From: Actinomycetota bacterium
GTDB taxonomy: Bacteria; Actinomycetota; UBA4738; HRBIN12
Direction: 5' to 3'
DNA: 64,000 bases
Assembly (NCBI GenBank): GCA_036745475.1
Contig: DAIOFZ010000001.1
Coordinates: 1,211-65,210, forward strand
Shown here: positions 1-64,000 of the stretch, one piece after another
Position numbering within the stretch: the first letter of the stretch is position 1
Layout: every line of letters starts with the position of its first letter
Made by a program: the position numbers and the translations under genes
Notes under the pieces: model-generated
The model's database searches: none
What the model was told of the DNA's origin: nothing
What the model saw: the letters and a program-made list of their open reading frames with translations, nothing else

Positions 1-589
1 CGTTGCCCGCCGGTTCGGCGTGGTGCCGCGGATCCTCCCGATGAGCGACGACCCGGTGACCACGCGGATCTCCGTGGTCGCCGACGGCGAGGAGCTCGAC
101 CTGCACTTCCAGGAATACTGGGTCCGGCGCGGGGGACGCGACGAGGTGAAGGCCGTTCGGTACGAGGGCGCCGAACGTTCGCGACCCGCGCCCGGCGTCA
201 TCGAGGCGCTCGCGGACGCGGACGCGATCGTGCTGTGCCCGTCGAACCCGGTCGCCTCGCTCGGTCCGATCCTCGCGGTGCCCGGCATCCGCGACGCCGT
301 CGGGGCGCGTCGCAACGACGTCGTCGGCGTGAGCGGGATCGTGGCCGGCGCGCCGCTCGCGGGGATGGCGGACCGGCTGATGCCGGCGGCCGGCGCCGAG
401 GTCACCGCGGCCGGGGCGGCGGAGTGCTACCGGGGACTCCTGGGCGCCTGGGTTCTCGACGACGTCGACCGCGCGCTGATCCCTCGGATCGAGGCCACCG
501 GGGTGCGCGTCGGCGCGACCGACTCGATCATGACCGACGACGCGAAGGCGGAGGCACTCGCGCGGTTCGCGCTCGGTCTGCTGGGGTGA
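1..589 (+). CDS. cofD: 2-phospho-L-lactate transferase CofD/FbiA, C-terminal part (5' end lies upstream of the window)
   Basis: The frame is open from position 2. The translation ...FGVVPRILPMSDDPVTTRISV...VLCPSNPVASLGPILAVPGIR... matches the conserved C-terminal half of the CofD/FbiA (LPPG:Fo transferase) family. The next gene is fbiB. Confidence 0.8.
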   Translation, partial: VARRFGVVPRILPMSDDPVTTRISVVADGEELDLHFQEYWVRRGGRDEVKAVRYEGAERSRPAPGVIEALADADAIVLCPSNPVASLGPILAVPGIRDAVGARRNDVVGVSGIVAGAPLAGMADRLMPAAGAEVTAAGAAECYRGLLGAWVLDDVDRALIPRIEATGVRVGATDSIMTDDAKAEALARFALGLLG

Positions 590-608
590 TCGGGGCGACC
601 CCTTCCGC

Positions 609-1898
609 ATGAGCATCCAGGTGCTGCCCGTCGAGGGGCTCCCGGAGGTGCGACCGGGCGACGATCTCGCCGCGCTCCTCGCCGGACCGCTCGGCGCCAT
701 CGGTCTTGGCGACGGGGACGTGGTCGCGGTCACGCAGAAGATCGTGTCGAAGGCCGAGGGTCGCGTCGTCCTCGAGGAGGCCCGCGGCCGCGACGCGTGG
801 GTCGAACACGAGACGCGCCGTGTCGTCGCCCGACGCGGCGACCTCGTGATCGCCGAGACGCGCCACGGCCTCGTGTGCGCGAACGCCGGCGTCGACGCGT
901 CGAACGTCGAGGAGGGGTTCCTCACGCTGCTCCCGGAGGACCCCGACGCCTCCGCGGAACGGCTCCGCCGTGACCTGAGCGGACGGCTCGGCGTCGATGT
1001 GGGGGTCGTGATCACGGACACGTTCGGCAGGACCTGGCGGCGCGGTCTGGTGAACGTCTCGATCGGCTGCGCCGGCATCCCGTCCCTCGTCGACCTCCGC
1101 GGCAGCGCCGACCACCACGGCCGTCGGCTCGAGGCGACCGTCGTGGCGCTCGCCGACGAGGTGGCCGCCGCAAGCGGGCTGGCCATGGGCAAGGCGGCGC
1201 GGGTGCCGGTGGCGATCGTCCGGGGTGTCGGGTTCGAGCCGGCATCGGTACCGGCTGCCGAGATGGTCCGCCCCCCGGAGGAGGATCTGTTCCGGACGTC
1301 CCCGCTCCTGTCGATCTCGGAGCGCCGGACGATCCGGGCGTTCGGGGACGGCGAGGTGTCACGCGAGGCGGTGCAGGAGGCCGTCCGCGCCGCCTGCACC
1401 GCGCCGGCGCCGCATCACACGCGCCCGTGGTCGTTCACCGCGATCTGGACCGCGGCGGCCAAGCGGCGATTGCTCCGCGCGATCGCCGACGCCTGGCGCG
1501 AGGACCTGCGACGGGACGGGACGCCGGAGGCGACGATCGAACGCCGGATCGCGAGGAGCGACGCTGTGCTCGGCGCGGCGCCCGCCCTGATCGTCCCGTG
1601 GGTCCGGTTCCGCGGTGCCCATCCCTACGCCGACGCCGAGCGTTCACACGCCGAGCAGGAGATGTTCCTGTTGTCCGGCGGGGCAGCGATCCAGAACCTG
1701 CTCCTCGCGCTCTCGGCGCAGGGACTCGCCTCGTGCTGGATCTCCTCGACGCTGTTCTGCCAGCAGGAGAGCCGCGCCGCGCTCGGCATGTCCGACGAGT
1801 GGTTCGCGCTCGGGACCGTCGCGGTCGGGCCGATGCCGCCGGGGGCCGCGCCGCCGCGGCCCCCGCTCGACCTCTCCGAGCACCTGCGGACCCAGTGA
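609..1898 (+). CDS. fbiB: bifunctional F420 biosynthesis protein FbiB (CofE-like gamma-glutamyl ligase N-domain plus nitroreductase-like C-domain)
   Basis: 429 aa. The N-terminus (LPVEGLPEVRPGDDLAALLA...VVAVTQKIVSKAEGR) is CofE-like. The C-terminal half is a nitroreductase-fold, as in actinobacterial FbiB. The gene sits immediately downstream of cofD. Confidence 0.85.
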   Translation: MSIQVLPVEGLPEVRPGDDLAALLAGPLGAIGLGDGDVVAVTQKIVSKAEGRVVLEEARGRDAWVEHETRRVVARRGDLVIAETRHGLVCANAGVDASNVEEGFLTLLPEDPDASAERLRRDLSGRLGVDVGVVITDTFGRTWRRGLVNVSIGCAGIPSLVDLRGSADHHGRRLEATVVALADEVAAASGLAMGKAARVPVAIVRGVGFEPASVPAAEMVRPPEEDLFRTSPLLSISERRTIRAFGDGEVSREAVQEAVRAACTAPAPHHTRPWSFTAIWTAAAKRRLLRAIADAWREDLRRDGTPEATIERRIARSDAVLGAAPALIVPWVRFRGAHPYADAERSHAEQEMFLLSGGAAIQNLLLALSAQGLASCWISSTLFCQQESRAALGMSDEWFALGTVAVGPMPPGAAPPRPPLDLSEHLRTQ

Positions 1899-1919
1899 GC
1901 CGGCCCGCAACCCCTCGGC

Positions 1920-3341
1920 CTAGACCACCCCGTGCACGAAATACCAGGCGAAGATCGCGGCCACGACGTACAGGAGCGGGTGGACGTCCCGCCACCTGCC
2001 GCGAAGCACCGCGATCACGACGTACGAGAGGAACCCCGCCCCCACGCCGTTGGTGATGCTGTAGGTGAAGGGCATCATCACGATCGTGAGCAACGCCGGG
2101 ATGCCGATCCCGGGGTCGGACCACGAGATGTCCTTGACGAGCACCATCATGAAGTAGCCGACGAGCACGAGCGCCGGCGCGGTCGCCTCCGGCGGGATCA
2201 CGCCCGCGATCGGCGAGAAGAACATCGCGAGCAGGAACAGCGCGCCGACCACCACCGCGACGAGCCCCGTCCGTCCGCCCTCCGAGATCCCCGATGCGCT
2301 CTCGATGTAGGTGGTGTTCGATGAGGCCGACGTGGCACCGCCGGCCGCGGCCGCGATCGAGTCGATCAGCAGGACCCGCTTGATGCCGGGAAGCCTCCCG
2401 TTCGCGTCCAGCACTTTCATCTCGCCGCCGAGCCCGATCACCGTGCCCATCGTGTCGAAGAAGTCCGACAGCATCACGGAGAGCACCACCGCGAGCGCGG
2501 TCGCCGTCCCGAGCACCGAGAAGAAGTCGAACGAGAACGCGCCCACCAGCCCGAAGTCCGGCGTGTCGACAACCTTGTCCGGGATCGCCGCAACCCCGTT
2601 GCCCCAGATCGAAAGGTCCTTCGTCTCGTTCACGATGACGGCCAGCACCGTCGAGACCAGGATCCCGATAAGGAGGGCGCCCTTGACCCTGCGTGCCACC
2701 AGGGCGGCGCTCAGCGCGAGCCCGACGACGAAGATGCCGATCGGCCACGTCGTGAGCTCGCCCGCGAGGGCGAGCGGCGTGGCGCCCGTGTTCGTCACCA
2801 CCCCCGCGTTCACCAGACCGATCAGCGCGATGAAGGCCCCGATGCCGATCCCGATCGCGCGCTTGAGGTCCATCGGGATCGCGTTCAGGATCGCCTCGCG
2901 GACGCCGGTGAGGACCAGGATCGTGATGACGATGCCCTCGACGACGATGACGCCCATCGCCTGCGGGAACGAGAGGCCGTTTGCCGCAACCAGCGTGAAG
3001 GCGACGAACGCGTTCAGCCCCAACCCGGCCGCGAGCGCGAAGGGGTAGTTCGCGACGACCCCCATCAGGATCGTCATCACCCCGGCGACCAGCGCAGTCA
3101 CGGTGAGGACCTGCGCGAACGGCAGCCCGAGCGGCTGCAGGTCCGGCACCCCCGCGAAGCCGAGGATGGCCGGGTTCACGAACAGGATGTAGGCCATGGT
3201 CAGCCAGGTCGTGATACCGGCGATGATCTCGATCCGCACGGTGGAACCGCGCTCGGTGATCTTGAAGAACCTGTCGAGCCCGCCTCGCTGCGGCGGCCCC
3301 ACGCGAACCACGCTCCCCGTGCTGGTGTCCGTGTCCGCCAC
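1920..3341 (-). CDS. NCS2-family purine permease (AzgA-like guanine/hypoxanthine permease)
   Basis: The hallmark AzgA N-terminus FFKITERGSTVRIEIIAGITTWLTMAYILFVNPAIL is present, with about 12 TM helices. The longest ORF (to 3533) adds about 60 aa of non-family sequence. In-frame GTG candidates at 3341, 3311 and 3302 are each preceded by GGGAG-type SD sequences, so the exact start is uncertain. Confidence 0.8.
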   Translation of the reverse strand: MADTDTSTGSVVRVGPPQRGGLDRFFKITERGSTVRIEIIAGITTWLTMAYILFVNPAILGFAGVPDLQPLGLPFAQVLTVTALVAGVMTILMGVVANYPFALAAGLGLNAFVAFTLVAANGLSFPQAMGVIVVEGIVITILVLTGVREAILNAIPMDLKRAIGIGIGAFIALIGLVNAGVVTNTGATPLALAGELTTWPIGIFVVGLALSAALVARRVKGALLIGILVSTVLAVIVNETKDLSIWGNGVAAIPDKVVDTPDFGLVGAFSFDFFSVLGTATALAVVLSVMLSDFFDTMGTVIGLGGEMKVLDANGRLPGIKRVLLIDSIAAAAGGATSASSNTTYIESASGISEGGRTGLVAVVVGALFLLAMFFSPIAGVIPPEATAPALVLVGYFMMVLVKDISWSDPGIGIPALLTIVMMPFTYSITNGVGAGFLSYVVIAVLRGRWRDVHPLLYVVAAIFAWYFVHGVV

Positions 3342-3520
3342 GCCTCCCCCTTTCCGGCCGGCGATGCGCCGGCCCGAGCCCCCGGGGAAGTCGGCCGAAG
3401 CATAGGGAGGCGGATGGGCCGCCGCAAGGCTCACGAACCGCGAGATCTCATCGAGCGATCGCCCGGCCAACCCGGCCGCTTCGTGGCTATCCTTGTGGTC
3501 CGCCTCGAGCGGGACCTGAG

Positions 3521-4261
3521 ATGTCCAACCCAACGTCCAAGCAGCGTCTGACCAAGGCCGAGCGCAAGGAGGAGGCCAGGCGTCAGCGCGTCGAGCTCCA
3601 GCGCAAGATGGCCAGGAGCCGCCGCAACCGCCGGGTCGCGATCGGCGTCGTGGTCGTCCTGATCGCGGGGGTGGCCGCGTTCGCCCTCACCAGGCCGCAG
3701 GAGGCTCAGGCCACGCCGTCGGACCTCCTCGAAAACGTCGACCAGGCAAGGGAGATCGCCGGCTGCGCCCCGGTGGAGGACGTCGGCCCGTACCAGCCCA
3801 AGACCCAGGATCGAGCTCATGTCGTCGCCTCGTTGCCACTCAGGACGTACCCGTCCGTGCCGCCCGCGTCCGGACCGCACAACGCGATCCCGTACGGGGC
3901 CGGGGTGTACAGCACCCCCCCGCCGATCGACCGCGTGATCCACTCGCTCGAGCACGGCGCGGCGATCGTCTGGTATTCGCCCGACGCCTCCGGCGAGGAG
4001 CTCGACCGGATCCGCACGTTCTACGAGGACCGGGAAGTGGGCAGCCGCGTGATCGTCGCCCCGTACGACTATCCCGACGAGGGAGCCGCCGGAACGCTTC
4101 CCGCCGGAACCCAGATGGCGTTGGTCGCCTGGCACACGGTGCAGAAGTGCGCGAACGTGAACCTGGCTGCCGCTTTCGGGTTCACGTCGTCGTACGCGGC
4201 GCCGCCGTTCGAACAGCAGCCGTACGAGGGCAAGGCGCCCGAAGCGGGCAGGGCCTTCTGA
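3521..4261 (+). CDS. membrane-anchored DUF3105 domain protein (K/R-rich cytoplasmic tail, one TM, extracytoplasmic domain)
   Basis: The architecture is a basic N-terminal tail, a TM helix (VAIGVVVVLIAGVAAFAL), then a domain with GPHNAIPY...HSLEHGAAIVWYSP...ALVAWHTVQKC. It is paralogous to 5166..5897. Confidence 0.7.
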   Translation: MSNPTSKQRLTKAERKEEARRQRVELQRKMARSRRNRRVAIGVVVVLIAGVAAFALTRPQEAQATPSDLLENVDQAREIAGCAPVEDVGPYQPKTQDRAHVVASLPLRTYPSVPPASGPHNAIPYGAGVYSTPPPIDRVIHSLEHGAAIVWYSPDASGEELDRIRTFYEDREVGSRVIVAPYDYPDEGAAGTLPAGTQMALVAWHTVQKCANVNLAAAFGFTSSYAAPPFEQQPYEGKAPEAGRAF

Positions 4262-4282
4262 CCGGCCGAGGACGCTGAGGTC

Positions 4283-5155
4283 ATGGCGAAGAAGCGGCGC
4301 AGGCCCCAGAACCGTTCGAGGAACCGACCGGCGGCCTCCTCGACCCGGACGGCGGAGCGGCCGCGCCCGACGGCTCCACAGGAGTCAGCTCCCGACGGGC
4401 GTCCGGACCCGAAGGGGTCGGAGCTCAAGGCCGAGCCACGGCGGCAGCGCCCGGCCTCGCCCGGGCCGGCCCCCGGTCCCCAGCGGTCTCGGGCCGAGAA
4501 GAAGGAGCTCGCGCGCGCCGAACGCGAGGCCGCCCGCCGCAGGATCGCGCGCGCCCAGCGTCGGCGCCAGCTCGCGTGGATCGCCGGGATCACCGTCGTC
4601 GTGGCGGCCGGCGTGTTCGTCTTCACCAACCGGAACGATCAGGGAACGTCCGGCGTTACCCTCCCCGGCGAGCTCACCACCGAGGCCCCCTGGGACGCGA
4701 ACGCCGCGAAGTCGGCCGCGCGTGCGACCGCGCTCGGCCTCCCGGCCGAAGGCACGACCATGCACGAGCACGCGGACGTGGAGATCTTCGTTCACGCCTC
4801 CAAGGAACCCGTCCCGACCGACATCGGGATCGACGCCTCGAAGGGAACGATCCAGTCGATCCACACCCACGACGACACGGGGCTGGTGCATCTCGAATCG
4901 TCGCAATCGCGCGAGTTCACGCTCGGCGAGTTCTTCGGCGTGTGGGGGGTCCGCTTCACGCCGAGCTGCCTTGGGGCCTATTGCAACGAGAGGAACAACC
5001 GCCTCCAGGTGTTCGTGGACGGCGAGGAGGTCAACGGCAGCCTGCAGGACGTGCAGCTGGACGATCAGACCGTGATCGTGGTCACGTACGGAACCCCGAC
5101 CGAGCTCCCCGACCCGATCCCTTCGTCGTTCGACTTCTCCTCGATCAACCCGTAG
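4283..5155 (+). CDS. hypothetical membrane-anchored protein (K/R-rich tail, one TM, His-rich extracytoplasmic domain)
   Basis: Its N-terminus MAKKRRRPQNRSRNRP is nearly identical in style to the next gene. It has a TM helix (WIAGITVVVAAGVFVF) and an extracytoplasmic domain with MHEHADVEIFVH...HTHDDTGLVHLE and two Cys. It lies between the two DUF3105 paralogs. Confidence 0.55.
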   Translation: MAKKRRRPQNRSRNRPAASSTRTAERPRPTAPQESAPDGRPDPKGSELKAEPRRQRPASPGPAPGPQRSRAEKKELARAEREAARRRIARAQRRRQLAWIAGITVVVAAGVFVFTNRNDQGTSGVTLPGELTTEAPWDANAAKSAARATALGLPAEGTTMHEHADVEIFVHASKEPVPTDIGIDASKGTIQSIHTHDDTGLVHLESSQSREFTLGEFFGVWGVRFTPSCLGAYCNERNNRLQVFVDGEEVNGSLQDVQLDDQTVIVVTYGTPTELPDPIPSSFDFSSINP

Positions 5156-5165
5156 CGGCGCCGCG

Positions 5166-5897
5166 TTGGCGAAGAAACGCAGGCGCCGACCCTCCGGTCC
5201 CCGACCGGCGGGGGGATCCCGCCCGAAGGGGACGAAGCCGGAACCCTCGTCCGGGCGCAGCCGAACGGTTCAACCCGCGGAGCGCCGCCCGTGGGGCATC
5301 ATGCGGTTCGCGGCGATCGCAGGCTTCATCGCGCTGGGCTGGCTGCTCTTCTTCCGGACGGCCGGCCCCGGCGAGGTCTCGGCCGCGGCGCGTTCGGCGG
5401 TCACGGCGGCGGGGTGCGGCGACCTCGAGCAGCCCGTCGTGCCGGACCCGTCGCGGGTCCACCTCGCGCCGGGTGAGTCGTTCGACTACCCCGATCGGCC
5501 GGCGGCGGCCGGACCCCACGACGCGTCGCCCCTGCCGCCGGACCCGCACGTCTACCGGATCCCGGTCCCCGAGGCGCGGGCGGTCCACAACCTCGAGCAC
5601 GCCTACGTGATCATCTACTACCGCCCCGCCGCCGAAGACGGGCTCGCCCAGGAGACGATCGACCGCGTGGCGGCGATCGCCCGGGACGAGGGCCGCGTGA
5701 TCATGGCCCCCTACCCCGCGCTCCCGGACGACCGGGCGTTCGCGCTGCTCGCCTGGAACACGCGGTGGATGTGCCCCGCAACGATCTCGGCGGACCAGGC
5801 GGTCACGATGACGACGTCGTTCATCGATGCGTTCCGCGGAACCTCGGTCGCGCCGGAGGCCCCGCACGGGCTGCTCGGCCCGCTGTTCCAGAGGTAG
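5166..5897 (+). CDS. membrane-anchored DUF3105 domain protein (paralog of 3521..4261)
   Basis: The start codon is TTG. The N-terminus MAKKRRRRPSGPRP mirrors the preceding gene. It has a TM helix (FAAIAGFIALGWLLFF) and a domain with GPHDASP...HNLEHAYVIIYYRP...ALLAWNTRWMC that aligns with gene 3521..4261. Confidence 0.65.
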   Translation: MAKKRRRRPSGPRPAGGSRPKGTKPEPSSGRSRTVQPAERRPWGIMRFAAIAGFIALGWLLFFRTAGPGEVSAAARSAVTAAGCGDLEQPVVPDPSRVHLAPGESFDYPDRPAAAGPHDASPLPPDPHVYRIPVPEARAVHNLEHAYVIIYYRPAAEDGLAQETIDRVAAIARDEGRVIMAPYPALPDDRAFALLAWNTRWMCPATISADQAVTMTTSFIDAFRGTSVAPEAPHGLLGPLFQR

Positions 5898-5909
5898 CGT
5901 CAGACGGTC

Positions 5910-7457
5910 CTAGGTGACGTTGCAGCTGGAGTCGTCGGGGTCGCAGGTGATGACGCCGCCCTCGAAGCTCGCCCGGAGGTTCCCGTTCTGGAGCCTGTGG
6001 ACGTCGGAGGTCGGGAACCCGAGGCGACCCACCGGGCCGCCCTTGGACAGATAGCGGCTCAGCACCAGGCCTCGCAGGACATGCGCGCCGGTCGAAGCCG
6101 AGTGGTAGATCGTCCCGTCCTCGAACTTCTGCCGCTCGCCGCCGGCCACCGAGACCTGGCGCGAGGTCGGGAGCCCGGGCGAGCAGCCGAGGCCGTCGTA
6201 CTTGGCCCGGATCTCGCCGGTGATGCTCCGGTCCGCGTTGATCCACAGCCGGTCGTCCGGCAGGCCGAGGCTCGAACGCAGCTTGTCGCCGCTGATCGCG
6301 TCCTGGCCGTTCGCGCCCTTGACCGTGACCGACATGATCCTGCCCGAGACGCCGCGGTCCACGTTGGTGAACCCGGTCACGGTCCCGATGCCGAGCCGGA
6401 GATGCCCCGTCACCTCCGCGGGAGTGAACGTCCGCACCCAGACGGCGTTCGGGTTCTCGGAGGTGTAGTCCCCGGGGTCGCACACCCCGCGCAGGTAGTC
6501 GATCGGCGTGCCGCCCCACACGTTCTCGTTGTTCTCCGTGTACCCGCCCGAGGAGGACATGTAGAAGGCCTGGATCGTCTGCCCGCCGTTCAGCACCACC
6601 TGATCGTCCGTCTGGTCCACCGCGGAGACCCACCGGTCGCCGTCGACGCCCGCCTCCTTGTCCCAGCCCACGTACACCTGGTCGTACGAGCTCGCGTACA
6701 GCGCACAGTCGCACACCGCCCGGTGCTGCGAGGCCGCGGCCTTCGTGAAGGCATACGTCCGCGCCGCGATCGCCTGGGTCTTGAGGGCCGACATCGGCCA
6801 CGAGCTCGGAACCTCGCCGAGGCCATAGAGGTAGCCCTGCGGATCGATCGTGAGGACGAGTCGCATCGCGCAACCCCCCGCGCACGAGTACTGGCCGAGC
6901 TCGATCGACCCACGGTTGTAGGTGTGCCCCGCCTCGGGGATGCGCACGCTCGAGTCCAGCGACTCGTAGACAAGGTAGATCGGGTCGTTCGGCCCCCCGA
7001 CGCGATCGACCGTGACGCCGGCCTGGTTGGCGATCAGGTATTCGTTGCTCGCGGCGCGAACACGCCACGTCTCACCGGCGGGGATCGTCGCGACCGTCGA
7101 ACCTGTCTGCGGGTCGCCCATCCGGATCTCGATCGAACCGGCCTGCGCCTCGAGCCGGATCGAATCCTTGCCCTGGACCAGCCCGATCCGAAGGTTCGCC
7201 GGCGGGCCGCTCCCTCCCGCGACGCGCGTGCCCGAGTAGAAGTGCCTGAGGATCTTCGAGGGCCCCCATCCCTGTCCCGCGAGGCCGTAGGCGCCCCACT
7301 GCGAGAGCCCCAGGCCGTGCCCGAACCCGGCACCGAACATCCGGAACTGCAACGGCTCGTCGGGCTCGCGGTTCGGTCCTGCGCCCGCAGGGTTCGCGCC
7401 GGCAACCCAGGGGACCACGAGGGCGACGAGGATGGCGAGGATGAGGGCTCTGCGCAT
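5910..7457 (-). CDS. SpoIID/LytB-domain cell-wall protein with C-terminal LGFP repeats (secreted)
   Basis: A signal peptide is present (MRRALILAILVALVVPWVAGA). The SpoIID/amidase-enhancer core motifs are present (FGHGLGLSQWGAYG, YMSSSGGYTENNENVWG). The C-terminus carries two LGFP/LGLP repeats. Confidence 0.8.
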   Translation of the reverse strand: MRRALILAILVALVVPWVAGANPAGAGPNREPDEPLQFRMFGAGFGHGLGLSQWGAYGLAGQGWGPSKILRHFYSGTRVAGGSGPPANLRIGLVQGKDSIRLEAQAGSIEIRMGDPQTGSTVATIPAGETWRVRAASNEYLIANQAGVTVDRVGGPNDPIYLVYESLDSSVRIPEAGHTYNRGSIELGQYSCAGGCAMRLVLTIDPQGYLYGLGEVPSSWPMSALKTQAIAARTYAFTKAAASQHRAVCDCALYASSYDQVYVGWDKEAGVDGDRWVSAVDQTDDQVVLNGGQTIQAFYMSSSGGYTENNENVWGGTPIDYLRGVCDPGDYTSENPNAVWVRTFTPAEVTGHLRLGIGTVTGFTNVDRGVSGRIMSVTVKGANGQDAISGDKLRSSLGLPDDRLWINADRSITGEIRAKYDGLGCSPGLPTSRQVSVAGGERQKFEDGTIYHSASTGAHVLRGLVLSRYLSKGGPVGRLGFPTSDVHRLQNGNLRASFEGGVITCDPDDSSCNVT

Positions 7458-7528
7458 GCTCCGAAGGGTTCGATGCGGATGGTTCGGGCGGGCCGCACCG
7501 TATCACAACGTCCCGGCCGACCCGAAGG

Positions 7529-8551
7529 TCACGCCTCGACCCGTTCCCCTGGTCGGACCCGACCCTCGCGCACCGAGGCGCCGGCGCCCACCACGGCCCC
7601 CTCGCCCAGCACGGAATCGCGGACCGAACCACCCCGCATCACCCTCGAGCCGGGACCGAGGATCGAGCGCTCCACGATCGTGTCGGGTTCGACCACCGCA
7701 CGCTCGTGCAGGACGGTGTCGCTCACCCGCGCCCCCGTCTCGATCCTGGCGCGACGCCCGACGACGACATGCTCGTTCACTGTCGCGCCGCGGTCGATCC
7801 GGCCGTCGCCGTCGACGTACGGCGACGGGTACGAGCGGTGGCCGTCCACCCGGCCGTCGAGCAGGTCGAACTGCGCCTGCAGGTACGCCTGCGGCGTCCC
7901 GAGATCCATCCAGTACGCCTCGGAAGGGAACCCCGCGAGGGGTCGACCTGCGGCGATGAGCGACGGGAAGATCTGGCGCTCGATCGAGACGTTCTCGCCG
8001 GGGGTCCAGCCCTCGAGCGCGACGGGGTCCAGGACGTAGGTACCCGCGTTGATGTCGCCCGGCACGAGCTCCGAGGGCTTCTCGCGGAACTCGAGCACCC
8101 GCCCGTCGGCGTCCAACGGCACGAGGCCGTACGGCCGAGCGTCCTCGACGTGCGTGAGCGCGATCGTCGCCACCGCGCCCCGATCGCGGTGCCTCGCAAG
8201 CATCTCGGTGAGGTCCAGGTCGGTGAGGATGTCGCCGTTGACCGCGAAGAAGGGGTCGTCCGTGCCGATGGCTCCGAGCGCGTTCACGATCGCGCCGCCC
8301 GTGCCGAGCGGCTCGGTCTCGGTGATCCAGGTGATCGACGGGTCGCCGCCCCGAGCCTGGATGAACGTGTGAAAGGTCCCCTCCAGGTACGAGCTGGACA
8401 GCACGACCTCGTGCACGCCGTGGCCCGCCAGGTGGTCGAGCACGTGGTCGAGGCTCGGCCGGTCCAGGAGCGGGATGAGCGGCTTGGGGAGGGTTTCGGT
8501 GATCGGGCGCAGGCGTGTGCCCTCACCGCCGACGAGCACGACGGCCTTCAT
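7529..8551 (-). CDS. mannose-1-phosphate guanylyltransferase (GDP-mannose pyrophosphorylase; NDP-sugar pyrophosphorylase with C-terminal left-handed beta-helix)
   Basis: The N-terminal nucleotidyltransferase signature is MKAVVLVGGEGTRLRPITETLPKPLIP. The C-terminus has hexapeptide repeats. The gene sits in a polysaccharide locus only 4 nt downstream of the preceding gene. Confidence 0.8.
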   Translation of the reverse strand: MKAVVLVGGEGTRLRPITETLPKPLIPLLDRPSLDHVLDHLAGHGVHEVVLSSSYLEGTFHTFIQARGGDPSITWITETEPLGTGGAIVNALGAIGTDDPFFAVNGDILTDLDLTEMLARHRDRGAVATIALTHVEDARPYGLVPLDADGRVLEFREKPSELVPGDINAGTYVLDPVALEGWTPGENVSIERQIFPSLIAAGRPLAGFPSEAYWMDLGTPQAYLQAQFDLLDGRVDGHRSYPSPYVDGDGRIDRGATVNEHVVVGRRARIETGARVSDTVLHERAVVEPDTIVERSILGPGSRVMRGGSVRDSVLGEGAVVGAGASVREGRVRPGERVEA

Positions 8552-8555
8552 CGGG

Positions 8556-8933
8556 TCACGTGTGTTGGGTCTGCGAGACGAGGATGATGCCTACGCCGAT
8601 GAACGCGACCCCCGCCCAACGCAGCGGCGGCACCGTCTCGTCCAGCACGAACTGGTCGAAGAGCAGGATCAGCACGTACGTGAGCGCGGCGAACGGGTAG
8701 GCGAACGAGAGCGAGGCCCTCGACAGCACCACCAGCCAGACGAGGGCGGACAGGCCGAACAGGAACAGCCCGGCCCAGACGAACGGCTGGCCGACGACCT
8801 CCCGCAGCGAGGGACCGTTCAGCGAGAAGGTCTGCGGCGCGAGCTCGTCGTTCACGAGGTTCATGCCGTGCTTGAGCGCCAGCTGCGCGACCGCGGCCAG
8901 CGTGACGGAGAACAGGATCAGCGCGATCAACAT
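8556..8933 (-). CDS. ArnE/ArnF-like DMT-superfamily small membrane protein (putative polyprenyl-phosphate-sugar flippase subunit)
   Basis: 125 aa with 4 TM helices. The motifs VAQLALKHG and FAYPFAALTYVLILLF...PLRWAGVAFIGVGIILV resemble the ArnE/F / EamA half-transporter. The start is an ATG inside a longer R-rich ORF, and AAAGGGA lies upstream. Confidence 0.65.
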   Translation of the reverse strand: MLIALILFSVTLAAVAQLALKHGMNLVNDELAPQTFSLNGPSLREVVGQPFVWAGLFLFGLSALVWLVVLSRASLSFAYPFAALTYVLILLFDQFVLDETVPPLRWAGVAFIGVGIILVSQTQHT

Positions 8934-8983
8934 CGGAGGGATCCCTTTCGTCTGGGTGGTGACCGGGTCGGTCTTGGGTTCGG

Positions 8984-10165
8984 TCACACGTCCTCGACCT
9001 CCACGGCCACCGGAACCTGGACGCGCTCCTGCACGCGGGGCGCGTCGACGACCTCGAACAGGTAGCGCTGGGTCTGCACGTGGTACAGGTGCCCCGTGGC
9101 GCGGTTCGACAACCCGACCGTCACCCAGTACTTCCCGGGCTCGTACGGGAACGCCTCGATCCGGAAACGCACCCGCTTCTTCTCGAACCGCCCGAGATCC
9201 AGACCGGCGCGCGAGGTGCCAGCGTCGAGGACCGCATGGTTGGTGGCCCCGTCCAAGACCGCGAAGTCCACGTCCAGCTCGTCGAGCGGCTCGTGCTGGC
9301 GGACGTCGATCACGATCGTGAGCGGGTCGCCGCGCAGGATCGCGCCCTCGCTCGACCCGTTCGGGCGGACGATCTGGACCTCGGCGATCTCCGCCTCCCG
9401 TGTGCCCTCCTCGGGGACGAAGTTCGGATCGGTCACTCCGAGGAGGACGTAGCGCATCTCGCGCACGACGTCGGCCGGCATGCCGATCGCGTGCAGCTCG
9501 CCGTGGTGGAGCATCGCCGCCCGGTCGCAGATCTCGATCACGGTGTCGAGCGCGTGCGTCACGAGCACGATCGTGCGTCCTTCGCGCTGGAACGCCCGGA
9601 CGCGGTCGAGGCACTTGGCCTGGAAGGCCTCGTCGCCGACCGCGAGGACCTCGTCGATCAGCAAGACGTCGGGCTCGACGTGCACCGCCACCGCGAACCC
9701 GAGCCGGACCAGCATGCCCGACGAGTAGAACTTCACCTCGTTGTCGATGAAGTCCTCGAGCTCGGCGAACGCGACGATGTCGTCGAACGCGGCGTCGGTC
9801 TGCCGGCGAGACAAGCCGAGGAACGAGGCGTTCAGGTAGACGTTCTCGCGCCCCGTGAGCTCGGGGTGGAAACCCGCGCCGAGCTCGAGCAGCGCCGCGA
9901 GCCGCCCGCGCTGGCGGATCGTCCCCGAGGTCGGCCGCAGGATCCCGGCGACGCACTTCAGCAGCGTCGTCTTGCCGGAGCCGTTGTGCCCGATCAGCCC
10001 GAACGTCCCCCCCTGGCGCACGTCGAGCGCGACGTCCCGGAGCGCCCAGAAGTCCTCGGCTCGGCTCCGCGACGAGAGCACACGCTGCTTGAGCGACGTC
10101 GGCCTGTCCCGGTAGATGCGGAAGCGCTTCGAGACATCGGCGACCTCGATCGCGGAGGCGTTCAC
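8984..10165 (-). CDS. polysaccharide/teichoic-acid ABC exporter ATP-binding protein (Wzt/TagH-like) with C-terminal carbohydrate-binding domain
   Basis: The Walker A is GHNGSGKTTLLK, the signature is YSSGMLVRLGF, and the Walker B is LLIDEVLAVGDE. An extra C-terminal beta-sandwich-like domain of about 150 aa follows. The start is GTG at 10165, overlapping the Wzm stop (GTGA), with a GGAGGAG SD upstream. The longer track ORF (to 10909) is an R-rich extension that overlaps the permease gene. Confidence 0.85.
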   Translation of the reverse strand: MNASAIEVADVSKRFRIYRDRPTSLKQRVLSSRSRAEDFWALRDVALDVRQGGTFGLIGHNGSGKTTLLKCVAGILRPTSGTIRQRGRLAALLELGAGFHPELTGRENVYLNASFLGLSRRQTDAAFDDIVAFAELEDFIDNEVKFYSSGMLVRLGFAVAVHVEPDVLLIDEVLAVGDEAFQAKCLDRVRAFQREGRTIVLVTHALDTVIEICDRAAMLHHGELHAIGMPADVVREMRYVLLGVTDPNFVPEEGTREAEIAEVQIVRPNGSSEGAILRGDPLTIVIDVRQHEPLDELDVDFAVLDGATNHAVLDAGTSRAGLDLGRFEKKRVRFRIEAFPYEPGKYWVTVGLSNRATGHLYHVQTQRYLFEVVDAPRVQERVQVPVAVEVEDV

Positions 10166-11067
10166 AGCTCCTCCGCGAAGTCGCCCGAACGGTTGAAGAA
10201 GTAGCCCCACGCGAGGCGAAGCCCGACGAGCGAGACGACGAGCGTGATCGTCAGGACCCCGGCGACCCAGCCCAGGCTCCCGTCGAACAGGACCGGCTCC
10301 TGGGCCGCGACCGGCTGCACGAAGACGTAGAGCGCTCTGTGGAAGCCGGCCACGACGTCGACCATGGGGTTCAGCATGTAGAACGCCAGCCGCGGGATCC
10401 CGAACCAGGTCCCGCGCTGGGCGAGGTCTTGCACCTGGAATTCTGCGTAGACGATCGGGGTCGCCCAGAACCACACCAGCAGCGCGATGTTCAGCAGGTG
10501 CCCGACGTCGCGGTAGCGCACGTTCAGCGCCGAGAACCACAGCGACAGGGTCACCGTGAGCACCAGGAGCGTCACGAACGCGAGCGGCCACAGCGCGAGC
10601 TCGGGCAGATGCAGGCCGTAGCCCGACACGATCACGTAGAGGAGCAACACCGCCGATTGCAGCGCGAAGTCGACGAGGCCGACGCCGACGGCCGAGAGCG
10701 GCAGGATCTCGCGCGCGAACGCCACCTTCCTCACGAGGTTCGCGTTGTCGAGCACCGCCCGCGCGCCGCTGCCCATCGAGGCCGAGAACAGGTTCCAGGC
10801 GAGCAGTCCGGATAGCAGGTAGACCGGGTAGTTCGCGATCCCGGCCCCCAGGACCTTCGCCACGAACGAGAAGACCGCGAGGTAGACGAGCGGGTTCAGC
10901 AGCGACCACACGGCACCGAGCACCGAGGCCGCGTACTTGACCTTGAGCTCCTTGCGGACCAGGTTCGCCAGGATCTCGCGGTGGGCGGCCAGGATGCGGA
11001 GGCGTTCGCCCACCCGAAGGTGCGGCGACTCGGAGGTGCGCTCGACGGTCTCCGTGGTTGTTGCCAT
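10162..11067 (-). CDS. ABC-2 type polysaccharide exporter permease (Wzm/TagG-like)
   Basis: 301 aa with 6 TM helices and the ABC-2 motif region ...LNPLVYLAVFSFVAKVLG...FYMLNPMVDVV. The start is ATG at 11067 (MATTTETVERT). Upstream of it the frame is low-complexity. Confidence 0.8.
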   Translation of the reverse strand: MATTTETVERTSESPHLRVGERLRILAAHREILANLVRKELKVKYAASVLGAVWSLLNPLVYLAVFSFVAKVLGAGIANYPVYLLSGLLAWNLFSASMGSGARAVLDNANLVRKVAFAREILPLSAVGVGLVDFALQSAVLLLYVIVSGYGLHLPELALWPLAFVTLLVLTVTLSLWFSALNVRYRDVGHLLNIALLVWFWATPIVYAEFQVQDLAQRGTWFGIPRLAFYMLNPMVDVVAGFHRALYVFVQPVAAQEPVLFDGSLGWVAGVLTITLVVSLVGLRLAWGYFFNRSGDFAEEL

Positions 11068-11225
11068 GGGTGTGGGCGGCTCGTGGCCGGTCGGCTCGCG
11101 GTCGGCTCGCGCCGCGCGTGCCAGCCTGCGTGGCGAGTCTAGCAACGGCCCCCGCGCCACCCGTGGAGAATGCACGGAATCGTCACGGGTCCGCAGGGGG
11201 CTGGAGCAGGCGATCCTGCCGCTCC

Positions 11226-12608
11226 CTAGGGCTCCGCGACCGGAGGTCCGTGAGCGGCGCTCGACGCGGACGGTCGGAACTCGTCGAGCGCTCGGGCGTA
11301 GGCCATGCCGTAGCCCTCCGAGAGCCCCTCCTCGGTGATCCCGAGGTCCACCAGGGCACCGCCCCACCGGGCGAGCGCGCGCCGGGCCGGGTCCCACAGG
11401 AGGGCCATCGTGGCGTCCATCGCCTCCGCGTACACGTGGGCGGTCGTCTCGGACCGGGCGAGCCGCTCCATGCGCTCACGTGCGGCGTCGCCGATCCGGC
11501 GGCGGCGTCCGGGATCGTCCACCAGCGTTCGGAGCGCCTCGGCCAGCTCGCGAGGTTCGAGCCGCCCGGCCGGCACGGAGACGACGACGTCCTCGGGGAG
11601 GTCGAGGTAGGTCCCGGTCCCGCTGACGACCGTGGGGCGCCCGCATTGCATCGAGCGCGAGAGCGCCCCGGAAACCTCCCCCCGGTGCGGGAACCGGAGG
11701 TCCACGGCGACGTCCGCGGCGCACATCCACGCCAGGAAGTCCTCGTCCGAGACGTCGGTGTGCAGCGACGCGCGCGCCCCCAAACCGCTCGCACGCACCA
11801 GCGGCTCCGTGTCGTACCCTGGGATCCGGCGGCCGACGAGCGCGAGGTGGACGTCCTGGGGCAGGTGCACCATCGCCTCGAGGACGACGTCGATCAGCTT
11901 GGCGGCGTTCTGGTCACCGAACACCCCGATCAGCGTGCGCATCCCCATGGACTCGAGCGAACCGCGGATCACGCGCGCGCGTCCCTCGGCCCTGCGGACG
12001 TCATGTGCCTTCTCGATGACCGGATGCGGCACGACGTAGACCGGGGTCTTGCAGCCGAACGCGCGAAGATAGCGTTCGACGAAGGGTGAGTGGACGACGA
12101 TCCCCCGCGCGTTCCGGGCGGCGTGCGCGATGGTGGGGACGCGGAGCGGCTCGTTGCGTTCGGCCTCCTCGAACCCGTGGAGGCGCGGCGCGAGCAGCAG
12201 GCCTTCGCGCAACGCCTGGTGCCCGAACGGCTGCGCCGTGGCCACCATCCCCATCACGAAGTCGTCGAGCGCGAGGTCGTGGATCACCAGGAGCCCCGGC
12301 GTTCGGATCGCGAGGTCGTAGATGTCGCCGTGGAACTCCAGGTTGTTGCCGAGGTGGTAGACGGCCATCGTGTGCCACGGCACCGTCGCCCAGTGCTTGT
12401 GCTTGATCGGCCAGTACGGCTGGATCTTGTGCTTGCCCGGGGTGTAGCCGATCCGCTCGAGCCCCTCGAGCACCGCCTGCGAGTAGGTCGCGATCCCGCT
12501 GCGGGCCGGCGGCATCGGCGAGAGCCACGCGACCCGCGGGTCCATCCGATGGTCCCAGCGGTAGAGCCTGCGGGCCGCGCCGACGATCGGGGTGGTCACT
12601 CGGTTCAC
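11226..12608 (-). CDS. glycosyltransferase family 1 (GT4-type)
   Basis: The GT-B fold has the EX7E-like C-terminal region (CGRPTVVSGTGTYLDLPEDVVV). The N-terminus WLSPMPPARSGIATYS is typical of GT4. An alternative start is at MDPRV (12545). Confidence 0.75.
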   Translation of the reverse strand: MNRVTTPIVGAARRLYRWDHRMDPRVAWLSPMPPARSGIATYSQAVLEGLERIGYTPGKHKIQPYWPIKHKHWATVPWHTMAVYHLGNNLEFHGDIYDLAIRTPGLLVIHDLALDDFVMGMVATAQPFGHQALREGLLLAPRLHGFEEAERNEPLRVPTIAHAARNARGIVVHSPFVERYLRAFGCKTPVYVVPHPVIEKAHDVRRAEGRARVIRGSLESMGMRTLIGVFGDQNAAKLIDVVLEAMVHLPQDVHLALVGRRIPGYDTEPLVRASGLGARASLHTDVSDEDFLAWMCAADVAVDLRFPHRGEVSGALSRSMQCGRPTVVSGTGTYLDLPEDVVVSVPAGRLEPRELAEALRTLVDDPGRRRRIGDAARERMERLARSETTAHVYAEAMDATMALLWDPARRALARWGGALVDLGITEEGLSEGYGMAYARALDEFRPSASSAAHGPPVAEP

Positions 12609-12610
12609 GG

Positions 12611-13660
12611 CTACCCCGTCAGCCGCGCGACGACGTCGGGCCAGCCCGGGACCGTCGCGCGCAGCTTCTCGTTGCCGGCCTCGCCCATCTTCTTCGCGAG
12701 CGGGCGGTTCGAGAACAGGCGGTCGAACGCGTGGGCGATCGCCTGCGGTTCGGGCGGGGTGACCAGTCCCGTCTCACCGTCGGTCACGAACTCCAGCGGT
12801 CCACCCGCGTCGGTGAGCGTGACGACGGGCCGGTGCGCGGCGAACCCCTCGAGCGTCACGTACCCGTAGTCCTCGTCGAACGGCCCGTAGTACACGCCGA
12901 GCGCTCCGAGGTAGAGCTCGTGGAGGCGTTCGTCCGAGACGCGACCGGCGAGCTCGACCTTGCCCTGGAGCCCGTGCTTCTCGATCTGCTCACGGAGGCC
13001 GTCCCCGTCGGGACCGTTGCCGACGAGCACCAGCCGAACCCCGGTCCTCACGTGCCGCATCGCCTCGACGACGAGCGCCTGACGCTTGAGTCCTTCGAGC
13101 CGGCTGGGGAACACGATCGCATCACCGTACGGTCCGGGTTCGAGCGGCAGGAGCGCCTCGACGATCGGCGACGGGTGATACAAGACGTCGCTCGACAGCC
13201 GGAGCGAGCTCCAGAGGCGGTCCTGCACGTTCTTCGAGTTCGTGAAGATTCGCTTGGCCTCCCCGAGCGCGATCCGGTCGCTCTGCTGCACCATGTCGCG
13301 CACCTGCGGCCCCTCGATCTGCTTGCCGAGGTCGGCGAACTCCGGGTGATCCCAGAGCTCGTACGCGGTCCGGTGCTGGTGGATCAGCCACACCACCTTG
13401 CGTTCGTGAGGGACGAGGTACGCGGGGAACTTCAGCGCGATCACGATGTCGATCGGCAGCCCGTTGGATTCGGACAGGTCGAGGGCGCGCCACACCGCCA
13501 TCTGGTGCACGATCTCGGTCGCCGGGTACCACTTGCCGGCGACCACCACCTCCTCGGCGTCGTGCCCCGCCTCGCGGAGAGCGGCGACGACCGACTCGGT
13601 GTGCGTCTCGGCTCCCCCGCGCACGAACGGCGTCTGGGGGTGGGCGACCGCGATCCTCAC
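12611..13660 (-). CDS. glycosyltransferase family 1 (GT4-type)
   Basis: The N-terminus VRIAVAHPQTPFVRGGAETH is typical of GT4. The C-terminus has GYVTLEGFAAHRPVV. The start is GTG at 13660 with a GGGGAGG SD, overlapping the upstream ORF stop (GTGA). The track ORF extends with R-rich sequence to 13969. Confidence 0.75.
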   Translation of the reverse strand: MRIAVAHPQTPFVRGGAETHTESVVAALREAGHDAEEVVVAGKWYPATEIVHQMAVWRALDLSESNGLPIDIVIALKFPAYLVPHERKVVWLIHQHRTAYELWDHPEFADLGKQIEGPQVRDMVQQSDRIALGEAKRIFTNSKNVQDRLWSSLRLSSDVLYHPSPIVEALLPLEPGPYGDAIVFPSRLEGLKRQALVVEAMRHVRTGVRLVLVGNGPDGDGLREQIEKHGLQGKVELAGRVSDERLHELYLGALGVYYGPFDEDYGYVTLEGFAAHRPVVTLTDAGGPLEFVTDGETGLVTPPEPQAIAHAFDRLFSNRPLAKKMGEAGNEKLRATVPGWPDVVARLTG

Positions 13661-14016
13661 TCGGCCTCCCCGAGCTTCGAACGCAGCTCCTTCACCTCGG
13701 TCTCGAGCGCGACGACCCGGTCGGCGAGCGCGGCGGCGAGCTCGCCGAACTCGGCCAGCAGCCGGTCGTTGCGGCGGCGCATGGGTCGCAGGAGCCGGAA
13801 CTGGAGGACCTTGGCCTTCCGCCGCGTACGCGAGCCGGACCCGAGCTCGGGCTCGCCTCGTGGGACGGCCTGCTTCTCGTCGGCTCGCATGAGCATCGCG
13901 AAGTCGTGCAGCAGATCGCGCACCTCGGACGTGTCCATCCGAGACCGAGCCGAGGCGTCCTCGGCCCAATAGATCTCGCGTTCGAGCGCGCTGCGAGCAT
14001 CGTTCTCGCTGGTCAC
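13657..14016 (-). CDS. small coiled-coil protein (about 119 aa), translationally coupled to the downstream glycosyltransferase
   Basis: The C-terminal heptad-like segment is RNDRLLAEFGELAAALADRVVALETEVKELRSKLGEAE. Its stop overlaps the GT4 start. No clear SD is present and the start is unclear (GTG at 14016), so this call is tentative. Confidence 0.35.
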   Translation of the reverse strand: MTSENDARSALEREIYWAEDASARSRMDTSEVRDLLHDFAMLMRADEKQAVPRGEPELGSGSRTRRKAKVLQFRLLRPMRRRNDRLLAEFGELAAALADRVVALETEVKELRSKLGEAE

Positions 14017-14087
14017 GGGCGTGAGGGTAGCACCGGCTCGGATGTCATCAGCCCGATCACCGCCCGCTCGGAAAGCTCGGGCGAGGC

Positions 14088-14393
14088 CTACTTCTCCCGG
14101 GTGACCTCGAAATGCCTCACCGTCGGTTCGAACTCGAGGAGGAAGCGCGCGTCTTCCGGGTAGTAGTGAGCAGCCTCCACGTCGTCGCCGGCGAACGCCC
14201 TCACGTCGTCGAGGGAGTCCCAGAGGGACATCACGCCGAACTCGGCCTCGTCGCCGTCGAGCCGGCGCAGCACCATCACCCCACGGTTGCCAGCTGTGGC
14301 GTGGAGTTCTACTACCCCGCTCTGCTCCAGGTACGCCAGGTACCCGTCGTAGTCCTCGGCCTTCGTGCGTCCGAACCATAGCCGTGCGATCAC
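14088..14393 (-). CDS. ABM/Dabb-like dimeric alpha+beta barrel protein (101 aa)
   Basis: A strong SD (GAAGGAGG) lies 6 nt upstream of the GTG start. The size and pattern (…VMVLRRLDGDEAEFGVMSLWDSLDDVRAF…) fit small ABM-fold proteins. Confidence 0.55.
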   Translation of the reverse strand: MIARLWFGRTKAEDYDGYLAYLEQSGVVELHATAGNRGVMVLRRLDGDEAEFGVMSLWDSLDDVRAFAGDDVEAAHYYPEDARFLLEFEPTVRHFEVTREK

Positions 14394-14436
14394 GGTCGGC
14401 CTCCTTCGCTCGAGCTACGACCAGTATCGTTCGGCC

Positions 14437-15192
14437 GTGACCCACGACCACGTGATCCGCAACCGCGCCGCCTGGGATCGGTTCGCCAAGGAGTTCGTGG
14501 AGTCCGGACGCGAGGCCTGGATGAGCGACGAGCCCTCGTGGGGTACCTGGGGTGTGCCCGAGGCCGAGGTCGGCATGCTCGCCGACGTCGAGGGTCTGGA
14601 TGCGGTCGAGCTCGGCTGTGGCACCGGCTACGTCTCGGCCTGGCTCGCGAGGCGTGGAGCTCGGCCGGTTGGGCTGGACAACTCGCCGGTCCAGCTCGCG
14701 ACCGCTCGTGGGTTCCAGGCCGAGTTCGACCTGGCCTTCCCGCTGATCCACGGCGACGCTGAGCGCACGCCGTTCCCCGACGAGACCTTCGACTACGCGA
14801 TCTCCGAGTACGGTGCGGCGATCTGGTGCGACCCGTACGCGTGGATCCCCGAGGCCGCGCGGATCCTGCGGCCGGGCGGACGGCTCGCGTTCCTCGGCAA
14901 CTCATATCTGTGCGCGATCTGCTCGCCACTGAACGAGGATGCGCCCGTGGACGAGCGCCTACACCGCGACCACTTCGGCATGCACCGGTTCGACTGGGAG
15001 GATGACAAGTCGACCGAGTTCCACATCCCGCACGGCGAGTGGATCCGACTGCTGCGCTCCAACGGCTTCGAGATCGAGAACCTCGTCGAGCTCCGGGCGC
15101 CCGAGGGGTCGACGACCCACTACCCGTGGGTCACCTACGAGTGGGCTCGGCGGTGGCCGAACGAGGAGGTCTGGAAGGCCCGGAAGCGCTGA
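14437..15192 (+). CDS. class I SAM-dependent methyltransferase
   Basis: Motif I is LDAVELGCGTGYVSAWLARRG, and motif post-I/II is ILRPGGRLAF. The start is uncertain (GTG at 14437 or ATG at 14521). The track ORF start at 14365 overlaps the convergent gene. Confidence 0.7.
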   Translation: MTHDHVIRNRAAWDRFAKEFVESGREAWMSDEPSWGTWGVPEAEVGMLADVEGLDAVELGCGTGYVSAWLARRGARPVGLDNSPVQLATARGFQAEFDLAFPLIHGDAERTPFPDETFDYAISEYGAAIWCDPYAWIPEAARILRPGGRLAFLGNSYLCAICSPLNEDAPVDERLHRDHFGMHRFDWEDDKSTEFHIPHGEWIRLLRSNGFEIENLVELRAPEGSTTHYPWVTYEWARRWPNEEVWKARKR

Positions 15193-15210
15193 CAAACGTG
15201 TCGACGCTGC

Positions 15211-15233
15211 GCGGGCGAACGCGACTCGCCCGC
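15211..15233. terminator. GC-rich perfect hairpin between convergent genes (stem GCGGGCGA / TCGCCCGC, 7-nt loop), a putative bidirectional terminator
   Basis: An inverted repeat was seen directly between the methyltransferase (+, end 15192) and the phosphoesterase (-, end 15269). No U-tract is present, as is common in high-GC actinobacteria. Confidence 0.35.
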
Positions 15234-15268
15234 GCTCGACGACGCAGCGCCGAGGCAGGCGTGACGCG

Positions 15269-16627
15269 CTAGTCGTTCGGCGCCCAGATCGGGCCCAGGC
15301 AGTCGTCACGGAGCGGCAGCGGGTTCGGCTCCCTCGGCCGTTGCTCGAAATCGAACGCCGAGAGCATCGGCGTCGCCTGCTTGTCCCGCTTGGTGAGCTG
15401 CGTCAGGTCCCAGTTGTCCTCGATGAACCGGAGCACGCTGGAGAACTCGCCGAGCTCGCCGCTCACCTTGCCCTGCTTCGCGTACGGGCTGAGCACGATC
15501 ATCGGCACGCGGATCCCGAACCCGAAGTCGTCGACCTGCGGCGGCGGCACGTGATCGTAGAAGCCGCCGTAGTCGTCCCACGTGAGGAAGATCGCGGTCG
15601 AGTCCCACATCGGTGAGCGCATGATCGCGTCGATCACCTTCGTCGACCAGTTCTCGCCGTGGCAGAAGTTGTACTCGGGGTGCTCGGACAGCTCGAACCT
15701 CGGCGTGATCCACGTGATCGGCGGGAGCAGCCCTTGGCGGATGTCCTTCACCACCTCGTCGGCCGGAAACATGTGCCTCTGCCACCGGTCCTCGTGCATC
15801 CGGTAGCGGCGGATCGCCGAGTACGCCGACCAGATGTAGCCCTTCTGGTCCTCGCTCGCCGCGTAGTAGGCCCACGGGATCCGCGCGCCGTTCAGCAGGT
15901 CGCCCTCGGTCAGGAAGTCGAAGCACGGGGGCACCTTCTTCATCCGCCCCTCGCTGTCGTAGACCTCGACGGTCTGCAGCGGCGGCGCGTCGCAGCCGAA
16001 CGTGTTCGAGCCGTGGGTGAGGCTCGGCGTTCGCCGCGGGTTGTCGTGCGCCCCGCCGGAGGTGGCCGCGATCGAGTACAGGTGGTTCGGGAACGAGGGA
16101 CCCTGCGCGCTCGCGAAGAAGTTATCGAACAGCACGTTCTGCCGCGCCCAGTGCCAGTAGTTCGGCAGCTGGTCCTTGTGGAGCTGCGTGTAGGCCCACG
16201 GGGCGTGGTCGCCCTGCAGGAACCCGTCCATCTCCCCCTTGTCCCAGGCCGCGAGCGCGCACGTGTAGCAGTGCGGCAGGTCGCCGGGCACACGGCCGTC
16301 GGTCCCGCGCGTCAGCGTTCGGGGCTGCCCGAACGCCATCCCGGTCGAGACGCCGTTGGCGTCCGGGAACATGCCGAAGAGGTGATCGAACGATCGGTTC
16401 TCCTTGATCAGGAACACGACGTGCTTGATCGGGGTCGCGGTCTCGAGCGCGGTCGCGTCGAACGCGTCGGGGCTCCCGGCGGTGCTCACGCTCGGACTTG
16501 GTGACGCGGGCGGTGAGCTCGTCGCCCGTGGCTCGGCCCCGCTCGCGGTGCACGCGGCGGCGATCAGGGCCAGGCCCAGGACGGAGGCGACCCACGAGAG
16601 CACGCGCCGATGCAGGGGGGTCCGCAT
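15269..16627 (-). CDS. phosphoesterase-family protein (phospholipase C / acid phosphatase family), secreted lipoprotein
   Basis: A signal peptide with a Cys is present ([10 protein letters not shown]). The conserved phosphoesterase motifs are present ([17 protein letters not shown] ... [12 protein letters not shown] ... [12 protein letters not shown]). Confidence 0.8.
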
Positions 16628-16639
16628 GGAGACCGGAGT

Positions 16640-17809
16640 CTATCCAGGGCCGGCCGGGCGGCCGGCGGCCCGCCGGAGCACCTCGGCCGTCGCACCGGCC
16701 GCCCGCTCCCACGAGAACATCGCGAGACGCTCGCGGCCGGCGGCGACCAGCCGGTCGCGCAGGCCGGCGTCGCCGAACAGCCGGACGAGACCCTCCCCGA
16801 TCGCGTCGACGTCGTTCGGGTCGACCAACAGCGCGGCGTCGCCGGCGACCTCGGGCAACGAGGCCGCGGACGAGGTCAGCACCGGGACACCTGCCGAGAA
16901 CCCCTCGAGCACTGGGAACCCGAACCCCTCGTACCGCGACGGGTATGCGAGCACCGTCGCGCCGGCCAGCAATGCACGCTTCTCCTCGTCCGATACGTAG
17001 CCGGTGAGCACGACCCGCCGTCGGATGTCCTTCGGGAGCGCGGCGACCTGCGCGCGGAGGGTCTCGGTGCCCTGGGGTGCCCAGGACGTCCGACCGCCGG
17101 CGATCACGAGCCACCGATCCGCGTCGCCCACGCGCGCGAACCCCTCGACGAGCGCGCCGAGGTTCTTCCGCGGCTCGATCCCGCCGACGAACAGCGCGAA
17201 CGGCCCACCGATCCCGAAACGAGCGCGCACGCGTTCGGCCTCCACCGGCGCGGGCGCCTCGAACGGGTCCGCCCCGTGGGGGATCACGTGCACGCGGCCC
17301 TCGTCGAGCCGGTGGCGTCGGAGCACGTCGGCCTTAGCGCTCGCCGACGGCACGATCACCCCGGCGCTGCGCCGCAGCCACCCGTCGAACCGCCGCCGCC
17401 ATCGCTCGCCGAACCCCGGGCCGACCTCGGGCATCACCTCGAACGCCAGGTCGTGGACGATCAGCACGACGGCGTCGCTGTGGGTCGGGGGCGGGAGGAA
17501 GTTCGTCGCGAGGAGCGCGTCGAAACGCACCATCCCCTCGAGCCTCGGCAGCTCGAGACGCCGCCACACGGGTTCGAGGAGGCCGGGGATCCGCGACACG
17601 TGCTCGGTCAGGTTCGGCGCGCCCGGGAGGTCGGAGCCTCCGGGATGCGGGTGCCACGCCACCAGCTCGTCGGTCGGCATGGCCCCCGGCAGGTGCGACA
17701 GCATCCGCCGGGTGTAGTGGCCCACGCCGGTGGGTTCGGCATCGGAGGCGGGACGAGCGTCGATCGCGATCCGCACGCGGGCAGTATCGCCGCTCGCCGG
17801 GCGACGCAC
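16640..17809 (-). CDS. glycosyltransferase family 1 (GT4-type)
   Basis: The N-terminus VRIAIDARP... is typical of GT4. The C-terminal region is RYEGFGFPVLEGFSAGVPVLTS. The true start may be the internal GTG at 17776. Confidence 0.75.
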   Translation of the reverse strand: MRRPASGDTARVRIAIDARPASDAEPTGVGHYTRRMLSHLPGAMPTDELVAWHPHPGGSDLPGAPNLTEHVSRIPGLLEPVWRRLELPRLEGMVRFDALLATNFLPPPTHSDAVVLIVHDLAFEVMPEVGPGFGERWRRRFDGWLRRSAGVIVPSASAKADVLRRHRLDEGRVHVIPHGADPFEAPAPVEAERVRARFGIGGPFALFVGGIEPRKNLGALVEGFARVGDADRWLVIAGGRTSWAPQGTETLRAQVAALPKDIRRRVVLTGYVSDEEKRALLAGATVLAYPSRYEGFGFPVLEGFSAGVPVLTSSAASLPEVAGDAALLVDPNDVDAIGEGLVRLFGDAGLRDRLVAAGRERLAMFSWERAAGATAEVLRRAAGRPAGPG

Positions 17810-17847
17810 GCGGTCCGGCCCGACCGCCCGAGCGGTAGCATCCAGGC

Positions 17848-18564
17848 GTGGACCGGATCAAGTATTCGGTCATGACGCGACTCGCTCCCTACCCCTCGCT
17901 GGCAGTGCCGCTGGCTCGGTTGCGCGGCGAAGGCGAACTGGTCGACTCGCGGACTGACCTCCTCGTCGAGTCCTACCCGCGATGCGCGTCGTCGTTCGCG
18001 ATCGCGGCATTCCGCCTCGCGCAGGAGCCGAGGAGCCTGCGCGTCGCGCATCACACGCACGCGTCGGGGCACGTGATCGCCGGGATCCGTTTGGGGATCC
18101 CGGCGCTGGCCTTGATCCGCGAGCCCGAGAGCGCGGTGGTGAGCAGCCGCATCCGCCATCCCGCGCGCACGTACGCGGACCTGCTCCGGGGGTTCTGCGC
18201 CTTCTACGAGCCGCTCGTGCCCCATCGCGGCGACCTGGTGGTCGGGACGTTCGACGAGGTGATCGGCGGCGAGCTCGGTGCGATCACACGGCGGCTGAAC
18301 GCGCGCTTCGGCTCCACGTACGCCGAGTTCGAGCCGACTGAGGACAACGTCGCACGCGTGATGCGCGAGATCGACCAGGACTGGCGGACGCGGCGAGGCG
18401 AGGGCGAGCGGCTCGAGCGCGTCATCCCACGGCCCTCCCGTGTTCGTGAGGGTCTGAAGTCGGAGATGCGGGAGCGGTACGCCGCCGAGGCGCCGCAGAA
18501 GCTCCGGCAGCGCGCGGAAGAGCTGTACTCGTGGTTCACGCGCAGCGAGGACGCGGGATCGTGA
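17848..18564 (+). CDS. hypothetical protein, possibly a sulfotransferase-family protein
   Basis: YPRCASSFA resembles a degenerate 5'-PSB loop (PKSGTT). LIREPESAVVSS resembles the sulfotransferase 3'-PB motif (RDPRDvavS). It is embedded in the glycopolymer locus, and its stop overlaps the tagA start (GTGA). Confidence 0.4.
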   Translation: MDRIKYSVMTRLAPYPSLAVPLARLRGEGELVDSRTDLLVESYPRCASSFAIAAFRLAQEPRSLRVAHHTHASGHVIAGIRLGIPALALIREPESAVVSSRIRHPARTYADLLRGFCAFYEPLVPHRGDLVVGTFDEVIGGELGAITRRLNARFGSTYAEFEPTEDNVARVMREIDQDWRTRRGEGERLERVIPRPSRVREGLKSEMRERYAAEAPQKLRQRAEELYSWFTRSEDAGS

Positions 18565-19313
18565 ACTCGGTCATCTTCGGCGTTCGGCTGGACGAGCTCG
18601 CGTCCGTCGAGAACCTCCGCGGCGTCGCGACCGGGTTCCTCGAGGGCGACCGCGCCTTCCGGATCTTCACGCCGAACCCCGAGATCCTCCTCCACGCCCG
18701 AGAGGATCCCGCCTATGCGGACCTCCTGCGGTCGGCCGACCTCGCGCTCCCCGATGGGACCGGCGTCGCGATCGTGCAAGCGCTGCGGAGCGGCCGCTCG
18801 GTCCGGCGCTGGCCGGGAGTGGAGATCGCCGCGATGGTGCTGGGCCTGGCCGCCGAGCGCGGCGACACCGTGGCGTTCGTCGGCGGCTCGCCCGACGTCG
18901 CCGAACGAGCGGCGGCGCGATGGCGCGCACTCCCGGGGCTGAAGGTCGTGGTCGCCGGCGCGGGCGTCGCGATCGACGAGGACGGCATCGCTCGCTCGAT
19001 GGAGCGCGAGGACGAGACCGTCGACGTGATCCGTTCGGCCGCGCCCACGATCGTCCTCGTCGGGCTCGGCGCTCCCAAGCAGGAGCGGTGGATCGAGCGC
19101 CACGCGGACACGTTCCCGTCGGTCCGCATCATGATCGGCGTCGGCGGCGCCTTCGACATGTGGGCGGGCTCCAGGCGCCGCGCGCCCCGCGCGTTCCGAA
19201 CGTTCGGGCTCGAATGGCTGTGGCGGTTGTCGCTCGAGCCTCGACGGCTCCCGCGGATCCTGCGGGCGACCGTCGCCTTCCCGGTTCTCGCCTTGTTCGA
19301 TCGGGCCCGCTGA
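18561..19313 (+). CDS. tagA: WecB/TagA/CpsF-family glycosyltransferase (GT26; N-acetylmannosaminyl/linkage-unit transferase)
   Basis: The family motifs are present (PDGTGVAIVQALRSG ... VGLGAPKQERWIERH ... GVGGAFDMWAGS). GTG at 18561 overlaps the upstream stop. Confidence 0.8.
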   Translation: MNSVIFGVRLDELASVENLRGVATGFLEGDRAFRIFTPNPEILLHAREDPAYADLLRSADLALPDGTGVAIVQALRSGRSVRRWPGVEIAAMVLGLAAERGDTVAFVGGSPDVAERAAARWRALPGLKVVVAGAGVAIDEDGIARSMEREDETVDVIRSAAPTIVLVGLGAPKQERWIERHADTFPSVRIMIGVGGAFDMWAGSRRRAPRAFRTFGLEWLWRLSLEPRRLPRILRATVAFPVLALFDRAR

Positions 19314-20486
19314 GTGCGGGTCCTGTTCCTGACGCCGCGCCAGCTGGGCGAGCCACGCGGCGGCGGGACGATCAAGTCGGCGGCCGTCCTGTCGTACCTG
19401 GACGTCCGGCACGAGGTCGAGGTCGCATGCTTCCGCGGTCATGACGAACAGCCCTGGATGCGGGAGGGCGGCGTGGTCTCGATCCCCATGGAGCGGGACC
19501 GATCGGTTCGTCACCTCCTGTCGAGCTACGCCGCCGGCGTGCCGCTCAGCATCGAACGCAACCGAAGCTCGACGATGGCCGAGCACGTCGCCACGCTCCT
19601 CGAGCCCGGCGATCACGACGCCGTCTTCGTCGACGGCTGGCTGATGGCCCAGTACGTGCCCGAGGGGTTCGCGGGCATCCGCCTGCTCCACGAGCACAAC
19701 GCCGAGCACGTGATGTGGCGCCGGCACGCCGAGCTCGAGACCAACCCGGTCCGCAGGCCCCTGGTCCGGCTGGAGGCCCGGCGGGTCCGGCGGTACGAGG
19801 CGGGTCTGCTCGCGCGGTTCGACGTCGTGTTCGCGGTCTCCGAACAGGACCGGTCCACCCTCGCTGCCCTCGTCCCCCGTGGTCCCCAGATCGCCCTGCT
19901 CCCGAACGTCGCCGACCCCGCCCTGCTCGACCGCCCCGAGCTCACCCCACCACCCGAACCCGTGCTGCTCTTCCTCGCCACGCTCTCCTGGCCGCCCAAC
20001 ACCGACGGGCTCTCGCGGTTCCTCGGCGACGACTTCCCGGCGCTGCTCGATCGTGTGCCGGACGCCCGCCTCGTCGTGGCGGGGGCCGGGGCGCCGGAGC
20101 GGCTCGTGCGGCAGATCCATCGGAGCCGCGGTGCAGAGTTCGCGGGGCCGATCGAGGACGACGAGGCGCTGTACCGGCGGGCTCGATGCTTCGTCGACGT
20201 GGGCATCGGCGGTTCGGGGACCAAGGTCAAGGTGCTGAACGCGCTGGCGCGCGGCCTCCCCGTCGTGACCGGGCCCGACGGCGCGGCCGGGCTCGACGTA
20301 ACCTCGGGCGAGCACCTGCTGATCGCGGACGATCGCGAGGGGATGATCGCCTCGCTGGAGTTCGTGGTCCAGGAGGACGCCGCCTGGTCGAACCTCAGCC
20401 GCAACGGGCGGGACCTCGTCCGCGGCAAGTACGTGCCCGAGGTCGCGTTCGGCGCCCTGGACGACGCGCTGGCCCGGCGTTCGTAG
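19314..20486 (+). CDS. glycosyltransferase family 1 (GT4-type)
   Basis: MRVLFLTPRQLGEPRGGG opens a typical GT4 N-domain. The C-terminal region is VGIGGSGTKVKVLNALARGLPVV. GTG lies directly after the tagA stop. Confidence 0.75.
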   Translation: MRVLFLTPRQLGEPRGGGTIKSAAVLSYLDVRHEVEVACFRGHDEQPWMREGGVVSIPMERDRSVRHLLSSYAAGVPLSIERNRSSTMAEHVATLLEPGDHDAVFVDGWLMAQYVPEGFAGIRLLHEHNAEHVMWRRHAELETNPVRRPLVRLEARRVRRYEAGLLARFDVVFAVSEQDRSTLAALVPRGPQIALLPNVADPALLDRPELTPPPEPVLLFLATLSWPPNTDGLSRFLGDDFPALLDRVPDARLVVAGAGAPERLVRQIHRSRGAEFAGPIEDDEALYRRARCFVDVGIGGSGTKVKVLNALARGLPVVTGPDGAAGLDVTSGEHLLIADDREGMIASLEFVVQEDAAWSNLSRNGRDLVRGKYVPEVAFGALDDALARRS

Positions 20487-20586
20487 ATCGACCTATCGTG
20501 CGGGCGTTTCCATCGGGGCGCGCGGAGCTTCGGCCACTGCGGTCAGCACGTTCGTGGCCCAGCGCCGACCCTCGAGCCGCTCGGCG

Positions 20587-22020
20587 CTAGGTCGGGCACT
20601 CCACGGGCTCGTCGGTGCTCGGCGGCGGGATCTCGTAGCGCCCGCCGACGACGACCGCCACGTCCTGCCCTTTCGCGAGCGTCCCCGGTGGCGCCGGGAC
20701 GAGCCCCAGATTGCCGAAGTAGGTGCCGACGACCTTCGCCATCGGCTCGGCGCCCCGTGCGTACAGGATCATCGAGCCCTTGGTCGGCGGCCGGATCTTG
20801 GTGAGATCGACCACGCCCGGCGACGTGTTGAAGCCACCCTCGGTCAGGATGTCGAACACGTCCGTCGCGACCGGACTCCCGTCGCGATCGACGACCGAGA
20901 CCACGATGTTGGCCGGCGAAGGCGGCGTCTGCGCCAGCTCCTGGCCGAGGTCCCCGAGCGGCCGGCCTTCGCGGATCCTGCGCACGAGCTCGTCGGCGTC
21001 GGGCTGCACGGCCCGCACGATGGAGACGAACGTGCCGCTCGAGTCGTAGATCCCCTCGGGCACCGTGGGCAGCGCGCGAAAGTCCGCGTTGTCGGTCCCT
21101 ACGCCTTGGAGCAGGCCCGCCAGGTAGACGAGCTCGGCAGGGTTCAGGCCGTCATCCACGACGAGGTTCCCGAGCAGGTCGGGGACGAGCTGTTGCAGGT
21201 GGAGCAGCTCACCCGGCTGCAACAGCTTCGCGATCACCGCGCGCAGGAACTGCTGCTGCCGGCTGATCCGGGCGAAGTCCGGCACGGTGTCGCACGGCTG
21301 ATGCCGGGTCCGGACGTACGCCAGCGCCGTCGGCCCGTCGAAGTGCTGACATCCGGCTGGGATGTCGAGCAGCGAGAGCTCATCGACCATCGGGTACGGC
21401 ACGCACATGTCGACGCCGCCGAGGGCGTCGACGACCCGCTGGAACCCGAGCAGGTTGACGTACAGGACGTGGTGGATCTGCATCCCGGTGATGCTCTTCA
21501 CGGTTCGAGCCACTCGTTGCGGACCACCGCCGTCGATGCCCCCCTCGAACGCGGAGTTGATCTTGCCCTCGCCCATCCCCGGGATGTCGACCCACAGATC
21601 TCGTGGGAAGGAGAGGAAGATCGCCTCCTTCCGGTCGGGGCGCGTGTGGACGAGGATGATCGTGTCCGAGCGGTTCTCTCCGCCGATGTGCGCGTTGGTG
21701 CCGAACGCGATGATCTCCTCTCGCGTCAGGCCCTTGCGGGAGTCGCTCCCGAGCAGCAGGTAGTTGCACGCGTGCTCGTCGCACCTGCCCGCGACGTCCG
21801 CGGGGCCCGTGGCGCCGGGCGTCGACGGGAGCGGGGGGATGTAGTGGATCTGCTTGCTCGTCCAGATGTAGGAGCCCATGACGAGCGCGGCGACCACGGT
21901 GACGAAGGCGGACACGGTCGCGGTCCCGGCCAGGAACACCCGTCGGACGTGCGGATGCGCGCGGGACGCCTTCGGGTCTTGGGCGTCCTCCGTCGGCGTC
22001 GTCGGGTTCGTCGAGGTCAT
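20587..22020 (-). CDS. LCP-family (LytR-CpsA-Psr) cell-wall glycopolymer phosphotransferase with C-terminal LytR_C domain
   Basis: There is an N-terminal TM helix. The LCP core motifs are present (RSDTIILVHTRPDRKEAIFLSFPRDLWVDIPGMGEGKINSAF ... QHFDGPTALAYVRTRH). A C-terminal extension follows. Confidence 0.85.
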   Translation of the reverse strand: MTSTNPTTPTEDAQDPKASRAHPHVRRVFLAGTATVSAFVTVVAALVMGSYIWTSKQIHYIPPLPSTPGATGPADVAGRCDEHACNYLLLGSDSRKGLTREEIIAFGTNAHIGGENRSDTIILVHTRPDRKEAIFLSFPRDLWVDIPGMGEGKINSAFEGGIDGGGPQRVARTVKSITGMQIHHVLYVNLLGFQRVVDALGGVDMCVPYPMVDELSLLDIPAGCQHFDGPTALAYVRTRHQPCDTVPDFARISRQQQFLRAVIAKLLQPGELLHLQQLVPDLLGNLVVDDGLNPAELVYLAGLLQGVGTDNADFRALPTVPEGIYDSSGTFVSIVRAVQPDADELVRRIREGRPLGDLGQELAQTPPSPANIVVSVVDRDGSPVATDVFDILTEGGFNTSPGVVDLTKIRPPTKGSMILYARGAEPMAKVVGTYFGNLGLVPAPPGTLAKGQDVAVVVGGRYEIPPPSTDEPVECPT

Positions 22021-22097
22021 AGGCTGGGTTCGGGAACGGCGCCGTTCCCGCGTACCAGAGGGTACCCGTGGGCTCGGAGTAGGAAGCGGGGCAGGCC

Positions 22098-24047
22098 GTG
22101 ACGTTCGTGTGGAGACCCTCGCCCGAGGTGGTGGAGCGGGCGAACGTCACGCGGCTGATGCGCGCCCACGGCATCACGACCGAAGAGGAGCTGATCGAAC
22201 GCTCGACCTCGGATGTCGAGTGGTTCTGGGACGCCGCGATCCGCGATCTCGGGCTCGAGTTCTTCGAGCCCTACGGATCGATCCTCGACACCTCCCGGGG
22301 GATCGAGTGGTCGACCTGGTTCGGCGGGGGCTCGGTGAACCTCGCGCACAACTGCGTCGACCGGTGGGCCGAGCGCACGCCTGACGCCACCGCGATCGCG
22401 TGGGAGGGCGAGGAGGGAACGACCCGCCGCATCTCGTATCGGGAGCTCCGAGAGGCCTCGGACCGGCTCGCGAACGGTCTCGCCGGGCTCGGCGTGCGAG
22501 CGCTCGACGCGGTCGGGATCTTCCTGCCGCCCACCCCGGAGGCGGTGGTGGCCGTGATGGGGTGCTCGAAGCTCGGCGCGGTGTGGCTGCCCCTGTTCTC
22601 CGGATTCGGCGCCGACGCGATCGCGAAGCGGCTCGAGGACGCCGAGGCCGCGGTGCTGATCACGGCGGATGGCTTCCCTCGGCGCGGCAAGGTCGTGCCG
22701 ATGAAGGAGACCGCGGACGAGGCGGTGGCCGTGGCCGGCTCCGTTCGGCACGTCGTCGTGGTCGATCGCCTGGGCCGGCCGGACGCTCCGTGGGATGCTG
22801 CGCGCGACGTCCGGTGGGACGACCTGCTCTCGGCGAACGCGGACAGGTTCGAGACCGCCCACCTGGATCCCGAGCACCCACTGCTCATCGCGTACACGAG
22901 CGGGACGACCGGCAGGCCGAAGGGCGCGATCCACGTCCACGGCGGGTTTCTGGTCAAGATCGCCGAGGAGGTCGCGTATCAGACCGACGTGCAGCCGGGC
23001 GATCTGTTGTTCTGGTTCGCCGACCTCGGCTGGATCATGGGGCCGTGGGAGATCGTCGGAGCCACCGCACTCGGGTCGACGGTGTTCCTATACGACGGCG
23101 CTCCCAACCACCCCGGGCCCGACCGGCTCTGGTCGATGGTCGAGCGGCACCGCATCACGCACGTCGGGGTCTCGCCCACGCTCGTGCGCGCCTTGATCCC
23201 GTCCGGCGAGGTGCCGGTCCGATCCCACGACCGGTCGTCGCTGCGGATCCTCGCATCGACCGGCGAACCCTGGAACCCCGAGCCCTACCGGTGGTTCTTC
23301 GAGGAGGTCGGCGAGGGCCGGCTGCCGATCATCAACCTGTCGGGGGGGACGGAGGTCGGCGCGTGCTTCCTGTCGCCCCACCCGATCAGCCCGCTCGAAC
23401 CCTGCTCGCTGCGCGGCCCGGCCCTCGGGATGGACATCGCGGTGTTCCGACCGGATGGGACGGTGGCCGACCCGGACGAGGTCGGTGAGCTCGTGTGCCG
23501 CAAGCCGTGGCCGAGCATGACCAGGGGCCTCCGCGGCGACCCCGAACGCTACCTGGACGCGTACTGGCGCCGGTTCCATGATGTCTGGTGCCACGGCGAC
23601 TGGGCGAGCGTCGACGAGCACGGCCAGTGGTTCCTCCACGGACGGAGCGACGACACGATGAACGTCGCGGGCAAGCGCCTGGGCCCGGCCGAGGTCGAGA
23701 GCATCCTGACGCTGCACCCTGCGGTGACCGAATCCGCCGTGATCGGCGTCCCGGACGAGGTCAAGGGCGAGGCGATCTGGTGCTTCGTGGTCGCGAAGGG
23801 TGAGGTCTCGGACGGCCTCGCGGAAGAGCTCTCGGCGCTCGTGGCCGGGCATCTGGGCAAGGCGTTCCGCCCGGCGCGCGTGCTCGTGGTCCCCGAGCTC
23901 CCGCGGACGCGCTCGGCGAAGATCCTCCGGCGGGCGATCCGCGCGACGGTCGTGGGCGACGATCCTGGCGACCTGTCGAGCCTGGAGAATCCATCGTCGC
24001 TGGCGTCGATCCGCGCCGCCCTCGGCCGACCCGACATGAGGAAGTAG
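22098..24047 (+). CDS. acs: AMP-forming acetyl-CoA synthetase-like acyl-CoA synthetase
   Basis: The Acs-type N-terminus is WFWDAAIRDLGLEFF...WFGGGSVNLAHNCVDRW. The AMP-binding motif is YTSGTTGRPKG. The C-terminal region is ...RSAKILRR. Confidence 0.85.
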   Translation: MTFVWRPSPEVVERANVTRLMRAHGITTEEELIERSTSDVEWFWDAAIRDLGLEFFEPYGSILDTSRGIEWSTWFGGGSVNLAHNCVDRWAERTPDATAIAWEGEEGTTRRISYRELREASDRLANGLAGLGVRALDAVGIFLPPTPEAVVAVMGCSKLGAVWLPLFSGFGADAIAKRLEDAEAAVLITADGFPRRGKVVPMKETADEAVAVAGSVRHVVVVDRLGRPDAPWDAARDVRWDDLLSANADRFETAHLDPEHPLLIAYTSGTTGRPKGAIHVHGGFLVKIAEEVAYQTDVQPGDLLFWFADLGWIMGPWEIVGATALGSTVFLYDGAPNHPGPDRLWSMVERHRITHVGVSPTLVRALIPSGEVPVRSHDRSSLRILASTGEPWNPEPYRWFFEEVGEGRLPIINLSGGTEVGACFLSPHPISPLEPCSLRGPALGMDIAVFRPDGTVADPDEVGELVCRKPWPSMTRGLRGDPERYLDAYWRRFHDVWCHGDWASVDEHGQWFLHGRSDDTMNVAGKRLGPAEVESILTLHPAVTESAVIGVPDEVKGEAIWCFVVAKGEVSDGLAEELSALVAGHLGKAFRPARVLVVPELPRTRSAKILRRAIRATVVGDDPGDLSSLENPSSLASIRAALGRPDMRK

Positions 24048-24078
24048 CGGCGACCGCCGACGCGGTCGGGATAGGCTT

Positions 24079-24930
24079 GTGCGGATGAGCGCTGCCCGTG
24101 ACCGGAAGCTGTCCGTCCTCGCGGTCGGGGTCGACCCGGGCGCGCTCGAAGGATGCACGCTCGAACGTGCCGATGACCTCCTCGGCGCGCTCGCGAGCCT
24201 GGCCGACGGCGGCATCGACGTGGTGGTGACCTCGCTGGACCTGCCCGACGCGACGGGCACCGATGTGATCGGCTCCCTGCGCGAGCGGGCGCCCGAGGTC
24301 CCGGTCATCGTGGTCGGCGACGCGCTGGCCGAGCCGATGGATGCGTTCGGGGCCGGGGCGAGCGACGTCGTGCCTCCGGACGCCGCGGCCGATCTGGTCG
24401 CCCGTGCCATCCGCTACGCCGCCACCCTGCGGAAGGTCGAGGCGGGACTCCGCCGGCTGCAGGCGTTCGACGAGGTCACCGGGCTGCTGAACGCCCGAGG
24501 GTTCGACCTGCTCGCGAACCACCACTTCCGGCTGGCCGACCGGTCCAAGCATCCCGTCCTGATCGTGTTCCTCCGCGTGGGCCAGGACGGCGAGAGCCCG
24601 GGCGAGGCGGCGGTCGCCGACGCCGCCACGGTGATCAGCTCGGCCGTCCGGGTCTCCGATGTCGCGGCGCGGGTGGACTCGGGGGCCTTCTGCGTGCTCC
24701 TCCCGGGGGCCGAACCGGGTTCGGAGGCGCTCGTGTTGGAGCGGATCATCGAGGCCGTCGCGTCCCACAACGCCGGCACGGGGCGCGAGACCGGGCCCTC
24801 CCTGTCGGTCGGGGCGGCATCGTACGACCCGGAACATCCGGTCCCGCTCGAGGAGCTGATCGCCGCGGCCGACCGCCGCATGCGGCGTCCCTCGGAAGCG
24901 CCGGGCTCCTCGGGGCCGCCGGATACATGA
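24079..24930 (+). CDS. response regulator with receiver domain and a degenerate GGDEF domain (GGDEF replaced by DSGAF)
   Basis: The receiver is VVVTSLDLPDATGTDV with the acidic pocket. The GGDEF-like region is DEVTGLLNARGFD ... RVDSGAFCVLLPG. The canonical GG(D/E)EF is absent. Confidence 0.65.
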   Translation: MRMSAARDRKLSVLAVGVDPGALEGCTLERADDLLGALASLADGGIDVVVTSLDLPDATGTDVIGSLRERAPEVPVIVVGDALAEPMDAFGAGASDVVPPDAAADLVARAIRYAATLRKVEAGLRRLQAFDEVTGLLNARGFDLLANHHFRLADRSKHPVLIVFLRVGQDGESPGEAAVADAATVISSAVRVSDVAARVDSGAFCVLLPGAEPGSEALVLERIIEAVASHNAGTGRETGPSLSVGAASYDPEHPVPLEELIAAADRRMRRPSEAPGSSGPPDT

Positions 24931-25018
24931 GAACGTCCCGCCCGGCCGGACGCGACGGCTTGGGTCCCGGCGCCGGTTCAGAGCCGCGCGAAACATCGTG
25001 AGTTGCGGCGGGGCGACA

Positions 25019-25759
25019 TCACGCCGCCCTCGTGGGACGGACGTACACGAACCAGTACACCAGCCCGACGAGCAGCGCTCCCCCGATGACGTTGCCGATC
25101 GTCGCCGCGACCAGGTTGTTGATGAGTCCCGCACCGTCGAGGGTCGACAGCTCGGCACTCGGCAGGCGCGCCGCCTCCACCACCTCGGCCTGTCCTCGAA
25201 GGGCGAGCCCCATCGGGATGAAGAACATGTTGGCGATGCTGTGTTCGAATCCGGCGGCAACGAACGCCGAGATCGGGAAGACGATCGCCGCGACCTTGTC
25301 GATCACCGAGCGCCCCGCGGCGGCAAGCCAGACGGCGAGACAGACGAGCGCGTTGGCCAGGATGCCTCGGGCCAGAACCACGAAGAAGGGTAACGAGGTC
25401 TTGACCGCCGCCGTCGAGAGCGCCGTCACACCGATCCCGAGGTCGTCGCCCCGCCACCACTCGCCGATGTAGACCATCGCAACCACCGAGAGGGCGCCGA
25501 TCGCATTCCCCAGATACACGACGCCCCAGTTCGCGAGCAGTCGCCGGACGCCGATGTTGCCGGTCACCGTGCTCATCACGATCAGGTTGTTCCCCGTGAA
25601 CAGCTCCGCCCCCGCGACGACCACCAGGATCAGGCCGAGCGAGAAGCCGACGCCGGCCAGCAAACGTGTCGGTCCGAAACCCAACTCGGACCCCGTCCCG
25701 ATCGTGATCGCGAAGACCCCGCCGAGCGCGATGAAGGCTCCGGCGACCACAGCAAGCAC
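25019..25759 (-). CDS. formate/nitrite transporter (FNT family channel)
   Basis: The FNT signature helices are present (AGAFIALGGVFAITIG ... FTGNNLIV ... AAGFEHSIANMF). Family similarity continues about 12 aa upstream of the annotated GTG, but no canonical start codon is there before the stop at 25865. Confidence 0.8.
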   Translation of the reverse strand: MLAVVAGAFIALGGVFAITIGTGSELGFGPTRLLAGVGFSLGLILVVVAGAELFTGNNLIVMSTVTGNIGVRRLLANWGVVYLGNAIGALSVVAMVYIGEWWRGDDLGIGVTALSTAAVKTSLPFFVVLARGILANALVCLAVWLAAAGRSVIDKVAAIVFPISAFVAAGFEHSIANMFFIPMGLALRGQAEVVEAARLPSAELSTLDGAGLINNLVAATIGNVIGGALLVGLVYWFVYVRPTRAA

Positions 25760-25882
25760 GAAGGTGGTGACGACAGGAGCGGTCGTCTTGGCGACGCCTC
25801 GGGTTCCACCAGGAAGGCCACATCCGCTGGCGATAGGGCGTCCTGGCCCGTCATCGGGTGAAGGTCACCGCTCGGCATTGTG

Positions 25883-26320
25883 TCACGCCTCAGCGGCAAG
25901 GACGGCGTTGGATCCAGGGTCCCGGATGCCGCGCGCGAGAGCAGCCGCGATCACATCGCGTCGCGAGATCACCCCAGCCGGCCGGCCGTCTCCCTCCACG
26001 ACGATCAGATGATCGGCTCCGGCATCGTCCATCCTGAGGAGCGCGACGATCAGCGACTCGTCCGCTCCCACCAGCGTCTCGGTCGTGCACACGTCTGCGA
26101 CGTGCAGCTGACCGCGCCCGATGCGCGCCGGAGCGCTCCACCACGCCGGCGCCGCCCGCGCCGACACATCCCAGCACGCGGCCAGGTCGGAGACCGTGAC
26201 ACTGCCGACCACGCGGCCCTCTTCGACGACGACCCCCCAAGCCGCGCCCCTTCCCTCCGACCAGATGAGCGCGTCCTCGACCCGTGTGCCCGGGGACAGG
26301 AGGACGAACTTCCTCGACAT
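25883..26320 (-). CDS. CBS-domain pair protein
   Basis: Two CBS-like units are present (RVEDALIWSEGRGAAWGVVVEEGRVVGSVTVSDL and ESLIVALLRMDDAGADHLIVVEGDGRPAGVISRRDV). The start is probably ATG at 26320 (MSRKF), and the longer ORF to 26386 is the alternative. Confidence 0.6.
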   Translation of the reverse strand: MSRKFVLLSPGTRVEDALIWSEGRGAAWGVVVEEGRVVGSVTVSDLAACWDVSARAAPAWWSAPARIGRGQLHVADVCTTETLVGADESLIVALLRMDDAGADHLIVVEGDGRPAGVISRRDVIAAALARGIRDPGSNAVLAAEA

Positions 26321-26434
26321 CGCGTCCCCAACGCTGCCCAGCCACCCGGTCTCGGCCGGCTGGCGCTCCGACCTCAGATCGTTCATGGCTCACCTCCCAC
26401 CAAGAATCTGAGAGCACCACCTTCGCTTCGGCAG

Positions 26435-26461
26435 GGACCCTGGACCCTATTCCCAGGGTCC
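26435..26461. promoter_or_regulatory. perfect 9-bp inverted repeat (GGACCCTGG / CCAGGGTCC, 9-nt loop) between the multicopper oxidase and CBS genes
   Basis: The palindrome was seen in the 134-nt intergenic spacer. It could be an intra-operon terminator/attenuator hairpin or an operator site. Confidence 0.3.
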
Positions 26462-26520
26462 GTTCGTCCGGGGATCAGAAGCTCAGACAGGAGGATCGCG
26501 CTCTCACTCCAACCCTCCGA

Positions 26521-27861
26521 TTACTGGACGACCAGCGCCGTCACCATGCCGTACATCCCATGTGGTCCTTCGACGTGCGGAAGAATGTGGCAGTGGAATG
26601 CCCAGATCCCCGGATACCGTGCATCCACCAACACGTCGAATCGCTGTCCGGGCGCGATCATGAGTGTGTCGGCCCAATAGCGATTCGACCCGCTTAAGAC
26701 GAACCCATCCTCGGCGATGACCTGGAAGTGATACCCGTGCAGGTGCATCGGGTGGATCTGCGAGCCGTCGTTCGCGAGGTGGATCAGGACCGAGTCGCCG
26801 AGCTCCGCGACGATCGGTTGGGTGGCCGGGAACTCCTTCTCGTTCAACACGAAACCGGTCGGCCCGTCACCGAGGAACAGGGTGTGCTCGACGTCGACCT
26901 TTCCCTCGTACAACGAGCCCCAGTCATCGCCGGGCGGTTGAACGTAGAAGGCACCGTACAGACCCTTCCCGACCTGCTCCGTGGAGTTGAAGTGCGAGTG
27001 GTACACGTACATGCCAGGCGGATCGACCACATCGAACTCGTAGGTGAAGAAGCCGCCAGGCGCGATCGGATCCTGCGTGATGAACGGCACGCCGTCCATG
27101 TCGTTGGGGACGGTCAGGCCGTGGAAATGCATGATCGTCGGTTGTGACATGTCGTTGTGGACGACGATCAGCACGTGGTCGCCCCGGTTCACACGGATCT
27201 CGGGGCCGGGGACGGTTCCGTTGTACGCCATAGCGTCCACGAACACGCCGGGCGAGGTCTCCCACCTCACCTCCGGCGCCGTGAGGTCGAAGACCTTCGC
27301 GCCGTTGTCGTTCCGAGGTTCGACTGGCTGGTTCCCCTGCCCCTCGGTCTCCGCGGGGAAGGCCGCGACGCCGGCCTCGTGTCCGTCGAGCATCTCCTCG
27401 GTGCTGACGGTCCCGCCCGTCACGCCCGTCGAGCCCGTCGTGTCGGCCGAGGCAACCGCGCCCTGTTGCAGCATCAGCGATCCGACCATGCCGGCTTCCT
27501 TGTGGCCTGCGATCGTGCAGAAGGTTTCGTAGGTCCCAGCCTCCAGCGCCGAGATCTCGAGCGTCGCGCTATCCGCCGGCGGGATCTCTGCCGTCGCCTC
27601 CACCTCCTCGCCCGTATCGATCGCGAAGGTATGCGGCGCAGTCCCCTCGTTCGTCACCTCGAACGTCAGTGGTTCGCCCGCGGACGCGTGGATCATGGGT
27701 GGACTGATCGCGAACTCCGTGAGTGAGACCTGAACCGTGGCGGGCGCGGACGCGGCACCCTCCTCCGGGGCTTCCTCGCCCGCCGCGGTGCAGCTGCTTG
27801 CAGCGAGCGTCATCATCAAGGGTGCGGCGAGCGCCGCGTACCGTCGCAGACGGCTGGACAT
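26521..27861 (-). CDS. multicopper oxidase with additional N-terminal cupredoxin (blue-copper) domain; lipoprotein
   Basis: A signal peptide with a Cys is present (LAASSCTA). The N-terminal cupredoxin T1 site is PHTFAID ... FCTIAGHKEAGM. The MCO copper ligand motifs are IMHFHG, YHSHF, HPMHLHG and HCHILPHVEGPHGM. Confidence 0.8.
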   Translation of the reverse strand: MSSRLRRYAALAAPLMMTLAASSCTAAGEEAPEEGAASAPATVQVSLTEFAISPPMIHASAGEPLTFEVTNEGTAPHTFAIDTGEEVEATAEIPPADSATLEISALEAGTYETFCTIAGHKEAGMVGSLMLQQGAVASADTTGSTGVTGGTVSTEEMLDGHEAGVAAFPAETEGQGNQPVEPRNDNGAKVFDLTAPEVRWETSPGVFVDAMAYNGTVPGPEIRVNRGDHVLIVVHNDMSQPTIMHFHGLTVPNDMDGVPFITQDPIAPGGFFTYEFDVVDPPGMYVYHSHFNSTEQVGKGLYGAFYVQPPGDDWGSLYEGKVDVEHTLFLGDGPTGFVLNEKEFPATQPIVAELGDSVLIHLANDGSQIHPMHLHGYHFQVIAEDGFVLSGSNRYWADTLMIAPGQRFDVLVDARYPGIWAFHCHILPHVEGPHGMYGMVTALVVQ

Positions 27862-27890
27862 ATCAACCTCCTCGTTGGCATCGCTGGGTC

Positions 27891-28307
27891 CTAAAAGACG
27901 TCGACCCGATGCGCCGGCACCAGCGCCCTCACGGCCCTGATGAGCTCATCGGACTCGGGGTGGCGGTGCAACCGGACCGATCGGCCGGGGACCTCGTCGT
28001 GAGGCTGCAGGCCAAGCGCGATCACTTGGTGGCCGGCGAGGAGGTACACGTCGAGGAGCTCTTCAGCCGGCGTCCCTTCGATCAGGTCATCACCGTCGAG
28101 GCTCATGTCGAGGACGACGACCGAGGCTCCCTTGGCGAGTGGACACTCGAGGGTTCGGGCGCCGACGCACGTGTAGTCGGGTCCTGAGGGGCCCGGGCAC
28201 AGAGTGACCTCGAACCCATCGTCCTCGAGGCATGCGGCGAGCCGTTCCCCCTCCTGCTCGTCGGACTCCACGATCAGGGCCGTTCCGCGAAGTTCTTGCT
28301 CAGCCAT
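27891..28307 (-). CDS. atypical single-domain response-regulator receiver-like protein
   Basis: A CheY-like pattern is present (ALIVESDEQEG ... VVVLDMSLDG). It lies 29 nt upstream of the oxidase gene on the same strand. Confidence 0.5.
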   Translation of the reverse strand: MAEQELRGTALIVESDEQEGERLAACLEDDGFEVTLCPGPSGPDYTCVGARTLECPLAKGASVVVLDMSLDGDDLIEGTPAEELLDVYLLAGHQVIALGLQPHDEVPGRSVRLHRHPESDELIRAVRALVPAHRVDVF

Positions 28308-28417
28308 GCCTCGAAGTCTCAGGTTGGTCGGGGATCTCGCCTTGGGTCTTACGTCCCACCCGTCGGAGGCCCTTCGGCCCTCCTCGGCACATCCCCGCCG
28401 GCCGCATCCTCGGTCCC

Positions 28418-28894
28418 GTGTTCATCCGGTATTACCTCGAGCTGCAGCTCCCGTTCGATGAGGTGGAGCGCGCGCTGCTGGCCCACCCCGGATCGTGGCT
28501 GCCCGGCATGGCGACCGAAGCCGGAGACCAGGGCCAGCGACTCCTCGTCGACGTCGGGTTCGAGGTCGGTAACGACCGGCGGGTAGACCGGGAGGTAGTG
28601 ATCGATATCGGCGAACCTGTCTCGGTCCGATCCGAGTCGACGATGCTCCCGATCACCTGGAAGGCGAACCACGGCGTCGGCCCCGTCCCACAACTCGAGG
28701 CCGACATCGAGATCGCCACGCTCGGAGCCACGCGCACGCAATTGTCGATGAGCGCTCGCTACCGTCCCCCCTTGGGGATGATCGGACGGGCGCTCGACAA
28801 GGCGTTAATGCACCGCGTTGCCGAGGCTACGGTCAAGGACTTCCTGGACCGTGTAGGCGAGCGCCTCGCACTACGATCAGGTGCGCATCGTTAG
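28418..28894 (+). CDS. hypothetical protein (about 158 aa; possibly SRPBCC-like)
   Basis: An ORF is open with a GTG start after an R-rich out-of-frame-like leader. No confident family assignment was made from sequence alone. Confidence 0.35.
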   Translation: MFIRYYLELQLPFDEVERALLAHPGSWLPGMATEAGDQGQRLLVDVGFEVGNDRRVDREVVIDIGEPVSVRSESTMLPITWKANHGVGPVPQLEADIEIATLGATRTQLSMSARYRPPLGMIGRALDKALMHRVAEATVKDFLDRVGERLALRSGAHR

Positions 28895-28966
28895 CGGGTC
28901 TCAGCGGACACTGGTCGAAGGAACGCTCGGGTGGGCATGGCTCGGGCTAGAGACGGCGGTTCCTGA

Positions 28967-31690
28967 TCACGAGCCGGCGAGCATCTGACGGAGCACCATC
29001 TGCAAGATGCCGCCGTGCCGTTCGTAGTCCACCTCCGCGGCTCCGTCGACGCGCAGGACGGCCTCGAACGCCGTCTCCTCGCCGACCGGGCGGCGGGCGG
29101 TGACCCGCACGCGCTGCCCCGGCTCGATCCCACCCTCGATCCCCGAGACATTGAAGGTCTCAGTCCCGTCGAGCCCCAACGTCGCGGCCGAGTCCCCCGC
29201 CACGTACTCCAGCGGGAGCACCCCCATCCCGACCAGGTTGCTCCGGTGGATCCGTTCGAAGCTCTCCGCGATCACCGTCCGGACGCCGAGGAGCGCGGGA
29301 CCCTTGGCCGCCCAGTCGCGCGAGGAGCCACTGCCGTACTCCTTGCCGGCGAGGACGACCAGCGGAACACCCTCCTCCTGGTAGCGCATCGCCGCGTCGT
29401 AGATCGTCATCAGCGCGCCGTCGGGCAGGTGGGTGGTCCACGGACCCTCCCGATCCGGAACCAGGTCGTTGCGCAGACGGACGTTGGCGAACGTCCCGCG
29501 CATCATCACCTCGTGGTTCCCGCGCCGCGCGCCGTACGAGTTGAAGTCGCGCTGCTCGACGCCGTGGTCCACCAGGTACCGCCCCGCGGGCGAATCCGGT
29601 TTGATCGAGCCCGCCGGTGAGATGTGATCGGTCGTGATGGAGTCACCCACCTTGACGAGGCACCGCGCGCCGGCGATGTCCCCGGGTTCGGTCGGTGCCG
29701 GCTCGAGGTCCGCGAAGAACGGCGGCTCCCGCACGTAGGTCGAGTTCGGATCCCACGCGTACACGGGACCCTCGGGCGTGGGGAGGGCGCGCCACCGGTC
29801 GTCGCCGTCGAAGATCCGCCCGTACTCGCGATCGAACTGTTCCGCCGAGACCGACGCCGCGATCGCCGACCGGACCTCCTCGGGCGAGGGCCACAAGTCG
29901 CGCAGCGAGACCGGCGTGCCGTCCGCCGACGTCCCCAGGGGCTCGCTCGAGAGGTCGACCTCGACGTGTCCGGCCAGCGCGTAGGCGACCACGAGCGGCG
30001 GCGAGGCGAGGTAGCTCGCTCGGACCAGCGGATGGATCCGACCCTCGAAGTTGCGATTCCCCGAGAGCACCGCGACCACGGCGAGGTCGTTGTCCGTCAC
30101 CGCGCTCGCCACCTCGTCGGGCAACGGTCCGGAGTTCCCGATGCAGGTCGTGCATCCGAACCCCACGAGCGAGAAGCCGAGCTTGTCCAGGTAGGGCGTC
30201 AGCCCGGCCGCGTCGAGATACTCGGTCACCACGCGTGAACCCGGAGCGAGGGACGTCTTGACCCACGGCTTGGTGTCCAACCCCGCCTCGACGGCCTTCT
30301 TCGCGAGCAGGCCGGCGGCGATCATCACGGCGGGGTTCGAAGTGTTCGTGCAGCTGGTGATCGCGGCGATCACGACCGAACCGTGGCGGACGACGCCGTG
30401 GTTGAGCGGGACCGGCTCCTCGGTCCCCGGTTCCACGGTCTCGTCGAGATCGACCGCGACGTCCGGGTTCCCGCCCTCCTCCAGGAGCCGACCGACCTCG
30501 TTCGAGTCGGGGTCGGGTTCGAGCCGGTCTCGGAACGATCCGACGAACGAGCCCCACACGCGCGAGAGCGGGACGAGGTCCTGCGGTCGTTTCGGCCCGG
30601 CGACCGAGGGTTCGATCGCGTCGAGGTCGAGCTCGAGGACCTCGGTGAAGGTGGGCTCGGGATCCCCGTCACGCCGGAACAGGCCCTGCTCCTTCGTGTA
30701 GCGCTCGACGAGGTCGATCCGGTCGCCGCGACCCGTGAGCTCGAGGTAGCGCAGCGTCTCGCCGTCGACCGGCCAGAACGCGGAGGTGGCACCGTACTCC
30801 GGGCACATGTTCGACAGCGTGGCGCGATCCGCGAGCTCGAGGGTCGAGCAGCCGTCCCCGAAGAACTCGACGAACCTCCCGACGACGCCGTGCTCGCGGA
30901 GCATCTGGGTGAGCGTGAGGACCAGGTCGGTCGCCGTCGTGCCGGCCGGGAGTGCGCCCGAGACCCGGACCCCCACGACCAGCGGCGTCGGCAGGAACAT
31001 CGGCTGGCCGAGCATCGCGGCCTCGGCCTCGATCCCGCCCACGCCCCACCCGAGGACCCCCAGCCCGTTCACCATCGTCGTGTGCGAGTCCGTCCCGACG
31101 AGCGTGTCCGGGAGCGCCACGCCGTCCTGCACCGCGACCACCCGCCCGAGGTGCTCGAGGTTCACCTGGTGACATATCCCCGCACCGGGCGGGACCACGC
31201 GGATGCCGTCGAACGCCTGCTGTGCCCATCGCAGCAACGCGTACCGTTCCCCGTTGCGCCGGTACTCCCACTCGATGTTCGCCTCGTACGCCTCCGGCGA
31301 GCGGAACAGGTCGACCTGCACCGAGTGATCGATGATCAGATCCACGTCCACCAGCGGGGAAACCCTGGGCGGGTCGCCGCCGGCACGCTCCATCGCCGAT
31401 CGCATCGCGGCCAGGTCGACGACCGCGGGCACGCCCGTGAAGTCCTGCATCAGCACCCGAGAGGGCATGAAGGCAAGGTCGGCGCGCGGCGCCTCCCGCG
31501 GCCAGGACGCGAGTGCTCGGACGTCATCTTCCGAGACGTCGCGGGTACCGGCCCGGCGGAGCAGGTTCTCGAGCAGGATCTTGACGGTGTGCGGGAGCCG
31601 ATCGAGCTCGGCCACCTCCGCGAGCCGGTAGAGCTCGATCCGACCGTCTCCGGTCTCCAGTCGGGTCCGGGCAGCGAACGGGTCACTCAC
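28967..31690 (-). CDS. acnA: aconitate hydratase A
   Basis: 907 aa. The Fe-S cluster ligand regions (ITSCTNTSNP, GFGCTTCIGNSG) and the swivel-domain motifs (GDSITTDHISPAG, RGNHEVMMRGTF) are classic for AcnA. Confidence 0.9.
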   Translation of the reverse strand: MSDPFAARTRLETGDGRIELYRLAEVAELDRLPHTVKILLENLLRRAGTRDVSEDDVRALASWPREAPRADLAFMPSRVLMQDFTGVPAVVDLAAMRSAMERAGGDPPRVSPLVDVDLIIDHSVQVDLFRSPEAYEANIEWEYRRNGERYALLRWAQQAFDGIRVVPPGAGICHQVNLEHLGRVVAVQDGVALPDTLVGTDSHTTMVNGLGVLGWGVGGIEAEAAMLGQPMFLPTPLVVGVRVSGALPAGTTATDLVLTLTQMLREHGVVGRFVEFFGDGCSTLELADRATLSNMCPEYGATSAFWPVDGETLRYLELTGRGDRIDLVERYTKEQGLFRRDGDPEPTFTEVLELDLDAIEPSVAGPKRPQDLVPLSRVWGSFVGSFRDRLEPDPDSNEVGRLLEEGGNPDVAVDLDETVEPGTEEPVPLNHGVVRHGSVVIAAITSCTNTSNPAVMIAAGLLAKKAVEAGLDTKPWVKTSLAPGSRVVTEYLDAAGLTPYLDKLGFSLVGFGCTTCIGNSGPLPDEVASAVTDNDLAVVAVLSGNRNFEGRIHPLVRASYLASPPLVVAYALAGHVEVDLSSEPLGTSADGTPVSLRDLWPSPEEVRSAIAASVSAEQFDREYGRIFDGDDRWRALPTPEGPVYAWDPNSTYVREPPFFADLEPAPTEPGDIAGARCLVKVGDSITTDHISPAGSIKPDSPAGRYLVDHGVEQRDFNSYGARRGNHEVMMRGTFANVRLRNDLVPDREGPWTTHLPDGALMTIYDAAMRYQEEGVPLVVLAGKEYGSGSSRDWAAKGPALLGVRTVIAESFERIHRSNLVGMGVLPLEYVAGDSAATLGLDGTETFNVSGIEGGIEPGQRVRVTARRPVGEETAFEAVLRVDGAAEVDYERHGGILQMVLRQMLAGS

Positions 31691-31702
31691 GGTTCCATGC
31701 TC

Positions 31703-32203
31703 TCAGACGCCTCGGCGAAGCTCGGCGATCGCCTCACGATGCCCGATCCTGGTCTCGCGCCGGATCTTGGCCTCGTGCTGACGACGCCGCTCCTCCTCGG
31801 TCTCGGCGATCAGCGGCGGGACCGGTCTCGGGTTGCCCTCGTCGTCGAGCGCTACGAACACGAGGTACGCGCTGGAGGTGTGGGTCCTCGTGCCCGTCTC
31901 GAGCTCCTCGGATTCGACGCGGACGCCGACCTCGAGCGAGGTCGTCCCCACGTCGTTCACCGACGCCTCCACGGTCACGGTGTCCCCCACGTGAACCGGC
32001 GCGAGGAACGACATCTCGTCCATCGAGACCGTTACGCACATGCCCCCGGCGTGTTTGAACGCGGCGAGCCCCGCGGCGGTGTCGACGAGCTTCATCACAA
32101 CGCCCCCGTGGACGAGCCCGGCGATGTTCGCGTCGGTGATCTCCATCAGCTGGACGAGCGTCACCTGGCTCGAGGCCACGCGTCGGGGTTCGAGATGCCC
32201 CAC
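31703..32203 (-). CDS. hotdog-fold acyl-CoA thioesterase (YciA-like)
   Basis: The pattern LVQLMEITDANIAGLVHGGVVMKLVDTAAGLAA...VSMDEMSF matches the YciA/BFIT acyl-CoA hydrolase family. Confidence 0.7.
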   Translation of the reverse strand: MGHLEPRRVASSQVTLVQLMEITDANIAGLVHGGVVMKLVDTAAGLAAFKHAGGMCVTVSMDEMSFLAPVHVGDTVTVEASVNDVGTTSLEVGVRVESEELETGTRTHTSSAYLVFVALDDEGNPRPVPPLIAETEEERRRQHEAKIRRETRIGHREAIAELRRGV

Positions 32204-32235
32204 GTGCGGATTCTAGGCGGCGGGGCGCCGGTAGC

Positions 32236-33024
32236 ATGCCCCGCGTGCGTCGACTCCTCCCCCTCGTCGCGATCCTCGCCATCGCCGGGGCGGTCTGTTC
32301 GGGTTCGGACGAGCCGCCCCGTACACCGTCCGGAACGATCGCTCCGACGACCACGCAGACCACGCCGTCACCCACACCCAGCGCCGAGCCCTCGATCCCG
32401 GACCCCGGTCCCGCCGAGGATCCCGACGTTCGGCTGCCCGAAGGCATGCCGGCGATCGTGGACGACGCCGACGACCTCGCGCTGATCGCGTCGGGGGACT
32501 TCACCCCGCTCCTTCCCCCCGGTGCGAGCCACGGGAGCCGCGTCGCCCTTCGAGACCCGATCGAGCAGATCGTCCTGACCTGGTCGGACGGGGGCCCGCT
32601 CCGTCGGCGGAACGGGCTCATCGTGTGGCAGCGACCCGAGAACGCGGGCTGGCACGCCGTGTACGCCTTCACGGATCCGGCGCGCTTCGGTGTGTTCGGT
32701 ATCCGCGTCGACGCCGGCGAGCTGACGGATGACGCGATCGCCGACGTCCTGAGCTTCGAGGACGTCGGGGGCAGCGGCGCCTGCGGGACGTACCGTGTGA
32801 TCGCCTCCACCCTGGGCGACGCGAGTGAGATCTTCCGCCGCGACGTGTGCGACACGCAGATCGCGATCTCCGGCGGTGACCTCCGGATCCGCGAGGCCGT
32901 CTTCCACGCAGACGACCCGCATTGCTGCCCGAGCGCGTTCCGCGAGTCGACCTTGCGCTGGAACGGGACCTCGTGGGACGAGGTCTGGTCCGAGGTCGTC
33001 CCGAACGACCTCGGGGGGCGCTGA
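32236..33024 (+). CDS. secreted/lipoprotein-like hypothetical protein
   Basis: A signal peptide is present (LLPLVAILAIAGAVCSGS), followed by a Pro/Thr-rich linker. The C-terminal domain has 6 Cys. Confidence 0.5.
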   Translation: MPRVRRLLPLVAILAIAGAVCSGSDEPPRTPSGTIAPTTTQTTPSPTPSAEPSIPDPGPAEDPDVRLPEGMPAIVDDADDLALIASGDFTPLLPPGASHGSRVALRDPIEQIVLTWSDGGPLRRRNGLIVWQRPENAGWHAVYAFTDPARFGVFGIRVDAGELTDDAIADVLSFEDVGGSGACGTYRVIASTLGDASEIFRRDVCDTQIAISGGDLRIREAVFHADDPHCCPSAFRESTLRWNGTSWDEVWSEVVPNDLGGR

Positions 33025-33181
33025 GCGAACCCTCGAAGGCTCCGCCCCGTCGCCCGGTCGCCCGTCCACCGGTCGACGGACCGCCGCGGAACTCGTGCGG
33101 CGAAGGGCTTACGTCGGCCCCCTGACCGGCCGATACAGGGAGCGATCGCGGCGATCGACGTACGGAAGGCAGGACCTGAGC

Positions 33182-36100
33182 GTGAGCGTTGCCGTTGGAG
33201 CGCGGAGAGTGGCATCCGCGGTGCTCGCACTTGCCCTCGCAGGTGCGGCCGCGCTCGCGTATCTGCAGGCCGGCGAGGTGGACGACCGGCTGTCGCTCGA
33301 AACGCGTCGGACCGCCGAACATGCCGCCGAGGCCGTCGCGTCGAGGCTCACGACCGAGGACGTCGAGCGCCCGATGGGCGGGACCCGGGCCGACGAGATC
33401 TCCTCGTTCGTCGAGCAGCGGCTGCTCGACCCGAGCGAATCGGTCACGATCTGGAGCACCGACGCGGTCGTCGTGTTCGCGGCGGATCCCTCCCTGATCG
33501 GCACCCAGGACGGTCGACTCAGCGCCCAGATCTCGCGTGCCCTCTCGAACGGGACCCAGACCGAGACCAGGGACGGATCCCTGCACGCCTTCGTCGCCGT
33601 CGTGGTGAGTGAGGGGACGCGGCTCGTGGCCGAGGTCATCCGTCCGGACGAGGCCTCGTCTGCCGGTCGGCCCTGGATCTACGCGTCGATCGCCGCCGGC
33701 CTGCTCGCGTTCCTGGCACTGCTCGGGGCCATCCGCACCTCCTCCGGCCGTGAGACCTCTCGATCCGGCGGGTTCGGCGCTGACGACCTACGCCGGGAGC
33801 GCACGACCCTGCTGCAGGTGCAGGGGGCGCTCGAGCTGTCACGGACCGCGGAGGCGAACCTGCGGAGCGAGCTCGAGCGCGTGGCAGGCGAGCTCGCCCA
33901 GACCAAGGACGCGCTGGCCGCCAAGGAGGCCTCCGTCGGTGAGGTCGACTCGAGGATCCGGGCCGCCGAGGAACAGGCGGCGCGCGCCGAGGCCGAGCTC
34001 CGTGCGGGCGTGACCGTCCGCGAGAAGGTCGCTCGGCTGATCGAGACCGAGCTCCAGACCACACGGGCAGAGTTGGCGGTCGTCAAGCACCAGCACGAGG
34101 AGGCGCAGCGGCAGCTCGAGTCGGGGCGGATGGCCGAAGCCGAGCGCGAGGCCGCGGCCGCCGAGCGCGATGCCCTCGCGGCGGAACGCGACGCGATCGC
34201 CGCCGAGCGGGATGCCCTCCGGGGTCTCGACGAACGCCTCCGCGGTGAGCTGGACGCCGCGAGGGCGAACCTCGACATCCTCGGCCGCGAGATGACGGAG
34301 CTCGGCGACCGGTATCAGGAATCGGCTGCTCGAGCCGCCCACGCCGAGGCCAAGGTGCTCGACATGAACGCCGATCTCCGCGAGATCGGAGACCGGCCGG
34401 ACCTCACGAGCGAGCTCCTGCAGACCCGCACCGAGCTCGACAGGACGAAGAAGGAGCTCGGCGCGGCGCTGCAGGAGGTGGAGACGCTCGGGCAGCAGTT
34501 GGCGGTCTCCCGCGGCGACCTCGAGGTCGTTCGCGGGGGGCAGGAGCTCGGCTCCGCGGCGCTCGACGAGGCGCGCGAGAAGCTCTCGGCGTCGAAGGCC
34601 GCGCTCGAGATCGCACGGTCGAACGAGGAGCGAGCCCTGGCCGAAGCGGCCGAGGCGCGCTCCTCGTTCGACGTCATCTCGGCGGATCTGTCGACGTCGC
34701 ACGAGGAAGCGGAAGCGGCCATGGCCGAGGCGACGGCGCTCACCTGGCGGCTGGACGAACAGGTCGTGCGTGCGGCCAGCGCTGAGGCCAGGGTGTCCGA
34801 GCTGTCGCAGCGGGTCACCGAGCTCGAGTCCCGGCCGGACCGCACCCCCGCGCTCGAGGAGGCGAAGGCGGCGCTGGAGACGGCGAAGGATCAGCTGGCG
34901 CATCGCGACGCGCAGTTCGCCGAGGCGCGGAGCGAGCTCGACGCAGTTTGGATGTCGCTGCAGGCCGCCACCGCGAAGACCGACGCGCTCGAGGGCGAGG
35001 TCGAGCGGGCAGAGGCCAGGGCGGCGGAGCTCGCCGCGGAGATCGAACTTCGGGACGCGAGAGGTGCGGAGCTCGGGGGGGAGGTCGGGCGAGCCGAGGC
35101 TCGGGCCCAGGCTGCCGAGGCCCGCGCGATCGATCTCTCCGGCCGGATCGAGGCGGGCGACACCCGTCTGCACGAGCAAGAAGATCGCGCCGAGCGCGCC
35201 GAAGGGCTCGTCACGGAGCTCGCGGCCCGGGCGGAACGAGCGGAGGTCCGGGCGGACGAGATGGCCGAGCGGGCCGAGGCAGCGGAGATCGCCGCCACCC
35301 TCGAGCACGAGAGCCCGGAGCTCGTGGGCGCGCGAGCCGAGGTCGAGAACCTGACGGCCGGGCTCGCTGCCGTCATAAGCGAGCTCGACGCCGCGGCGAT
35401 GTTCGCCAGTGCGCTCGTGCAACGTAACGAGGAGCTCGAGGAGCAGGTGGCGTCGCAGGCCGTCGAGGCCGAGGTCGAAGCCGCCGATGCCCGGGCGCGA
35501 TTGCTCGAGACCCGGGAATCGCTCGCCCGGCTCCAGGAGACCGTCGAGCATCGTGACGAGCTCGGATCCTTCGTCCAGGAGGCCCCGTCGATGACTCCCA
35601 GCGCCGCGACCGAGGTCGCGGACGCGCTCTCGGTCAACGTGAAGCGTTCGCTGTCGGCGATCTTCGAACTCGCCCGAACCCTGTCCACAGGACAGGAGAG
35701 CAAGGACGACGAGCGGTTGCTCTATCAACTGATGACGCAGGCCAAGCGGATGGAGCACGCGATCCGTGACATCTTCGACGCGGATCGGCTCACGCGTGGC
35801 GAGCTCGTGCTCGAGCGCCGCAGCACCGATATCGACGCGCTGGTGCGCCGCGTGGTCAGCGAGTTTCCGTTCGCCGACGACCGCGACCTCGACGTCGCTG
35901 TCGAGCCGGCGACGATCATGGTCGACCGCGTTCGCGTGGAGCGCCTGGTGGACGACCTGCTCACCTCGGTCGTCGGGCGCACCGAGGCCGGTGATCGCAT
36001 CGCGCTCGCCCTCGAACGATCCCCCGACGGCGTGCTCATCTCGGTGGAGGGCGGGACCCCCCTGAACGGGGACGGAACCGCCGAGGCGGCCGCGGCGTTC

Positions 36101-36241
36101 CTGGCCGAGCTCCACGGGGGGTGGGCCAGGGCCGAGCGGCTCTCGGACGGGACGGGGGTGGTCCGGGCGTTCCTGCCCAGCGGTCGGAACGCCGGCACGG
36201 CGGATGGCGCCGATCCCGAGACTGCCGCGGCCCTCGGCTGA
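33182..36241 (+). CDS. membrane-anchored giant coiled-coil protein with a C-terminal degenerate histidine-kinase-like (HisKA/HATPase_c) module
   Basis: The N-terminus has two TM helices (VASAVLALALAGAAALAYL, WIYASIAAGLLAFLALLGAI) flanking an extracytoplasmic domain of about 150 aa. About 700 aa follow with heptad-repeat and AERDA-repeat composition. The C-terminus has an H-box-like SVNVKRSLSAI lacking the His, an N-box-like LVDDLLTSVVGRT, a G1-like ISVEGGTPLNGDG and a G2-like FLAELHGGWARAE. The GTG start at 33182 has a GGAAGG 11 nt upstream. The track ORF start at 32825 overlaps the previous gene. Confidence 0.65.
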   Translation: MSVAVGARRVASAVLALALAGAAALAYLQAGEVDDRLSLETRRTAEHAAEAVASRLTTEDVERPMGGTRADEISSFVEQRLLDPSESVTIWSTDAVVVFAADPSLIGTQDGRLSAQISRALSNGTQTETRDGSLHAFVAVVVSEGTRLVAEVIRPDEASSAGRPWIYASIAAGLLAFLALLGAIRTSSGRETSRSGGFGADDLRRERTTLLQVQGALELSRTAEANLRSELERVAGELAQTKDALAAKEASVGEVDSRIRAAEEQAARAEAELRAGVTVREKVARLIETELQTTRAELAVVKHQHEEAQRQLESGRMAEAEREAAAAERDALAAERDAIAAERDALRGLDERLRGELDAARANLDILGREMTELGDRYQESAARAAHAEAKVLDMNADLREIGDRPDLTSELLQTRTELDRTKKELGAALQEVETLGQQLAVSRGDLEVVRGGQELGSAALDEAREKLSASKAALEIARSNEERALAEAAEARSSFDVISADLSTSHEEAEAAMAEATALTWRLDEQVVRAASAEARVSELSQRVTELESRPDRTPALEEAKAALETAKDQLAHRDAQFAEARSELDAVWMSLQAATAKTDALEGEVERAEARAAELAAEIELRDARGAELGGEVGRAEARAQAAEARAIDLSGRIEAGDTRLHEQEDRAERAEGLVTELAARAERAEVRADEMAERAEAAEIAATLEHESPELVGARAEVENLTAGLAAVISELDAAAMFASALVQRNEELEEQVASQAVEAEVEAADARARLLETRESLARLQETVEHRDELGSFVQEAPSMTPSAATEVADALSVNVKRSLSAIFELARTLSTGQESKDDERLLYQLMTQAKRMEHAIRDIFDADRLTRGELVLERRSTDIDALVRRVVSEFPFADDRDLDVAVEPATIMVDRVRVERLVDDLLTSVVGRTEAGDRIALALERSPDGVLISVEGGTPLNGDGTAEAAAAFLAELHGGWARAERLSDGTGVVRAFLPSGRNAGTADGADPETAAALG

Positions 36242-36255
36242 GCCGAGCGCCCCCC

Positions 36256-38538
36256 CTACACCAGGACCGCGATGCTCCGTCGGCGTCCCACCTTCTGCAC
36301 GGAGATCGTCGCGGGGAACTGATCCTTGACCTGCTCGGCGTGCGTGACCACGAACAGCTGGTGGAACCGCGACGAGAGCCGGGCGAGTGCCTGCACCATC
36401 AGATCCTTCCGCTCCTCGTCCAGCGAGGCGAGCACCTCGTCCAGGACCATCATCCCGACGTCTGCCCCCGACAGGCGTGACAGCTGCGTCGAGATCGCCA
36501 CCCGGAGCGCGAGGTTCGCGAGATCGGTCTCCGAACCGGAGAAGCGATCGATCGCGAAGTACGAGTCCCCGTCGGCGATCTGGATCGTGAGCTTCTCCTC
36601 GTCGACCTTGAGGTCGTCGTACTCGTGGTTCGTGAGCTCGCGGAACAGCGCCTCCGCCTCGCGGGAGAGCTCGGGCCCGATGCGCGCCACCAGATGGTTG
36701 CGGAACCCCTCGAGCAACAGCGCCACCCGCTCGACGTACCGCGCGTCCGAACGCAGCTCGTCGACCCTGGCCTGCGTCTCCTTGGCCTGACGCAACGCGG
36801 CGACGAGGCCGGCCTCCGCCTTCTCGGCGTCCTTCAGGGCGTCGCTCGCCCCGCGTTCGGTCTCCCGCGCCTGATCGAGCGCGGCGATCGCTTCCTCGAG
36901 CTCGTCGTGCAGGCGCTCGTGCGCGATTTCGTCGAACGCAAGCCCCTCGGCCTCCTCCGCCAGCTCGGCGAGCTCGCGGTCGAGGAGTTCTTTCCGCCGC
37001 CGCGCGGCGTCCAGGTCGCGTTCGGCCTGCGCGAGGTGCTGCCGTTCGGTCCGGAGCTCCGCCGCGCGGGTGCCGAGGGTTCGCGCGCGTTCGGCGCTCG
37101 CCCGAAGCTCGTCGAGCTCGGGGACGGCCCCGCCGAAGGGCTCCGACAGCGTGGCCACCTCGGCCGAGAGCGATCCGATCCGCTCGGCGAGCTGCGACCG
37201 GTGCGCGTCCTCTTCTCGCGAGCGCTCTCCCGCCTCGTTCGCGGCGACCTGGCCCTTCTCCGCCCGTGCTCGCTCGGCGAGCGCCTTCTTGACCGCCGCC
37301 GCGGCGGTCGCCGCGGTCCTCTTCGCGCCCGCGACCTCCGCCTTGCAGTGCTTCAGGTACGAGGCGAAGTCGTCTCCCAGCGGGCGGCCGCAGGTGGGGC
37401 AGGGCTGGGTCGGATCGGCTTCCGTCGCGCGCTCGAGCCGCTCGAGGGCCTGCTCCAGGAGCGTCGACCGATGTGCCCGTTCGGCCTCGGCACCGGCGAC
37501 GGCGGACCGAGCGCGTCCGACCGCGCCCGCCGCGGCCTCGAGCGCCGAGAGCACGGCCGCGCGGTCGGTCTGGGGGATCGCGTCCAGCCGCGCCTGTGTC
37601 CGCGCGAGCTCTTCCCCCCGTTCCATCAGGGCGGTGCCGAGCCGCAGCCGATCGTCGATCCCGGTCAGCCCCGCGAGCTCGTCGTCGATGGCGGGCAGCT
37701 CTTCGACCGCGGCGTTCATCCGCTCGACGCGCTCGACCAGCATCTCGAGCTGCTCCGCCGCGTGTTGGCTCTGTTCGGTCTTCGAGCGGAGCTCGACCGT
37801 CAGCTTCTCGATGTGTTGGCGCACGGCGTCCGACCCCGCGAACGCCTTCTTGGCCGCCTTCTCCACGGCGACCGCCTCCTTCAGATGGGCGGCCGCCGCC
37901 TTCGCGAGATGGGTGGCCTCCGTCACCACGTCCTTCGCGGCCTTCAGATCCGCCTCGAGCGCGGCGACGTCGGGAACGGCGCCCGTGAGCTGGTCCGCGC
38001 TCTCCCTGGTCGCCCTCGCCTCGCGCCGCGACGCGTTGCGGGCGTCCTCGACCGGCCGAATCCCCAGCAGACGCAATGCCATCTCCTTGCGTCTGCCCGG
38101 CGTCACGTCCGAGAAGGCGTCGAGCTGCTTCTGCTCGGCGTAGACCGAGGCGCGGAACACCTGCAGGTCCATGTGGAGCAGGCCGCGGATCTCGGCGTCG
38201 ACCTCGCTGGTGCCCGAAGCCAGGGTCACGCCCCCGCCGAACAACTCCGCCTCGGGGGCATGGCCCTTGCCCCGGATCGTCCGCCGGACCTCGTACGGCT
38301 GCCCCGCGTGCTCGAACACGAGCCGGACCTCGCAGTCGGTGAGGACGCCGTGTGTCCGGATCTCCTGCTTCTTGGTCCGGGCGGCATCGACGCCGTAGCA
38401 CGCGAACGCGATGCTCTCCATCAGCGTGGACTTTCCGGCGCCGTTGGCGCCGAAGATCCCGATCACGCGGGCGGGCAGTTCGAGGTCGACCTCCTCGAAG
38501 ACCCGGTAGTTGCGCAGGGAGAGCTCGAGCACCCTCAT
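36256..38538 (-). CDS. sbcC: SbcC/Rad50-family SMC-like ATPase (double-strand break repair)
   Basis: The N-terminal Walker A is MRVLELSLRNYRVF...GANGAGKST. A central coiled coil carries a CxxC zinc hook (PCPTCGRPL). The C-terminal signature and D-loop are SGSETDLANLALRVAI...MMVLDEVLASLD. ATG at 38538 overlaps the sbcD stop (ATGA). The track ORF to 40953 is an antisense-style extension. Confidence 0.85.
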   Translation of the reverse strand: MRVLELSLRNYRVFEEVDLELPARVIGIFGANGAGKSTLMESIAFACYGVDAARTKKQEIRTHGVLTDCEVRLVFEHAGQPYEVRRTIRGKGHAPEAELFGGGVTLASGTSEVDAEIRGLLHMDLQVFRASVYAEQKQLDAFSDVTPGRRKEMALRLLGIRPVEDARNASRREARATRESADQLTGAVPDVAALEADLKAAKDVVTEATHLAKAAAAHLKEAVAVEKAAKKAFAGSDAVRQHIEKLTVELRSKTEQSQHAAEQLEMLVERVERMNAAVEELPAIDDELAGLTGIDDRLRLGTALMERGEELARTQARLDAIPQTDRAAVLSALEAAAGAVGRARSAVAGAEAERAHRSTLLEQALERLERATEADPTQPCPTCGRPLGDDFASYLKHCKAEVAGAKRTAATAAAAVKKALAERARAEKGQVAANEAGERSREEDAHRSQLAERIGSLSAEVATLSEPFGGAVPELDELRASAERARTLGTRAAELRTERQHLAQAERDLDAARRRKELLDRELAELAEEAEGLAFDEIAHERLHDELEEAIAALDQARETERGASDALKDAEKAEAGLVAALRQAKETQARVDELRSDARYVERVALLLEGFRNHLVARIGPELSREAEALFRELTNHEYDDLKVDEEKLTIQIADGDSYFAIDRFSGSETDLANLALRVAISTQLSRLSGADVGMMVLDEVLASLDEERKDLMVQALARLSSRFHQLFVVTHAEQVKDQFPATISVQKVGRRRSIAVLV

Positions 38539-39665
38539 GCGCTCTCGCCGCGCGCGTCCTCGAGGAACCTCGCGCCGAGGGAGACGACGCGCTCGCGTTC
38601 GAGTCCGGCGAGATCCTGGAGCTCGACGTAGGAGACCCACTCCTGCTCGATCGAACCGATCGTCGGGCCGCCCTGCACGGCCATCGCGTCCGCCCCGAGC
38701 TCGGGCTCGACCTGGACCCAGAGCGCGCCGGGCACCGCCTCCTGGAACTGCTCGAGCCCGACCTGCCGGTAGGACGCGGGGTCGACCTCGTTCAGGTACA
38801 CGCGGACGACGGCGCCGTCGGGCGTCCCCTTCGCGGCGCGTTCCACGGCGTCGACCAGCTCGCCCGCCGAGAGGCTTGCCGCCGCGACGGAGACCGTCGC
38901 GAGCGGGCGCTCGTGCGGGTTCTCGATGTGGTCGACAGCCCCCGAGTTCGTGTCGATCACGACGAGGCCCTTCGAGGTCCCCGGCGAGTCGGCGAACGAG
39001 AAGGTGTCGGTCGAGCCCGCGTACCAGGTGCGCCTGGAGATCTTCTGCACCGCGTGGTAGTGGCCGAGGACCACGAGGTCGAACGCTCGGTCGAACGCCG
39101 ACTCCTCGACCTCGAGCTCGTTGATGTCGCGGTACGCACGAGAGGGAAGCGACGTGAGGGCCACGTGGGCGATCAGCAGGTTCGTCGTGTCCGCCCGGAC
39201 CGCGCCCGAGGCCACCTTCAACTGTTCGCGCAGGTCGTCGACCGCGAGCGTCTGCGGAACCGCGTGGACGGCGACCCCCGCGACGTCGGCGCGGACCGCC
39301 TCCATCCGCCACGCGAACGCGACGCCGGGGAAGACCCGTTCGAGCGCGTCGTAGGGCGAGCCCGTCCCGCGGATCCGCGGGGTGTCGTGGTTGCCGCTGA
39401 TCGCTACCCCGCGCAGGCCGGCGTCGTCGAGCCGCTGCAGGCCGGCCAGGACCTGCGCGAACGTCCGATAGGAGGGGCGAGCGTGGTCGAAGATGTCGCC
39501 GAGCCACAGGAATCCGTCGGGCTTCTGGCGGATCGTCTCGTCGACCCCCCACGTGAACGAGCGGAGGAAGTCCTCCTCCCGGACGTTGCGGCCACGGTCG
39601 TCCCGCAGGTGCGCGAGATGCGAACGCCCGAGGTGCGCGTCCCCGAGCGCGACGAGGCGCGCCAT
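38535..39665 (-). CDS. sbcD: SbcD/Mre11-family metallophosphoesterase nuclease
   Basis: The calcineurin-like phosphoesterase motifs are present (LGDAHLG, WLGDIFDH, ISGNHD, VLGHYH). Its start abuts the herA stop. Confidence 0.85.
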   Translation of the reverse strand: MARLVALGDAHLGRSHLAHLRDDRGRNVREEDFLRSFTWGVDETIRQKPDGFLWLGDIFDHARPSYRTFAQVLAGLQRLDDAGLRGVAISGNHDTPRIRGTGSPYDALERVFPGVAFAWRMEAVRADVAGVAVHAVPQTLAVDDLREQLKVASGAVRADTTNLLIAHVALTSLPSRAYRDINELEVEESAFDRAFDLVVLGHYHAVQKISRRTWYAGSTDTFSFADSPGTSKGLVVIDTNSGAVDHIENPHERPLATVSVAAASLSAGELVDAVERAAKGTPDGAVVRVYLNEVDPASYRQVGLEQFQEAVPGALWVQVEPELGADAMAVQGGPTIGSIEQEWVSYVELQDLAGLERERVVSLGARFLEDARGESA

Positions 39666-41294
39666 CTACTCGGTGAACCCCTTCGAGGCGTCCGGGGGCC
39701 GGGGCGGGAGCGGTGACGGCCCGGCGACCGACTTCAGGTAGTCCTCGTACAGGTAGATCTGCGCGGGCAGCGCGAAGGGCGCTTCGAGGTTGGTCACGAT
39801 CGCCTCGCCCGGCATCAGCGTTTGGATCTCGGGCCCGAGGTCGGAGATGTCCTGCTTGGAGCTGCCGCGCAGGATGTTCCGGTCCTTCTCGTCGGCGAGG
39901 CCGAGGATGAAGAACGTGTTGAACTGCGAGAGCAGCTCGTCGTCGATCAGCTTCGGCTGCTGAGAAACGGCGCACAGGCCGACCTTGAACTTCCGTCCCT
40001 CCCGGGCGAGCCGCGGGAACACGTTCTCGTCGGAGCGGGCGACTCGCGACAGCACGCGCTGTGCCTCCTCGAGACCGATCAGCGTCGGCGGCAGCGCCGC
40101 GAACCGGTCTCGATCCTCGAGGAACAGGTTCGCGTACGCATCGAGCACGGTCCGCGTGATCACCGACGCGACGAGGATCTCCTCCATCGACGAGAGCCCG
40201 CTGGTGTCGACGAGCACGCCGAACCCGTCCATCAGCTCGTCGACGATGCGCGCCGACAGCGAGGGCTGCGACGCGTCGCGCGAGATGCACGGCATATCGA
40301 GGATCCGTTGCGCGCGCCGCTGGATCACCTGCATCGTGCTGGTCGCGACGCCGAGGTCCTCGGCGAGCGACGCGACGTCCTGCTCCTCGCCCACCCTGAC
40401 GATCCACTCCTCGTGGAAGTACCGGATCAGCCGGTAGATCGCGTCCTCCTGGGCGTGGCTCCACACGTACGCGGTCTGCAGGTCCCCCTGGGTGAGCTCG
40501 GCGAGCGAGAGCCGGAGCGAGGTCGCGCCCGCCCCCGCGGCACGCGTCGCGTAGACCTTCAGCCGATCCAGCGCCCACGGGTGTGAGCGCAGCCCCTTGC
40601 GCGTCCCGCTCCCGCCCTCGAGGTACTCGCCGTGCGGATCGAACAGCAGGCAGGCGTACCGACCCTGGGACGCGAGGATCTGCCCGGCGAGCACCTTCAT
40701 CAGGTTCGACTTGCCCATACCCGTGGTGGCGAAGACGCCGACGTGCGACGTGAGCGTGTCGCCCTGGACCCCGATCTCGAGGTCGATCGTGTCCTCGCCG
40801 GAGCGGAGCAGGCCGACCCGAACGTCGCCCATGCGCTCGCGCAGGAAGTCGAAGTCCTCGACGGTCGGCGCCGTCACCCTCGCGAACTGCGCCGGGAGCG
40901 ACTTCGGCTTGCGGAACGCGCCCGCCGCGTCGATGTACCCGAGCGGCTGGCACGTCGCGACCTTGTACAGCCGCTGTTCGGGGTCTCGAAGCGTGTACTC
41001 GGTCCCGGCGACGTCGCCCGACATGTACGAGCCCGCGGTGCGTTCGGACCAGGAGGGATCAGAGGAGTCCGAGCCGTAGGTCACCTGGATCACCCGGAAC
41101 AGGAACCGGCGGCCGCGCTCGGGATCCTCGGCCGCCAGCAGCTCGCCGAGGAACAGGTCCGTCCCGTAGAAGGAGCGGAACGTGGACTCGAGGACGTTCC
41201 TCCCGAAGATCCGGCCCTTGTAGCCCCCCGTAGACCGGGGGCTACCGCTCGCGCGTTCGCGCTCGCTCCTTGAGCCCCCCGCGCCCCCCGTCAC
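39666..41294 (-). CDS. herA: HerA-like (DUF87/FtsK-HerA superfamily) hexameric DNA translocase ATPase
   Basis: The P-loop is VFATTGMGKSNLMKVL. The N-terminal barrel-like region is GRIFGRNV...FRVIQV. The C-terminus is AVSQQP...LGLADEKDRNIL. The GTG start at 41294 overlaps the nurA stop (GTGA). Upstream of it the long ORF is R/G-rich non-family sequence. Confidence 0.75.
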   Translation of the reverse strand: MTGGAGGSRSERERASGSPRSTGGYKGRIFGRNVLESTFRSFYGTDLFLGELLAAEDPERGRRFLFRVIQVTYGSDSSDPSWSERTAGSYMSGDVAGTEYTLRDPEQRLYKVATCQPLGYIDAAGAFRKPKSLPAQFARVTAPTVEDFDFLRERMGDVRVGLLRSGEDTIDLEIGVQGDTLTSHVGVFATTGMGKSNLMKVLAGQILASQGRYACLLFDPHGEYLEGGSGTRKGLRSHPWALDRLKVYATRAAGAGATSLRLSLAELTQGDLQTAYVWSHAQEDAIYRLIRYFHEEWIVRVGEEQDVASLAEDLGVATSTMQVIQRRAQRILDMPCISRDASQPSLSARIVDELMDGFGVLVDTSGLSSMEEILVASVITRTVLDAYANLFLEDRDRFAALPPTLIGLEEAQRVLSRVARSDENVFPRLAREGRKFKVGLCAVSQQPKLIDDELLSQFNTFFILGLADEKDRNILRGSSKQDISDLGPEIQTLMPGEAIVTNLEAPFALPAQIYLYEDYLKSVAGPSPLPPRPPDASKGFTE

Positions 41295-42364
41295 CGGTTC
41301 AACACCTCGTGGAAGTCCTGGAACAGCAGCTCGACATCGTCCTCGGCCATCCCGCGACGCGAGAGCGCCTCCCGGAACGCCCGCCGAACGTCCACCACGT
41401 CGTAGCCCGTGACGCGGGCGGCCTGATGCGCCCGAGCGAGCGGGTAGGGGTACCCGACGAACGCGGGGTCGTCCGCGAGCCCGGCGAGCCGGCCGAGCAC
41501 CTCGAGCGCCGGGGCCGGCCCGCGCGCCACGTCTACCCGGAACGCGTGCGCCGCGGTCGGGGCAAGGTGGGCGACGAAGATGTCGCCGACGTACAGCCGG
41601 CCGAACACCGGATCCGTCGAGATCCGCGCCGCCCACCGCGACGGCCCGACCTCCCGGTCGCCGCGGCGCTTGAGCAGCGTCACGAGCGGCGCGTTCCGGC
41701 CCCAGTACAACGTCGACGCCTTGACCACCGCCGCGAGCGACGCGCCGCGCGCCACGGCCTCCTCGTGCACGCGCCGCACGATCTGCTGCGGCACGAGCGG
41801 GCCGCCGTGCAGTGAGCCATCGACCAGCACCAGGTCCCCGGGGGCAGCCTCGCGGACCGTTCGCCCGACCGCTCCCCACTCGGCCCACTCGCGCAAGGCG
41901 TCGACGGGTCTCGGAAGGTCCGGCAGGCGCTCGGGTTCGTACCCGCAGAGCTCGGTGAGCGTGGCCCGGGCGAGCCTGGCCATCTCCTCGGGCTCGACGG
42001 CCCGAACGTCGAGCTGCGGCCGTTCGACGTCCACGGTCCGCCCGTCCTGGAACCGGACCCGGGCGGCCCGGAACGCCGCGACCTGGAACGACCGCCCGTC
42101 GGCCACCGTGCAGGACCCCCCGTCCACGGCCCAGACCGTGCCGGGTTCGGCAGGCGTGACCGGTGAGAGCTCGAACGCGTCGGGATGCCCGGGCACGACG
42201 ACCGCCTCGTCGAGGCCGAGCTGACCCTCGAGCACCCGGATCTCCGAGGCCGGCCGCTCGAGGAGGTCCACCACGAAAGAGGCGGCCGAGTCCAGGTGGT
42301 CACGCTCAACGAGGTCGAGGCTGAGCACGCGAGCCGTTCCCTCCCGTGCCTGAGCCTCCGCCAC
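41291..42364 (-). CDS. nurA: NurA-family 5'-3' nuclease
   Basis: The NurA motif I is TVWAVDGGS, and the later motif is LVLVDGSLHGG. It is the first gene of a four-gene minus-strand operon. Confidence 0.7.
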   Translation of the reverse strand: MAEAQAREGTARVLSLDLVERDHLDSAASFVVDLLERPASEIRVLEGQLGLDEAVVVPGHPDAFELSPVTPAEPGTVWAVDGGSCTVADGRSFQVAAFRAARVRFQDGRTVDVERPQLDVRAVEPEEMARLARATLTELCGYEPERLPDLPRPVDALREWAEWGAVGRTVREAAPGDLVLVDGSLHGGPLVPQQIVRRVHEEAVARGASLAAVVKASTLYWGRNAPLVTLLKRRGDREVGPSRWAARISTDPVFGRLYVGDIFVAHLAPTAAHAFRVDVARGPAPALEVLGRLAGLADDPAFVGYPYPLARAHQAARVTGYDVVDVRRAFREALSRRGMAEDDVELLFQDFHEVLNR

Positions 42365-42411
42365 GTCACGCAGGGTACCGCGGTCCTCGGACGCCCCAGG
42401 GACCCGCTCGG

Positions 42412-43572
42412 TCAGTCGAGCGCCTTCAGAAGCTCCCGGGCGATCACGACGCGCTGGATCTGGTTGGTGCCCTCGTAGATCTGGGTGATCTTCGCGTCGC
42501 GCATGAACCGCTCGACGGGGTACTCACGCATGTAGCCGTAGCCGCCGAGGACCTGCACCGCGTCGGTCGTGATCGACATCGCGGCGTCCGAGGCGAAGCA
42601 CTTCGCGACGCTGGAGAAGTAAGTCATCCGGGGATCGCTCGCGTCGCAGAGGGCGAGCGCCTTGTACACGAGCATGCGCGCGGCCTCGAGCTGCATGGCC
42701 ATGTCGGCGAGCATGAACGAGACGCCCTGGAACTCGGCGACGGGCTTGCCGAACTGGTGCCGCTCGGTCGCGTACCGGCTCGCGACGTCGAGCGCCCCCT
42801 GCGCGATGCCGAGCGCCTGCGCCGCGATCGCGGGTCTCGAGTAGTCGAGGGTCGTCATCGCGTAGCCGAACCCGCTTCCCTCCTCGCCGATCAGCCGATC
42901 GGCCGGGATCGCGGCGTCGGTCAGGATCACCTCGCGGGTCGGCGACCCGCGGATCCCCATCTTGTCCTCCTTGCGCCCGAACTCCACCCCGGGGTCGTCC
43001 CTCATCACGAGGAACGCGGAGACGCCTCTCGATCGCAGCGAGGGATCCCCGGTCGCGAAGACCACGTACGCGTGCGACACGCCGGCGCCGGTGATGAATC
43101 GCTTCGTGCCGTTCAGCACCCACCCCTCGCCGTCGCGCTCGTACCGCGTCGTCATCGCCGCGGGATCCGAACCCGCCCCGGGCTCCGTGAGCGCGTAGGA
43201 CATCAGGAGGTCGCCGCGCGCGACCCCCTGGGTCATGCGCTTGGCTTTCTCGTCGTCGCCGGCGACCACGAGCGGGATCACGCCGAGCTTGGAGACGAGC
43301 GGCGTGAGCGAGACGCCCGCCGAAACACGCGACAGCTCCTCGATGAAGACGCCGAACGCGAGCGACCCACCGCCGGAGCCGCCGTGCTCCTCCGGATAGC
43401 CGACGCCCATCAGGTCGTGCTCGACGAGGAGCTTGTAGAGATCCTCGGGCCACTCGTCGATCTCGTCGATCTCGGCCGCGCGCGGCGCGATGCGTTCGTC
43501 GGCGATCGCTCGGACGAGCGAGCGGAACTCCTCGAGCTCCTCGGGCAACTCGAAGCGCTCGAGATCGCCCAT
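42412..43572 (-). CDS. acyl-CoA dehydrogenase
   Basis: ACAD motifs are present (YALTEPGAGSDPAAM ... QVLGGYGYMREYPVERFMRDAKITQIYEGTNQIQR). The start is ATG at 43572 (MGDLERF), 1 nt after the thiolase stop. Confidence 0.85.
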   Translation of the reverse strand: MGDLERFELPEELEEFRSLVRAIADERIAPRAAEIDEIDEWPEDLYKLLVEHDLMGVGYPEEHGGSGGGSLAFGVFIEELSRVSAGVSLTPLVSKLGVIPLVVAGDDEKAKRMTQGVARGDLLMSYALTEPGAGSDPAAMTTRYERDGEGWVLNGTKRFITGAGVSHAYVVFATGDPSLRSRGVSAFLVMRDDPGVEFGRKEDKMGIRGSPTREVILTDAAIPADRLIGEEGSGFGYAMTTLDYSRPAIAAQALGIAQGALDVASRYATERHQFGKPVAEFQGVSFMLADMAMQLEAARMLVYKALALCDASDPRMTYFSSVAKCFASDAAMSITTDAVQVLGGYGYMREYPVERFMRDAKITQIYEGTNQIQRVVIARELLKALD

Positions 43573-43573
43573 G

Positions 43574-44755
43574 TCAGCGGCGCCGGAGCACGAGCGCGTC
43601 CCCCTGCCCACCCCCGCCGCAGATCGCCACTCCGCCGAGGTCGACGCCTCGGCGCCGCAGCTCGTGGGCGAGCGTGAGGACCAGGCGAGCGCCGCTCGCG
43701 CCGATCGGGTGCCCGAGCGCGACCGCGCCGCCGTTGACGTTCGCGAGCTCCTCGTCGAACCCGAGGATCCGCGTCACGTGCAGCGCGACGGCCGCGAACG
43801 CCTCGTTCACCTCGAGCAGGCCCAGGTCGTGGACGTCCAGATCGGCCTTCTTGAGGGCGTTCTGGAGCGCGATCGCCGGCACGGTGTGCAGGTAGGGGAA
43901 GCGCTCGGCGGACATGCCGTGCGCCACGATCTCGGCGAGCGGGTCCAGGCCGAGCTGCGCGGCCTTCTCGGGGCTCGTCACGACCAGCGCGGCCGCGCCG
44001 TCGCTGATCTGGGACGCGTTGCCCGCGGTGATCGTCCCGCCCTCCGCGAACGCGGGCTTCAGGGCGGCGAGCGACTCGGGGGTCGAGTCTGCGCGGATCC
44101 CCTCGTCGCGTTCGACCACGACGGGGGCTCCCGTTCGCTGCGGGACCTCGACCCGCACGACCTCCTCGGCCAGCGCGCCCGACTCCCAGCCGGCGTTCGC
44201 CCGCCGGTGCGAGCGCGCGGCCCAGGCGTCCTGCTCCTCACGACCGATGCCGAGCTCGGCGTTCACGGCGTCGGAGGAATCCCCCATGACCTTCCCCGTG
44301 AACGTCGACCAGAGCCCGTCGTGGATCATCGTGTCGACCATCTCTCCGTGTCCGAGGCGTGAACCCTCCCGGGCGCCCGGCAGCACGTAGGGCGCCTGGG
44401 ACATCGACTCCATGCCGCCGGCGACGACGAGGTCGACCTCGCCCCCGCGGATCATCTGGTCGGCGAGAGCGATGGCCGTGGTCCCGGACAGACACACCTT
44501 GTCGACGTTGAGCGCCGGGACCTCCTTGGGGATCCCGGCGGCGATCGCGGCCTGACGCGCGGTGATCTGCCCGGTGCCGGCGCGGATCACCTGCCCCATC
44601 ACGACGTAGTCCACCTGATCGGCCGCGACTTTGGAACGCGCGAGCGCCTCCCGGATCGCGATCGCGCCCAGGTCCACCGCGGACATCCCGGCGAAGGAGC
44701 CTCGGAACTTCCCGACCGGCGTTCGAGCACCCGAAACGATGACGGACGGAGCCAA
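43574..44755 (-). CDS. acetyl-CoA C-acetyltransferase (thiolase II)
   Basis: The active-site regions are VNKVCLSGTTAIALA (Cys), NVNGGAVALGHPIGASGAR and GGVAICGGGGQGDAL. Confidence 0.85.
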   Translation of the reverse strand: MAPSVIVSGARTPVGKFRGSFAGMSAVDLGAIAIREALARSKVAADQVDYVVMGQVIRAGTGQITARQAAIAAGIPKEVPALNVDKVCLSGTTAIALADQMIRGGEVDLVVAGGMESMSQAPYVLPGAREGSRLGHGEMVDTMIHDGLWSTFTGKVMGDSSDAVNAELGIGREEQDAWAARSHRRANAGWESGALAEEVVRVEVPQRTGAPVVVERDEGIRADSTPESLAALKPAFAEGGTITAGNASQISDGAAALVVTSPEKAAQLGLDPLAEIVAHGMSAERFPYLHTVPAIALQNALKKADLDVHDLGLLEVNEAFAAVALHVTRILGFDEELANVNGGAVALGHPIGASGARLVLTLAHELRRRGVDLGGVAICGGGGQGDALVLRRR

Positions 44756-44758
44756 CTC

Positions 44759-45709
44759 GTGCCTTCCGTTCGGTACGGTGGGTTCAGTCTACGCGGGCCC
44801 CTGCATCCGGGGCCGGCGAGCCCGGAGCTCCAGGAGGTTCCGACGCCACGGTTCGGTGTCTCGATCATCCCGTCGGCGTCGGGCCGCTCCGATCCCGTCG
44901 CCCAGGCACGGCCGGCCGAGGAGCTCGGGTTCGACCTCGTCTCGATCTGGGATCACCCCCACGGGGGGAACCCATCGTTCGAGACGTGGACACTGATGAC
45001 GTGGATCGCGGCCCGAACGACCAGGATCCACGTCGCGTCGAACGTCCTCGGCCTCCCGTTTCGCGTGCCGGCGCTCACGGCGAAGATGGCCGAGACGCTC
45101 GACCGGCTCTCGGACGGCCGACTGATCCTCGGTCTCGGAGGAGGAGGCAACGACGAGGAGTTCGCCGGGTTCGGCGCCCCGGTGCGAACACCGTTCGAGA
45201 AGGTGGAGGCGCTCGAGGAGGGCATGACGGTGATCCGCGGCGTCTGGGCCGGGTCGCCCTTCACGTACCACGGCCGGCACTACCGCAACGAGGAGGCGAT
45301 GCTCGAGCCCAAACCCTCCCACCGCATCCCAATCTGGCTCGGGACCTACGGGCGGAAGGCGCTCGAGCTCACCGGGCGCGTGGCCGACGGTTGGATCCCC
45401 TCGATGGGCCCGGCGCCCCCGTCCCAGGTCAAGCCGAAGATGGAGCTCGTCCGACGAGCGGCCGAGCAGGCCGGGCGCGACCCGGACTCGCTCGAGTACG
45501 CGTACAACGTGAGCGCTCGGATCGGCGCCCCGCCGACCGAAGATCCCGAACGACGGGTCACGGGCGAACCCGACGAGATCGTCGAGCGAGCACTCGAGCC
45601 CCTCGACCTGGGGTTCACGGTCCTCAACTTTTGGGTCGGCGGGCGGCGCGACGAGCAACAGGAACGGCTCGCAACGGAGGTGGTGACGCCCCTTCGCCGG
45701 CTCGGCTGA
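44759..45709 (+). CDS. LLM-class (luciferase-like) flavin/F420-dependent oxidoreductase
   Basis: The LLM pattern is present (RFGVSIIPSASG...LGFDLVSIWDHP...LILGLGGGG). The start is uncertain. A strong AGGAGG at 44831 is not followed by an in-frame canonical start, so the track start (GTG at 44759) was used. Confidence 0.7.
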   Translation: MPSVRYGGFSLRGPLHPGPASPELQEVPTPRFGVSIIPSASGRSDPVAQARPAEELGFDLVSIWDHPHGGNPSFETWTLMTWIAARTTRIHVASNVLGLPFRVPALTAKMAETLDRLSDGRLILGLGGGGNDEEFAGFGAPVRTPFEKVEALEEGMTVIRGVWAGSPFTYHGRHYRNEEAMLEPKPSHRIPIWLGTYGRKALELTGRVADGWIPSMGPAPPSQVKPKMELVRRAAEQAGRDPDSLEYAYNVSARIGAPPTEDPERRVTGEPDEIVERALEPLDLGFTVLNFWVGGRRDEQQERLATEVVTPLRRLG

Positions 45710-45817
45710 ACCTCCGGCGAGGAGGAGGCGGTCGGCCGTCCGAGAGGCGAGCCGGTTCGTCGGCGGTTCACCTCGACGTCCCGGCTCGTTCCTCGCCGGG
45801 TCATCCCGGGCCTGAGG

Positions 45818-47233
45818 ATGCCCGGCAAACGCGATAGGGTCGGGGAGCATGACCGGACAGATGACGGATCGGTGATCGAGCGACATCGGCGACGCGTGAC
45901 CGCGGCGCGGCGTCGAGGCATCGCCGTCCGGCGTCGTGCCTGCGTCCTCGCGGTGCTCGCGGGGACGGCCGCCTTCGGCTTTTCGTTGGGGGGCCGGGCG
46001 GTTGCACAGATCGAACCGACGCCCACCGAGACCACGTCGCCCCCGACGCAGACCTGTGCGCCGACGGACAGCCCCTCGCCCTCGCCGACCGAGCCGAGCT
46101 CAACGCCGACGCCCTCGCCGACCGAGCCGTGCCCATCGCCCACGGACACGAGCGCGCCCCCCGCTCCATCGCCCACGGACACGATCGCGCCCACCGACTC
46201 GCCCTCAGACACGGTCGCGCCCTCCGATCCGTCGCCCACAGACACGAGCGCGACGCCGACAGCCACGGACTCCCGGGAGACGTATCCCAACCCGACGCCT
46301 ACCGCGACGGAGCCTCCGTTGCCCTCACCGACGCTCGCGGTTCCCGGAGGGCAGTGGCTGACCCCGCCACCTAAGGCGCAGCGCTTGCCGGATGAGATCG
46401 ATGCCCGTTCGGCGCACGTACTGACCCGCGCGCTGCAACCCGAAACAGCATCTTCGATCGGCGGCACGTACTCGACGGCGGCGCTCGACAACGTGTATGA
46501 CAAGCTCGTAGAGGCCGGGATGAGCAAGGGCGTCGCGACCAGGCGCGTGTATCGGCCGTTCATCGTACAGGGCCCGGCCGCATGGACCGATTCGTGGCAC
46601 GCGTCGCGGTACGCCGGGGGGTTCCATCTCCACGAGGGCCAGGACGTGTTCTGCCGGGACGGGGCGCCGGTCCTGGCCGCGACCGCGGGGCGCGTCGAGT
46701 TCGACGTGGACACGCTGGGCGGCAGGATCGCGCGCCTGTTCCTGCCCGAGGGGGGCTACTGGTACTACGCGCACCTGTCCGACTGGAACTCGTCGGTCGA
46801 CAGCGGCTCCCCGGTCGAGGTCGGCGACGTGATCGGGTACTGCGGGAACTCCGGAGACGCGATCGGCGGGCCGCCGCACGTCCATTTCGGACACTACCTA
46901 CCGTCGGGGCAGGCCGAGGATCCGATATCCGACCTGATCGGGTGGCTCGAGGCGGCGGAACGCCGTGCAGACGTCTCCGAGCGAGCGGCGGATGCGGCGA
47001 GGTCGACGACGGTGATCGTTCCGGCATACCCCTACGAGCTCGGCGCCGAACCAATGGTGATCGTCTCGAGCCCGGTCGTGACGGCCGGGCTATCGACCGC
47101 CCGCCCACCCGCCGCTCCGTCGGCGACCGACGTGCTGGCGCTCATGGTGATCCTCGCCGCCCGCCTGCTGCGGATACCGGGCCGTCGAGTGGCACGCCGG
47201 CTCGGGTCGCTCGTGGATCGCGGAACGGGATAA
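45818..47233 (+). CDS. secreted M23-family metallopeptidase with Pro/Thr-rich repetitive linker
   Basis: The N-terminus is signal/Tat-like (RRRGIAVRRRACVLAVLAGTAAFG). SPTDT/SPTEP repeats follow. The M23 catalytic motifs are HLHEGQDVF and GPPHVHFGHY. Confidence 0.75.
   Translation: MPGKRDRVGEHDRTDDGSVIERHRRRVTAARRRGIAVRRRACVLAVLAGTAAFGFSLGGRAVAQIEPTPTETTSPPTQTCAPTDSPSPSPTEPSSTPTPSPTEPCPSPTDTSAPPAPSPTDTIAPTDSPSDTVAPSDPSPTDTSATPTATDSRETYPNPTPTATEPPLPSPTLAVPGGQWLTPPPKAQRLPDEIDARSAHVLTRALQPETASSIGGTYSTAALDNVYDKLVEAGMSKGVATRRVYRPFIVQGPAAWTDSWHASRYAGGFHLHEGQDVFCRDGAPVLAATAGRVEFDVDTLGGRIARLFLPEGGYWYYAHLSDWNSSVDSGSPVEVGDVIGYCGNSGDAIGGPPHVHFGHYLPSGQAEDPISDLIGWLEAAERRADVSERAADAARSTTVIVPAYPYELGAEPMVIVSSPVVTAGLSTARPPAAPSATDVLALMVILAARLLRIPGRRVARRLGSLVDRGTG
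46066..46260 (+). repeat. imperfect tandem nucleotide repeats (about 27-33 nt units) encoding a (S/A)PTD(T)/PTEP linker inside the M23 peptidase gene
   Basis: Repeated units such as ccatcgcccacggacacgagcgcg / ccatcgcccacggacacgatcgcg / ccgtcgcccacagacacgagcgcg were seen. Confidence 0.6.
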
Positions 47234-47240
47234 GACGTCG

Positions 47241-47258
47241 CCCGGCCGTCCGGCCGGG
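47241..47258. terminator. GC hairpin (CCCGGCC-GTCC-GGCCGGG) between convergent genes, a putative bidirectional terminator
   Basis: It was seen in the 48-nt spacer between the M23 peptidase (+) and the NUDIX (-) gene ends. Confidence 0.35.
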
Positions 47259-47281
47259 TCGCGTCGGGTGACGCCCAAGCG

Positions 47282-47788
47282 TCAGTCCGGCCAAGCCTCC
47301 ATCCGCCACCGCTGGAAGACCTCGAGCCCGTCCGGGCAGAAGGGCTCGCGCGCGATCATCGCATCCACCTCGTCGAACGGGACGAACGCCCCCCACACGA
47401 CCTCGCTCGGCTGCCAGACGATCGGGCCGTCCCACACGACGTCGAACACGCCGCCCCAGACCCGGCCGCTCGGGCCCTCGTACCGGTGCAGGAATCGGAA
47501 GATGGGTTCGGCCGCGACCCCGAGCTCCTCCTCGAGCTCCCGGCGCGCGCATCCCTCGTAGGACTCGCCGGCGGCGTTCACCCCACCGGCGACCACGTCG
47601 TAGAACCCGGGGTAGGCGTCCTTCGTGTCCGTGCGCTTGTGGACGTAGAGCCGCTCGGCGGCGTTCAGGACGAAGACGTACGTGCACCGGTGCAGGAGGT
47701 GCTCGGTCCGAAGGATCCTGCGCGGGACCACGCCCACGACCCCGTTCTCGTCGTCGACCACGTCGACGAGCTCCTCCCCCGGATCCAT
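47282..47788 (-). CDS. NUDIX hydrolase
   Basis: The Nudix box is GGVNAAGESYEGCARRELEEELGV. The start is ATG at 47788 (MDPGEELVD). The track ORF extends upstream with R-rich sequence. Confidence 0.75.
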   Translation of the reverse strand: MDPGEELVDVVDDENGVVGVVPRRILRTEHLLHRCTYVFVLNAAERLYVHKRTDTKDAYPGFYDVVAGGVNAAGESYEGCARRELEEELGVAAEPIFRFLHRYEGPSGRVWGGVFDVVWDGPIVWQPSEVVWGAFVPFDEVDAMIAREPFCPDGLEVFQRWRMEAWPD

Positions 47789-47793
47789 CGAAG

Positions 47794-48294
47794 CTAGCTG
47801 CGGTTCCGATCGGCCCAGAAGTCCCAACCGTCGATCTCGGGCAGCGGGAGCTCGAGCGCACCCAGCGTCGAGCAGATCTGCGTCCGGTGGTCGTTGCCGT
47901 GGTGGATCGCCTGGATCAGCAGCATCGACTCGGCGGGGTCCGTGTCGGGGTAGTCCTCCCGCGCGAGGATCGAGGCATGCAGCGCCCCGGCCTCCAGTTC
48001 GTTCAGCGCCACGTCCCACCGGCGCCGATGCTCCGGCATCTCGGAGCGGAGCTGCGTGAGCGCGATCCCGACCCGATCGTCGGCCAGCGGCGGCGTGGGA
48101 TCCCGCAACCGCAGGAGGTACCGCGTATCGCCGTCGATCATGTGCGTGAGCGTGTCGATCATCGATCCGTACGTTCCGGGGACCGAGGCATCGAGCTGCT
48201 CGGCGGGGAGTCGCTCGAGGTGGTCGATCAGCGTCTCGGTAGCCCACAGATGATGCTCGAACATCGCCCGCAGCACATCCGCCGGAGTAGTCAT
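47794..48294 (-). CDS. DinB-family (DinB_2/YfiT-like) metal-dependent protein
   Basis: The conserved His positions are MFEHHLWATETLIDHL ... HMIDGDTRY ... IHHGNDHRTQI. Confidence 0.65.
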   Translation of the reverse strand: MTTPADVLRAMFEHHLWATETLIDHLERLPAEQLDASVPGTYGSMIDTLTHMIDGDTRYLLRLRDPTPPLADDRVGIALTQLRSEMPEHRRRWDVALNELEAGALHASILAREDYPDTDPAESMLLIQAIHHGNDHRTQICSTLGALELPLPEIDGWDFWADRNRS

Positions 48295-48443
48295 CCCGCG
48301 ACCCTACAAGGAGACCGCCGGACGTCGCCGGGGTGGGAGGGGTGCGGTCCGCGCGTCGTCGAGCGAAGCCGAAGCCCAACGGTGTTCCGCGAGCACGGAC
48401 CCGGTGCGTAGGCGAAGACGAGCAGCGCGGACCGTGCCCCGAC

Positions 48444-50270
48444 CTACCTCGCGGCCGGGTTCCGAGAATCGAGCACGAGCTCGATCTGTTGCATGATCTC
48501 GTCCCCGACGAGCTCGTCCCGGGCGATCAGCGAATCCCGCAGGCCGATCACCACGTCGCGGTTCTCCTCGAGCAGCTTGGTGACCCGCTCCTTCTGCTCG
48601 GTGAGGATCTCCTCGACCCGTGCCTTGCCCTGGCCGTCGGCGAGCACCTTGCCCACGAGGTTCTTGGATCCGATCGGACCCTCCGCGATCGCATCGAACG
48701 ACACGAGCGAGCCCGCCATCCCGAAGGACCCGACCATCTGCGCGGCGAGCGTCGTCGCGTGCTGCAGATCGGAAGCGGGACCGGTCCCACTCTCGCCGAA
48801 GAAGACCTCCTCGGCGACGAGCCCGCCGAGCGCGATCGCGACGCCGGACTCGATCTCGGTGCGCGTGCGCGTGAAGCGCTCCTCCTCGTCCCCGTGCGCG
48901 AGCAGCCCGAGCGCCATCCGCCGTTTGATGATCGAGAGCACCTCGAGGCGCCGGCCCTTTCCGAGGAAGTACGCGACCGTGGCGTGTCCCGCCTCGTGGG
49001 TGGCGACCGAGACGCGGTCGGTCTCGGTGTAGGTGACGGGCTGCTTGAAGCCGAGCTCCTCGGTCAGCTTGGCCTCATGGATGTCCTGCACGTTCATCGC
49101 CGTGCGCCCGCCGCGGAGCGCCATCAGCAGCGCCTCGTCCAGCAGGTGCTCGATCATCACCGGGGTGTAGCCGAACGTCTCGTGGGCCAGGTCCTCACGC
49201 GTGTGGTCGTCGTCGAGCACTTGGTGGTGGTTCTTGCGGTCGAGGAAGAAGTCGATCAGCTCGCGACGGCCCGACTTCGACGGGAGGTCGAAGTAGAGCC
49301 GGCGGTCGAAGCGCCCCGGCCGGAGCAGCGCCGGGTCGAGGTTGTCGGCTCGGTTCGTCGCCGCGATCAACAGGATGTTGCTGTACGTAGGCTTCGCCGC
49401 GGGGATCCGCTGCTCGGGCTTGCGGAAACCGTTCACCCACTCGATCATCCGCGCCTTGAACCGCGCACCGAACGGCGGCTGGTCGAAGGACTGCATCTGG
49501 ATCAGCAGCTCGTTCACCATGCCCGAGCCGCCGGCGCCCATGAACGACGATGCCACGCGCCCGAGTCCGGTCGGATCCGGGCTCGCGTTCATCCCCCCGC
49601 GCTCGCCCCCGATCGCGTCGATCTCCTCGATGAACCCGATCGCACCCCCTTCCTTGCGCGCGAGCTTGCGCAGGCGGCGGAAGAACGAGCGGATCTTTGC
49701 GTTGGTCATCCCGAACCACATCGACTGGAACGCGGGCGCGGCGCTGAACAGGAACGGTACGCCGGCCTGCTTGGCCATCGCCTTGGCCAGGTAGGTCTTG
49801 CCGGTGCCGGGAGGGCCTTCGAACAGCATCCCGCGACGGGGGTTGCCGCCCAGCTCGTCGCGGAACGTCGCGTATCCCAGGAACACGTCGAGCGTTCGCC
49901 CGACCTCGTCGACCTGGTTGTCGAGGCCCCGGACCTCGTCCAACCCGACCTCGATCTCCTCCGGCCGCACGATCTGGTGGGGGGATCGGCCGCTGAACAG
50001 CGGCATCGCCATCATCGCGACGATCATGATCATGATCAGGACGATCGGGGCGAAGATGATCGCCTCGGGGCCGAGCGTCGGCATCTTGAATGGGTTGTCG
50101 GTGAGATAGCGGTACCAGAGGTACGCATCGAACAGCAGCAGCACGACGATGAGCCGTGCCAGGCGGCGCTTGCGCGTCTTCTCGCGGACTTTGGAGACGT
50201 CTGCCCGGCCCTGCGCTGCTACGTCCGAACCGTGGAGCACGGATGCGGTCGATCGGCTCGTCTGCTTCAC
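48444..50270 (-). CDS. FtsH-like AAA+ ATPase / M41 zinc metalloprotease (no periplasmic domain)
   Basis: Two N-terminal TM helices are separated by only about 12 aa. The Walker A is GPPGTGKTYLAKAMA. The Walker B-like motif is GFIEEIDAIGG, with an insertion of about 35 aa before the sensor-1 region (LLIAATNRADNLDPALLRPGRFDRRLYF). The protease motif is HEAGHATVAYFLG. Confidence 0.8.
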   Translation of the reverse strand: MKQTSRSTASVLHGSDVAAQGRADVSKVREKTRKRRLARLIVVLLLFDAYLWYRYLTDNPFKMPTLGPEAIIFAPIVLIMIMIVAMMAMPLFSGRSPHQIVRPEEIEVGLDEVRGLDNQVDEVGRTLDVFLGYATFRDELGGNPRRGMLFEGPPGTGKTYLAKAMAKQAGVPFLFSAAPAFQSMWFGMTNAKIRSFFRRLRKLARKEGGAIGFIEEIDAIGGERGGMNASPDPTGLGRVASSFMGAGGSGMVNELLIQMQSFDQPPFGARFKARMIEWVNGFRKPEQRIPAAKPTYSNILLIAATNRADNLDPALLRPGRFDRRLYFDLPSKSGRRELIDFFLDRKNHHQVLDDDHTREDLAHETFGYTPVMIEHLLDEALLMALRGGRTAMNVQDIHEAKLTEELGFKQPVTYTETDRVSVATHEAGHATVAYFLGKGRRLEVLSIIKRRMALGLLAHGDEEERFTRTRTEIESGVAIALGGLVAEEVFFGESGTGPASDLQHATTLAAQMVGSFGMAGSLVSFDAIAEGPIGSKNLVGKVLADGQGKARVEEILTEQKERVTKLLEENRDVVIGLRDSLIARDELVGDEIMQQIELVLDSRNPAAR

Positions 50271-50436
50271 GTCAGCCCCTCATTCATGTCCGACGGCGTG
50301 CCTCATCCTATGCACGAGCCCCGAATGGTGCATCAGACCTTCGGCCTAGAGGGGGACGCCGAAAGGCCGGTTCCACGCGACGTCCACGAGGGTGGAGCGC
50401 TGCCCGCGGATCCGTCAGCCGCTATCGTGCGTGGCG

Positions 50437-50832
50437 ATGGCGAGGAAGAAGCTCCAGCCCGTGACCAGGGAGGACGCGCGGGCGATCGGCGCGATGCTCA
50501 GGGGCCTCAGACGGGCCGCCGGCTATCGGGCTGTCCAGGACGCGGCGGCCGCCGGCGGTTTCCCCGCCGCGCGCCAGACGATCTACGCCTACGAACGCGG
50601 CGGCCTGACACCCTCGCTCCAGCAGTTCCTCGAGATCATCGAGTTCTACGCATTGCATCCGTCCCGCGGCGACGGGACCAAGCCCGAGGACGACCTGCGA
50701 GCCCAGGCCGTCGCCTCCGTGACCCGTGCGCTCACGCTGCCCGCCTACCACGTGAAGCAGGCGCACGAGCTGATGGAACGGATCCAGCCGAGGCTCGCCG
50801 AGAGCCAGCGTCGCAAGCGCCGGAGCACGTGA
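50437..50832 (+). CDS. XRE-family helix-turn-helix transcriptional regulator
   Basis: The HTH is QDAAAAGGFPAARQTIYAYERGGLTPSLQQFLEI. It is divergent from the FtsH-like gene, and its stop overlaps the mce start (TGATG). Confidence 0.55.
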   Translation: MARKKLQPVTREDARAIGAMLRGLRRAAGYRAVQDAAAAGGFPAARQTIYAYERGGLTPSLQQFLEIIEFYALHPSRGDGTKPEDDLRAQAVASVTRALTLPAYHVKQAHELMERIQPRLAESQRRKRRST

Positions 50833-51260
50833 TGCTGACCCAGATCGACCACGTGGGGATCGCGGTCTCGGATCTCGATGAGGAGGTCGAACGCTACCGG
50901 CGCACGTTCGGCCTCGAGCCCACCCACCGCGCACGGATGCGGGACCAGGGCGTCGAGGAGGTCCTGTTCGCGGTGGGCGAGTCGTACGTGCAGCTGCTCG
51001 GGGCGCTCGGGTCCGACACGCCGGTGGGGAGGTTCCTCGACAAGCGCGGCCCGGGCGTGCATCACCTCGGGTACCGCGTCGCGAACGTGACCGAGGCGCT
51101 CGGGCGCCTCCGGGCCGAGGGCGTCGCACTGATCGACGAGACACCGCGAGGAGGCTCGCGTGGCACGACGATCGCGTTCGTCCACCCGGCGAGCATGGGC
51201 GGCGTGCTGGTCGAGCTCGTCCAGGAGCCTTCGCCGACCACCGGGGCCGCGAAGACCTAG
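50832..51260 (+). CDS. mce: methylmalonyl-CoA epimerase (VOC/glyoxalase fold)
   Basis: The pattern MLTQIDHVGIAVSDLDEEVERYRRTFGL...GVHHLGYRVANV...GGVLVELVQ is typical of Mce. Confidence 0.8.
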   Translation: MLTQIDHVGIAVSDLDEEVERYRRTFGLEPTHRARMRDQGVEEVLFAVGESYVQLLGALGSDTPVGRFLDKRGPGVHHLGYRVANVTEALGRLRAEGVALIDETPRGGSRGTTIAFVHPASMGGVLVELVQEPSPTTGAAKT

Positions 51261-52498
51261 GGAAGATCGGTCAGGCCGCGTTGCGGCGCGTTGATCAGCA
51301 CCGCGACGTTGCCCTGGGGGAGGGCGCCCTGCTCCATCAGCCGGTGGGCCAGCCCGGACTCGTCGTAGTCATACGTGTGTCCGAGCGTCGTCGTCACGCG
51401 GCCCGCGCGCACGAGGTCGTTGAACGCGGTCGCCTGCTCGTCGTTGAACAGGTGGGAGCCCTGGTACCGCTTCTGCAGGTACCACAGGTACCGGACGTCC
51501 ACCATCGTGTCGTAGCCGGTCGTCCCCGCGCAGATCACGACCATGCCGCCCCGCTCGCAGACGAAGATCGAGGTCGGGATCGTGTCCTGTCCCGGGTGCT
51601 CGAACACGAGGCTGGGGCTCGTGCGTTCGCCGACGACGTCCCAGATCGCCTTCCCGAACGCCTTCGCGCCGTCGAACCACGTCTTCCACTCGGGCGCGTC
51701 CCATGCAGGCGGCGTCCCCCAGTGGTCGAAGGCGGTCCGATCGATGAATCCGACCGCGCCCTGCTCCACGGCGAACGCGCCCTTCTCGGCCGACGAGACC
51801 ACCGCGACCGCCCTGGCGCCCGCGAGCGTCACGAGCTGGACCGCCAGCGACCCGAGGCCGCCGGAGGCGCCCCAGACGAGGACGACATCGCCCTGCTCGA
51901 CGGTGTTCGGCGGCCAGCCGTGGAGCATCCGATATGCGGTCGCGCCGGTGAGTGTCGGCGCCGCCGCCTCCTCCCACGTGAGCGACTCGGCCTTGGGCAG
52001 GCACTGATGCGCCTGTACCTTAGTGAATTGGGCGAACGACCCCCAGCACGTGTCGTAGCCCCACACCCGGAACGACGGCGCCAGACCGGGATCCCTGCCG
52101 TCGATCACCCACGGGTCCTCGAGGTCCCACTGGCCCGCGTGGACGACGACCCGGTCGCCCGGGCGGACGTTCGTCACGCGCTCGCCGACCGCGTAGACGA
52201 CGCCCGCCGCGTCCGAACCGACGATGTGGAAATCGGTCGGTTCACCCCACCGCGCCTGCGTCTTGGTGACGTCGACGGGCATGCCGCGAGCGGCCCAGAC
52301 GTTGTTGAAGTTGACGCCAGCCGCCATGACCATCACGAGCGCCTCATCGGGACCGATCGAGGGGACGTCGATCACCTCGTCGCGGATCGCGTCCTCGGGT
52401 TCGCCGTACCGTTCGGGCCGGACCAGCTGTGCGTGCATGCGGATCGGCACCTCGCCCACCGGCGGGATCTCGCCGACGTCGTACACGTCCTTGGCCAT
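51257..52498 (-). CDS. ccr: crotonyl-CoA carboxylase/reductase
   Basis: The Ccr-type N-terminus is MAKDVYDVGEIPPVG. The MDR-fold motifs are present (VLVWGASGGLGSLAVQL). The start is ATG at 52498 with a GGAG SD. The track ORF to 52612 would overlap the next gene. Confidence 0.85.
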   Translation of the reverse strand: MAKDVYDVGEIPPVGEVPIRMHAQLVRPERYGEPEDAIRDEVIDVPSIGPDEALVMVMAAGVNFNNVWAARGMPVDVTKTQARWGEPTDFHIVGSDAAGVVYAVGERVTNVRPGDRVVVHAGQWDLEDPWVIDGRDPGLAPSFRVWGYDTCWGSFAQFTKVQAHQCLPKAESLTWEEAAAPTLTGATAYRMLHGWPPNTVEQGDVVLVWGASGGLGSLAVQLVTLAGARAVAVVSSAEKGAFAVEQGAVGFIDRTAFDHWGTPPAWDAPEWKTWFDGAKAFGKAIWDVVGERTSPSLVFEHPGQDTIPTSIFVCERGGMVVICAGTTGYDTMVDVRYLWYLQKRYQGSHLFNDEQATAFNDLVRAGRVTTTLGHTYDYDESGLAHRLMEQGALPQGNVAVLINAPQRGLTDLP

Positions 52499-52589
52499 GC
52501 TCGCTCCGTTCGAGGTCAGTGGGTGCGGCCGACGATAGGCGAGCGTCGGCGGACGCGACAACGCGGTGGTGCGGCGAACCGCGGCGACC

Positions 52590-53522
52590 TCAGGGCGGCT
52601 GTCGGGCCACACTGGACGGGCAGGTGAGCGAGCGCGGGCACCACATGCAGTAGGGGCCGGGCGCGAGCGTCCCCGGGCGGCCGGCGGCGGAGGCCGCCGC
52701 GGCGCGGATCGCCTCGATCACGCGGTCCGCGGCGCGGTCCAGGACGCGTTCGTCGACGTCCTCCGCCTGCCACTCGCCCGAATCCAGGTACAGCGTCGCG
52801 ACGCGGTACGGTGGGATCCCGAACCGCAGCCCCAGCAACAGCGCGTAGAAGCGCATGTCCTCGGCGTGCTCGGGCCACGCGCGTCCCGTCTTCAGGTCGA
52901 TCGCGAGCCGCGTGGCCCGGACCGTCCCTTCCGCCCGTCCCGAACCGAGGACCAGGTCGAGCTGCCCCGACAGGACGACCGTCCCCCCCAGGAGCTCGAC
53001 GCGCACGTGCCATTCGGTGGAGGGCGCGAGCTCGCGCCGCATCCGCCTGAGCGGCGGCATCGTCGAGCGGAACAGCTCGAGGGTCTTCGCCGCGTCCATC
53101 AGGCTCTCGTCCCGGCGCAGCGCGTCGAGGCCGTCCCAGTACGCGGAGAAGGCGCCGTCCTCGGTCAGCCGCTCGGCCGCCTGCTCGACGAGATCGTGCG
53201 GTCCGCGCTCCTCACGACCCGCCACCTCGAGCTCGATCGCCTTGTGCGCGAGCCGGCCCGTCGCCGTGCGGGCCGAGAACGCGAACGGCGCGCGCTCGCC
53301 CGCACGGACCGCGTCGAACAATCCCGGGCAGCGGTTGAGGTCGCTCAGATTGGACTTGCCGAGCCACAGCGGCTCCGGCGGCTCGAACGCGCGAGCCGCC
53401 TCTTCGATCCTGTCGCGCACCCGAAGCACCCCGTCGACCGCGAACACCGGCCGTTCGTCCGTACCGATCAGGCCATCGAGCGTTCGGCGCTGGGCGGGCG
53501 TGAGCTCCGCGGTCGCCTGCAT
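52590..53522 (-). CDS. PD-(D/E)XK-family nuclease with Cas4/RecB-type 4-Cys cluster (standalone)
   Basis: The first Cys is NRCPG. The catalytic core is AIDLKTGRAWPEH...RFYALLL (D/E-x-K). The C-terminus is YCMWCPRSLTC. The start is ATG at 53522. The track ORF to 54110 adds R/G-rich sequence antisense to the neighbouring gene. Confidence 0.6.
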   Translation of the reverse strand: MQATAELTPAQRRTLDGLIGTDERPVFAVDGVLRVRDRIEEAARAFEPPEPLWLGKSNLSDLNRCPGLFDAVRAGERAPFAFSARTATGRLAHKAIELEVAGREERGPHDLVEQAAERLTEDGAFSAYWDGLDALRRDESLMDAAKTLELFRSTMPPLRRMRRELAPSTEWHVRVELLGGTVVLSGQLDLVLGSGRAEGTVRATRLAIDLKTGRAWPEHAEDMRFYALLLGLRFGIPPYRVATLYLDSGEWQAEDVDERVLDRAADRVIEAIRAAAASAAGRPGTLAPGPYCMWCPRSLTCPSSVARQPP

Positions 53523-53549
53523 CCGGCGATGGTAGGAGTAGCCACCGAC

Positions 53550-54104
53550 ATGCCCGAGACGCCCGACGACATCCTGCGCGCCCTCGCCGACCCCGAGCGG
53601 CTGGCGATCGCGGGACACCTCGCCCGCTCGGACGCGGGGTCGGCCGAGCTCGCGGACACCCTGGACCTCCCTCTGCCGCGGCTGCGCAAGCATCTGAACC
53701 GCCTCGTCGCCGCCGGCATCGTCCGCCTGAAGGACGATCGCCGGACCTATCGGGTCGATGCCGAGACCCTCCGCCGGGCGGCCGAGCAGGTCGGGCCGCC
53801 GCGAGACGCCGGGCTCGCGCTCGGTGCGGCGAGCGAGGAGGAGGAGGCCGTGCTGAGAGCGTTCTTCCGCGACGGGCACCTGACCGAGGTGCCCGCCAAG
53901 GAGTCGAAGCGACGCATCGTGCTCGGACGGATCGCGCTCGAGTTCGAGCCCGGGGTGGACTACGACGAGGCGACCGTGAACGCGATCGTCGGACGCTTCT
54001 CCACCGACCACGCCGCGCTCCGCCGCCACCTCGTCGACGAGGGGTTCCTCGACCGTGATCACGGCCGCTACTGGCGCACCGGTGGACGCGTCGACCTCTC
54101 GTAG
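53550..54104 (+). CDS. ArsR-type HTH regulator with C-terminal DUF2087-like domain
   Basis: The ArsR-like wHTH is [52 protein letters not shown]. The C-terminal domain is [30 protein letters not shown]. It is divergent from the nuclease gene. Confidence 0.55.
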
Positions 54105-54169
54105 GCCCACCGGAGCCCGGCCCGATGCATGCCGGGCCGAAGGGGCGCTCCGCTAGACTCCGGAGGATC

Positions 54170-55756
<1,587 letters not shown>

Positions 55757-55787
55757 GCCGAGGGCCGAGCGGAAGGGTGAGCCGGGC

Positions 55788-56048
55788 GTGAGCGACGACC
55801 GCCGCTTCGAGCTGCCCCCGGACCTCTCGCCCGACGAGGAGCGAGCGATCATCCGAGCGCTCGAACGCTACTTCGCGCAGGAGAGCCCGCATCCCCACCC
55901 GTGGGTCCTCGCCGGCCGCATCGACTCGACGGGGTTCGGCGCGTTGCAGGCCCGGCACCACGCGGATGCACCCTGGCGGCGCTTCGGAGATGTGCCCTTC
56001 GCCCGCCGGGGCGTCCCGCCGCAGGCGGGACGCGGCGACGCGGGGTAG
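55788..56048 (+). CDS. accE: acyl-CoA carboxylase epsilon subunit-like small protein
   Basis: It is an 86-aa ORF immediately downstream of pccB, as in actinobacterial pccB-pccE pairs (ERAIIRALERYFAQE...). The assignment rests mainly on position and size. Confidence 0.5.
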   Translation: MSDDRRFELPPDLSPDEERAIIRALERYFAQESPHPHPWVLAGRIDSTGFGALQARHHADAPWRRFGDVPFARRGVPPQAGRGDAG

Positions 56049-56345
56049 ATGACCGCATCGAAGACCGCGTCCGCGGTCAGCGGACGCGATGCCGCGCTCG
56101 AGGCGTTCCGGGCCGAGGGGTGCTCGGCGCCGAGATCGTGGGGCAACGGACCCGGCGAGGCATACGGGCCGCACGCCCACGGCCTCCACAAGGTGCTGTT
56201 CTGCCTCGGCGGCTCGATCACGTTCCACCTCGACGACGACGACGTCGAGCTCGCGCCGGGCGACCGCCTCGACATCGAGCCCGGGACCGAGCACGCGGCG
56301 ACGGTCGGGCCGAACGGCTGCTCGTGCGTGGAGGCCTCGCGATGA
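56049..56345 (+). CDS. cupin-domain protein
   Basis: The cupin motifs are GPHAHGLHKVLFCLGG...PGTEHAA. Its ATG directly follows the accE stop. Confidence 0.55.
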   Translation: MTASKTASAVSGRDAALEAFRAEGCSAPRSWGNGPGEAYGPHAHGLHKVLFCLGGSITFHLDDDDVELAPGDRLDIEPGTEHAATVGPNGCSCVEASR

Positions 56346-57466
56346 GGGTCGCCGCCCACGTCGATCAGCTGTTCTTCACCGTGCCGGGCGGCGTCGGGAC
56401 CTACATCCGGAACCTGGTGCCCGCGCTCGCAGCCCGCGATCCTTCGCTCGAGGTGACGCTGTTCCACGCGCGCTTCGCGTTCCCACGGCCCTCGGAACCG
56501 TGGATGGACGGCTTCGCGCAGGCGGAGCTGCCCGCCTCGATCCGCAGCCTGTACCCGCGGTGGAACCTCACGGCCCGACCCGCGCTCCCGGTGGCGATCG
56601 GCTCCGCCGACCTCATGCACGCGATGAGCGGCTCGGCCGTCCCCCCAAGCGCCCACGGCCAGCGCCTGGTCGTCACGGTCCACGACCTGGCATTCGACCG
56701 CTACCCGAACCTGTTCCCGAGGGCGTGGCGGATCATGTACCGGCTCGGCCTGCGCGCGGCCGTCCGGCGCGCGGACGCGATCGTGACGCCCTCGCGCGCG
56801 ACCGCCGAGGACGTCCTGTCGCGCACGAACGTCGACCCGCGCAAGCTGCACGTGGTCCCCGAGGCCGCCGCGCTGCCACCGAGCGAGGTCGACGTGGGCG
56901 AGGCCCTCGCGCGCCTGAAGGTTCGAACCCCCTACGTCCTGTTCGTCGGAACGATCGAGCCGAGGAAGAACCTGGTTCGGTTGGTCCGCGCGTACCGGCG
57001 CGTGGCCGCCGCCGGCGTGCCGCACGCGCTGGTGCTCGCCGGTCCGCTCGGCTGGCACCACGAGGGGCTGATGCGGGAGCTGGCGCTCGAGGGGCCCGGC
57101 GAGATCGTGATGACGGGCGCGCTCACGCCCGCCGAGCTCGATGCGATCTACCGGGCGGCCGATGCGTTCGTCTACCCGTCCGTGTACGAGGGATTCGGGC
57201 TGCCGGTGCTCGAGGCGATGAGCCGCGGGATCCCCGTCGTGGCCTCGACGACGTCCGCGCTTCCCGAGGTCACCGGCGACGCGGCGCTGGGTGTGAACCC
57301 GCGTTCGGTGCGTGAGATCTCCGCCGCGATCGCTTCGCTGGTCCGCGACGTCGCCCTCGCCGAACGCCTGGCGGCCGCCGGGCGGCTCCAGGCGGAGCGA
57401 TTCTCGTGGGACGAGACCGCCAGGATGACGCTCGAGGTCTACGAGCGGATCCTCGACGCGACGTGA
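56342..57466 (+). CDS. glycosyltransferase family 1 (GT4-type)
   Basis: MRVAAHVDQLFFTVPGGVGTY... opens the N-domain. The C-terminal region is YEGFGLPVLEAMSRGIPVV. ATG at 56342 overlaps the cupin stop (ATGA). Confidence 0.75.
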   Translation: MRVAAHVDQLFFTVPGGVGTYIRNLVPALAARDPSLEVTLFHARFAFPRPSEPWMDGFAQAELPASIRSLYPRWNLTARPALPVAIGSADLMHAMSGSAVPPSAHGQRLVVTVHDLAFDRYPNLFPRAWRIMYRLGLRAAVRRADAIVTPSRATAEDVLSRTNVDPRKLHVVPEAAALPPSEVDVGEALARLKVRTPYVLFVGTIEPRKNLVRLVRAYRRVAAAGVPHALVLAGPLGWHHEGLMRELALEGPGEIVMTGALTPAELDAIYRAADAFVYPSVYEGFGLPVLEAMSRGIPVVASTTSALPEVTGDAALGVNPRSVREISAAIASLVRDVALAERLAAAGRLQAERFSWDETARMTLEVYERILDAT

Positions 57467-57473
57467 GCGTGAC

Positions 57474-58337
57474 TCAACCTTCGTAATCGTAGAAGCCCCG
57501 GCCGGCCTTCCGGCCCAGGCGCCCGGCCGTGACCATCCGGCGCAGCAGCGGCGGCGGCGCGAACGTCGCCTCCTTGAACTCCTCGAACAGCACGTCCGCG
57601 ATGAACAGGTGGGTGTCGAGTCCGATCAGGTCGATCAGCTGCAGCGGGCCCATCGGGTGGTTCAGGCCGAGGTGGATCGCCGTGTCGATGTCCTCACGCG
57701 TCGCGAACCCGTCCTCGAGCATCCTGATCGCGCCGTTCAGGTACGGGATCAGCAGCGCGTTCACGATGAAGCCGGCGCGGTCGCGCGACTCGACGGTGGT
57801 CTTGCCGAGCACGACGCCGTAGGCACGTCCGAACGCCATCGTGTCGTCCGAGCTCGAGATGGCCCTGACGAGCTCGATGAGCCCCATCACGGGGACCGGG
57901 TTGAAGAAGTGCATCCCGAGCACCCTGTCGGGACGCGACGTCGCGGCGCCGAGGTCCGCGATCGGGATCGACGACGTGTTGCTCGCGAGGATCACTTCCG
58001 GCCTGGTGACCTCGTCGAGGCGACGGAACATCCCGACCTTCGTGTCGTGATCCTCGGTCGCGGCCTCGATCACGAGGTCGACGTCGGCCAGGTCGCGCAC
58101 GTCCGTCGTCATGGAGATGCGCCCGAGCACCGCCGTGCGCTCCTGGGCGTCGAGCCTCCCGCGTTCGACGGCGTTGAGCGTCGAGGTCTCGATCCGTCGA
58201 CGGCCGCGCTCGACCAGCTCGTCGCTCGTCTCGAGCACGACGGCGGTCTGCCCCGCGCGGGCCACGACCTCGGAGATCCCCGAGCCCATGAGGCCGCACC
58301 CGACGACCCCAACCGTTCGAACGTCCTCCGCGCGCAT
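57474..58337 (-). CDS. hbd: 3-hydroxybutyryl-CoA dehydrogenase (3-hydroxyacyl-CoA dehydrogenase, NAD-binding)
   Basis: The Rossmann motif is VGVVGCGLMGSGI, followed by HFFNPVPVMGLIE and a C-terminal dimerisation domain. Confidence 0.85.
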   Translation of the reverse strand: MRAEDVRTVGVVGCGLMGSGISEVVARAGQTAVVLETSDELVERGRRRIETSTLNAVERGRLDAQERTAVLGRISMTTDVRDLADVDLVIEAATEDHDTKVGMFRRLDEVTRPEVILASNTSSIPIADLGAATSRPDRVLGMHFFNPVPVMGLIELVRAISSSDDTMAFGRAYGVVLGKTTVESRDRAGFIVNALLIPYLNGAIRMLEDGFATREDIDTAIHLGLNHPMGPLQLIDLIGLDTHLFIADVLFEEFKEATFAPPPLLRRMVTAGRLGRKAGRGFYDYEG

Positions 58338-58404
58338 CCCGCCTCCGGGTAGCCTTGTCGGAGGTCAAGCGTACAATCGCGCAAACCGATCCGGAGAGCG
58401 GCGC

Positions 58405-58989
58405 GTGCGCGAAGGTCACAAGACGCAAGGGTTCCCGGTGTTCGGCATTGCCGTGGCCAGCCTCGTGCTGGGGCATTTCGTCACATACGCGGTCGTCTAC
58501 CCCGATCCGCATCGGCGCGGGCTCGAACTGGCGGCCTCGGGCCATGGCTACCTCTCGGCCCTCGCCCACCTCGCCTGCATCCTCGCGGCGGTGGCGGCCG
58601 CCACGATCGTCGCGCGGGCGTGGGGAAGCTCCCAGCGGCCGACGCCATCATTCGTCGGACTGGCCTGTGCCCTCGCGGTCACGCAGGCGGGTGCGTTCGT
58701 GGGACAGGAGATCCTCGAGCGGGTCCTCAGCGGTTCCCTGCTCCACGACCTAGTCTCCGGCCCGCTCCTGGTGTTCGGCGTGGGTGCGCAGGTCGTGCTC
58801 GCGGTCTTGGGAGCGGCGATCGCCACGTGGCTCCGCCGCACCACCGAGTGCTTCGCTGAATCCGCCCCGGCCGCGCGTGCCAGGCCGTGGCGACCGCAGG
58901 CGACGCTCCCTCTGGTCGCCGTCGATGGCGGCTTCGCTGCTTCCGACTTCGTCGCGTTTCGGCCCGGACGGTCCCCTCCGTCAGTCTGA
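58405..58989 (+). CDS. hypothetical 4-TM membrane protein
   Basis: The GTG start has a GGAGAG SD 6 nt upstream. Four hydrophobic helices are present (FPVFGIAVASLVLGHFV..., LSALAHLACILAAVAAATIV, FVGLACALAVTQAGAFV, LLVFGVGAQVVLAVLGAAIATWL). The track ORF 58111..58989 has a non-coding-looking leader. Confidence 0.45.
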   Translation: MREGHKTQGFPVFGIAVASLVLGHFVTYAVVYPDPHRRGLELAASGHGYLSALAHLACILAAVAAATIVARAWGSSQRPTPSFVGLACALAVTQAGAFVGQEILERVLSGSLLHDLVSGPLLVFGVGAQVVLAVLGAAIATWLRRTTECFAESAPAARARPWRPQATLPLVAVDGGFAASDFVAFRPGRSPPSV

Positions 58990-59028
58990 TCGCCTTGCTC
59001 GGATCGACCAACATCGCGAGAGATCTGC

Positions 59029-59895
59029 ATGGAGGAACCGAAGATGGAATCGGTACAGGACTCTCCTCGGTCGCGCTTGGCGTGGCCGATCCCCGCCGTG
59101 TACTCGGCGCTGGCCGTCACGTCGCTCGCGGCGGCGGGCGTCCACTTCGCCGTCATGGGCGAGCACTTCCGAGAGTACGCCGCATTCGGCGTGTTCTTCT
59201 CGCTCGTGGCGTGGTTCCAGTCGCTCTGGGCGCTCGGCGTCGTGGTATCGCCCACTCGACCGTTGCTCGCGGTTGGCCTCGTCGTGAACGCCGCGGTCGT
59301 GGCGATCTGGATCGTCTCGCGGACGGCGGGCCTGCCGATCGGGCCCGAGCCCGGGACCGCAGAACCGGCGGCCTTCCTCGATGTGCTTTCCACCATCCTC
59401 GAGATCGGGATCGTGGTCGTGACCGCTGCCCTGCTGGTCCGAGGCAGATCGACGCAGTCACAGGCCGGCACGAGGAACGGCCTCCTGGCCGTTGGCGGCC
59501 TCGCGTTCATCCTGGTGTTGCTCACGACCGTGGCGGTCGGTTCGGAAGGTGAGGATCACGCAGAGCACACGCAGAAGGCGAACGGACCGGGGATCACCCA
59601 CGCGGATCTCGGTCAGGGCCGGCAGCTCCAAACGCTCGTCGACAGCTCGTCGGGCGCTACGCAGGTGCACTTCACGTTCTTCGACGCGGGCGGTGATGCA
59701 CTGGCCGTCAAGTCGGTCGAGGTCACCGGCGTCTCGCAAGACGGTGAGCAGGTGGCCATCCCCGTGGAGCGGTTCGAGCCAGGCCACTGGGCGGCGACCG
59801 TGGACCTCGAGTCCGGCGAATGGGAGTTCGAGGTGCTCGGTCGGACGGCGGGCGGCGAGGAGATCACGGCCAGCGTCGACGCGAGCGTCCCGTGA
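59029..59895 (+). CDS. membrane protein (4 TM) with C-terminal FixH/YtkA-like extracytoplasmic domain
   Basis: TM helices are followed by QVHFTFFDAGGDALAVKSVEVTGV...FEPGHWAATVDLESGEWEFEVLG, which resembles the FixH/YtkA transthyretin-like metal-handling domain. Confidence 0.55.
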   Translation: MEEPKMESVQDSPRSRLAWPIPAVYSALAVTSLAAAGVHFAVMGEHFREYAAFGVFFSLVAWFQSLWALGVVVSPTRPLLAVGLVVNAAVVAIWIVSRTAGLPIGPEPGTAEPAAFLDVLSTILEIGIVVVTAALLVRGRSTQSQAGTRNGLLAVGGLAFILVLLTTVAVGSEGEDHAEHTQKANGPGITHADLGQGRQLQTLVDSSSGATQVHFTFFDAGGDALAVKSVEVTGVSQDGEQVAIPVERFEPGHWAATVDLESGEWEFEVLGRTAGGEEITASVDASVP

Positions 59896-59938
59896 GGCCG
59901 CAGGCGACCGCCGCTCGTTTTCCCTCGGAGCCGTGACG

Positions 59939-60481
59939 ATGCTCGCGCACGGTGGAGGCGCGCCCGAGTCCGTTTCAACGGCGCTCGTCGGCGCCGGGGT
60001 CGTCCTGGCCTGGATCGGGCTGAGCCGGATCCGGGACCGGGGGTTCCCGCGCCTGCCGAGGTCGGGTGGGATCGCGATGCTTGCAGTGGCGCCATTGGTA
60101 CTTCTCGGTTCCGTGGTCGTCCCGTCGCTCCTATGGCCGATGCCGACGGGGCCGCGGCCCTCCTCGAGCGCCACGATCACGTTCGCCGAGCCCGCGCCCG
60201 AGCAGGTCGTCACCGGGCAGGCCCTCGACGTGAAGGTTCGGGTGAGGAACGGCACGCTCGTCGATGCGACATCGGCGGACCTCAAACCCGACACCGGTCA
60301 CATCCACGTCTTCCTGGACGGCATCCTCTTGTCGATGACGTCGGGGGAGGAGCATGAGATCGACGTCACCGATCTCGCGCCGGGTGTTCACCGTTTGCAG
60401 GCCGAGTTCGTCGCCGCCGACCACGCCCCGTTCGACCCCCGCGTGGTGGCGGCGGTGACGTTCGTGAAGGAGGCACCGTGA
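59939..60481 (+). CDS. membrane-anchored protein with conserved His-rich extracytoplasmic domain (paralog of 60478..60906)
   Basis: There are two TM helices. The domain is TGHIHVFLDGILLSMTSGEEHEIDVTDLAPGVHRLQAEFVAADHAPFDPRVVAAVTFV. The start is ATG 59939 (GGAG 8 nt upstream) or GTG 59933. Confidence 0.5.
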   Translation: MLAHGGGAPESVSTALVGAGVVLAWIGLSRIRDRGFPRLPRSGGIAMLAVAPLVLLGSVVVPSLLWPMPTGPRPSSSATITFAEPAPEQVVTGQALDVKVRVRNGTLVDATSADLKPDTGHIHVFLDGILLSMTSGEEHEIDVTDLAPGVHRLQAEFVAADHAPFDPRVVAAVTFVKEAP

Positions 60482-60906
60482 GGCTTCAACGCAGCGTGAT
60501 CTTCGCGAGCATCGTCGTCGCCGGACTGGTCCTGGCCGCGTGCGGCGGTGACGATGATGCGACGAGCCCAACCGGCTCGACGGGTCAACGACCAACCAGC
60601 ACCGGCAAGCTCTCGATCACCGAACCGAGGGTTGGCGAGGTCGTGAACGGCTCGACCGTGAATCTCCGCGTCAAGCTCAAGGATGCGAAGCTCGTGCCGG
60701 TGACGACCACAGACATCGTTCCGAACGAGGGACACCTGCACGTGATCCTGGATGACCGGCTCATCTCTATGACGAAAGGCCTCGAGCAGGCCATCCCCGA
60801 TGTCTCGCCTGGGCCGCACCGGATCCAGGTCGAGTTCGTCGCGAGCGACCACGCGCCGTTCGAGCCGCGCGTCGTCGCCATCGTCCAGTTCGAGGTGAAA
60901 CCGTGA
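60478..60906 (+). CDS. lipoprotein with conserved His-rich domain (paralog of 59939..60481)
   Basis: The lipobox is LVLAACGG. The domain is EGHLHVILDDRLISMTKGLEQAIPDVSPGPHRIQVEFVASDHAPFEPRVVAIVQFEV. Its start overlaps the upstream stop. Confidence 0.55.
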   Translation: MRLQRSVIFASIVVAGLVLAACGGDDDATSPTGSTGQRPTSTGKLSITEPRVGEVVNGSTVNLRVKLKDAKLVPVTTTDIVPNEGHLHVILDDRLISMTKGLEQAIPDVSPGPHRIQVEFVASDHAPFEPRVVAIVQFEVKP

Positions 60907-61481
60907 GCGCCCGGGCGGCCCTCCTCGATCGGCAAGCCTCGGATCGCGACGCGGTCGCCGCGACGGTGGTGGTCCTGGTCGGATCGGTCTTGCTCGCGTT
61001 ACGACCCCTGTCGGAGGTAACGCCGCACACCCGCGTCCTCCTGTCGGGCGCCACCTACCTGGCGATCGGTCTCGCCTCGATCGCCGTCCCGCTCGATCGA
61101 GCCAGTCGGCACCTGTCGCCCGCAATCGGGCTCGGGTTCGGTGTCGCGGCCGTGGTGGGAGCCGCATGGGTAGCCGGCCCCACGGTGCCATCGCCGTGGG
61201 GCGCGGCGGCGCTGCCGCTGTCCCTCCTCGCGGCGGTGGCCGAGGAGGCGTTGTTCCGCCGCCTCGCGTATGCGCGGCTCGAACGGTTCGGGGTCGCCGT
61301 CGCCGTCGTGGGCTCCGCGTTCCTGTTCGGCCTCGTGCATCTCCCCGCTTACGGGTGGGCCGCCCTGCCCGTCGACGTCGGTGCGGGGCTGCTGTTCGGG
61401 TGGCAGCGGTGGGCTTCGGGCACTTGGACGGTCCCCGCCGCGACCCACGCGTTCGCGAACGCGATGGTGGTGCTCCGATGA
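60903..61481 (+). CDS. CPBP-family (CAAX protease-like) intramembrane metalloprotease
   Basis: The motifs are EEALFRRLAY (EExxxR), FGLVHL and THAFANAMV. GTG overlaps the upstream stop (GTGA). Confidence 0.65.
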   Translation: MSARAALLDRQASDRDAVAATVVVLVGSVLLALRPLSEVTPHTRVLLSGATYLAIGLASIAVPLDRASRHLSPAIGLGFGVAAVVGAAWVAGPTVPSPWGAAALPLSLLAAVAEEALFRRLAYARLERFGVAVAVVGSAFLFGLVHLPAYGWAALPVDVGAGLLFGWQRWASGTWTVPAATHAFANAMVVLR

Positions 61482-62725
61482 GGCGGCCGGCGGTGATCGT
61501 GCTCGCGCTCGCGATGGTCGCCGGCGTCTCATGCACGACCACCTCGCCCGAGCCGATCAGGATCGGTGCGGTGTACCCGCTCTCGGGCGCCCAGGGCCCC
61601 GGGGGCGTCGACGAGTTCCAGGGTGTGCGGCTTGCCGTCCAGCTCGTGAACGCCGACGGTGGGGTGGGCGGCCGCCCGATCGAGCTCGTCCCCGTCGACA
61701 CCCCGGGCGCGGACGCCGCGCCGGGCGCGATCGCCCATCTCCACGACGACGGGGTCCGCGTGGTGTTCGGGAGCTACGGGAGCACGATCTCGCAGCCGGC
61801 AGCCGAAGCGTCCGCGCGCCGGGGCATGCTGTTCTGGGAGACGGGCGCGGTGGGTGAGATGACCGGCCGCGGCGCCGGCGAGCTCGTGTTCCGGGTCGCG
61901 CCCTCGGGCGCGATCCTTGGCCGCAACGCGATCGGCTTCGTCGCGGACGACTACGCGCCCGTGCTCGGCGTCGACCCATCGAAGCTCGCGTACGCGGTCA
62001 CGCTCGTGGACGACGCGTACGGACGCGCGGTGGCGCAGGGCGCGCTCGACGAGCTCGCTTCGCGCGACCTCCACCTGGTCGGGAGGTTCGGCTACGACCC
62101 GCGGGACGTGAACATGCACGCATTCGTCCGCGACCTGGCGGCGAGCCGGCCGGACGTCGTGTTCGTCTCCGCCTACCTGCACGACGCGATCGCGATGCGG
62201 CGCGAGATGGTGCGGCAGGGCCTCGACGTGCTCGTGGGGATCGGGACGTCCTCGAGCTACTGCATGCCGGCGTTCGGCTCCACACTCGGAAAGGACGCGG
62301 TCGGGCTGTTCGCCTCGGACAAGCCCGCGTCCGGCGCGCTGAACGTCCAGGGTCTCACGCCCCACGGCCGGGCCCTGTTCGAACGGGCACGGGCCGCCTA
62401 CACCCGACGCTTCGGCGGCGAGATGACCGCCGCGGCGCTCGCTGGCTTCTCGGGCGCCTGGGCGCTGCTGCACGACGTGCTCCCGACCGCCGCGCGGCCG
62501 ACACCCCCGGCGATTGCGATTGCCGCGAACGGGGTCGACCTGCCGCAGGGCTCGCTGCCGAACGGCAGCGGGCTGCGGTTCGGCGAGCCCGGGACGGTGA
62601 CCGCCGGCGCGAACGTGCTCGCTAGCAGTGTGGTGTGGCAGTGGCAGGGACCGGGCGAGTACGCCGTGGTCTGGCCGCCGCGCTACGCAACGAGCCCGAT
62701 CGAGCCGCTCGACCCGCTGCCGTGA
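61478..62725 (+). CDS. ABC transporter substrate-binding lipoprotein (LivK / branched-chain amino acid binding family)
   Basis: The signal plus lipobox is LALAMVAGVSCTT. The periplasmic-binding fold pattern is IRIGAVYPLSGAQ...VRVVFGSYGSTIS. ATG overlaps the CPBP stop (ATGA). Confidence 0.75.
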   Translation: MRRPAVIVLALAMVAGVSCTTTSPEPIRIGAVYPLSGAQGPGGVDEFQGVRLAVQLVNADGGVGGRPIELVPVDTPGADAAPGAIAHLHDDGVRVVFGSYGSTISQPAAEASARRGMLFWETGAVGEMTGRGAGELVFRVAPSGAILGRNAIGFVADDYAPVLGVDPSKLAYAVTLVDDAYGRAVAQGALDELASRDLHLVGRFGYDPRDVNMHAFVRDLAASRPDVVFVSAYLHDAIAMRREMVRQGLDVLVGIGTSSSYCMPAFGSTLGKDAVGLFASDKPASGALNVQGLTPHGRALFERARAAYTRRFGGEMTAAALAGFSGAWALLHDVLPTAARPTPPAIAIAANGVDLPQGSLPNGSGLRFGEPGTVTAGANVLASSVVWQWQGPGEYAVVWPPRYATSPIEPLDPLP

Positions 62726-63510
62726 GCGTCCGTTCGCGCGCGCTGGGCGCCGGCCTCTCGATCGGCCTGATCTACGCCGCGACCGCGCTGTTGTCCGGAC
62801 ACCTCAGCCCGCTCGCGAGGCGTCCCCTCCTGGACGGGCTCGCCCCGCCGACGGCCTATCGGTGGGTGAAACCCCCTCCCGAGCTGGCGGCCGCCAACCA
62901 GGAGCCCACCGCCGGGACCTTCACGGTGAAGCTAGGGAACGACGGGAGCAAGACGGCGGTCTTCACCACGGACGACGCGCAGGTCACGCTGATCTTGCCC
63001 GAGGGGTCCTTCGTGGACGCCGAGGGACAGCGCACCGTCGAGGTCACGGTCGAACCCCTGGCCGGCGCGACCGCTCATCCGGACGACCCGCTGCGCGTCG
63101 TAGGCAACGTCTACCTGGTCGAGGCGACCTATCAGCCCTCGGGCGATGTCGCGAAGCTCGCGATCCGTTCGACCGTGGTCCTGGTGTACCCCCTGCTCGC
63201 GAACGACCACGGCAGCCACTCGATCATCTGGTCGAGGTCCGGCGAACGCTGGGACGCCCTCGAGACCGACGACCTGCCGAGCATCCAGCAGGCCGGCGCG
63301 GACATCGACGAACTCGGCTACCTCTCGGTCGCCGGACAGCCGGCCTCGCCGACCGCCGGCGCCGAGCCCTCCGGAGGTGGCTCATCCGCTACCACGATCG
63401 CGATCGTCGCCGGGTTGATCGTCCTCGCCGTCATCGCGGTAGTGGTGTTGCGGCGAAGTTCGCGATCGGCATCTCGTGACGCCAACGAACGGCGTCGGCG
63501 GCGACGCTAG
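62722..63510 (+). CDS. hypothetical exported protein with C-terminal TM anchor and basic tail
   Basis: The N-terminal hydrophobic segment is LGAGLSIGLIYAATALL. The C-terminal TM helix is IAIVAGLIVLAVIAVVVL, followed by RRRRR. GTG overlaps the upstream stop (GTGA). Confidence 0.45.
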   Translation: MSVRSRALGAGLSIGLIYAATALLSGHLSPLARRPLLDGLAPPTAYRWVKPPPELAAANQEPTAGTFTVKLGNDGSKTAVFTTDDAQVTLILPEGSFVDAEGQRTVEVTVEPLAGATAHPDDPLRVVGNVYLVEATYQPSGDVAKLAIRSTVVLVYPLLANDHGSHSIIWSRSGERWDALETDDLPSIQQAGADIDELGYLSVAGQPASPTAGAEPSGGGSSATTIAIVAGLIVLAVIAVVVLRRSSRSASRDANERRRRRR

Positions 63511-64000
63511 CACACCTGGGCGAGGAGAGGAAACGGGTTGACGGCGTCGCCGATCACCGAAGAGCCGTACGGGCTCACCAGCCAGTTCGACGGGATCGAG
63601 TTCGGATGCCATTCGAAATGAAGGTGCGGCGTGGAGGTATCGCCGGTCGCTCCGACGTACCCGATCACGTCGCCCGCCGAGACTTGTCCCGTCAGCCCCG
63701 GTTGCATCATGTGGGCGTTGTAGGTGTACCCGAGGTCCCCGGACACGCTGACCGCGTTGCCGCCCAGCGTGTTGTAGCCGGCTTGGGCGTACCCGTCGAA
63801 GGTGGCATAGATCGGCGTCCCCTGCGGTGCGATGAGGTCGTTGCCGGCATGTGGGTGGTAGCCGCCGCCGTACCGCGGCGCGCCGAACCCGTCGTAGAGC
63901 GCGTGGGGCTGACCGACGGGGCAGAGCTTGAAGATCGTGCCCGCATGGAAATCGAGACCGGTGAGCAAGGCGAGCTCCTGCTGGTACTGCTTCTCGAGCT
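63507..64000 (-). CDS. M23-family peptidase, C-terminal part (gene continues past the window end)
   Basis: The M23 motifs are HAGNDLIAPQGTPIYA ... GDTSTPHLHFEWH. The reading frame is open to position 64000. Confidence 0.6.
   Translation of the reverse strand, partial: LEKQYQQELALLTGLDFHAGTIFKLCPVGQPHALYDGFGAPRYGGGYHPHAGNDLIAPQGTPIYATFDGYAQAGYNTLGGNAVSVSGDLGYTYNAHMMQPGLTGQVSAGDVIGYVGATGDTSTPHLHFEWHPNSIPSNWLVSPYGSSVIGDAVNPFPLLAQVC

Follow-up and report, generated by a model that had tools for sequence, protein, structure and literature searches.

Polysaccharides exported by ABC transporters whose Wzt subunit carries a carbohydrate-binding domain (CBD) are known from the polymannose system of E. 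coli O9a/O8 (K. pneumoniae O3/O5), which comprises ManB/C, the GT4 glycosyltransferases WbdA, WbdB and WbdC, the terminator WbdD and a Wzm/Wzt-CBD exporter. CBDs read the cap at the chain end (PMC9445017), and in known systems they accompany a polymerase-terminator mechanism (PMC9445017; PMC11231755). A coiled-coil protein bearing the terminator is a hallmark of CBD-dependent systems, and the membrane-proximal end of WbdD recruits the polymerase (PMC11231755). In the polymerase-terminator systems of K. pneumoniae O4, O7 and O12 (ORF7-O4, ORF6-O7 and WbbB), the coiled-coil, terminator and polymerase glycosyltransferase modules reside on one or several polypeptides (PMC11231755). The closest solved homologue of the transporter described here, over both nucleotide-binding domain (NBD) and CBD, is the WzmWzt of Aquifex aeolicus (7K2T, 8DKU, 6O14, 8DKY), whose CBD binds a 3-O-methyl sugar (PMC9445017).

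Two wall-linked systems are also relevant. The galactan exporter of M. tuberculosis is a Wzm/Wzt pair (Rv3783/Rv3781), and the Rv3261-Rv3267 region of that organism carries fbiA, fbiB, manB, wbbL1, rmlD and lcp1. The wall teichoic acid pathway relies on TagO, TagA, TagGH and an LCP enzyme.

A conserved locus for a cell-wall polysaccharide

The window analysed here, a stretch of 64,000 nucleotides from an uncultured soil actinobacterium, contains a real and conserved cluster that makes and exports a cell-wall polysaccharide, delimited by the ManB stop (7529) and the LCP start (22020). In view of a G+C content of about 70% in the window, open reading frames were called with a GC3 frame plot and then scanned against Pfam and NCBIfam; related MAGs, gene-called independently, show an identical gene set. 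The genes are the following.

7529..8551, minus strand: A, ManB-like mannose-1-phosphate guanylyltransferase, GDP-mannose supply (Pfam NTP_transferase, E=9e-44, and LbH)
8556..8933, minus strand: B, small four-TM ArnE/ArnF-like (SMR/EamA-type) membrane protein (NCBIfam ArnF and ArnE, both below cut-off)
8984..10165, minus strand: C, Wzt ATPase, 393 aa, with C-terminal CBD (Pfam ABC_tran and Wzt_C)
10162..11067, minus strand: D, Wzm ABC-2 permease (Pfam ABC2_membrane, E=9e-14)
11226..12608, minus strand: E, divergent GT4, candidate polymerase partner (Glyco_trans_1_4 and Glycos_transf_1, E about 1e-6 to 4e-8)
12611..13660, minus strand: F, highly conserved GT4 (Pfam Glycos_transf_1, E=4e-27)
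13657..14016, minus strand: G2, coiled-coil protein of an unannotated family, 119 aa (frame plot, start GTG 14016)
14088..14393, minus strand: G, 101-aa ORF, possibly ABM-like (ABM E=0.05, 14 bits, sub-threshold)
14365..15192, plus strand: H, class I SAM methyltransferase (Pfam Methyltransf_11)
15269..16627, minus strand: I, PLC/AcpA-family phosphoesterase, predicted extracytoplasmic lipoprotein (PF04185, 221 bits)
16640..17809, minus strand: J, GT4, MSMEG_0565-like, upstream of I (Pfam Glycos_transf_1, E=2e-27)
17848..18564, plus strand: K, sulfotransferase-fold protein of an unannotated family, 238 aa (AF2 model, Foldseek, motifs)
18561..19313, plus strand: L, TagA/WecG (GT26) ManNAc-type linkage-unit transferase (Glyco_tran_WecG, 159 bits, start GTG 18561)
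19314..20486, plus strand: M, GT4, stp1-like (Pfam Glyco_trans_1_4, E=9e-17)
20587..22020, minus strand: N, LCP-family glycopolymer-peptidoglycan ligase (LytR_cpsA_psr, 138.6 bits)

The first-pass annotation had read the region as a wall-glycopolymer locus that depends on an ABC transporter and includes TagA and LCP. This reading is supported, and both genes were recovered in the Pfam and NCBIfam scans (L against TIGR00696, 137 bits, above the cut-off of 69; N against TIGR00350, 130 bits, above cut-off). The gene content that it listed is present, except that four GT4 genes (E, F, J and M) are counted in 7529-22020 rather than five, the fifth of the window lying far off at 55781-57466, and that the ORF read as a small ABM protein exists but matches ABM below cut-off. 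As that annotation had also stated, WecA/TagO (PF00953) is absent among the approximately 55 ORFs scanned across the window.

Several NCBIfam matches fall below model cut-offs, namely those of A to man1P_GTase_Rv (291 bits, cut-off 440), B to ArnF (53.8 bits, cut-off 99) and ArnE (45.3 bits), with a weak EamA match in Pfam, D to galactan_ABC_perm (60 bits), J to TIGR04047 (113 bits) and M to TIGR03087 (125 bits). The start of B (ATG 8933) is preceded by a GAAAGGGA ribosome-binding site, and gene calls in relatives give B as 125 aa; for D, the frame plot and the length of 295-301 aa in relatives place the start at the ATG that opens MATTTE. The signal peptide of I is of the lipoprotein type, with LIAAAC. 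The top PDB match of E is the GT4 protein 6KIH, and the PDB matches of F include, at weak similarity, the mannosyltransferases WbaZ-1 and PimA.

Conservation was assessed in 80 related genome loci anchored on Wzt, with 10-kb flanks examined. The core order G2, GT4 F, GT4 E, Wzm, Wzt-CBD, ArnE/F-like small protein, ManB is found in 46 of them, and the G2-F-E-Wzm-Wzt synteny persists at Wzt identities as low as 58%. A and B are each kept in 68 of the 80 loci, B always with Wzt as its neighbour; E occurs in 52 loci (45-91% identity), orthologues of F are 64-97% identical, and J and I accompany 39 and 23 of the 46 core loci, respectively. ManB is the sole conserved nucleotide-sugar gene and the GT4s weakly resemble mannosyltransferases, and for these reasons the exported polysaccharide is probably mannose-rich, a sugar composition that we infer from gene content.

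The locus occupies the conserved actinobacterial fbiA-fbiB ... manB ... lcp position. As in M. tuberculosis, fbiA and fbiB lie upstream, followed by ManB and LCP, and A is syntenic with manB (Rv3264c), beside fbiA/fbiB. Further likenesses are ABC export of a wall-linked polysaccharide, the presence of the NCBIfam galactan Wzt/Wzm among the best models, under cut-off, and, in more distant loci, WbbL-like GT2 and RmlA-D genes. In contrast with M. tuberculosis, TagA stands in place of WbbL, a Wzm/Wzt-GT4-G2 module lies inside the fbiAB-manB-lcp site, and Wzt carries a CBD, which the mycobacterial protein (263 aa, PDB 9QFX) lacks. The TagA-type GT26 and the LCP ligase recall the wall teichoic acid pathway, and a TagH-like NBD is among the best NCBIfam matches, under cut-off; unlike that pathway, however, the window has GT4s and ManB but no TagB/TagF-type CDP-glycerol or ribitol phosphotransferases, and TagH has no Wzt_C domain. 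The GDP-mannose supply gene, the several GT4s, the Wzm/Wzt with C-terminal CBD and the coiled-coil protein encoded with the polymerase are all shared with O9a/O8, whereas the polymer is presumably attached to peptidoglycan through TagA and LCP, and not to lipid A-core.

The first-pass annotation had noted a beta-sandwich-like extension of about 150 aa on Wzt and had called for its comparison with solved Wzt-C structures. The extension spans residues 246-393 (8984-9430) and scores 52.5 bits against Wzt_C (Pfam cut-off 30.4). Wzt residues 6-354 align with full-length Aquifex Wzt (7K2T/8DKU, E=5e-68), and the CBD profile matches the solved CBDs of Aquifex (6O14/8DKY, E=4e-16) and Raoultella (5HNO, E=1.2e-3). 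To judge by these matches, this is a genuine Wzt_C CBD, and it is present in all 46 core loci.

G2 and its fusion relatives

The small coiled-coil ORF reported in the first-pass annotation is real. G2 is found in all 47 loci (of 80) with an F orthologue, always directly upstream, and in none without F, and because of this pattern it appears to be a constant component of the glycan machinery. The gap between the G2 and F HSPs is 0-78 nt in 45 of the 46 core loci, the single outlier (1233 nt) being probably a mis-chosen second G2-like match; in the window, the GTG start of F at 13660 overlaps the G2 stop as GTGA, and F is translationally coupled to G2. The family has 317 stand-alone homologues, and neither these nor G2 matched any Pfam family; 61 aligned sequences, 39-73% identical, share 25 invariant columns. 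The AF2 model of G2 (pLDDT 81) is all-helical (helices 2-20, 29-48 and 63-118), and its residues 60-85 are basic and amphipathic, with a net charge of +7 to +9; a Foldseek search with it returned no significant structural neighbour (best E=0.16). About 30 of the 56 residues of the C-terminal helix follow a heptad pattern, corresponding to some four heptads, which is far shorter than known rulers and speaks against the coiled-coil ruler proposed initially.

A profile search with G2 matched 128 representative clusters, at least nine of which (297-403 aa; E=1e-11 to 1e-15) end in a Methyltransf_23 domain. In genome loci, these fusion genes lie in the G2 slot; each is one ORF, located at about 4.9-6.1 kb in L037, L038, L065 and L069, and at 1864-2958, the equivalent position, in L034, and the loci mapped in detail show the order PLC, fusion, G2, F. 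The same succession of fusion, G2 and F is seen on metagenome contig L161; on L162 and L163, which have no separate G2, the fusion gene directly adjoins the F orthologue or overlaps it. From N- to C-terminus, the fusions comprise a helical domain, a basic amphipathic helix, a coiled coil that varies in length, and a methyltransferase. Among named relatives of this methyltransferase domain, sugar methyltransferases such as TcaB9 come closest (E about 1e-7); its top PDB match of all is 3DLI, an uncharacterised methyltransferase (E=4e-19). G2 founds a new, unannotated family that is homologous to the N-terminal module of these coiled-coil-methyltransferase fusions, and the window holds only the version without a catalytic domain.

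This layout resembles what would be expected of a WbdD-like chain terminator. On the one hand, relatives of the window join a coiled coil to a class I methyltransferase, as in O9a/O8 (PMC11231755), and they do so in the G2 slot, in translational coupling with the same GT4 (F); a WbdD-like terminator logic therefore exists in this system. On the other hand, the order is inverted, with the membrane-proximal module N-terminal and the methyltransferase C-terminal, the fused methyltransferase has no sequence similarity to WbdD, and G2 itself, with its four heptads, has no catalytic domain. The commonest form of G2 likewise bears no terminator domain, unlike the coiled-coil polypeptides of K. pneumoniae O4, O7 and O12, and no fused domain in the window encodes terminating chemistry. 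The best overall explanation, to which we assign a probability of roughly 0.55, is that this is the main locus for an ABC-exported wall polysaccharide and that G2 acts as a scaffold of its polymerase machinery.

Candidate terminators and alternative roles

The first-pass annotation had instead paired H with G2 as a split WbdD-like terminator and ruler, in which H would methylate the chain end and the CBD would read the cap. H starts 349 bp upstream of the G2 start codon (14016 to 14365), divergently and with G between them, and stays beside the G2 operon in one subclade (L002, L003, L006, L007, L010, L014, L017, L089 and L110). In L166 a divergent GT4-GT4-K-TagA-GT4 operon opens with an orthologue of H (59% identity), and a glycan role for H is therefore possible; the fusions in relatives and the 3-O-methyl ligand of the Aquifex CBD also speak for the split terminator. 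H is, however, present in only seven of the 46 core loci, and the other 39 have a CBD all the same. It aligns with the fused methyltransferase domain over only 42 aa around the SAM motif and belongs to a different subfamily; no WbdD is found among its PDB matches. Homologues 60-67% identical to it sit in housekeeping surroundings (DnaE, Mfd, NDK/MreB and the like) that lack glycan genes, and the spacer that holds H carries unrelated insertions in relatives. Between the window and L010 the CBD is 95% identical but H only 61%, and the Aquifex methyl-cap residues N313, H350 and W362 correspond to G316, S353 and V363 in the window, where the trap loop is also two residues shorter. The intervening G, found in six of the 80 loci, all closest relatives and paired with H, is accessory, and the G+H pair occurs without glycan genes in L093-L095. 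Most probably, H is accessory to the system or unrelated to it, and is not the terminator; a split terminator is an unlikely reading of the locus.

Alternatively, K might cap the chain end with sulfate, much as O9a chains are capped with phosphate or methyl-phosphate, and G2 would then be the scaffold. The description of K as sulfotransferase-like agrees with its confident AF2 model (pLDDT 86, pTM 0.85), for which the top 50 Foldseek matches are all PAPS sulfotransferases (E=1.5e-4), and with invariant residues among its 295 homologues (P44, R45, S48/S49 and R91-x7-S99) that fit PAPS-binding motifs. K is translationally coupled to TagA through a GTGA overlap, the K-TagA-M unit is conserved in relatives, and L014 has three tandem K paralogues between GT4 E and Wzm. 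Against a capping role, K was detected in only six of the 80 loci within 10-kb flanks and accompanies TagA, not Wzt-CBD or G2, the TM-scores are modest (0.38-0.45), Pfam and NCBIfam scans returned no family, the window has no PAPS-synthesis genes, and sulfation could equally occur inside the chain or on the linkage unit. K is hence better regarded as a candidate glycan-modifying enzyme, and terminal sulfation by it as improbable.

The CBD, in turn, could read no chemical cap, binding an unmodified sugar, either the terminal one or one of the repeat, or only dimerising, with chain length set kinetically. In most loci, the window included, a CBD occurs with no terminator recognisable within 10 kb, and the Aquifex pocket residues are replaced across the whole G2-containing clade, H350 and W362 being retained in distant loci without G2, E and F. 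Nevertheless, a cap accompanies the CBD in every studied system (PMC9445017; PMC11231755), coiled-coil-methyltransferases occupy the G2 slot in some relatives, and the domain is conserved, though evolving faster than the NBD, all of which makes a cap-free CBD a long shot. Either the terminator is encoded elsewhere in the genome, or a GT4 terminates the chain, or the CBD needs no cap.

Lastly, G2 might stand outside the enzyme complex, as a basic-zipper DNA-binding regulator of the operon or as a functionless remnant of a coiled-coil-methyltransferase gene. A basic region directly before a leucine zipper is the bZIP layout, and three family members weakly match bZIP_2; strict adjacency to or coupling with GT4 F and the fusion of homologous modules to an enzyme, not to regulators, render such a role quite doubtful. 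The decaying remnant, suggested by the missing catalytic domain and structural neighbours and by a degenerate SAM motif in one fusion representative (P0406) that suggests a route of domain decay, is ruled out by the 25 invariant columns.

A proposed scaffold for the polymerase machinery

In the favoured model, with G2 as a scaffold, undecaprenyl phosphate would be primed by a WecA/TagO encoded elsewhere, TagA (L) would add the second linkage sugar, and the GT4s M and J would build an adaptor. The GT4 pair E and F would then polymerise a mannose-rich chain from GDP-mannose supplied by ManB (A), the Wzt CBD would engage its non-reducing end, possibly through a cap whose existence and nature we infer, Wzm/Wzt would export it, and the LCP enzyme (N) would attach it to peptidoglycan. 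Our best guess for G2 is that the short zipper lets it oligomerise, that the basic amphipathic helix holds it at the membrane, and that it recruits the soluble GT4 polymerase or organises it. Functionally, G2 would then match the end of WbdD that lies near the membrane and recruits the polymerase.

Gene content and chromosomal site of the locus

With ~70% G+C in the window, raw ORF lists are useless, and genes were therefore called from third-position G+C and scanned with Pfam and NCBIfam. The gene list of the first-pass annotation was upheld by this analysis with minor corrections: the five GT4 genes it had placed in the locus (7529-22020) are reduced to four, and the ABM assignment of a small ORF falls below threshold (E=0.05). 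Its statement that the window encodes no WecA/TagO agrees with the ~55 ORFs scanned, none of which is such an enzyme.

Genes called in the wall-glycan locus
7529-8551, minus-strand operon: A, ManB-like (NF052502, 291 bits)
8556-8933, minus-strand operon: B, small four-TM ArnE/F-like protein (sub-cut-off ArnF/ArnE)
8984-10165, minus-strand operon: C, Wzt (ABC_tran, 75.5 bits, plus Wzt_C)
10162-11067, minus-strand operon: D, Wzm (ABC2_membrane, E=9e-14)
11226-12608, minus-strand operon: E, GT4
12611-13660, minus-strand operon: F, GT4
13657-14016, minus-strand operon: G2, coiled-coil protein (start GTG 14016)
14088-14393, minus-strand operon: G, ABM-like (sub-threshold)
14365-15192, divergent from the minus-strand operon: H, methyltransferase (Methyltransf_11)
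15269-16627, minus: I, PLC/AcpA-family lipoprotein, downstream of J
16640-17809, minus: J, GT4, upstream of I
17848-18564, plus: K, sulfotransferase fold
18561-19313, plus: L, TagA/WecG, GT26 (PF03808, 159.5 bits against a cut-off of 27.4; TIGR00696, 137 against 69)
19314-20486, plus: M, GT4
20587-22020, minus: N, LCP ligase (PF03816, 138.6 bits against 24.6; TIGR00350, 130 against 62)

GTGA overlaps join G2 to F, Wzm to Wzt and K to TagA. For the ManB-like protein, NF052502 (Rv3264c-type mannose-1-phosphate guanylyltransferase) is the best model by far, at 291 bits against a cut-off of 440, and the site of the gene next to fbiAB fits the Rv3264c type. ORF B remains below the NCBIfam equivalog cut-offs (ArnF, 53.8 bits against 99; ArnE, 45.3 against 92); it has in common with the ArnE/ArnF undecaprenyl-phosphate-sugar flippase only a small four-TM SMR-like architecture, and is present in the window as a single gene instead of a pair. 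A further GT4, which may be the fifth of the first-pass annotation, lies 34 kb off the locus at 55781-57466 (+), adjoining a carboxyltransferase gene (Glycos_transf_1, E=6e-28; Glyco_transf_4, E=2e-18). Elsewhere in the window, a 1138-aa ORF at 32825-36241 (+) with good coding statistics belongs to no Pfam family and probably encodes a large uncharacterised coiled-coil protein, its sole match being weak and tropomyosin-like (E=0.0015, sub-cut-off); a NurA-domain nuclease at 41291-42523 (-) and a PD-(D/E)XK nuclease-family protein at 52590-54110 (-) bear no relation to the wall-glycan finding.

The closest proteins all come from uncultured soil Actinomycetota MAGs. Scanning species-representative genomes with Wzt yielded 80 loci (47-96% identity), against which all window proteins were compared by tblastn. 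The arrangement G2-F-E-Wzm-Wzt is common to 46 of them, down to 58% Wzt identity, and constitutes the core; the GT4 gene J (39/46) and the PLC-like gene (23/46) lie near it, with LCP also close by. B and ManB recur in 68 of the 80 loci. Directly downstream of ManB (5910-7457, minus strand), a secreted protein combining a SpoIID domain with an LGFP repeat is encoded; kept there in 61/80 loci, it may link peptidoglycan remodelling to the locus. In more distant loci B and ManB are separated by a WbbL-like GT2, and J and G2 by RmlA-D; the window and a few relatives have TagA instead. The stretch that separates the two conserved modules, which holds H in the window, is an insertion hot spot in related loci, either from the ABM ORF to G2 (L002, L003, L006) or from the PLC gene to H (L007, L010), and also in L017:2538-5354. 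Alternative terminators were sought there, and the inserts, named by eye, turned out to be unrelated genes: a ~750-aa AAA/TPR-type regulator, a DNA cytosine-methyltransferase-like ORF, a small membrane protein, and HPr-kinase-like and PqqD-like ORFs.

Upstream of the locus, at 20-1898 (+), are fbiA (CofD) and fbiB (F420 ligase-nitroreductase). Together with the positions of ManB and LCP and the WbbL-like GT2 and Rml genes of relatives, they indicate that the site corresponds to a region of M. tuberculosis with the gene order fbiA-fbiB-manB-wbbL1-rmlD-lcp1, which in mycobacteria holds the arabinogalactan linker genes. The locus is the principal wall-polysaccharide locus of the lineage, and this identification, taken alone, is one in which we place high confidence. 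ManB is the sole nucleotide-sugar gene conserved throughout; this and the weak similarity of F to mannosyltransferases are the grounds on which the polymer might be mannose-rich. In the PDB the GT4 enzymes resemble other GT4 proteins only in a generic way (the weak matches include WbaZ-1 and PimA), which does not specify a donor.

G2, its methyltransferase fusions and methyltransferase H

G2 is tightly associated with F. It is present in all 47 loci with a true F orthologue, is never found without F and lies directly upstream of it. Among the 46 core loci the HSP gap between the two measures 0-78 nt in 45, and the remaining one (1233 nt) is probably a mis-chosen second G2-like match. The family comprises 317 stand-alone homologues. 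In 61 sequences that share 39-73% identity with window G2, 25 columns are invariant, and the family has LxRELYW, IPxGEPxL and W-R-R-x-x-K-x-x-x-F-R-x-x-R-P-x-x-R-R-Y-D-R-L motifs followed by heptads; it has no Pfam family, and nothing in Pfam or NCBIfam scores above threshold. In the AlphaFold model (pLDDT 81), the 119-aa protein is all-helical, a loop connecting two short helices to a third of 56 residues. Residues 60-85 are strongly basic and amphipathic (net charge +7 to +9, hydrophobic moment 0.4-0.64), a candidate membrane-binding helix in a protein that may recruit the polymerase. Foldseek returned no significant match for this model; what it did find were helical hairpins of a generic kind, with WXG100 proteins as the best (E=0.16).

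A profile search of 1.84 billion representative proteins with the G2 family returned 128 clusters. The proteins are mostly 100-180 aa long; no fewer than nine representatives (297-403 aa) are fusions, in which the N-terminal 100-120 residues match G2 (E=1e-11 to 1e-15) and the C-terminal part is a class I methyltransferase (Methyltransf_23). In five related loci (L034, L037, L038, L065, L069) the fusion is a single ORF of ~330-350 aa just upstream of G2; the one mapped in full, L037, reads PLC-like gene, fusion, G2, F, E, Wzm, Wzt-CBD, where CBD denotes the carbohydrate-binding domain. Among the metagenome contigs, L162 and L163 have no separate G2, and their fusion gene directly adjoins or overlaps the F orthologue (61-68% identical); L161 reads PLC, acetyltransferase, fusion, G2, F. 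What is expected of a WbdD-like terminator is a coiled coil of variable length that separates a membrane-proximal module from a terminating enzyme at the far end (PMC11231755). The fusions, in which the basic motif and the methyltransferase domain are ~60-113 residues apart, have this layout, but in inverted order. The closest solved relatives of the fused domain are the uncharacterised methyltransferase 3DLI and TcaB9-type sugar methyltransferases, not WbdD.

G2 is a paralogue of the fusions that lacks the catalytic domain, and it occurs much more often than they do. A tblastn search of the window for the missing domain, whether as a separate gene or as a relic, gave no match. One metagenome representative of 292 aa (P0406) is a fusion whose SAM-binding motif has degenerated to GAEGSE, as against GCGxGE, and which has no Pfam methyltransferase match, suggesting one way in which the catalytic part may be lost by decay. 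G2 departs from the WbdD paradigm in its make-up: a single polypeptide unites the coiled coil of a WbdD-type terminator with the methyltransferase, kinase or GT domain that terminates the chain, whereas window G2 has no such domain, and a WbdD-type ruler spaces terminator from polymerase by an extended coiled coil, whereas the 3-4 heptad spacing of G2 is confined to residues ~86-115, inside the 56-residue helix.

The first-pass annotation had combined H and the coiled-coil ORF into a possible split WbdD-like terminator and ruler, an idea that the distribution and affiliation of H speak against. H is a generic Methyltransf_11 enzyme by Pfam and belongs to a different subfamily from the fused methyltransferase domain, with which it aligns over just 42 residues at the SAM motif. 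No homology to WbdD was detected, there being no WbdD entry among the PDB matches of H or of the fused domain and no significant fold match for G2. Only 7 of the 46 core loci contain H, with the CBD kept in all, and CBD identity does not track H: between the window and L010 the CBDs are 95% identical and the H proteins 61%. A metagenome scan gave 493 H relatives and 42 retained contigs of >5 kb, of which just the seven with the closest relatives (67-100% identical, one matching the window itself at 99-100%) carry the locus. The remaining contigs (H 60-72% identical) have none of its glycan genes nearby, and on the four whose neighbours were scanned H adjoins housekeeping genes, such as those for DnaE, Mfd, NDK/MreB and a SIS-domain protein; L093-L095 hold an H-ABM pair without glycan genes. 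This comes close to the outcome that the annotation had itself named as telling against its proposal, a methyltransferase from an unrelated small-molecule family. On L166, however, the H orthologue is the first gene of a GT4-GT4-K-TagA-GT4 operon, and for this reason we retain the split terminator as an improbable, though not negligible, alternative.

A second alternative, about equally improbable, would have G2 act as a free-standing scaffold or ruler on which interchangeable terminators dock in trans, be it the coiled-coil-methyltransferase paralogue or, elsewhere, other enzymes such as K or H. The machine would then be modular, or "split," and the cap in the window would be of an undescribed kind, for instance a sulfate. 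The terminator resides on the coiled-coil protein in every system characterised so far (PMC11231755).

Sulfotransferase-fold protein K and the Wzt carbohydrate-binding domain

The "sulfotransferase-like" label of ORF K proved apt at the level of the fold. K has no Pfam or NCBIfam match at E<=0.01 and is not in a curated sulfotransferase family. Its confident AlphaFold model (pLDDT 86, pTM 0.85) finds PAPS sulfotransferases in all of the top 50 PDB neighbours returned by Foldseek (E=1.5e-4, probability 1.0), at modest TM values of 0.38-0.45. Among 295 homologues P44, R45, R91 and S99 are invariant and S48/S49 are at least 90% conserved; in our own reading, the putative motifs P-R-x-A-S-S and R-x7-S match the 5'-PSB (P-K/R-x-x-S/T-S/T) and 3'-PB (R-x7-S) of sulfotransferases. 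K, TagA and a GT4 form a conserved unit. In one related locus (L014:6401-8808), three tandem K paralogues, 40-46% identical to window K, lie between GT4 E and Wzm. That K should itself be a sulfate-capping terminator seems unlikely.

Wzt comprises an ABC nucleotide-binding domain followed by Wzt_C (PF14524; 52.5 bits against a cut-off of 30.4, residues 252-374), and its start overlaps the stop of the adjoining ABC-2 permease gene, Wzm. The C-terminal extension (residues ~246-393), likened in the first-pass annotation to Wzt-C binding domains, does resemble them at the sequence level. Residues 6-354 align to the full-length Aquifex aeolicus Wzt (7K2T/8DKU; E=5e-68), and a profile built from the CBDs of 38 relatives matches the isolated Aquifex CBD (6O14/8DKY; E=4e-16) and Raoultella terrigena Wzt-C (5HNO; E=1.2e-3), with E. 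coli O9a 2R5O not among its matches at E<=1. The homologues available for alignment were 85-97% identical and too alike to be useful, and CBD membership was settled by sequence and profile evidence.

In the Aquifex CBD, a 3-O-methyl sugar is held by N313, H350 and W362 (PMC9445017). These residues are not conserved in the window, where G316, S353 and V363 are found, and the trap loop is two residues shorter; position 362 is V, I or L in all loci of the G2-containing clade. The fold is thus conserved but the pocket is not, and the ligand cannot be inferred from it. A test for co-variation between CBD sequence and the presence of H or of the fusion gene found none. A CBD acting independently of any cap is an alternative that we consider unlikely. 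Only distant Wzt proteins from loci without G2, E and F keep H350 and W362 (L062-L078, e.g., L064, L068, L070, L074, L075; mostly Acidimicrobiia-type loci), and L074 and L077 also encode nearby a methyltransferase that shares 34% identity with the fused domain.

Proposed chain termination at an actinobacterial wall-polysaccharide locus

The best overall reading of the locus, to which we assign a probability of roughly 0.55, is that of a wall polysaccharide built by a polymerase-terminator system, exported by the ABC transporter and ligated by LCP. G2 would be a membrane-proximal scaffold organising the GT4 pair, a role for which we see about even odds, and the Wzt CBD would engage the chain end. 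In some relatives the paralogous coiled-coil-methyltransferase would terminate the chain; in the window the model assigns neither terminator nor cap to any gene. A regulatory G2, or a vestigial one for which the decayed fusion might offer a precedent, is not a likely explanation of a family so consistently paired with F.

No earlier account of coiled-coil-methyltransferase or Wzt-CBD systems from Actinobacteria turned up in the literature searched. What is understood of how a coiled-coil terminator and a cap-reading Wzt domain control chain length comes almost wholly from the O antigens of Gram-negative bacteria. The reading favoured here would extend that logic to a widespread, uncultured lineage of soil actinobacteria, at its core site for wall polysaccharide. 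The locus also cautions that a methyltransferase merely located in a glycan locus does not justify inferring a cap. Two unannotated families are revealed by the analysis: an "inverted" coiled-coil-methyltransferase with its far commoner enzyme-less paralogue, and a TagA-coupled protein of sulfotransferase fold. If G2 does organise the polymerase, the scaffold function of a WbdD-like protein would here be set apart from catalysis, and hence be separately testable.

Follow-up and report, generated by a model that had tools for sequence, protein, structure and literature searches.

The stretch of actinobacterial DNA analysed here (the window, 64,000 nucleotides) carries at 33182..36241, on the + strand like all parts of the gene given below, a single ORF for a 1019-residue membrane coiled-coil protein that ends in a catalytically dead histidine kinase module. 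The domain order runs from TM1 through an ectodomain, TM2, a short linker, a coiled-coil rod and a proline-containing linker to a DHp hairpin and a CA-like domain. The protein belongs with the histidine pseudokinases, taken as a functional class and not as one clade: the histidine kinase fold is kept, the catalytic residues are lost, and the sequence is conserved under selection. The explanation that we favour, and to which we would give about an even chance, is that a dead relative of HisKA-type kinases has turned into a tether or scaffold anchored in the membrane, which presents a non-catalytic docking module.

The ORF of about 1020 codons claimed by an earlier reading of the sequence alone (the sequence-only reading) is real and intact. 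Its GC3 of 0.86 is usual for coding DNA in a window with 70% GC, and the GTG start at 33182 is backed by homologues with ATG at the equivalent position. In the databases many homologues appear only as short C-terminal pieces or as calls with frameshifts, which might point to a pseudogene, a frameshift fusion of two genes or an assembly artefact. The fragments, however, come from short contigs or error-prone long-read assemblies; in the window the ORF is uninterrupted, and the identical protein is found in independent assemblies. The same single-ORF, full-length layout is kept in relatives with only 34% identity in the C-terminal domain, and dN/dS lies below one, so that an artefactual origin, which the sequence-only reading had itself raised, is effectively refuted.

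There is strong support for a two-pass membrane protein with its N-terminus inside and a sCache/PDC-type domain outside. TM1 (approximately residues 10-30, 33209..33271) is placed by hydropathy and by an AF2 helix over residues 2-53, TM2 (residues 164-186, 33671..33739) by hydropathy and AF2, and the positive-inside rule assigns the N-terminus to the cytoplasm. The extracytoplasmic sensor domain between the two helices (residues 31-163, 33272..33670) opens with a long helix that leads into a PAS-like alpha/beta core, folds confidently in the AF2 model and matches Cache family models. Its assignment as sCache_3-like comes from that model and the fold search; the profile of the ectodomain found no match among PDB sequences, leaving the fold search alone informative. 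Two TM helices around an ectodomain had been recognized from the sequence, but the domain measures about 130 residues and not the 150 estimated then.

Residues 201-792 (33782..35557) form the rod, delimited by its composition and its 3.5-residue periodicity. That it lies in the cytoplasm and extends over about 600 residues, or about 88 nm if fully extended, is strongly supported. It contains 21% A, 17% E, 11% R and 11% L, and its hydrophobic periodicity of 3.5 residues stands out from shuffled sequences with z = 8.5, in a home-made periodicity test rather than a calibrated predictor. The heptad register is steady across 70-125 residues, and the final 75 residues of the rod are a single AF2 helix with pLDDT 93-97. 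The giant coiled coil proposed by the sequence-only reading, which had allowed that a low coiled-coil score would speak against it, thus stands, with strong heptad periodicity and an abundance of A, E, R and L, although over about 600 residues instead of 700. The AERDA-type repeats described in the same reading also exist, as a tandem of 3.9 copies of the AAERDA(L/I) heptad (21 nt, 7 aa each) at 34139..34219, but they are confined to about 28 residues of the rod. There are only four prolines in the rod, and conserved kinks with the sequence RPD(L/R)T or SPEL, located at P406, P552/556 and P712, split it into modules. Two of these, 376-525 and 523-685, are alike in a shuffle-calibrated local alignment (z = 6.7), and self-BLAST of the rod returned no repeats at E <1e-3.

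Two other identities were considered for the rod. A single-alpha-helix (SAH) domain is out in view of the 11% leucine and the 3.5-residue hydrophobic period. So is a coiled-coil ATPase of the SMC/Rad50 type: only the coiled-coil parts of the corresponding models match, at 18-42 bits against cut-offs of 300-1087, and Pfam shows no SMC_N or AAA domain, hence no Walker A/B ATPase heads flanking an antiparallel coiled coil. Searches of Pfam and NCBIfam with the full protein and with its N- and C-terminal pieces yielded sub-threshold kinase matches and coiled-coil noise (tropomyosin, SMC, Rad50, HrpB7). The automatic names ‘chromosome segregation ATPase’ and ‘SbcCD ATPase subunit’ are compositional artefacts.

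What remains of the kinase at the C-terminus? A DHp-like helical hairpin occupies residues 806-871 (35597..35794), as judged from the profile alignment to HK853, the family alignment and the AF2 helices (model residues 90-120 and 127-155). It is followed at residues 880-999 (35819..36178) by a CA-like domain with the Bergerat-type alpha/beta fold and without an ATP lid, identified from alignments, AF2 and the fold search. The AF2 model of the module has a pLDDT of 88.2, and Foldseek places DivL first (4q20, E 7.8e-15) and also finds HK853 and RetS, with E values of 1e-14 to 1e-11 for DivL, HK853 and others. The profile of the C-terminal family likewise matches HK853 (E 5.6e-12), DivL (E 1.3e-11) and RetS (4e-7). 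Standard models barely register the module: Pfam HisKA (PF00512) reaches 13.4 bits where 26.9 are required, HATPase_c (PF02518) gives no hit, and all matches to NCBIfam kinase models fall far below their cut-offs.

The catalytic motifs are gone throughout. In the HK853 profile alignment S-V-N-V-K-R-S-L pairs with S-H-E-L-R-T-P-L, putting V818 (nt 35633-35635) at the position of the phospho-acceptor His260; across the family this column holds V, L, M, I, K or T, and of about 47 clusters just 2 (representatives P0153 and P0157) have His there. The HisKA phosphatase motif (E/D-x-x-T/N) is missing from the DHp, and S929 takes the place of the Mg-binding N-box Asn (N380 of HK853), a column that is variable in the family, part of which retains Asn, and that holds Asn in all 65 His-containing relatives. 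The sequence-only reading had noticed the absence of both His and Asn, and its inactive kinase-like module on a long coiled coil is borne out by the profile and fold matches together with the missing His, Asn, G1, F and G2. It had also believed two glycine motifs to be retained, and here it erred. The supposed G1, VEGGTPLNGDG, has lost the Asp and the glycines of DxGxG (G957-G-T-P-L), and the supposed G2, ELHGGWA, aligns with a conserved HGG helix beyond the G2 box. Between G1 and this helix the family has 14-16 residues where the 65 His-containing relatives have 38; about 24 residues comprising the F box, the G2 box and the ATP lid are deleted, in all of at least 45 members, and a loop at 957-968, of 12 residues in the AF2 model, stands in for them. 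The pseudokinase is therefore deader than had been believed. With His, phosphatase motif, Mg-binding Asn, G1, F, G2 and lid lost, we find strong sequence-level support for a module that is unable to autophosphorylate and very probably does not bind ATP.

A phospho-acceptor elsewhere in the DHp, which the sequence-only reading had feared to have missed, was sought among the other histidines. The KHK at the end of helix 1 was rejected as confined to the sister clade, and the His of helix 2 (RMEHAI), in place of which several members have N, R or D, was rejected as well; the DHp helices hold no conserved alternative. An active kinase with non-canonical chemistry, phosphorylating another residue or binding ATP differently, could appeal to the H-box His of P0153 and P0157 and to the Asn kept in part of the family. 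We consider it very improbable given the universal deletion of F box, G2 box and lid, the loss of G1, an unconserved H-box residue and the want of another conserved His. As a separate observation, some relatives look intermediate, having lost the His while keeping lid and Asn; others are also without the lid.

Homologues with the same architecture form about 47 clusters at 50% identity (score >190 bits), all from uncultured Actinomycetota, and every full-length member among them shows the TM-ecto-TM-rod layout. The family seems restricted to uncultured soil Actinomycetota; no UniRef-sourced hit belongs to it, which makes it invisible to standard annotation. Protein lengths range from 713 to 1509 residues as rod modules are gained or lost, and rod length differs about 3-fold. 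dN/dS is 0.25-0.6 in every region, with dN lowest in the DHp-CA part and highest in the rod, and identity to the distant clade is 32-34% in the C-terminal domain against 19-22% in the ectodomain. Since dN/dS stays below one in all regions and dN is lowest in the dead kinase module itself, these substitution patterns mark a gene that is not decaying, and they strongly support purifying selection on the whole architecture across this uncultured lineage.

The same distribution of constraint bears on the possibility that the protein is primarily a cytoskeleton-like structural element, its coiled coils assembling into filaments or a sub-membrane lattice in the manner of Scy, FilP, crescentin and DivIVA-type proteins, with the ectodomain and a neighbouring lipoprotein anchoring the lattice to the envelope and the kinase-like module serving merely as a dimerisation cap. 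Heptad coiled coil of modular, repeated build makes up about 60% of the protein, weak profile matches are limited to tropomyosin and SMC-type coiled coils, long coiled-coil proteins serve polar growth in Actinomycetota (PMC12963549), and a gene for an LCP-family cell-wall ligase lies in the conserved block of genes around the pseudokinase gene. A mere cap, however, would need no conserved CA-like domain, and it is the DHp-CA part that is best conserved while the rod has the highest dN; filament formation finds no support here. We therefore rate a structural role as improbable, if clearly less so than an active kinase.

The genes around the pseudokinase gene offer one candidate partner. Directly 5' of it on the same strand lies c7 (32236..33024, +), whose product, defined by translation and alignment, is a predicted lipoprotein: behind a signal peptide with its invariant lipobox Cys, a tether rich in Pro, Ser and Thr leads to a domain of about 190 residues with four invariant Cys, including HCCPS (in the alignment C21, C183, C205, C230 and C231 are invariant, the lipobox Cys included). 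Neither Pfam nor NCBIfam has a family that matches it, and its 492 homologues are all named hypothetical. The two genes are adjacent in about 30 of the 31 loci with upstream sequence, relative L004 having no c7 upstream; the context is taken from relatives' loci, as the contig look-up for the exact protein yielded just one contig of 4.5 kb. Opposite-strand genes bracket the pair, and it stayed together when SbcCD-HerA-NurA was inserted alongside. A scan of 32100-36500 in this 70% GC actinobacterium showed no sigma-70-type promoter, and no terminator between the two genes, a result that weighs neither for nor against an operon at this GC content. The c7 lipoprotein may be a partner of the pseudokinase. 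Gene order is, however, conserved in the lineage over the whole region (receiver-GGDEF, aconitase, thioesterase, c7, pseudokinase gene, thiolase), and for that reason the adjacency could reflect inherited order rather than functional coupling. No cognate response regulator shares an operon with the pseudokinase gene, whose neighbours are c7 upstream and a convergent SbcC downstream. The statement of the sequence-only reading that no partner response regulator is adjacent is strictly true, but it passes over the receiver-GGDEF gene at 24079-24930, the nearest gene with a receiver, which belongs to the conserved neighbourhood. A link to the adjoining SbcCD-HerA-NurA cluster was rejected because the cluster is not beside the gene in the sister clade, and PADLOC found no defence system for either gene, only coiled-coil noise to LmuB and JetC.

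Each half of this architecture has counterparts elsewhere. PodJ and TipN in Caulobacter and Scy and FilP in Streptomyces are long coiled-coil polarity scaffolds that recruit signalling proteins or organise growth zones, PodJ and TipN being anchored in the membrane. To our knowledge none of the four has a histidine-kinase-like domain or a Cache ectodomain, and we detected no sequence relationship between them and the pseudokinase. Kinases of the CitA/DcuS type combine a sCache_3 ectodomain with HisKA but are active; they have short PAS linkers in the cytoplasm and share an operon with their cognate response regulators, whereas the present protein has a 600-residue rod, flexible junctions and a dead kinase.

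Closer parallels are found among dead kinases that work by binding. DivL of Caulobacter crescentus is membrane-tethered and uses a DHp-CA module without phospho-acceptor His for binding and not for catalysis, capturing DivK~P through it (PMC4211667). It is the best fold match and a near-best sequence match, at an identity of only about 20%. It differs in that Tyr stands where His is expected, several PAS domains lie in the cytoplasm, the CA is largely intact, and both a Cache ectodomain and a long coiled coil are lacking; our protein lacks the lid and carries its module on a rod of about 600 residues. RetS of Pseudomonas aeruginosa, also a match in sequence and fold, has a kinase-like DHp-CA that acts as a heteromer with the DHp of GacS (PMC8498467), but it is a hybrid kinase with receiver domains, a different periplasmic domain, a CA that is present and no long coiled coil. 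The polarisome protein PsmA of Streptomyces (SCO4009 / Vnz18495) likewise comes from an actinobacterium and derives from HisKA kinases; the residue in place of the His varies, the ATP-binding motifs are degenerate and there is no autokinase activity (PMC12963549), a likeness of description within the HisKA superfamily and not of direct sequence comparison. It contains a spacer region of about 700 residues and acts through protein-protein interaction, binding DivIVA via its dimerising PAS-DHp-CA part (PMC12963549). PsmA is cytoplasmic, is restricted to Streptomycetaceae and runs from PAS-PAS-DHp-CA through an intrinsically disordered Pro-rich linker to a receiver domain, whereas the spacer here precedes the kinase module and is coiled coil instead of disordered, and the protein has a Cache ectodomain between two TM helices but lacks a receiver.

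Could such a module still report what the ectodomain senses? A true transmembrane transducer would be a regulatory pseudokinase of the DivL or RetS type, in which a ligand at the Cache domain shifts the conformation or register of the coiled coil, and the DHp-CA part in response binds or releases a real kinase or a response regulator, the receiver-GGDEF protein encoded nearby being one example. The ectodomain is conserved and confidently folded, the DHp helices rank among the best-conserved parts, DivL and RetS stand among the top matches in both sequence and fold, the conserved neighbourhood includes a receiver-GGDEF gene, and the dead kinase of DivL signals in ‘reverse’ (PMC4211667). The good conservation of the Cache domain suggests that ligand sensing still matters, and it fits a pure passive scaffold less well. 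The junctions of the rod speak otherwise. The sequence-only reading had described a nearly uninterrupted rod joined to the kinase, but in AF2 about 14 residues (792-805) ahead of DHp helix 1 form a non-helical linker of low confidence, and a further low-confidence stretch follows TM2. The first junction is a Gly/Ser/Arg-rich juxtamembrane linker (residues 187-200, 33740..33781, pLDDT 62-67), unconserved in the family and Pro-rich in the sister clade. The second is a Pro-containing linker (approximately residues 793-805, 35558..35596) without secondary structure at AF2 model residues 76-89 and with pLDDT <50 at 78-84, whose counterpart in distant homologues is Pro/Gly-rich. Their flexibility is derived from monomer AlphaFold2 confidence and sequence composition. 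The Pfam search found no HAMP domain after TM2, and the rod ends also lack an S-helix junction. Flexible, unconserved linkers at both ends and an approximately 3-fold variation in rod length make it unlikely that a piston or rotation of helices is passed from the sensor to the output, as such variation is hard to square with register transmission over 500-1000 residues. The receiver-GGDEF gene, moreover, is 8 kb away with other-strand genes between, in a region of generally conserved gene order. We regard a transducer as the strongest competitor, albeit a distinctly less probable one than a tether; among the roles left open by the sequence-only reading, the flexible linkers favour a scaffold or tether over a mechanical transducer.

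In the tether that we favour, the four-helix bundle of the DHp and the lid-less CA would probably form a dimeric docking surface for a putative partner. Candidates include a receiver domain, the DHp of another kinase and a cytoskeletal protein such as DivIVA. The tether would hold this partner a fixed distance off the membrane or gather it at one site, and the ectodomain, possibly together with the c7 lipoprotein, might control whether the tether forms, or where.

Histidine pseudokinases are few, and those studied (DivL, RetS and PsmA) have each revealed signalling without phosphorylation or a mode of cell organisation. In the literature that we searched on coiled-coil pseudo-histidine kinases of Actinobacteria, the present architecture, a Cache receptor with a dead kinase and a modular rod that can reach about 1000 residues, is nowhere described. 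The family, whose members are currently mislabelled ‘chromosome segregation ATPase’ or ‘SbcCD subunit’, represents an extreme case: all catalytic motifs are gone and the lid is excised, yet the module is the best-conserved part of the protein. Its intermediate-looking relatives could reveal the path from a kinase to a binding module. More speculatively, and in our view with a rather low probability, the Cache receptor, the rigid modular ruler of 50-150 nm, the lid-less kinase domain and a dedicated extracellular Cys-rich lipoprotein would together make up a new cell-organising device. Such a ruler would couple the state of the envelope to the place of a partner deep in the cytoplasm, such as a component of the polarisome or divisome or a response regulator that makes c-di-GMP, and would amount to signalling through controlled distance or sequestration, and not phosphorylation, in a deep and wholly uncultured branch of Actinomycetota.

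Long spurious open reading frames are common in the window because of its GC content of about 70%, and the gene at 33182-36241 (+), encoding a protein of 1019 aa, might be suspected of being one of them. We consider such an artefact scarcely credible: the enclosing frame, 32825-36241 (+), is free of stops on translation and shows the codon-position GC of a real gene (GC3 0.86), and the same or nearly the same protein is present in independent NCBI, ENA, JGI and Logan assemblies. The GTG start at 33182 chosen in the sequence-only reading has a GGAAGG 11 nt upstream, and homologues with N-termini reading MSVA or VSVA start at the same place, with ATG or GTG. The corresponding database entry, HKI28152.1, carries as its sole name 'hypothetical protein [Actinomycetota bacterium]'.

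Hydropathy places two transmembrane helices at residues ~10-30 and 164-186. Arginine-rich stretches precede the first and follow the second, and the ~130 residues between them are therefore assigned to the extracytoplasmic side. A fold search with this ectodomain returned DctB (10.7), CitA (10.1) and the ectodomain of WalK (9.9). The Pfam model sCache_3_2 gives no match to the window protein itself and recognizes six of 28 family ectodomains (best E 3.6e-8). Downstream of the second helix lies a Gly/Ser/Arg-rich stretch, RTSSGRETSRSGGFGADD, modelled with low confidence; a HAMP domain, sought by Pfam in the window protein, is absent.

The following rod, residues ~201-792, is composed largely of Ala (21%), Glu (17%), Arg (11%) and Leu (11%), with only four prolines, at 406, 552, 556 and 712. 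A sliding-window analysis of its hydrophobicity gives the strongest signal at a period of 3.5 residues (z = 8.5 against 200 shuffles), a weaker one at 3.6 and none at 3.7, and the best heptad register holds steady across runs of 70-125 residues. Such behaviour is what distinguishes a coiled coil from a generic amphipathic helix or a single alpha-helix. The AERDA units noted in the sequence-only reading correspond to a 21-nt repeat in 3.9 copies at 34139-34219, that is, four heptads. The prolines fall in a repeated motif, (R/S)P(D/E)(L/R), and the segments that follow its occurrences, 376-525 and 523-685, resemble one another significantly (z = 6.7); longer homologues carry additional copies of the module. 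The rod is thus modular, its length having changed through duplication and loss of modules. At the level of the tools used, the membrane topology, the Cache-type nature of the ectodomain and the coiled-coil rod can be regarded as shown. That such a protein assembles into a cytoskeleton-like polymer appears to us rather unlikely.

What has become of the kinase-like module at the C-terminus? A profile built from nine family C-termini (A2) matches HK853, a kinase of solved structure (E 5.6e-12), DivL (1.3e-11) and RetS (~4e-7). The window protein scores 13 bits with Pfam HisKA, below the cut-off of 27, and gives no detectable match to HATPase_c. The AlphaFold2 model of the last 303 residues (67 sequences; pLDDT 88.2) opens with a single long helix in which the rod ends, followed by a 14-residue segment without secondary structure (residues ~792-805, DELGSFVQEAPSMTPSAA, pLDDT partly below 50), a helical hairpin corresponding to DHp, and an alpha/beta domain with a 12-residue loop where the ATP lid would be. 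Foldseek ranks DivL as its closest structural match (E 7.8e-15), with HK853, other kinases and RetS next.

Alignment to HK853 and within the family puts V818 at the position of the phospho-acceptor His260 and S929 at that of the Mg-binding Asn380, and the DxGxG positions of the G1 box read G-G-T-P-L. HK853 residues 181-216, comprising the F box, the G2 box and the ATP lid, have no counterpart; some ten residues span the gap, and the alignment resumes at the HGG helix. The motif ELHGGWA, earlier read as G2, belongs to the helix after that box. The lid-less family lacks the HisKA phosphatase motif as well, and its alignments reveal no conserved alternative histidine in the DHp helices. At the level of the same tools, then, this is a histidine kinase fold stripped of every catalytic motif, and non-canonical catalysis seems highly improbable. 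The residue at the phospho-acceptor position varies within the lid-less family among L, M, V, I, K, T and H. Two of its representatives, P0153 and P0157, have a histidine in the H box (ELSHDARKSL), which could be a reversion or a chance occurrence at a variable site; without a lid it would probably not bring autophosphorylation back. The sister clade (P0024, P0043, P0060 and P0072, among others) bears after the CA-like domain a conserved amphipathic tail in its C-terminal 25 residues, (D)PNHWV(K/Q)AEQALVRELRELSQGKA(R/K); the window protein ends without it, in ...ADGADPETAAALG.

Searched exhaustively with A2 by HMMER, 1.84 billion cluster representatives yielded a clear top tier of ~47 clusters (50% identity) scoring above 190 bits in one unbroken stretch. 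The full-length members of this tier span 713-1509 aa; each has transmembrane helices near residues 14-32 and 176-194 and a composition to which A, E, R, L and Q contribute 52-63% in total. Sorted by H-box residue and lid length, the best 150 matches include 65 genuine kinases, mostly PAS-containing, with the histidine, the N-box asparagine and a 38-residue lid. Another 14 have A, S, N, G or T instead of the histidine and keep the asparagine and a lid of 32-39 residues; 45, together with 15 fragments, have no histidine and a lid segment of just 14-16 residues and constitute the family of the window protein; the histidine is present and the lid absent in two. The ectodomain profile (A3) is matched only in His-less proteins, some of them lid-bearing (P0181, P0187), and because of this the sequences suggest that the TM-Cache-TM-rod arrangement arose and the histidine was lost first, the lid being deleted later. 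Five proteins, P0181, P0187, P0104, P0176 and P0192, have the histidine replaced by N, S, A or Q; four of the five keep the N-box asparagine and three a lid 35-38 residues long that contains a G2-like GxGL, and P0181 and P0187 share the TM-Cache-TM-coiled-coil architecture of the window protein. Their sequences suggest that these five may be evolutionary intermediates.

All 38 loci (38/38) found among GTDB species representatives, in a scan with a single peptide pattern that undersamples the family, are in metagenome-assembled genomes bearing the label uncultured Actinomycetota or Actinomycetes, with one labelled Thermoleophilaceae; no family match is a UniRef-sourced entry, and no cultured representative of the family was found. 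The automatic names of P0002, P0004, P0006, P0008 and P0013 disagree among themselves (they include 'chromosome segregation ATPase', 'DNA repair exonuclease SbcCD ATPase subunit', 'peptidoglycan hydrolase CwlO-like protein', 'DUF3084 family') and are compositional artefacts of the coiled coil. An SMC or SbcC identity was rejected, the models matching in the coiled-coil segments alone and far under their cut-offs.

Loss of the catalytic motifs has not been followed by decay of the gene. Nei-Gojobori comparison with four orthologues places dN/dS at 0.25-0.61 in the ectodomain, at 0.42-0.59 in the rod and at 0.33-0.36 in DHp-CA, the region of lowest dN; the true ratios are probably lower still, since strong codon bias (genome GC3 86-90%) depresses dS. 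The C-terminal domain is 32-34% identical to that of the distant clade, the ectodomain 19-22%. Nowhere in the protein is constraint tighter than in the dead kinase module, and the gene is therefore not decaying; as far as these tools reach, it is conserved by purifying selection. Against the close orthologues L002 and L007 dS is uneven along the gene, falling from ~0.44 in the ectodomain to 0.28-0.30 across the rod and 0.14-0.15 in DHp-CA; possible causes are recombination, gene conversion or a stronger constraint on codons or nucleotides at the 3' end.

To compare the surroundings of the gene, the genes of 40 related loci were called by a crude method based on GC3 and clustered by BLAST. A widely kept order runs from a receiver-GGDEF gene through an ECF sigma factor, an RskA anti-sigma factor, aconitase, thioesterase, c7 and the gene to a thiolase and an FtsH-like protease. 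Upstream in the window, aconitase (28967-31690) and a 4HBT thioesterase (31703-32203) lie on the opposite strand, followed by c7 (32236-33024, (+), 262 aa), separated from the gene by 157 nt. The receiver-GGDEF gene (24079-24930, (+)), a member of the conserved block, is the nearest response regulator, in keeping with the sequence-only reading that none is adjacent. In place of the ECF sigma/RskA pair the window has a formate/nitrite transporter (25019-25759), a CBS-pair protein (25883-26386) and a multicopper oxidase with an extra cupredoxin domain (26521-27861). Downstream, SbcC/Rad50 (36256-38538, (-)) converges on the gene and precedes SbcD/Mre11 (38535-39665, (-)), HerA (39666 to about 41260, (-)) and NurA (41291-42364, (-)), an archaeal-type DNA-end resection set spanning 36256-42364 (-). 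It adjoins the gene in the window's clade only, the sister clade having thiolase there, and looks like an insertion between the gene and thiolase in the conserved backbone.

The c7 gene stands directly upstream on the same strand in ~30 of the 31 loci covering that region (including L002, L003 and L013-L038), the exception being L004. Its product, a predicted lipoprotein, combines a lipobox whose cysteine is invariant, a tether rich in Pro, Ser and Thr, and a ~190-aa domain with four invariant cysteines, including HCCPS, and a D-x-T-G-D motif; no Pfam or NCBIfam family matches it, and all 492 homologues are named hypothetical. The pair is bracketed by opposite-strand genes and kept together despite the neighbouring insertion, which is suggestive of a functional link; the order of the whole block is conserved in the lineage, so that adjacency alone is no proof of it. 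Accessory lipoproteins acting on sensor-kinase ectodomains are exemplified by LpqB with MtrB and by YycH/YycI with WalK, and by analogy c7 might be such an accessory, which is only a lead.

How might the protein act? Canonical sensor kinases signal through continuous helices, from TM2 via HAMP or an S-helix into DHp helix 1. Here the rod is joined at both ends by poorly conserved segments predicted to be non-helical, at least 100 juxtamembrane residues are Pro-rich in the sister clade, and the rod itself varies in length between about 350 and 1000 residues. These features are hard to reconcile with a register- or piston-type signal through the rod, and they likewise sit badly with a true transducer resembling DivL, a possible but less likely alternative; a tether or scaffold is therefore favoured. 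A dimeric membrane-anchored rod, reaching up to ~88 nm at full extension (596 residues x 0.1485 nm), would present the DHp four-helix bundle and the lid-less CA domain as a docking surface. Conservation of the Cache domain implies that a cue or partner outside the cytoplasm, perhaps c7, is still relevant; in a tether it would set clustering, localisation or stability, not output conformation. We give tethering and docking as the specific mechanism an even chance of being correct, and hold it very likely that the protein is a conserved histidine pseudokinase of TM-Cache-TM-rod-DHp-CA architecture.

Kinase-like modules are known to serve as docking platforms: the dead or atypical module of DivL binds phosphorylated DivK (PMC4211667), that of RetS binds the DHp of GacS (PMC8498467), and the dimerising PAS-DHp-CA region of Streptomyces PsmA, a protein from the same phylum as ours and with a spacer of ~700 residues of its own, binds DivIVA and modulates polar growth (PMC12963549). 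The window protein belongs to the HisKA superfamily by fold and descent, fails as a histidine kinase on every functional criterion, and is grouped functionally with the histidine pseudokinases, each described example of which differs from it in architecture and in the completeness of loss. In the literature searched, no description of a protein combining Cache domain, long coiled coil and lid-less kinase module was found. The family is thus well defined and conserved, misannotated in some source databases and uncharacterised throughout, and its extant relatives resemble intermediates in the inactivation of a kinase.

Follow-up and report, generated by a model that had tools for sequence, protein, structure and literature searches.

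The question raised by this locus is whether four genes lying head-to-tail on the minus strand of an Actinomycetota genome code for one machine which processes DNA ends, or whether they only happen to be neighbours. In the order of transcription the genes are nurA, herA, mre11 (sbcD) and rad50 (sbcC), and they occupy positions 36256-42364 of the stretch of 64,000 nucleotides which was analysed, here called the window. For resection bacteria are described as relying on RecBCD, AddAB or AdnAB, and HerA-NurA together with Mre11-Rad50 is usually presented as archaeal (PMC7752040). For Sulfolobus and Pyrococcus a four-gene operon was described by Constantinesco et al. (2004, cited in PMC9960219). 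The reading which we prefer, and which we consider probable, is that the cluster is a chromosomal, vertically inherited operon for an archaeal-type machine processing the ends of double-strand breaks by the steps proposed below.

Table 1. Features of the nurA-herA-mre11-rad50 locus, with positions counted from the first nucleotide of the window.
Feature	Position	Strand	Description
Promoter-like element GTCCGAG-gaccgcgg-TACCCT	42372..42392	-	Upstream of nurA; from the alignment of nurA upstream regions
nurA	41291..42364	-	NurA-family 5'-3' nuclease by homology, 357 aa, GTG start
herA	39666..41294	-	HerA/FtsK-superfamily hexameric ATPase-translocase by homology, 542 aa, GTG start
mre11/sbcD	38535..39665	-	Mre11-type metallophosphoesterase nuclease by homology, 376 aa, ATG start
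rad50/sbcC	36256..38538	-	Rad50/SbcC SMC-like ABC ATPase, 760 aa, central zinc hook, ATG start

The coordinates and the three junctions given in a preliminary description of the locus proved exact to the base. The stop codon of nurA and the start codon of herA share the GTGA at 41294-41291 (a 4-nt overlap which is found again in many relatives), the herA stop codon TAG (39668-39666) is followed without a gap by the ATG of mre11 (39665-39663), the mre11 stop and the rad50 start share the ATGA at 38538-38535, and rad50 ends with a TAG at 36258-36256. The length of 761 amino acids which the description gives for SbcC includes the stop codon, and the product has 760. The operon reading of the description is supported by the strictly kept gene order and the tight junctions, and neither a consensus promoter nor a terminator was found in a search inside the four-gene cluster. 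The G+C content of the cluster is uniform with that of its flanks, which fits long vertical inheritance.

The motifs quoted for the four products are all found where they had been placed: VWAVDGGS at residue 77 of NurA, the P-loop FATTGMGKSNL at residue 188 of HerA, GDAHLG, GDIFDH and GNHD at residues 8, 56 and 91 of Mre11, and in Rad50 the Walker A motif GANGAGKST at residue 30 and the zinc hook CPTCGRP at residue 380. The four family assignments were confirmed by HMM, PDB-sequence and fold searches and by invariant catalytic residues, and the proposed HMM check recovered PF09376 and PF01935 for the first two products. The catalytic and nucleotide-binding residues of all four proteins are kept in homologues down to 25-35% identity.

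NurA matches PF09376 at E=3.2e-10; the score is 40.3 bits where the cut-off is 21, and the match covers only positions 2-139 of the 254 in the profile. Its D-E-D-H catalytic set (D81, E162, D182, H352) is invariant in 25 homologues. The name given by NCBI to homologues is 'DNA double-strand break repair nuclease NurA'. A NurA profile run against PDB sequences found Sulfolobus solfataricus NurA (2YGK) at 2e-5, and the blocks DGGS, DGSL and GYPYPL align with that protein. The AF2 model (pLDDT 74.7, pTM 0.76) has the RNase H-like NurA fold according to Foldseek, where the three top matches are the NurA structures 2YGK (5e-10), 7F6D_G and 3TAI, followed by EndoV and PIWI folds. By homology NurA is predicted to have a 5'-3' exo/endonuclease activity stimulated by HerA.

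The PF01935 match of HerA spans positions 2-220 of 220 (E=8e-23), and the residues invariant among homologues include G192, G194 and K195 of Walker A, E409 and E410 of Walker B, and, for the arginine finger, R434/K435. The best NCBIfam models are those for archaeal repair HerA (84 and 80 bits), with the anti-phage HerA models at 55 and 45 bits; the cut-offs of the former are 800 and 970 (NF040937 / NF040819), and the protein thus belongs to the HerA family but is no equivalog of those models. The best PDB sequence match is S. solfataricus HerA 4D2I (3.6e-20), and D. radiodurans HerA is absent from the PDB sequence matches at E<=0.001. The structural model is poor (pLDDT 54.6). Its top 50 Foldseek matches are all HerA structures, in alignments of about 450-570 columns with low TM-scores. 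For an N-terminal HAS-barrel, the domain by which HerA binds NurA, Pfam gave no match, and AF2 places beta-strands over residues 27-121 with a pLDDT below 60. No alternative herA start codon is found before residue 34, and a later start would drop the conserved N-terminus YKGRIFG at residues 25-31.

Mre11, which is identical to the NCBI entry HKI28150.1 ('DNA repair exonuclease'), matches PF00149 (Metallophos, E=7e-10) and has all five Mre11 motifs (DxH, GD, GNHD, H and GHxH). Residues D9, H11, D57, N92, H93, H167 and H204 are invariant among homologues and H202 is nearly so. In Rad50 the split ABC ATPase head is complete, with K36 (Walker A), Q136 (Q-loop), S667-G668-x-E670 (signature), D700-E701 (Walker B), D707 (D-loop) and H733 (H-loop) all invariant, and the zinc hook C380-P-T-C383 sits halfway along the protein and does not vary among 19 homologues; the Pfam matches are AAA_23, SMC_N and SbcC_Walker_B, the first two exceeding their cut-offs. 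That these two proteins stand nearer to archaeal Mre11 and Rad50 than to SbcCD of E. coli, as had been suggested, is true at the level of sequence, where archaeal NCBIfam models and PDB chains from Methanocaldococcus jannaschii (M. jannaschii) and P. furiosus match best. For Mre11 the archaeal Mre11 models rank first, followed by TIGR00619 sbcD, and the best chains are M. jannaschii 3AUZ/3AV0; for Rad50 they are archaeal Rad50 PRK03918 (138 bits, with TIGR00618 sbcC at 96 bits) and M. jannaschii 3AUX (4e-22). It should be noted that none of these scores comes near the cut-off for an equivalog: 59.8 bits against 500 (archaeal Mre11) and 53.3 against 77.65 (TIGR00619) for Mre11, which belongs to the wider Mre11/SbcD group as a divergent member, and 138 against 700 (archaeal Rad50) and 95.6 against 478.5 (TIGR00618) for Rad50.

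Upstream of nurA we find a candidate promoter element, GTCCGAG and TACCCT separated by 8 nt, which ends 7 nt before the GTG at 42364. It resembles RecA-NDp, the actinobacterial LexA/RecA-independent damage promoter of the PafBC type, whose consensus is quoted as tTGTCRgtg-8 nt-TannnT in PMC5656591. Such promoters (PMC5656591, PMC6789036, PMC8223512) have the same architecture of a GTC-containing box, an 8-nt spacer and TAnnnT, and like the element at nurA they lie directly upstream of DNA-repair genes. Here the spacer and the -10 fit exactly, whereas the box cGTCCGAG is degenerate compared with the mycobacterial consensus TGTCRGTG; its function as a promoter is a prediction from this likeness. 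In the close clade every usable locus (19 of 19) has the element or a near variant of it, the box in relatives being GTCGGAG, TGTCGGAA or TGTCCGTT, with the start codon 6-8 nt past the -10. The pattern GTCsG..-N8-TAnnnT occurs 3 times in the window where 0.54 matches are expected, and 12 of its 14 plus-strand occurrences in 1.06 Mb of related loci fall in the windows upstream of nurA. Further perfect or near-perfect copies in the window read TGTCGGTG-N8-TACCAT and TTGTCGGAG-N8-TACAAT, and a gene for a PD-(D/E)XK nuclease elsewhere in the window is preceded by a perfect copy of the motif. Two points count against the promoter reading, namely the degenerate box and the finding that no such element could be detected in the more distant loci, those of Acidimicrobiales. 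Because the element lies so close to the nurA start codon the transcript is probably leaderless, and it is probably damage-inducible as well. Many gene callers choose an internal GTG 12 codons downstream as the start of nurA, giving homologues of 345 aa; the GTG at 42364 is favoured since the conserved element ends just before it.

The neighbourhood of the genes was surveyed in the 80 best genome matches out of at least 592, and the order was counted only where the flank was sufficient. The order nurA-herA-mre11-rad50 is present in 44 of the 47 related loci with enough flank, among them all 43 bacterial (Actinomycetota) loci, in which the junctions mostly range from -4 to +30 nt; chance adjacency, which had been named as a possible objection, is not borne out. 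Almost all loci which include the nurA side have herA adjoining nurA. Identical order is seen in two Bacillota replicons and in one Thermoplasmata archaeon. The four proteins diverge in parallel over the relatives, with best-segment identities falling from 96 to 49% for HerA, 89 to 31% for NurA, 86 to 35% for Mre11 and 79 to 33% for Rad50. The preliminary description implied that a four-gene unit is rare in bacteria; this does not stand, and the novelty was overstated, because the order is already known in Oceanithermus profundus (PMC5448004), is present in Bacillota and is conserved in the related Actinomycetota loci examined. The order is that of a bacterial nurA-herA pair followed by mre11-rad50. 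The classical archaeal gene order is herA-mre11-rad50-nurA. The unit mirrors the archaeal module, as had been proposed, in having the same four families contiguous and co-oriented, but not in the place of nurA, which comes first instead of last.

The model which we propose is as follows. A promoter resembling the LexA-independent, PafBC-type damage promoter of actinobacteria would drive the operon, and transcription would most likely begin at the nurA GTG itself to give a leaderless mRNA. Since stop and start codons overlap or abut at each junction, the three downstream cistrons would be translationally coupled and the four subunits would be made together. By homology, a dimer of Mre11 and a dimer of Rad50 would bind the broken end and clean it with an ATP-driven endonuclease and a 3'-5' exonuclease, after which a HerA hexamer would drive duplex DNA into a NurA dimer. 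NurA would degrade the 5' strand and leave the 3' single-stranded tail required by RecA. The single transcript, its induction by DNA damage, the physical complex and the resection activity are predictions of the model. In archaea HerA-NurA and Mre11-Rad50 act together in resection (PMC3326311, PMC4351679), Mre11 of S. acidocaldarius binds HerA (PMC2288612) and NurA-HerA of D. radiodurans resects DNA ends (PMC9960219). Against resection count the mixed phenotypes of nurA/herA mutants in Deinococcus and Thermus, as far as the summary in PMC5448004 goes.

It could be argued that the locus holds two independent modules, nurA-herA with a role of its own (such as in growth, in the processing of forks or, as in Deinococcus, in stimulating RecJ) and mre11-rad50 as a classical SbcCD for hairpins and protein-blocked ends, without functional coupling. 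Interruptions in relatives fall always between herA and mre11 and never within a pair: about 10 Acidimicrobiales-type loci carry 0.9-7.5 kb of heterogeneous, unrelated genes there, often on the opposite strand, so that both halves can evidently work without co-transcription, which also tells against a resection operon. Furthermore, of the 4 Thermoplasmata loci whose flank is long enough, 3 carry nurA-herA but no adjacent mre11-rad50, and towards the Thermoplasmata HerA shows 46-49% identity where Mre11 and Rad50 show 28% and 26% (locus L077), which suggests partly separate histories of the two pairs. We nevertheless find this explanation unlikely, since the adjacency persists in the same order over deep divergence in every one of the 43 bacterial loci with enough flank and recurs independently in Bacillota and Oceanithermus, throughout the clade of the window herA and mre11 meet at -1 to +40 nt with one exception (L014, a 1.2-kb insert), and the archaeal Mre11 physically binds HerA.

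A HerA-based anti-phage module (compare Sir2-HerA, DUF4297-HerA, TdpAB and Lamassu) which has recruited an Mre11/Rad50-like nuclease was offered as an alternative in the preliminary description. HerA and Rad50 give partial PADLOC matches (HerA 78 bits, LmuB 70 bits, mad3 and mad8), the HerA fold fits repair HerAs only slightly better than defence HerAs and TdpA, and there is a weak match of the NurA profile to TdpB (E=0.16). But NurA and Mre11 match none of the PADLOC models, the remaining matches are at the superfamily level, and those to defence HerA span parts of the protein only, for the most part its C-terminal ATPase region. The cluster has no neighbouring effector gene, whether Sir2, DUF4297, dnd or another, and the 64 kb are housekeeping throughout, with no mobile-element or defence genes; the flanking genes, partly syntenic in a relative, include those for a thiolase, an acyl-CoA dehydrogenase, an aconitase and a thioesterase. 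All the related genomes examined have the cluster, and its divergence keeps pace with that of the host, unlike patchy defence islands; it has no relative among 50,697 phage records, the repair-type HerA models outscore the anti-phage ones, and the promoter-like element looks like one for DNA damage. We regard the anti-phage alternative as unsupported and very improbable. Even less can be said for HerA as chiefly a DNA pump in DNA transfer or chromosome segregation (compare the proposals for FtsK-like HerA and, in transjugation, for HepA/TdtA of Thermus) with the nucleases as accessories, which we hold to be extremely unlikely. HerA does belong to the pumping ATPases that make up the FtsK-HerA superfamily, it has a weak TrwB_AAD_bind match (E=0.007) and its Thermus homologues are implicated in DNA donation (PMC5365140, PMC5448004), but the linkage to three DNA-end-processing proteins is strict, there are no conjugation or secretion genes near the cluster, and those close relatives which are plasmid-borne are confined to megabase replicons, where they adjoin gyrA/gyrB and lie outside transfer regions.

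The preferred reading, an operon for end processing, can be compared to known systems. With the archaeal operon the locus shares the tight co-oriented cluster, the best sequence matches (S. solfataricus HerA and NurA, M. jannaschii Mre11 and Rad50) and the expected mechanism, in which end recognition by Mre11-Rad50 would precede resection by HerA-NurA. It differs in that nurA is first here and in all relatives, in the scores far under the archaeal cut-offs, in a promoter-like element of bacterial (actinobacterial) type with a probably leaderless transcript, and in the host, a mesophilic-type soil actinobacterial MAG as opposed to a thermophilic archaeon. The nurA-herA units of D. radiodurans and Thermus (PMC9960219, PMC5448004) likewise have nurA before herA, overlapping stop and start codons and a chromosomal metabolic context, and among the fold matches of NurA here that of D. 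radiodurans (7F6D) ranks second; they belong to a different phylum and lack an adjacent mre11-rad50. In O. profundus (nurA-hepA-sbcD-sbcC, PMC5448004) sbcD and sbcC follow herA exactly as here. A RecA-NDp-like element such as the one preceding this cluster is unreported for Deinococcus, Thermus and Oceanithermus. E. coli SbcCD also consists of a metallophosphoesterase nuclease and a zinc-hook SMC-like ATPase from adjacent genes, and its SbcD chains 4LTY and 6S6V are among the PDB matches of Mre11, but SbcC is absent from those of Rad50 at E<=1e-8; Rad50 here has shorter coiled coils, and the nuclease gene precedes the ATPase gene in a pair linked to nurA-herA. Sir2-HerA/Nezha, DUF4297-HerA and TdpAB have the hexameric HerA ATPase fold in common with our HerA, and TdpB is NurA-like; here their Sir2, DUF4297 or dnd partners are missing and the distribution looks vertical.

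A more far-reaching version, which we put forward tentatively and think rather doubtful, is that Gaiellales-like Actinomycetota have wired an archaeal-related HerA-NurA and Mre11-Rad50 into the LexA-independent (PafBC/RecA-NDp) regulon as a leaderless four-cistron operon, which would be a principal pathway of double-strand break resection in these abundant soil bacteria, alongside or instead of RecBCD or AdnAB. An old inter-domain transfer is part of this version because the nearest HerA outgroup of the clade is Thermoplasmata, with no Deinococcota loci found among the 80 best genome matches out of at least 592. The complete module is stable and vertically inherited in large uncultured actinobacterial lineages (Gaiella-like, Acidimicrobiia) and occurs in Bacillota as well, and these organisms offer a bacterial setting for genetic tests of the coupling between the two sub-complexes. 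The conserved damage-type, leaderless promoter-like element is a concrete regulatory prediction. The presumed roles of the four proteins are unchanged by the locus, and public pipelines already name them NurA, HerA-like, SbcD/Mre11 and SbcC/Rad50.

The cluster is made up of four consecutive reading frames, and translation of nurA, herA, mre11 and rad50 gives products of 357, 542, 376 and 760 amino acids. The G+C content is about 70% across the whole window, with no difference between the cluster and its flanks. The three junctions described in the preliminary description (two start/stop overlaps and one pair of directly abutting codons) were confirmed by a script check, and the protein motifs it lists were all found at the residues assigned to them. 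The features discussed here are collected in the table.

Table. Positions of the cluster, its junctions and other features in the window and in related loci
Feature	Position	Strand	Remarks
Four-gene region	36256-42364	minus	four consecutive ORFs
nurA stop / herA start	41294-41291	minus	GTGA overlap
herA stop TAG / mre11 start ATG	39668-39666 / 39665-39663	minus	directly abutting
mre11 stop / rad50 start	38538-38535	minus	ATGA overlap
Large ORF convergent on rad50	32825-36241	plus	stop codons 14 nt apart
tRNA-Arg(CCG) call, 96 nt	32967-33062	plus	ARAGORN; probably false positive
DinB-family (PF05163) protein gene	47794-48294	minus	about 5 kb upstream of the operon
FtsH-like AAA protease gene	48444-50270		next to the DinB-family gene
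PD-(D/E)XK nuclease-superfamily gene, 310 aa	52590-53522	minus	PF12705, E=5e-14
RecA-NDp-type motif aTGTCGGTG-gctactcc-TACCAT (perfect)	53549-53529	minus	6 nt before ATG 53522
RecA-NDp-like site tTGTCGGAG-gtcaagcg-TACAAT	58357-58377	plus	spacer after 3-hydroxyacyl-CoA dehydrogenase gene
NERD-domain gene, herA-mre11 gap	L033:12914-13858	minus	Acidimicrobiales
NERD-domain gene, herA-mre11 gap	L063:2803-3537	minus	Acidimicrobiales
NERD-domain gene, herA-mre11 gap	L064:12544-13266	minus	Acidimicrobiales

Family searches with Pfam recovered all four families proposed in the preliminary description: NurA matches PF09376 (40.3 bits against a cut-off of 21), HerA covers its central domain PF01935 at full length (E=8e-23), Mre11 matches Metallophos (E=7e-10) and Rad50 matches AAA_23, SMC_N and SbcC_Walker_B. 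The top-scoring NCBIfam models are the archaeal ones. HerA reaches 84 and 80 bits with repair models against 55 and 45 with anti-phage HerA models, Mre11 about 60 bits with the Sulfolobus and Haloarchaea models, and Rad50 138 bits with PRK03918 and 96 with the bacterial sbcC model TIGR00618. All of these scores are far under the equivalog cut-offs, and the proteins should thus be regarded as members of the broad families and not of any curated archaeal or bacterial equivalog. Public pipelines already name such proteins "NurA domain / DNA double-strand break repair nuclease NurA", "DNA helicase HerA-like ATPase", "DNA repair protein SbcD/Mre11" and "DNA repair protein SbcC/Rad50".

The best sequence matches in the PDB are Sulfolobus solfataricus HerA (4D2I, 3.6e-20) and, from Methanocaldococcus jannaschii, Mre11 (3AUZ/3AV0, about 1e-7) and Rad50 (3AUX, 4e-22). 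A single-sequence search of the PDB with NurA gave no match, so that profile and fold searches were needed; a profile of 25 sequences found S. solfataricus NurA (2YGK, 2e-5) with three conserved blocks aligned, and the AlphaFold model (pLDDT 74.7) had NurA structures as its three best Foldseek matches (2YGK, Deinococcus radiodurans 7F6D_G and Pyrococcus furiosus 3TAI). The AF2 model of HerA, built from a shallow alignment, is poor (pLDDT 54.6) and gives no basis for calling a HAS-barrel or for parting repair HerAs from defence HerAs; its top 50 Foldseek matches are all HerA structures. In alignments with relatives the following residues are invariant: D81, E162, D182 and H352 of NurA; Walker A, Walker B and R434 of HerA; D9, H11, D57, N92, H93, H167 and H204 of Mre11; and K36, Q136, the C380/C383 hook, the SGxE signature, D700/E701, D707 and H733 of Rad50. 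From their sequences all four proteins look functional.

HerA and NurA have homologues of 75-98% identity in soil and sediment metagenomes, as well as in MAGs that carry the label Actinomycetota. The Mre11 product is identical to NCBI HKI28150.1, encoded on a 67-kb MAG contig, whose 90% cluster has members labelled Gaiella sp. (Thermoleophilia, Gaiellales). When a HerA profile was run against GTDB, with each species represented by one genome, at least 592 loci matched. Among the best 80 of these, which were grouped, HerA identity is 75-96% within the window's own clade, about 60% in a second actinobacterial clade, 49-55% in many Acidimicrobiales/Acidimicrobiia and 46-49% in Thermoplasmata archaea. 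Gene order in loci from this set of 80 was scored by tblastn with the four window proteins, and every one of the 43 bacterial loci that had sufficient flanking DNA showed the same order and orientation, which disposes of the chance adjacency that the preliminary description had considered. The archaeal loci with enough flank number four; one has all four genes in this order and three have nurA-herA only. Junctions across the relatives mostly lie between -4 and +30 nt, and close-clade loci repeat the window's spacings of -4, 0 and -4. The parallel divergence of the four proteins across relatives, the kept order and the G+C content equal to that of the flanks all argue that the cluster is a product of long vertical inheritance, and not a recent island or a set of genes adjacent by chance. 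It should be noted that premature stops split the tblastn matches in three of the related loci, L062 (CAVYTE010000012.1; all four proteins, in pieces of unequal identity, e.g., NurA 85% vs HerA 61%), L041 (Mre11, Rad50) and L045 (HerA, Mre11, Rad50), which may be due to assembly indel errors or pseudogenisation.

Ten loci, one from the close clade and nine of the Acidimicrobiales type, have an interrupted cluster, and in each of them the break separates herA from mre11. The inserted segments (0.9-7.5 kb) carry unrelated genes, often on the other strand (aminotransferase, META-domain protein, NUDIX protein, acyl-CoA dehydrogenase, haem-oxygenase-like genes). Just one insert gene, on the opposite strand and with a NERD (nuclease-related) domain, is found repeatedly, in three loci; given this heterogeneity the insert genes were rejected as a fifth core component. 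By tblastn the Thermoplasmata counterparts of HerA and NurA show much greater similarity to the window proteins than do those of Mre11 and Rad50. The operon is best described as two pairs, nurA-herA and mre11-rad50, that have stayed adjacent. The constant position of the breaks and this unequal closeness are compatible with independent action of the two pairs, a reading we find improbable.

The preliminary description also offered an anti-phage module as an alternative, and in PADLOC HerA and Rad50 do give matches, but these are partial and at superfamily level, and NurA and Mre11 give none. Every other nameable gene in the 64-kb window is a housekeeping gene, among them genes for F420 ligase, cell-wall glycosyltransferases, LytR, acetyl-CoA synthetase, aconitase, beta-oxidation enzymes, an FtsH-like protease and a carboxyltransferase; no Sir2, DUF4297 or dnd gene adjoins the cluster, and HerA has no relative in any record of the phage database searched. 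These results, and the fact that the cluster is ubiquitous and co-diverges across relatives, make a defence role very unlikely. In the related locus L001 (a 1.6-Mb contig) the neighbours are as in the window (thiolase, acyl-CoA dehydrogenase, thioesterase, aconitase), and two other genes, one of them divergent, lie between acyl-CoA dehydrogenase and nurA, which places the four-gene unit outside the upstream fatty-acid operon.

The main interpretation of the preliminary description, an end-resection operon, is supported, and we consider processing of double-strand break ends the probable function. Judged from the homologous archaeal and Deinococcus enzymes (PMC3326311, PMC4351679, PMC2288612, PMC9960219), Mre11-Rad50 would recognise and trim the broken end, and HerA6-NurA2 would then use ATP to resect the 5' strand over long distances so that RecA can load. 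A leaderless mRNA, probably inducible by damage, would yield all four subunits together, their translation being coupled at the three junctions.

The proposal of such an mRNA comes from an alignment of the short spacer upstream of nurA with close relatives, which reveals one block that stays conserved also in loci with a different gene further upstream. In the window it reads GTCCGAG-gaccgcgg-TACCCT, followed after 7 nt by GTG 42364. The layout resembles that of RecA-NDp, the actinobacterial LexA/RecA-independent damage promoter with the consensus tTGTCRgtg-8 nt-TannnT (quoted in PMC5656591), a motif bound in vivo by the activator PafBC (PMC6789036, PMC8223512). The element or a slight variant (TGTCGGAA, TGTCCGTT, AGTCGGAA, AGTCGGCC) is present in 19 of 19 usable close-clade loci, with a start codon 6-8 nt after the -10 in every case, in frame with nurA in 13 of 14 regex hits. 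The strict pattern has 14 plus-strand occurrences in 1.06 Mb of related loci, and 12 of them lie in the 280-nt windows that precede nurA. The motif occurs in 3 of 46 loci of distant clades (about 0.8 by chance), slightly above expectation and not clade-wide, and it is not generally detectable in Acidimicrobiales-type loci. We infer that the operon has its own promoter and a leaderless mRNA, which favours GTG 42364 over the internal GTG preferred by many gene callers. The operon probably belongs to the damage regulon, a control that would be typical of a repair function.

The pattern GTCSGNG-N8-TANNNT has three matches in the window against 0.54 expected, and the other two copies fit RecA-NDp better than the nurA copy. 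One precedes a gene which probably gives a leaderless, damage-inducible transcript and a nuclease of RecB/Cas4-like type; taken as the longest ORF (52590-54110), this gene would be too long. Downstream of the other copy is a small membrane ORF with hydrophobic segments and a start near GTG 58407. Regulation of the operon by LexA was considered and dropped: a search for the SOS box (CGAAC-N4-GTTCG, at most 2 mismatches) gave 123 matches against 66 expected, none exact and none in the 47-nt spacer upstream of nurA. Scans of 35800-43000 for sigma-70 promoter and intrinsic-terminator consensus had no match, such scans being uninformative for an actinobacterium of 70% G+C.

Rfam found no RNA family in the window and, at gathering score, no tRNA anywhere in it, so the ARAGORN call is probably a false positive. 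The ORF convergent on rad50 has no Pfam match; a membrane anchor is predicted near residue 130, an Ala/Glu/Arg-rich coiled coil spans ~600 aa with weak LmuB/JetC matches, the C-terminal region resembles a histidine-kinase ATPase, and the Arg/Ser-rich first ~120 codons are probably non-coding. The ORF is absent from L001, whereas the closest relatives (L002, L004, L006 and L062) also have it convergent on rad50.

The rarity of the arrangement was overstated in the preliminary description. In Oceanithermus profundus sbcD and sbcC follow nurA-hepA, and Thermus has the pair alone (Blesa et al., PMC5448004). When plasmid records were searched at the protein level, the nurA-herA-mre11-rad50 order turned up in two Bacillota, each time on a megabase replicon and with HerA identity of 31-34%: Pontibacillus sp. 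(NZ_CP062975.1, 241584-257146) and Priestia megaterium (pFDU301A); the remaining HerA matches in plasmid records are enterobacterial defence-type HerAs below 30% identity. Both replicons (0.9-1.08 Mb) are filed as plasmids. The Pontibacillus genes are annotated as NurA, ATP-binding protein, metallophosphoesterase and SMC family ATPase, and they lie just downstream of gyrB-gyrA and adjoin murA and thymidine kinase, which makes this "plasmid" look like a chromid or part of the chromosome. The four-gene arrangement is therefore not new as a kind; our literature search found no published description of the cluster in Actinomycetota, and its breadth there seems unreported so far.

In a neighbour-joining tree of HerA (508 columns, without support values) the three actinobacterial groups form one clade with a Thermoplasmata group as sister, and the Bacillota fall outside. 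The HerA of one MAG labelled Actinomycetota (UBA9087, DNCG01000002.1) groups with Thermoplasmata, which may reflect a binning error or a separate transfer. The grouping of actinobacterial and Thermoplasmata HerA suggests an old transfer between the two, in either direction.
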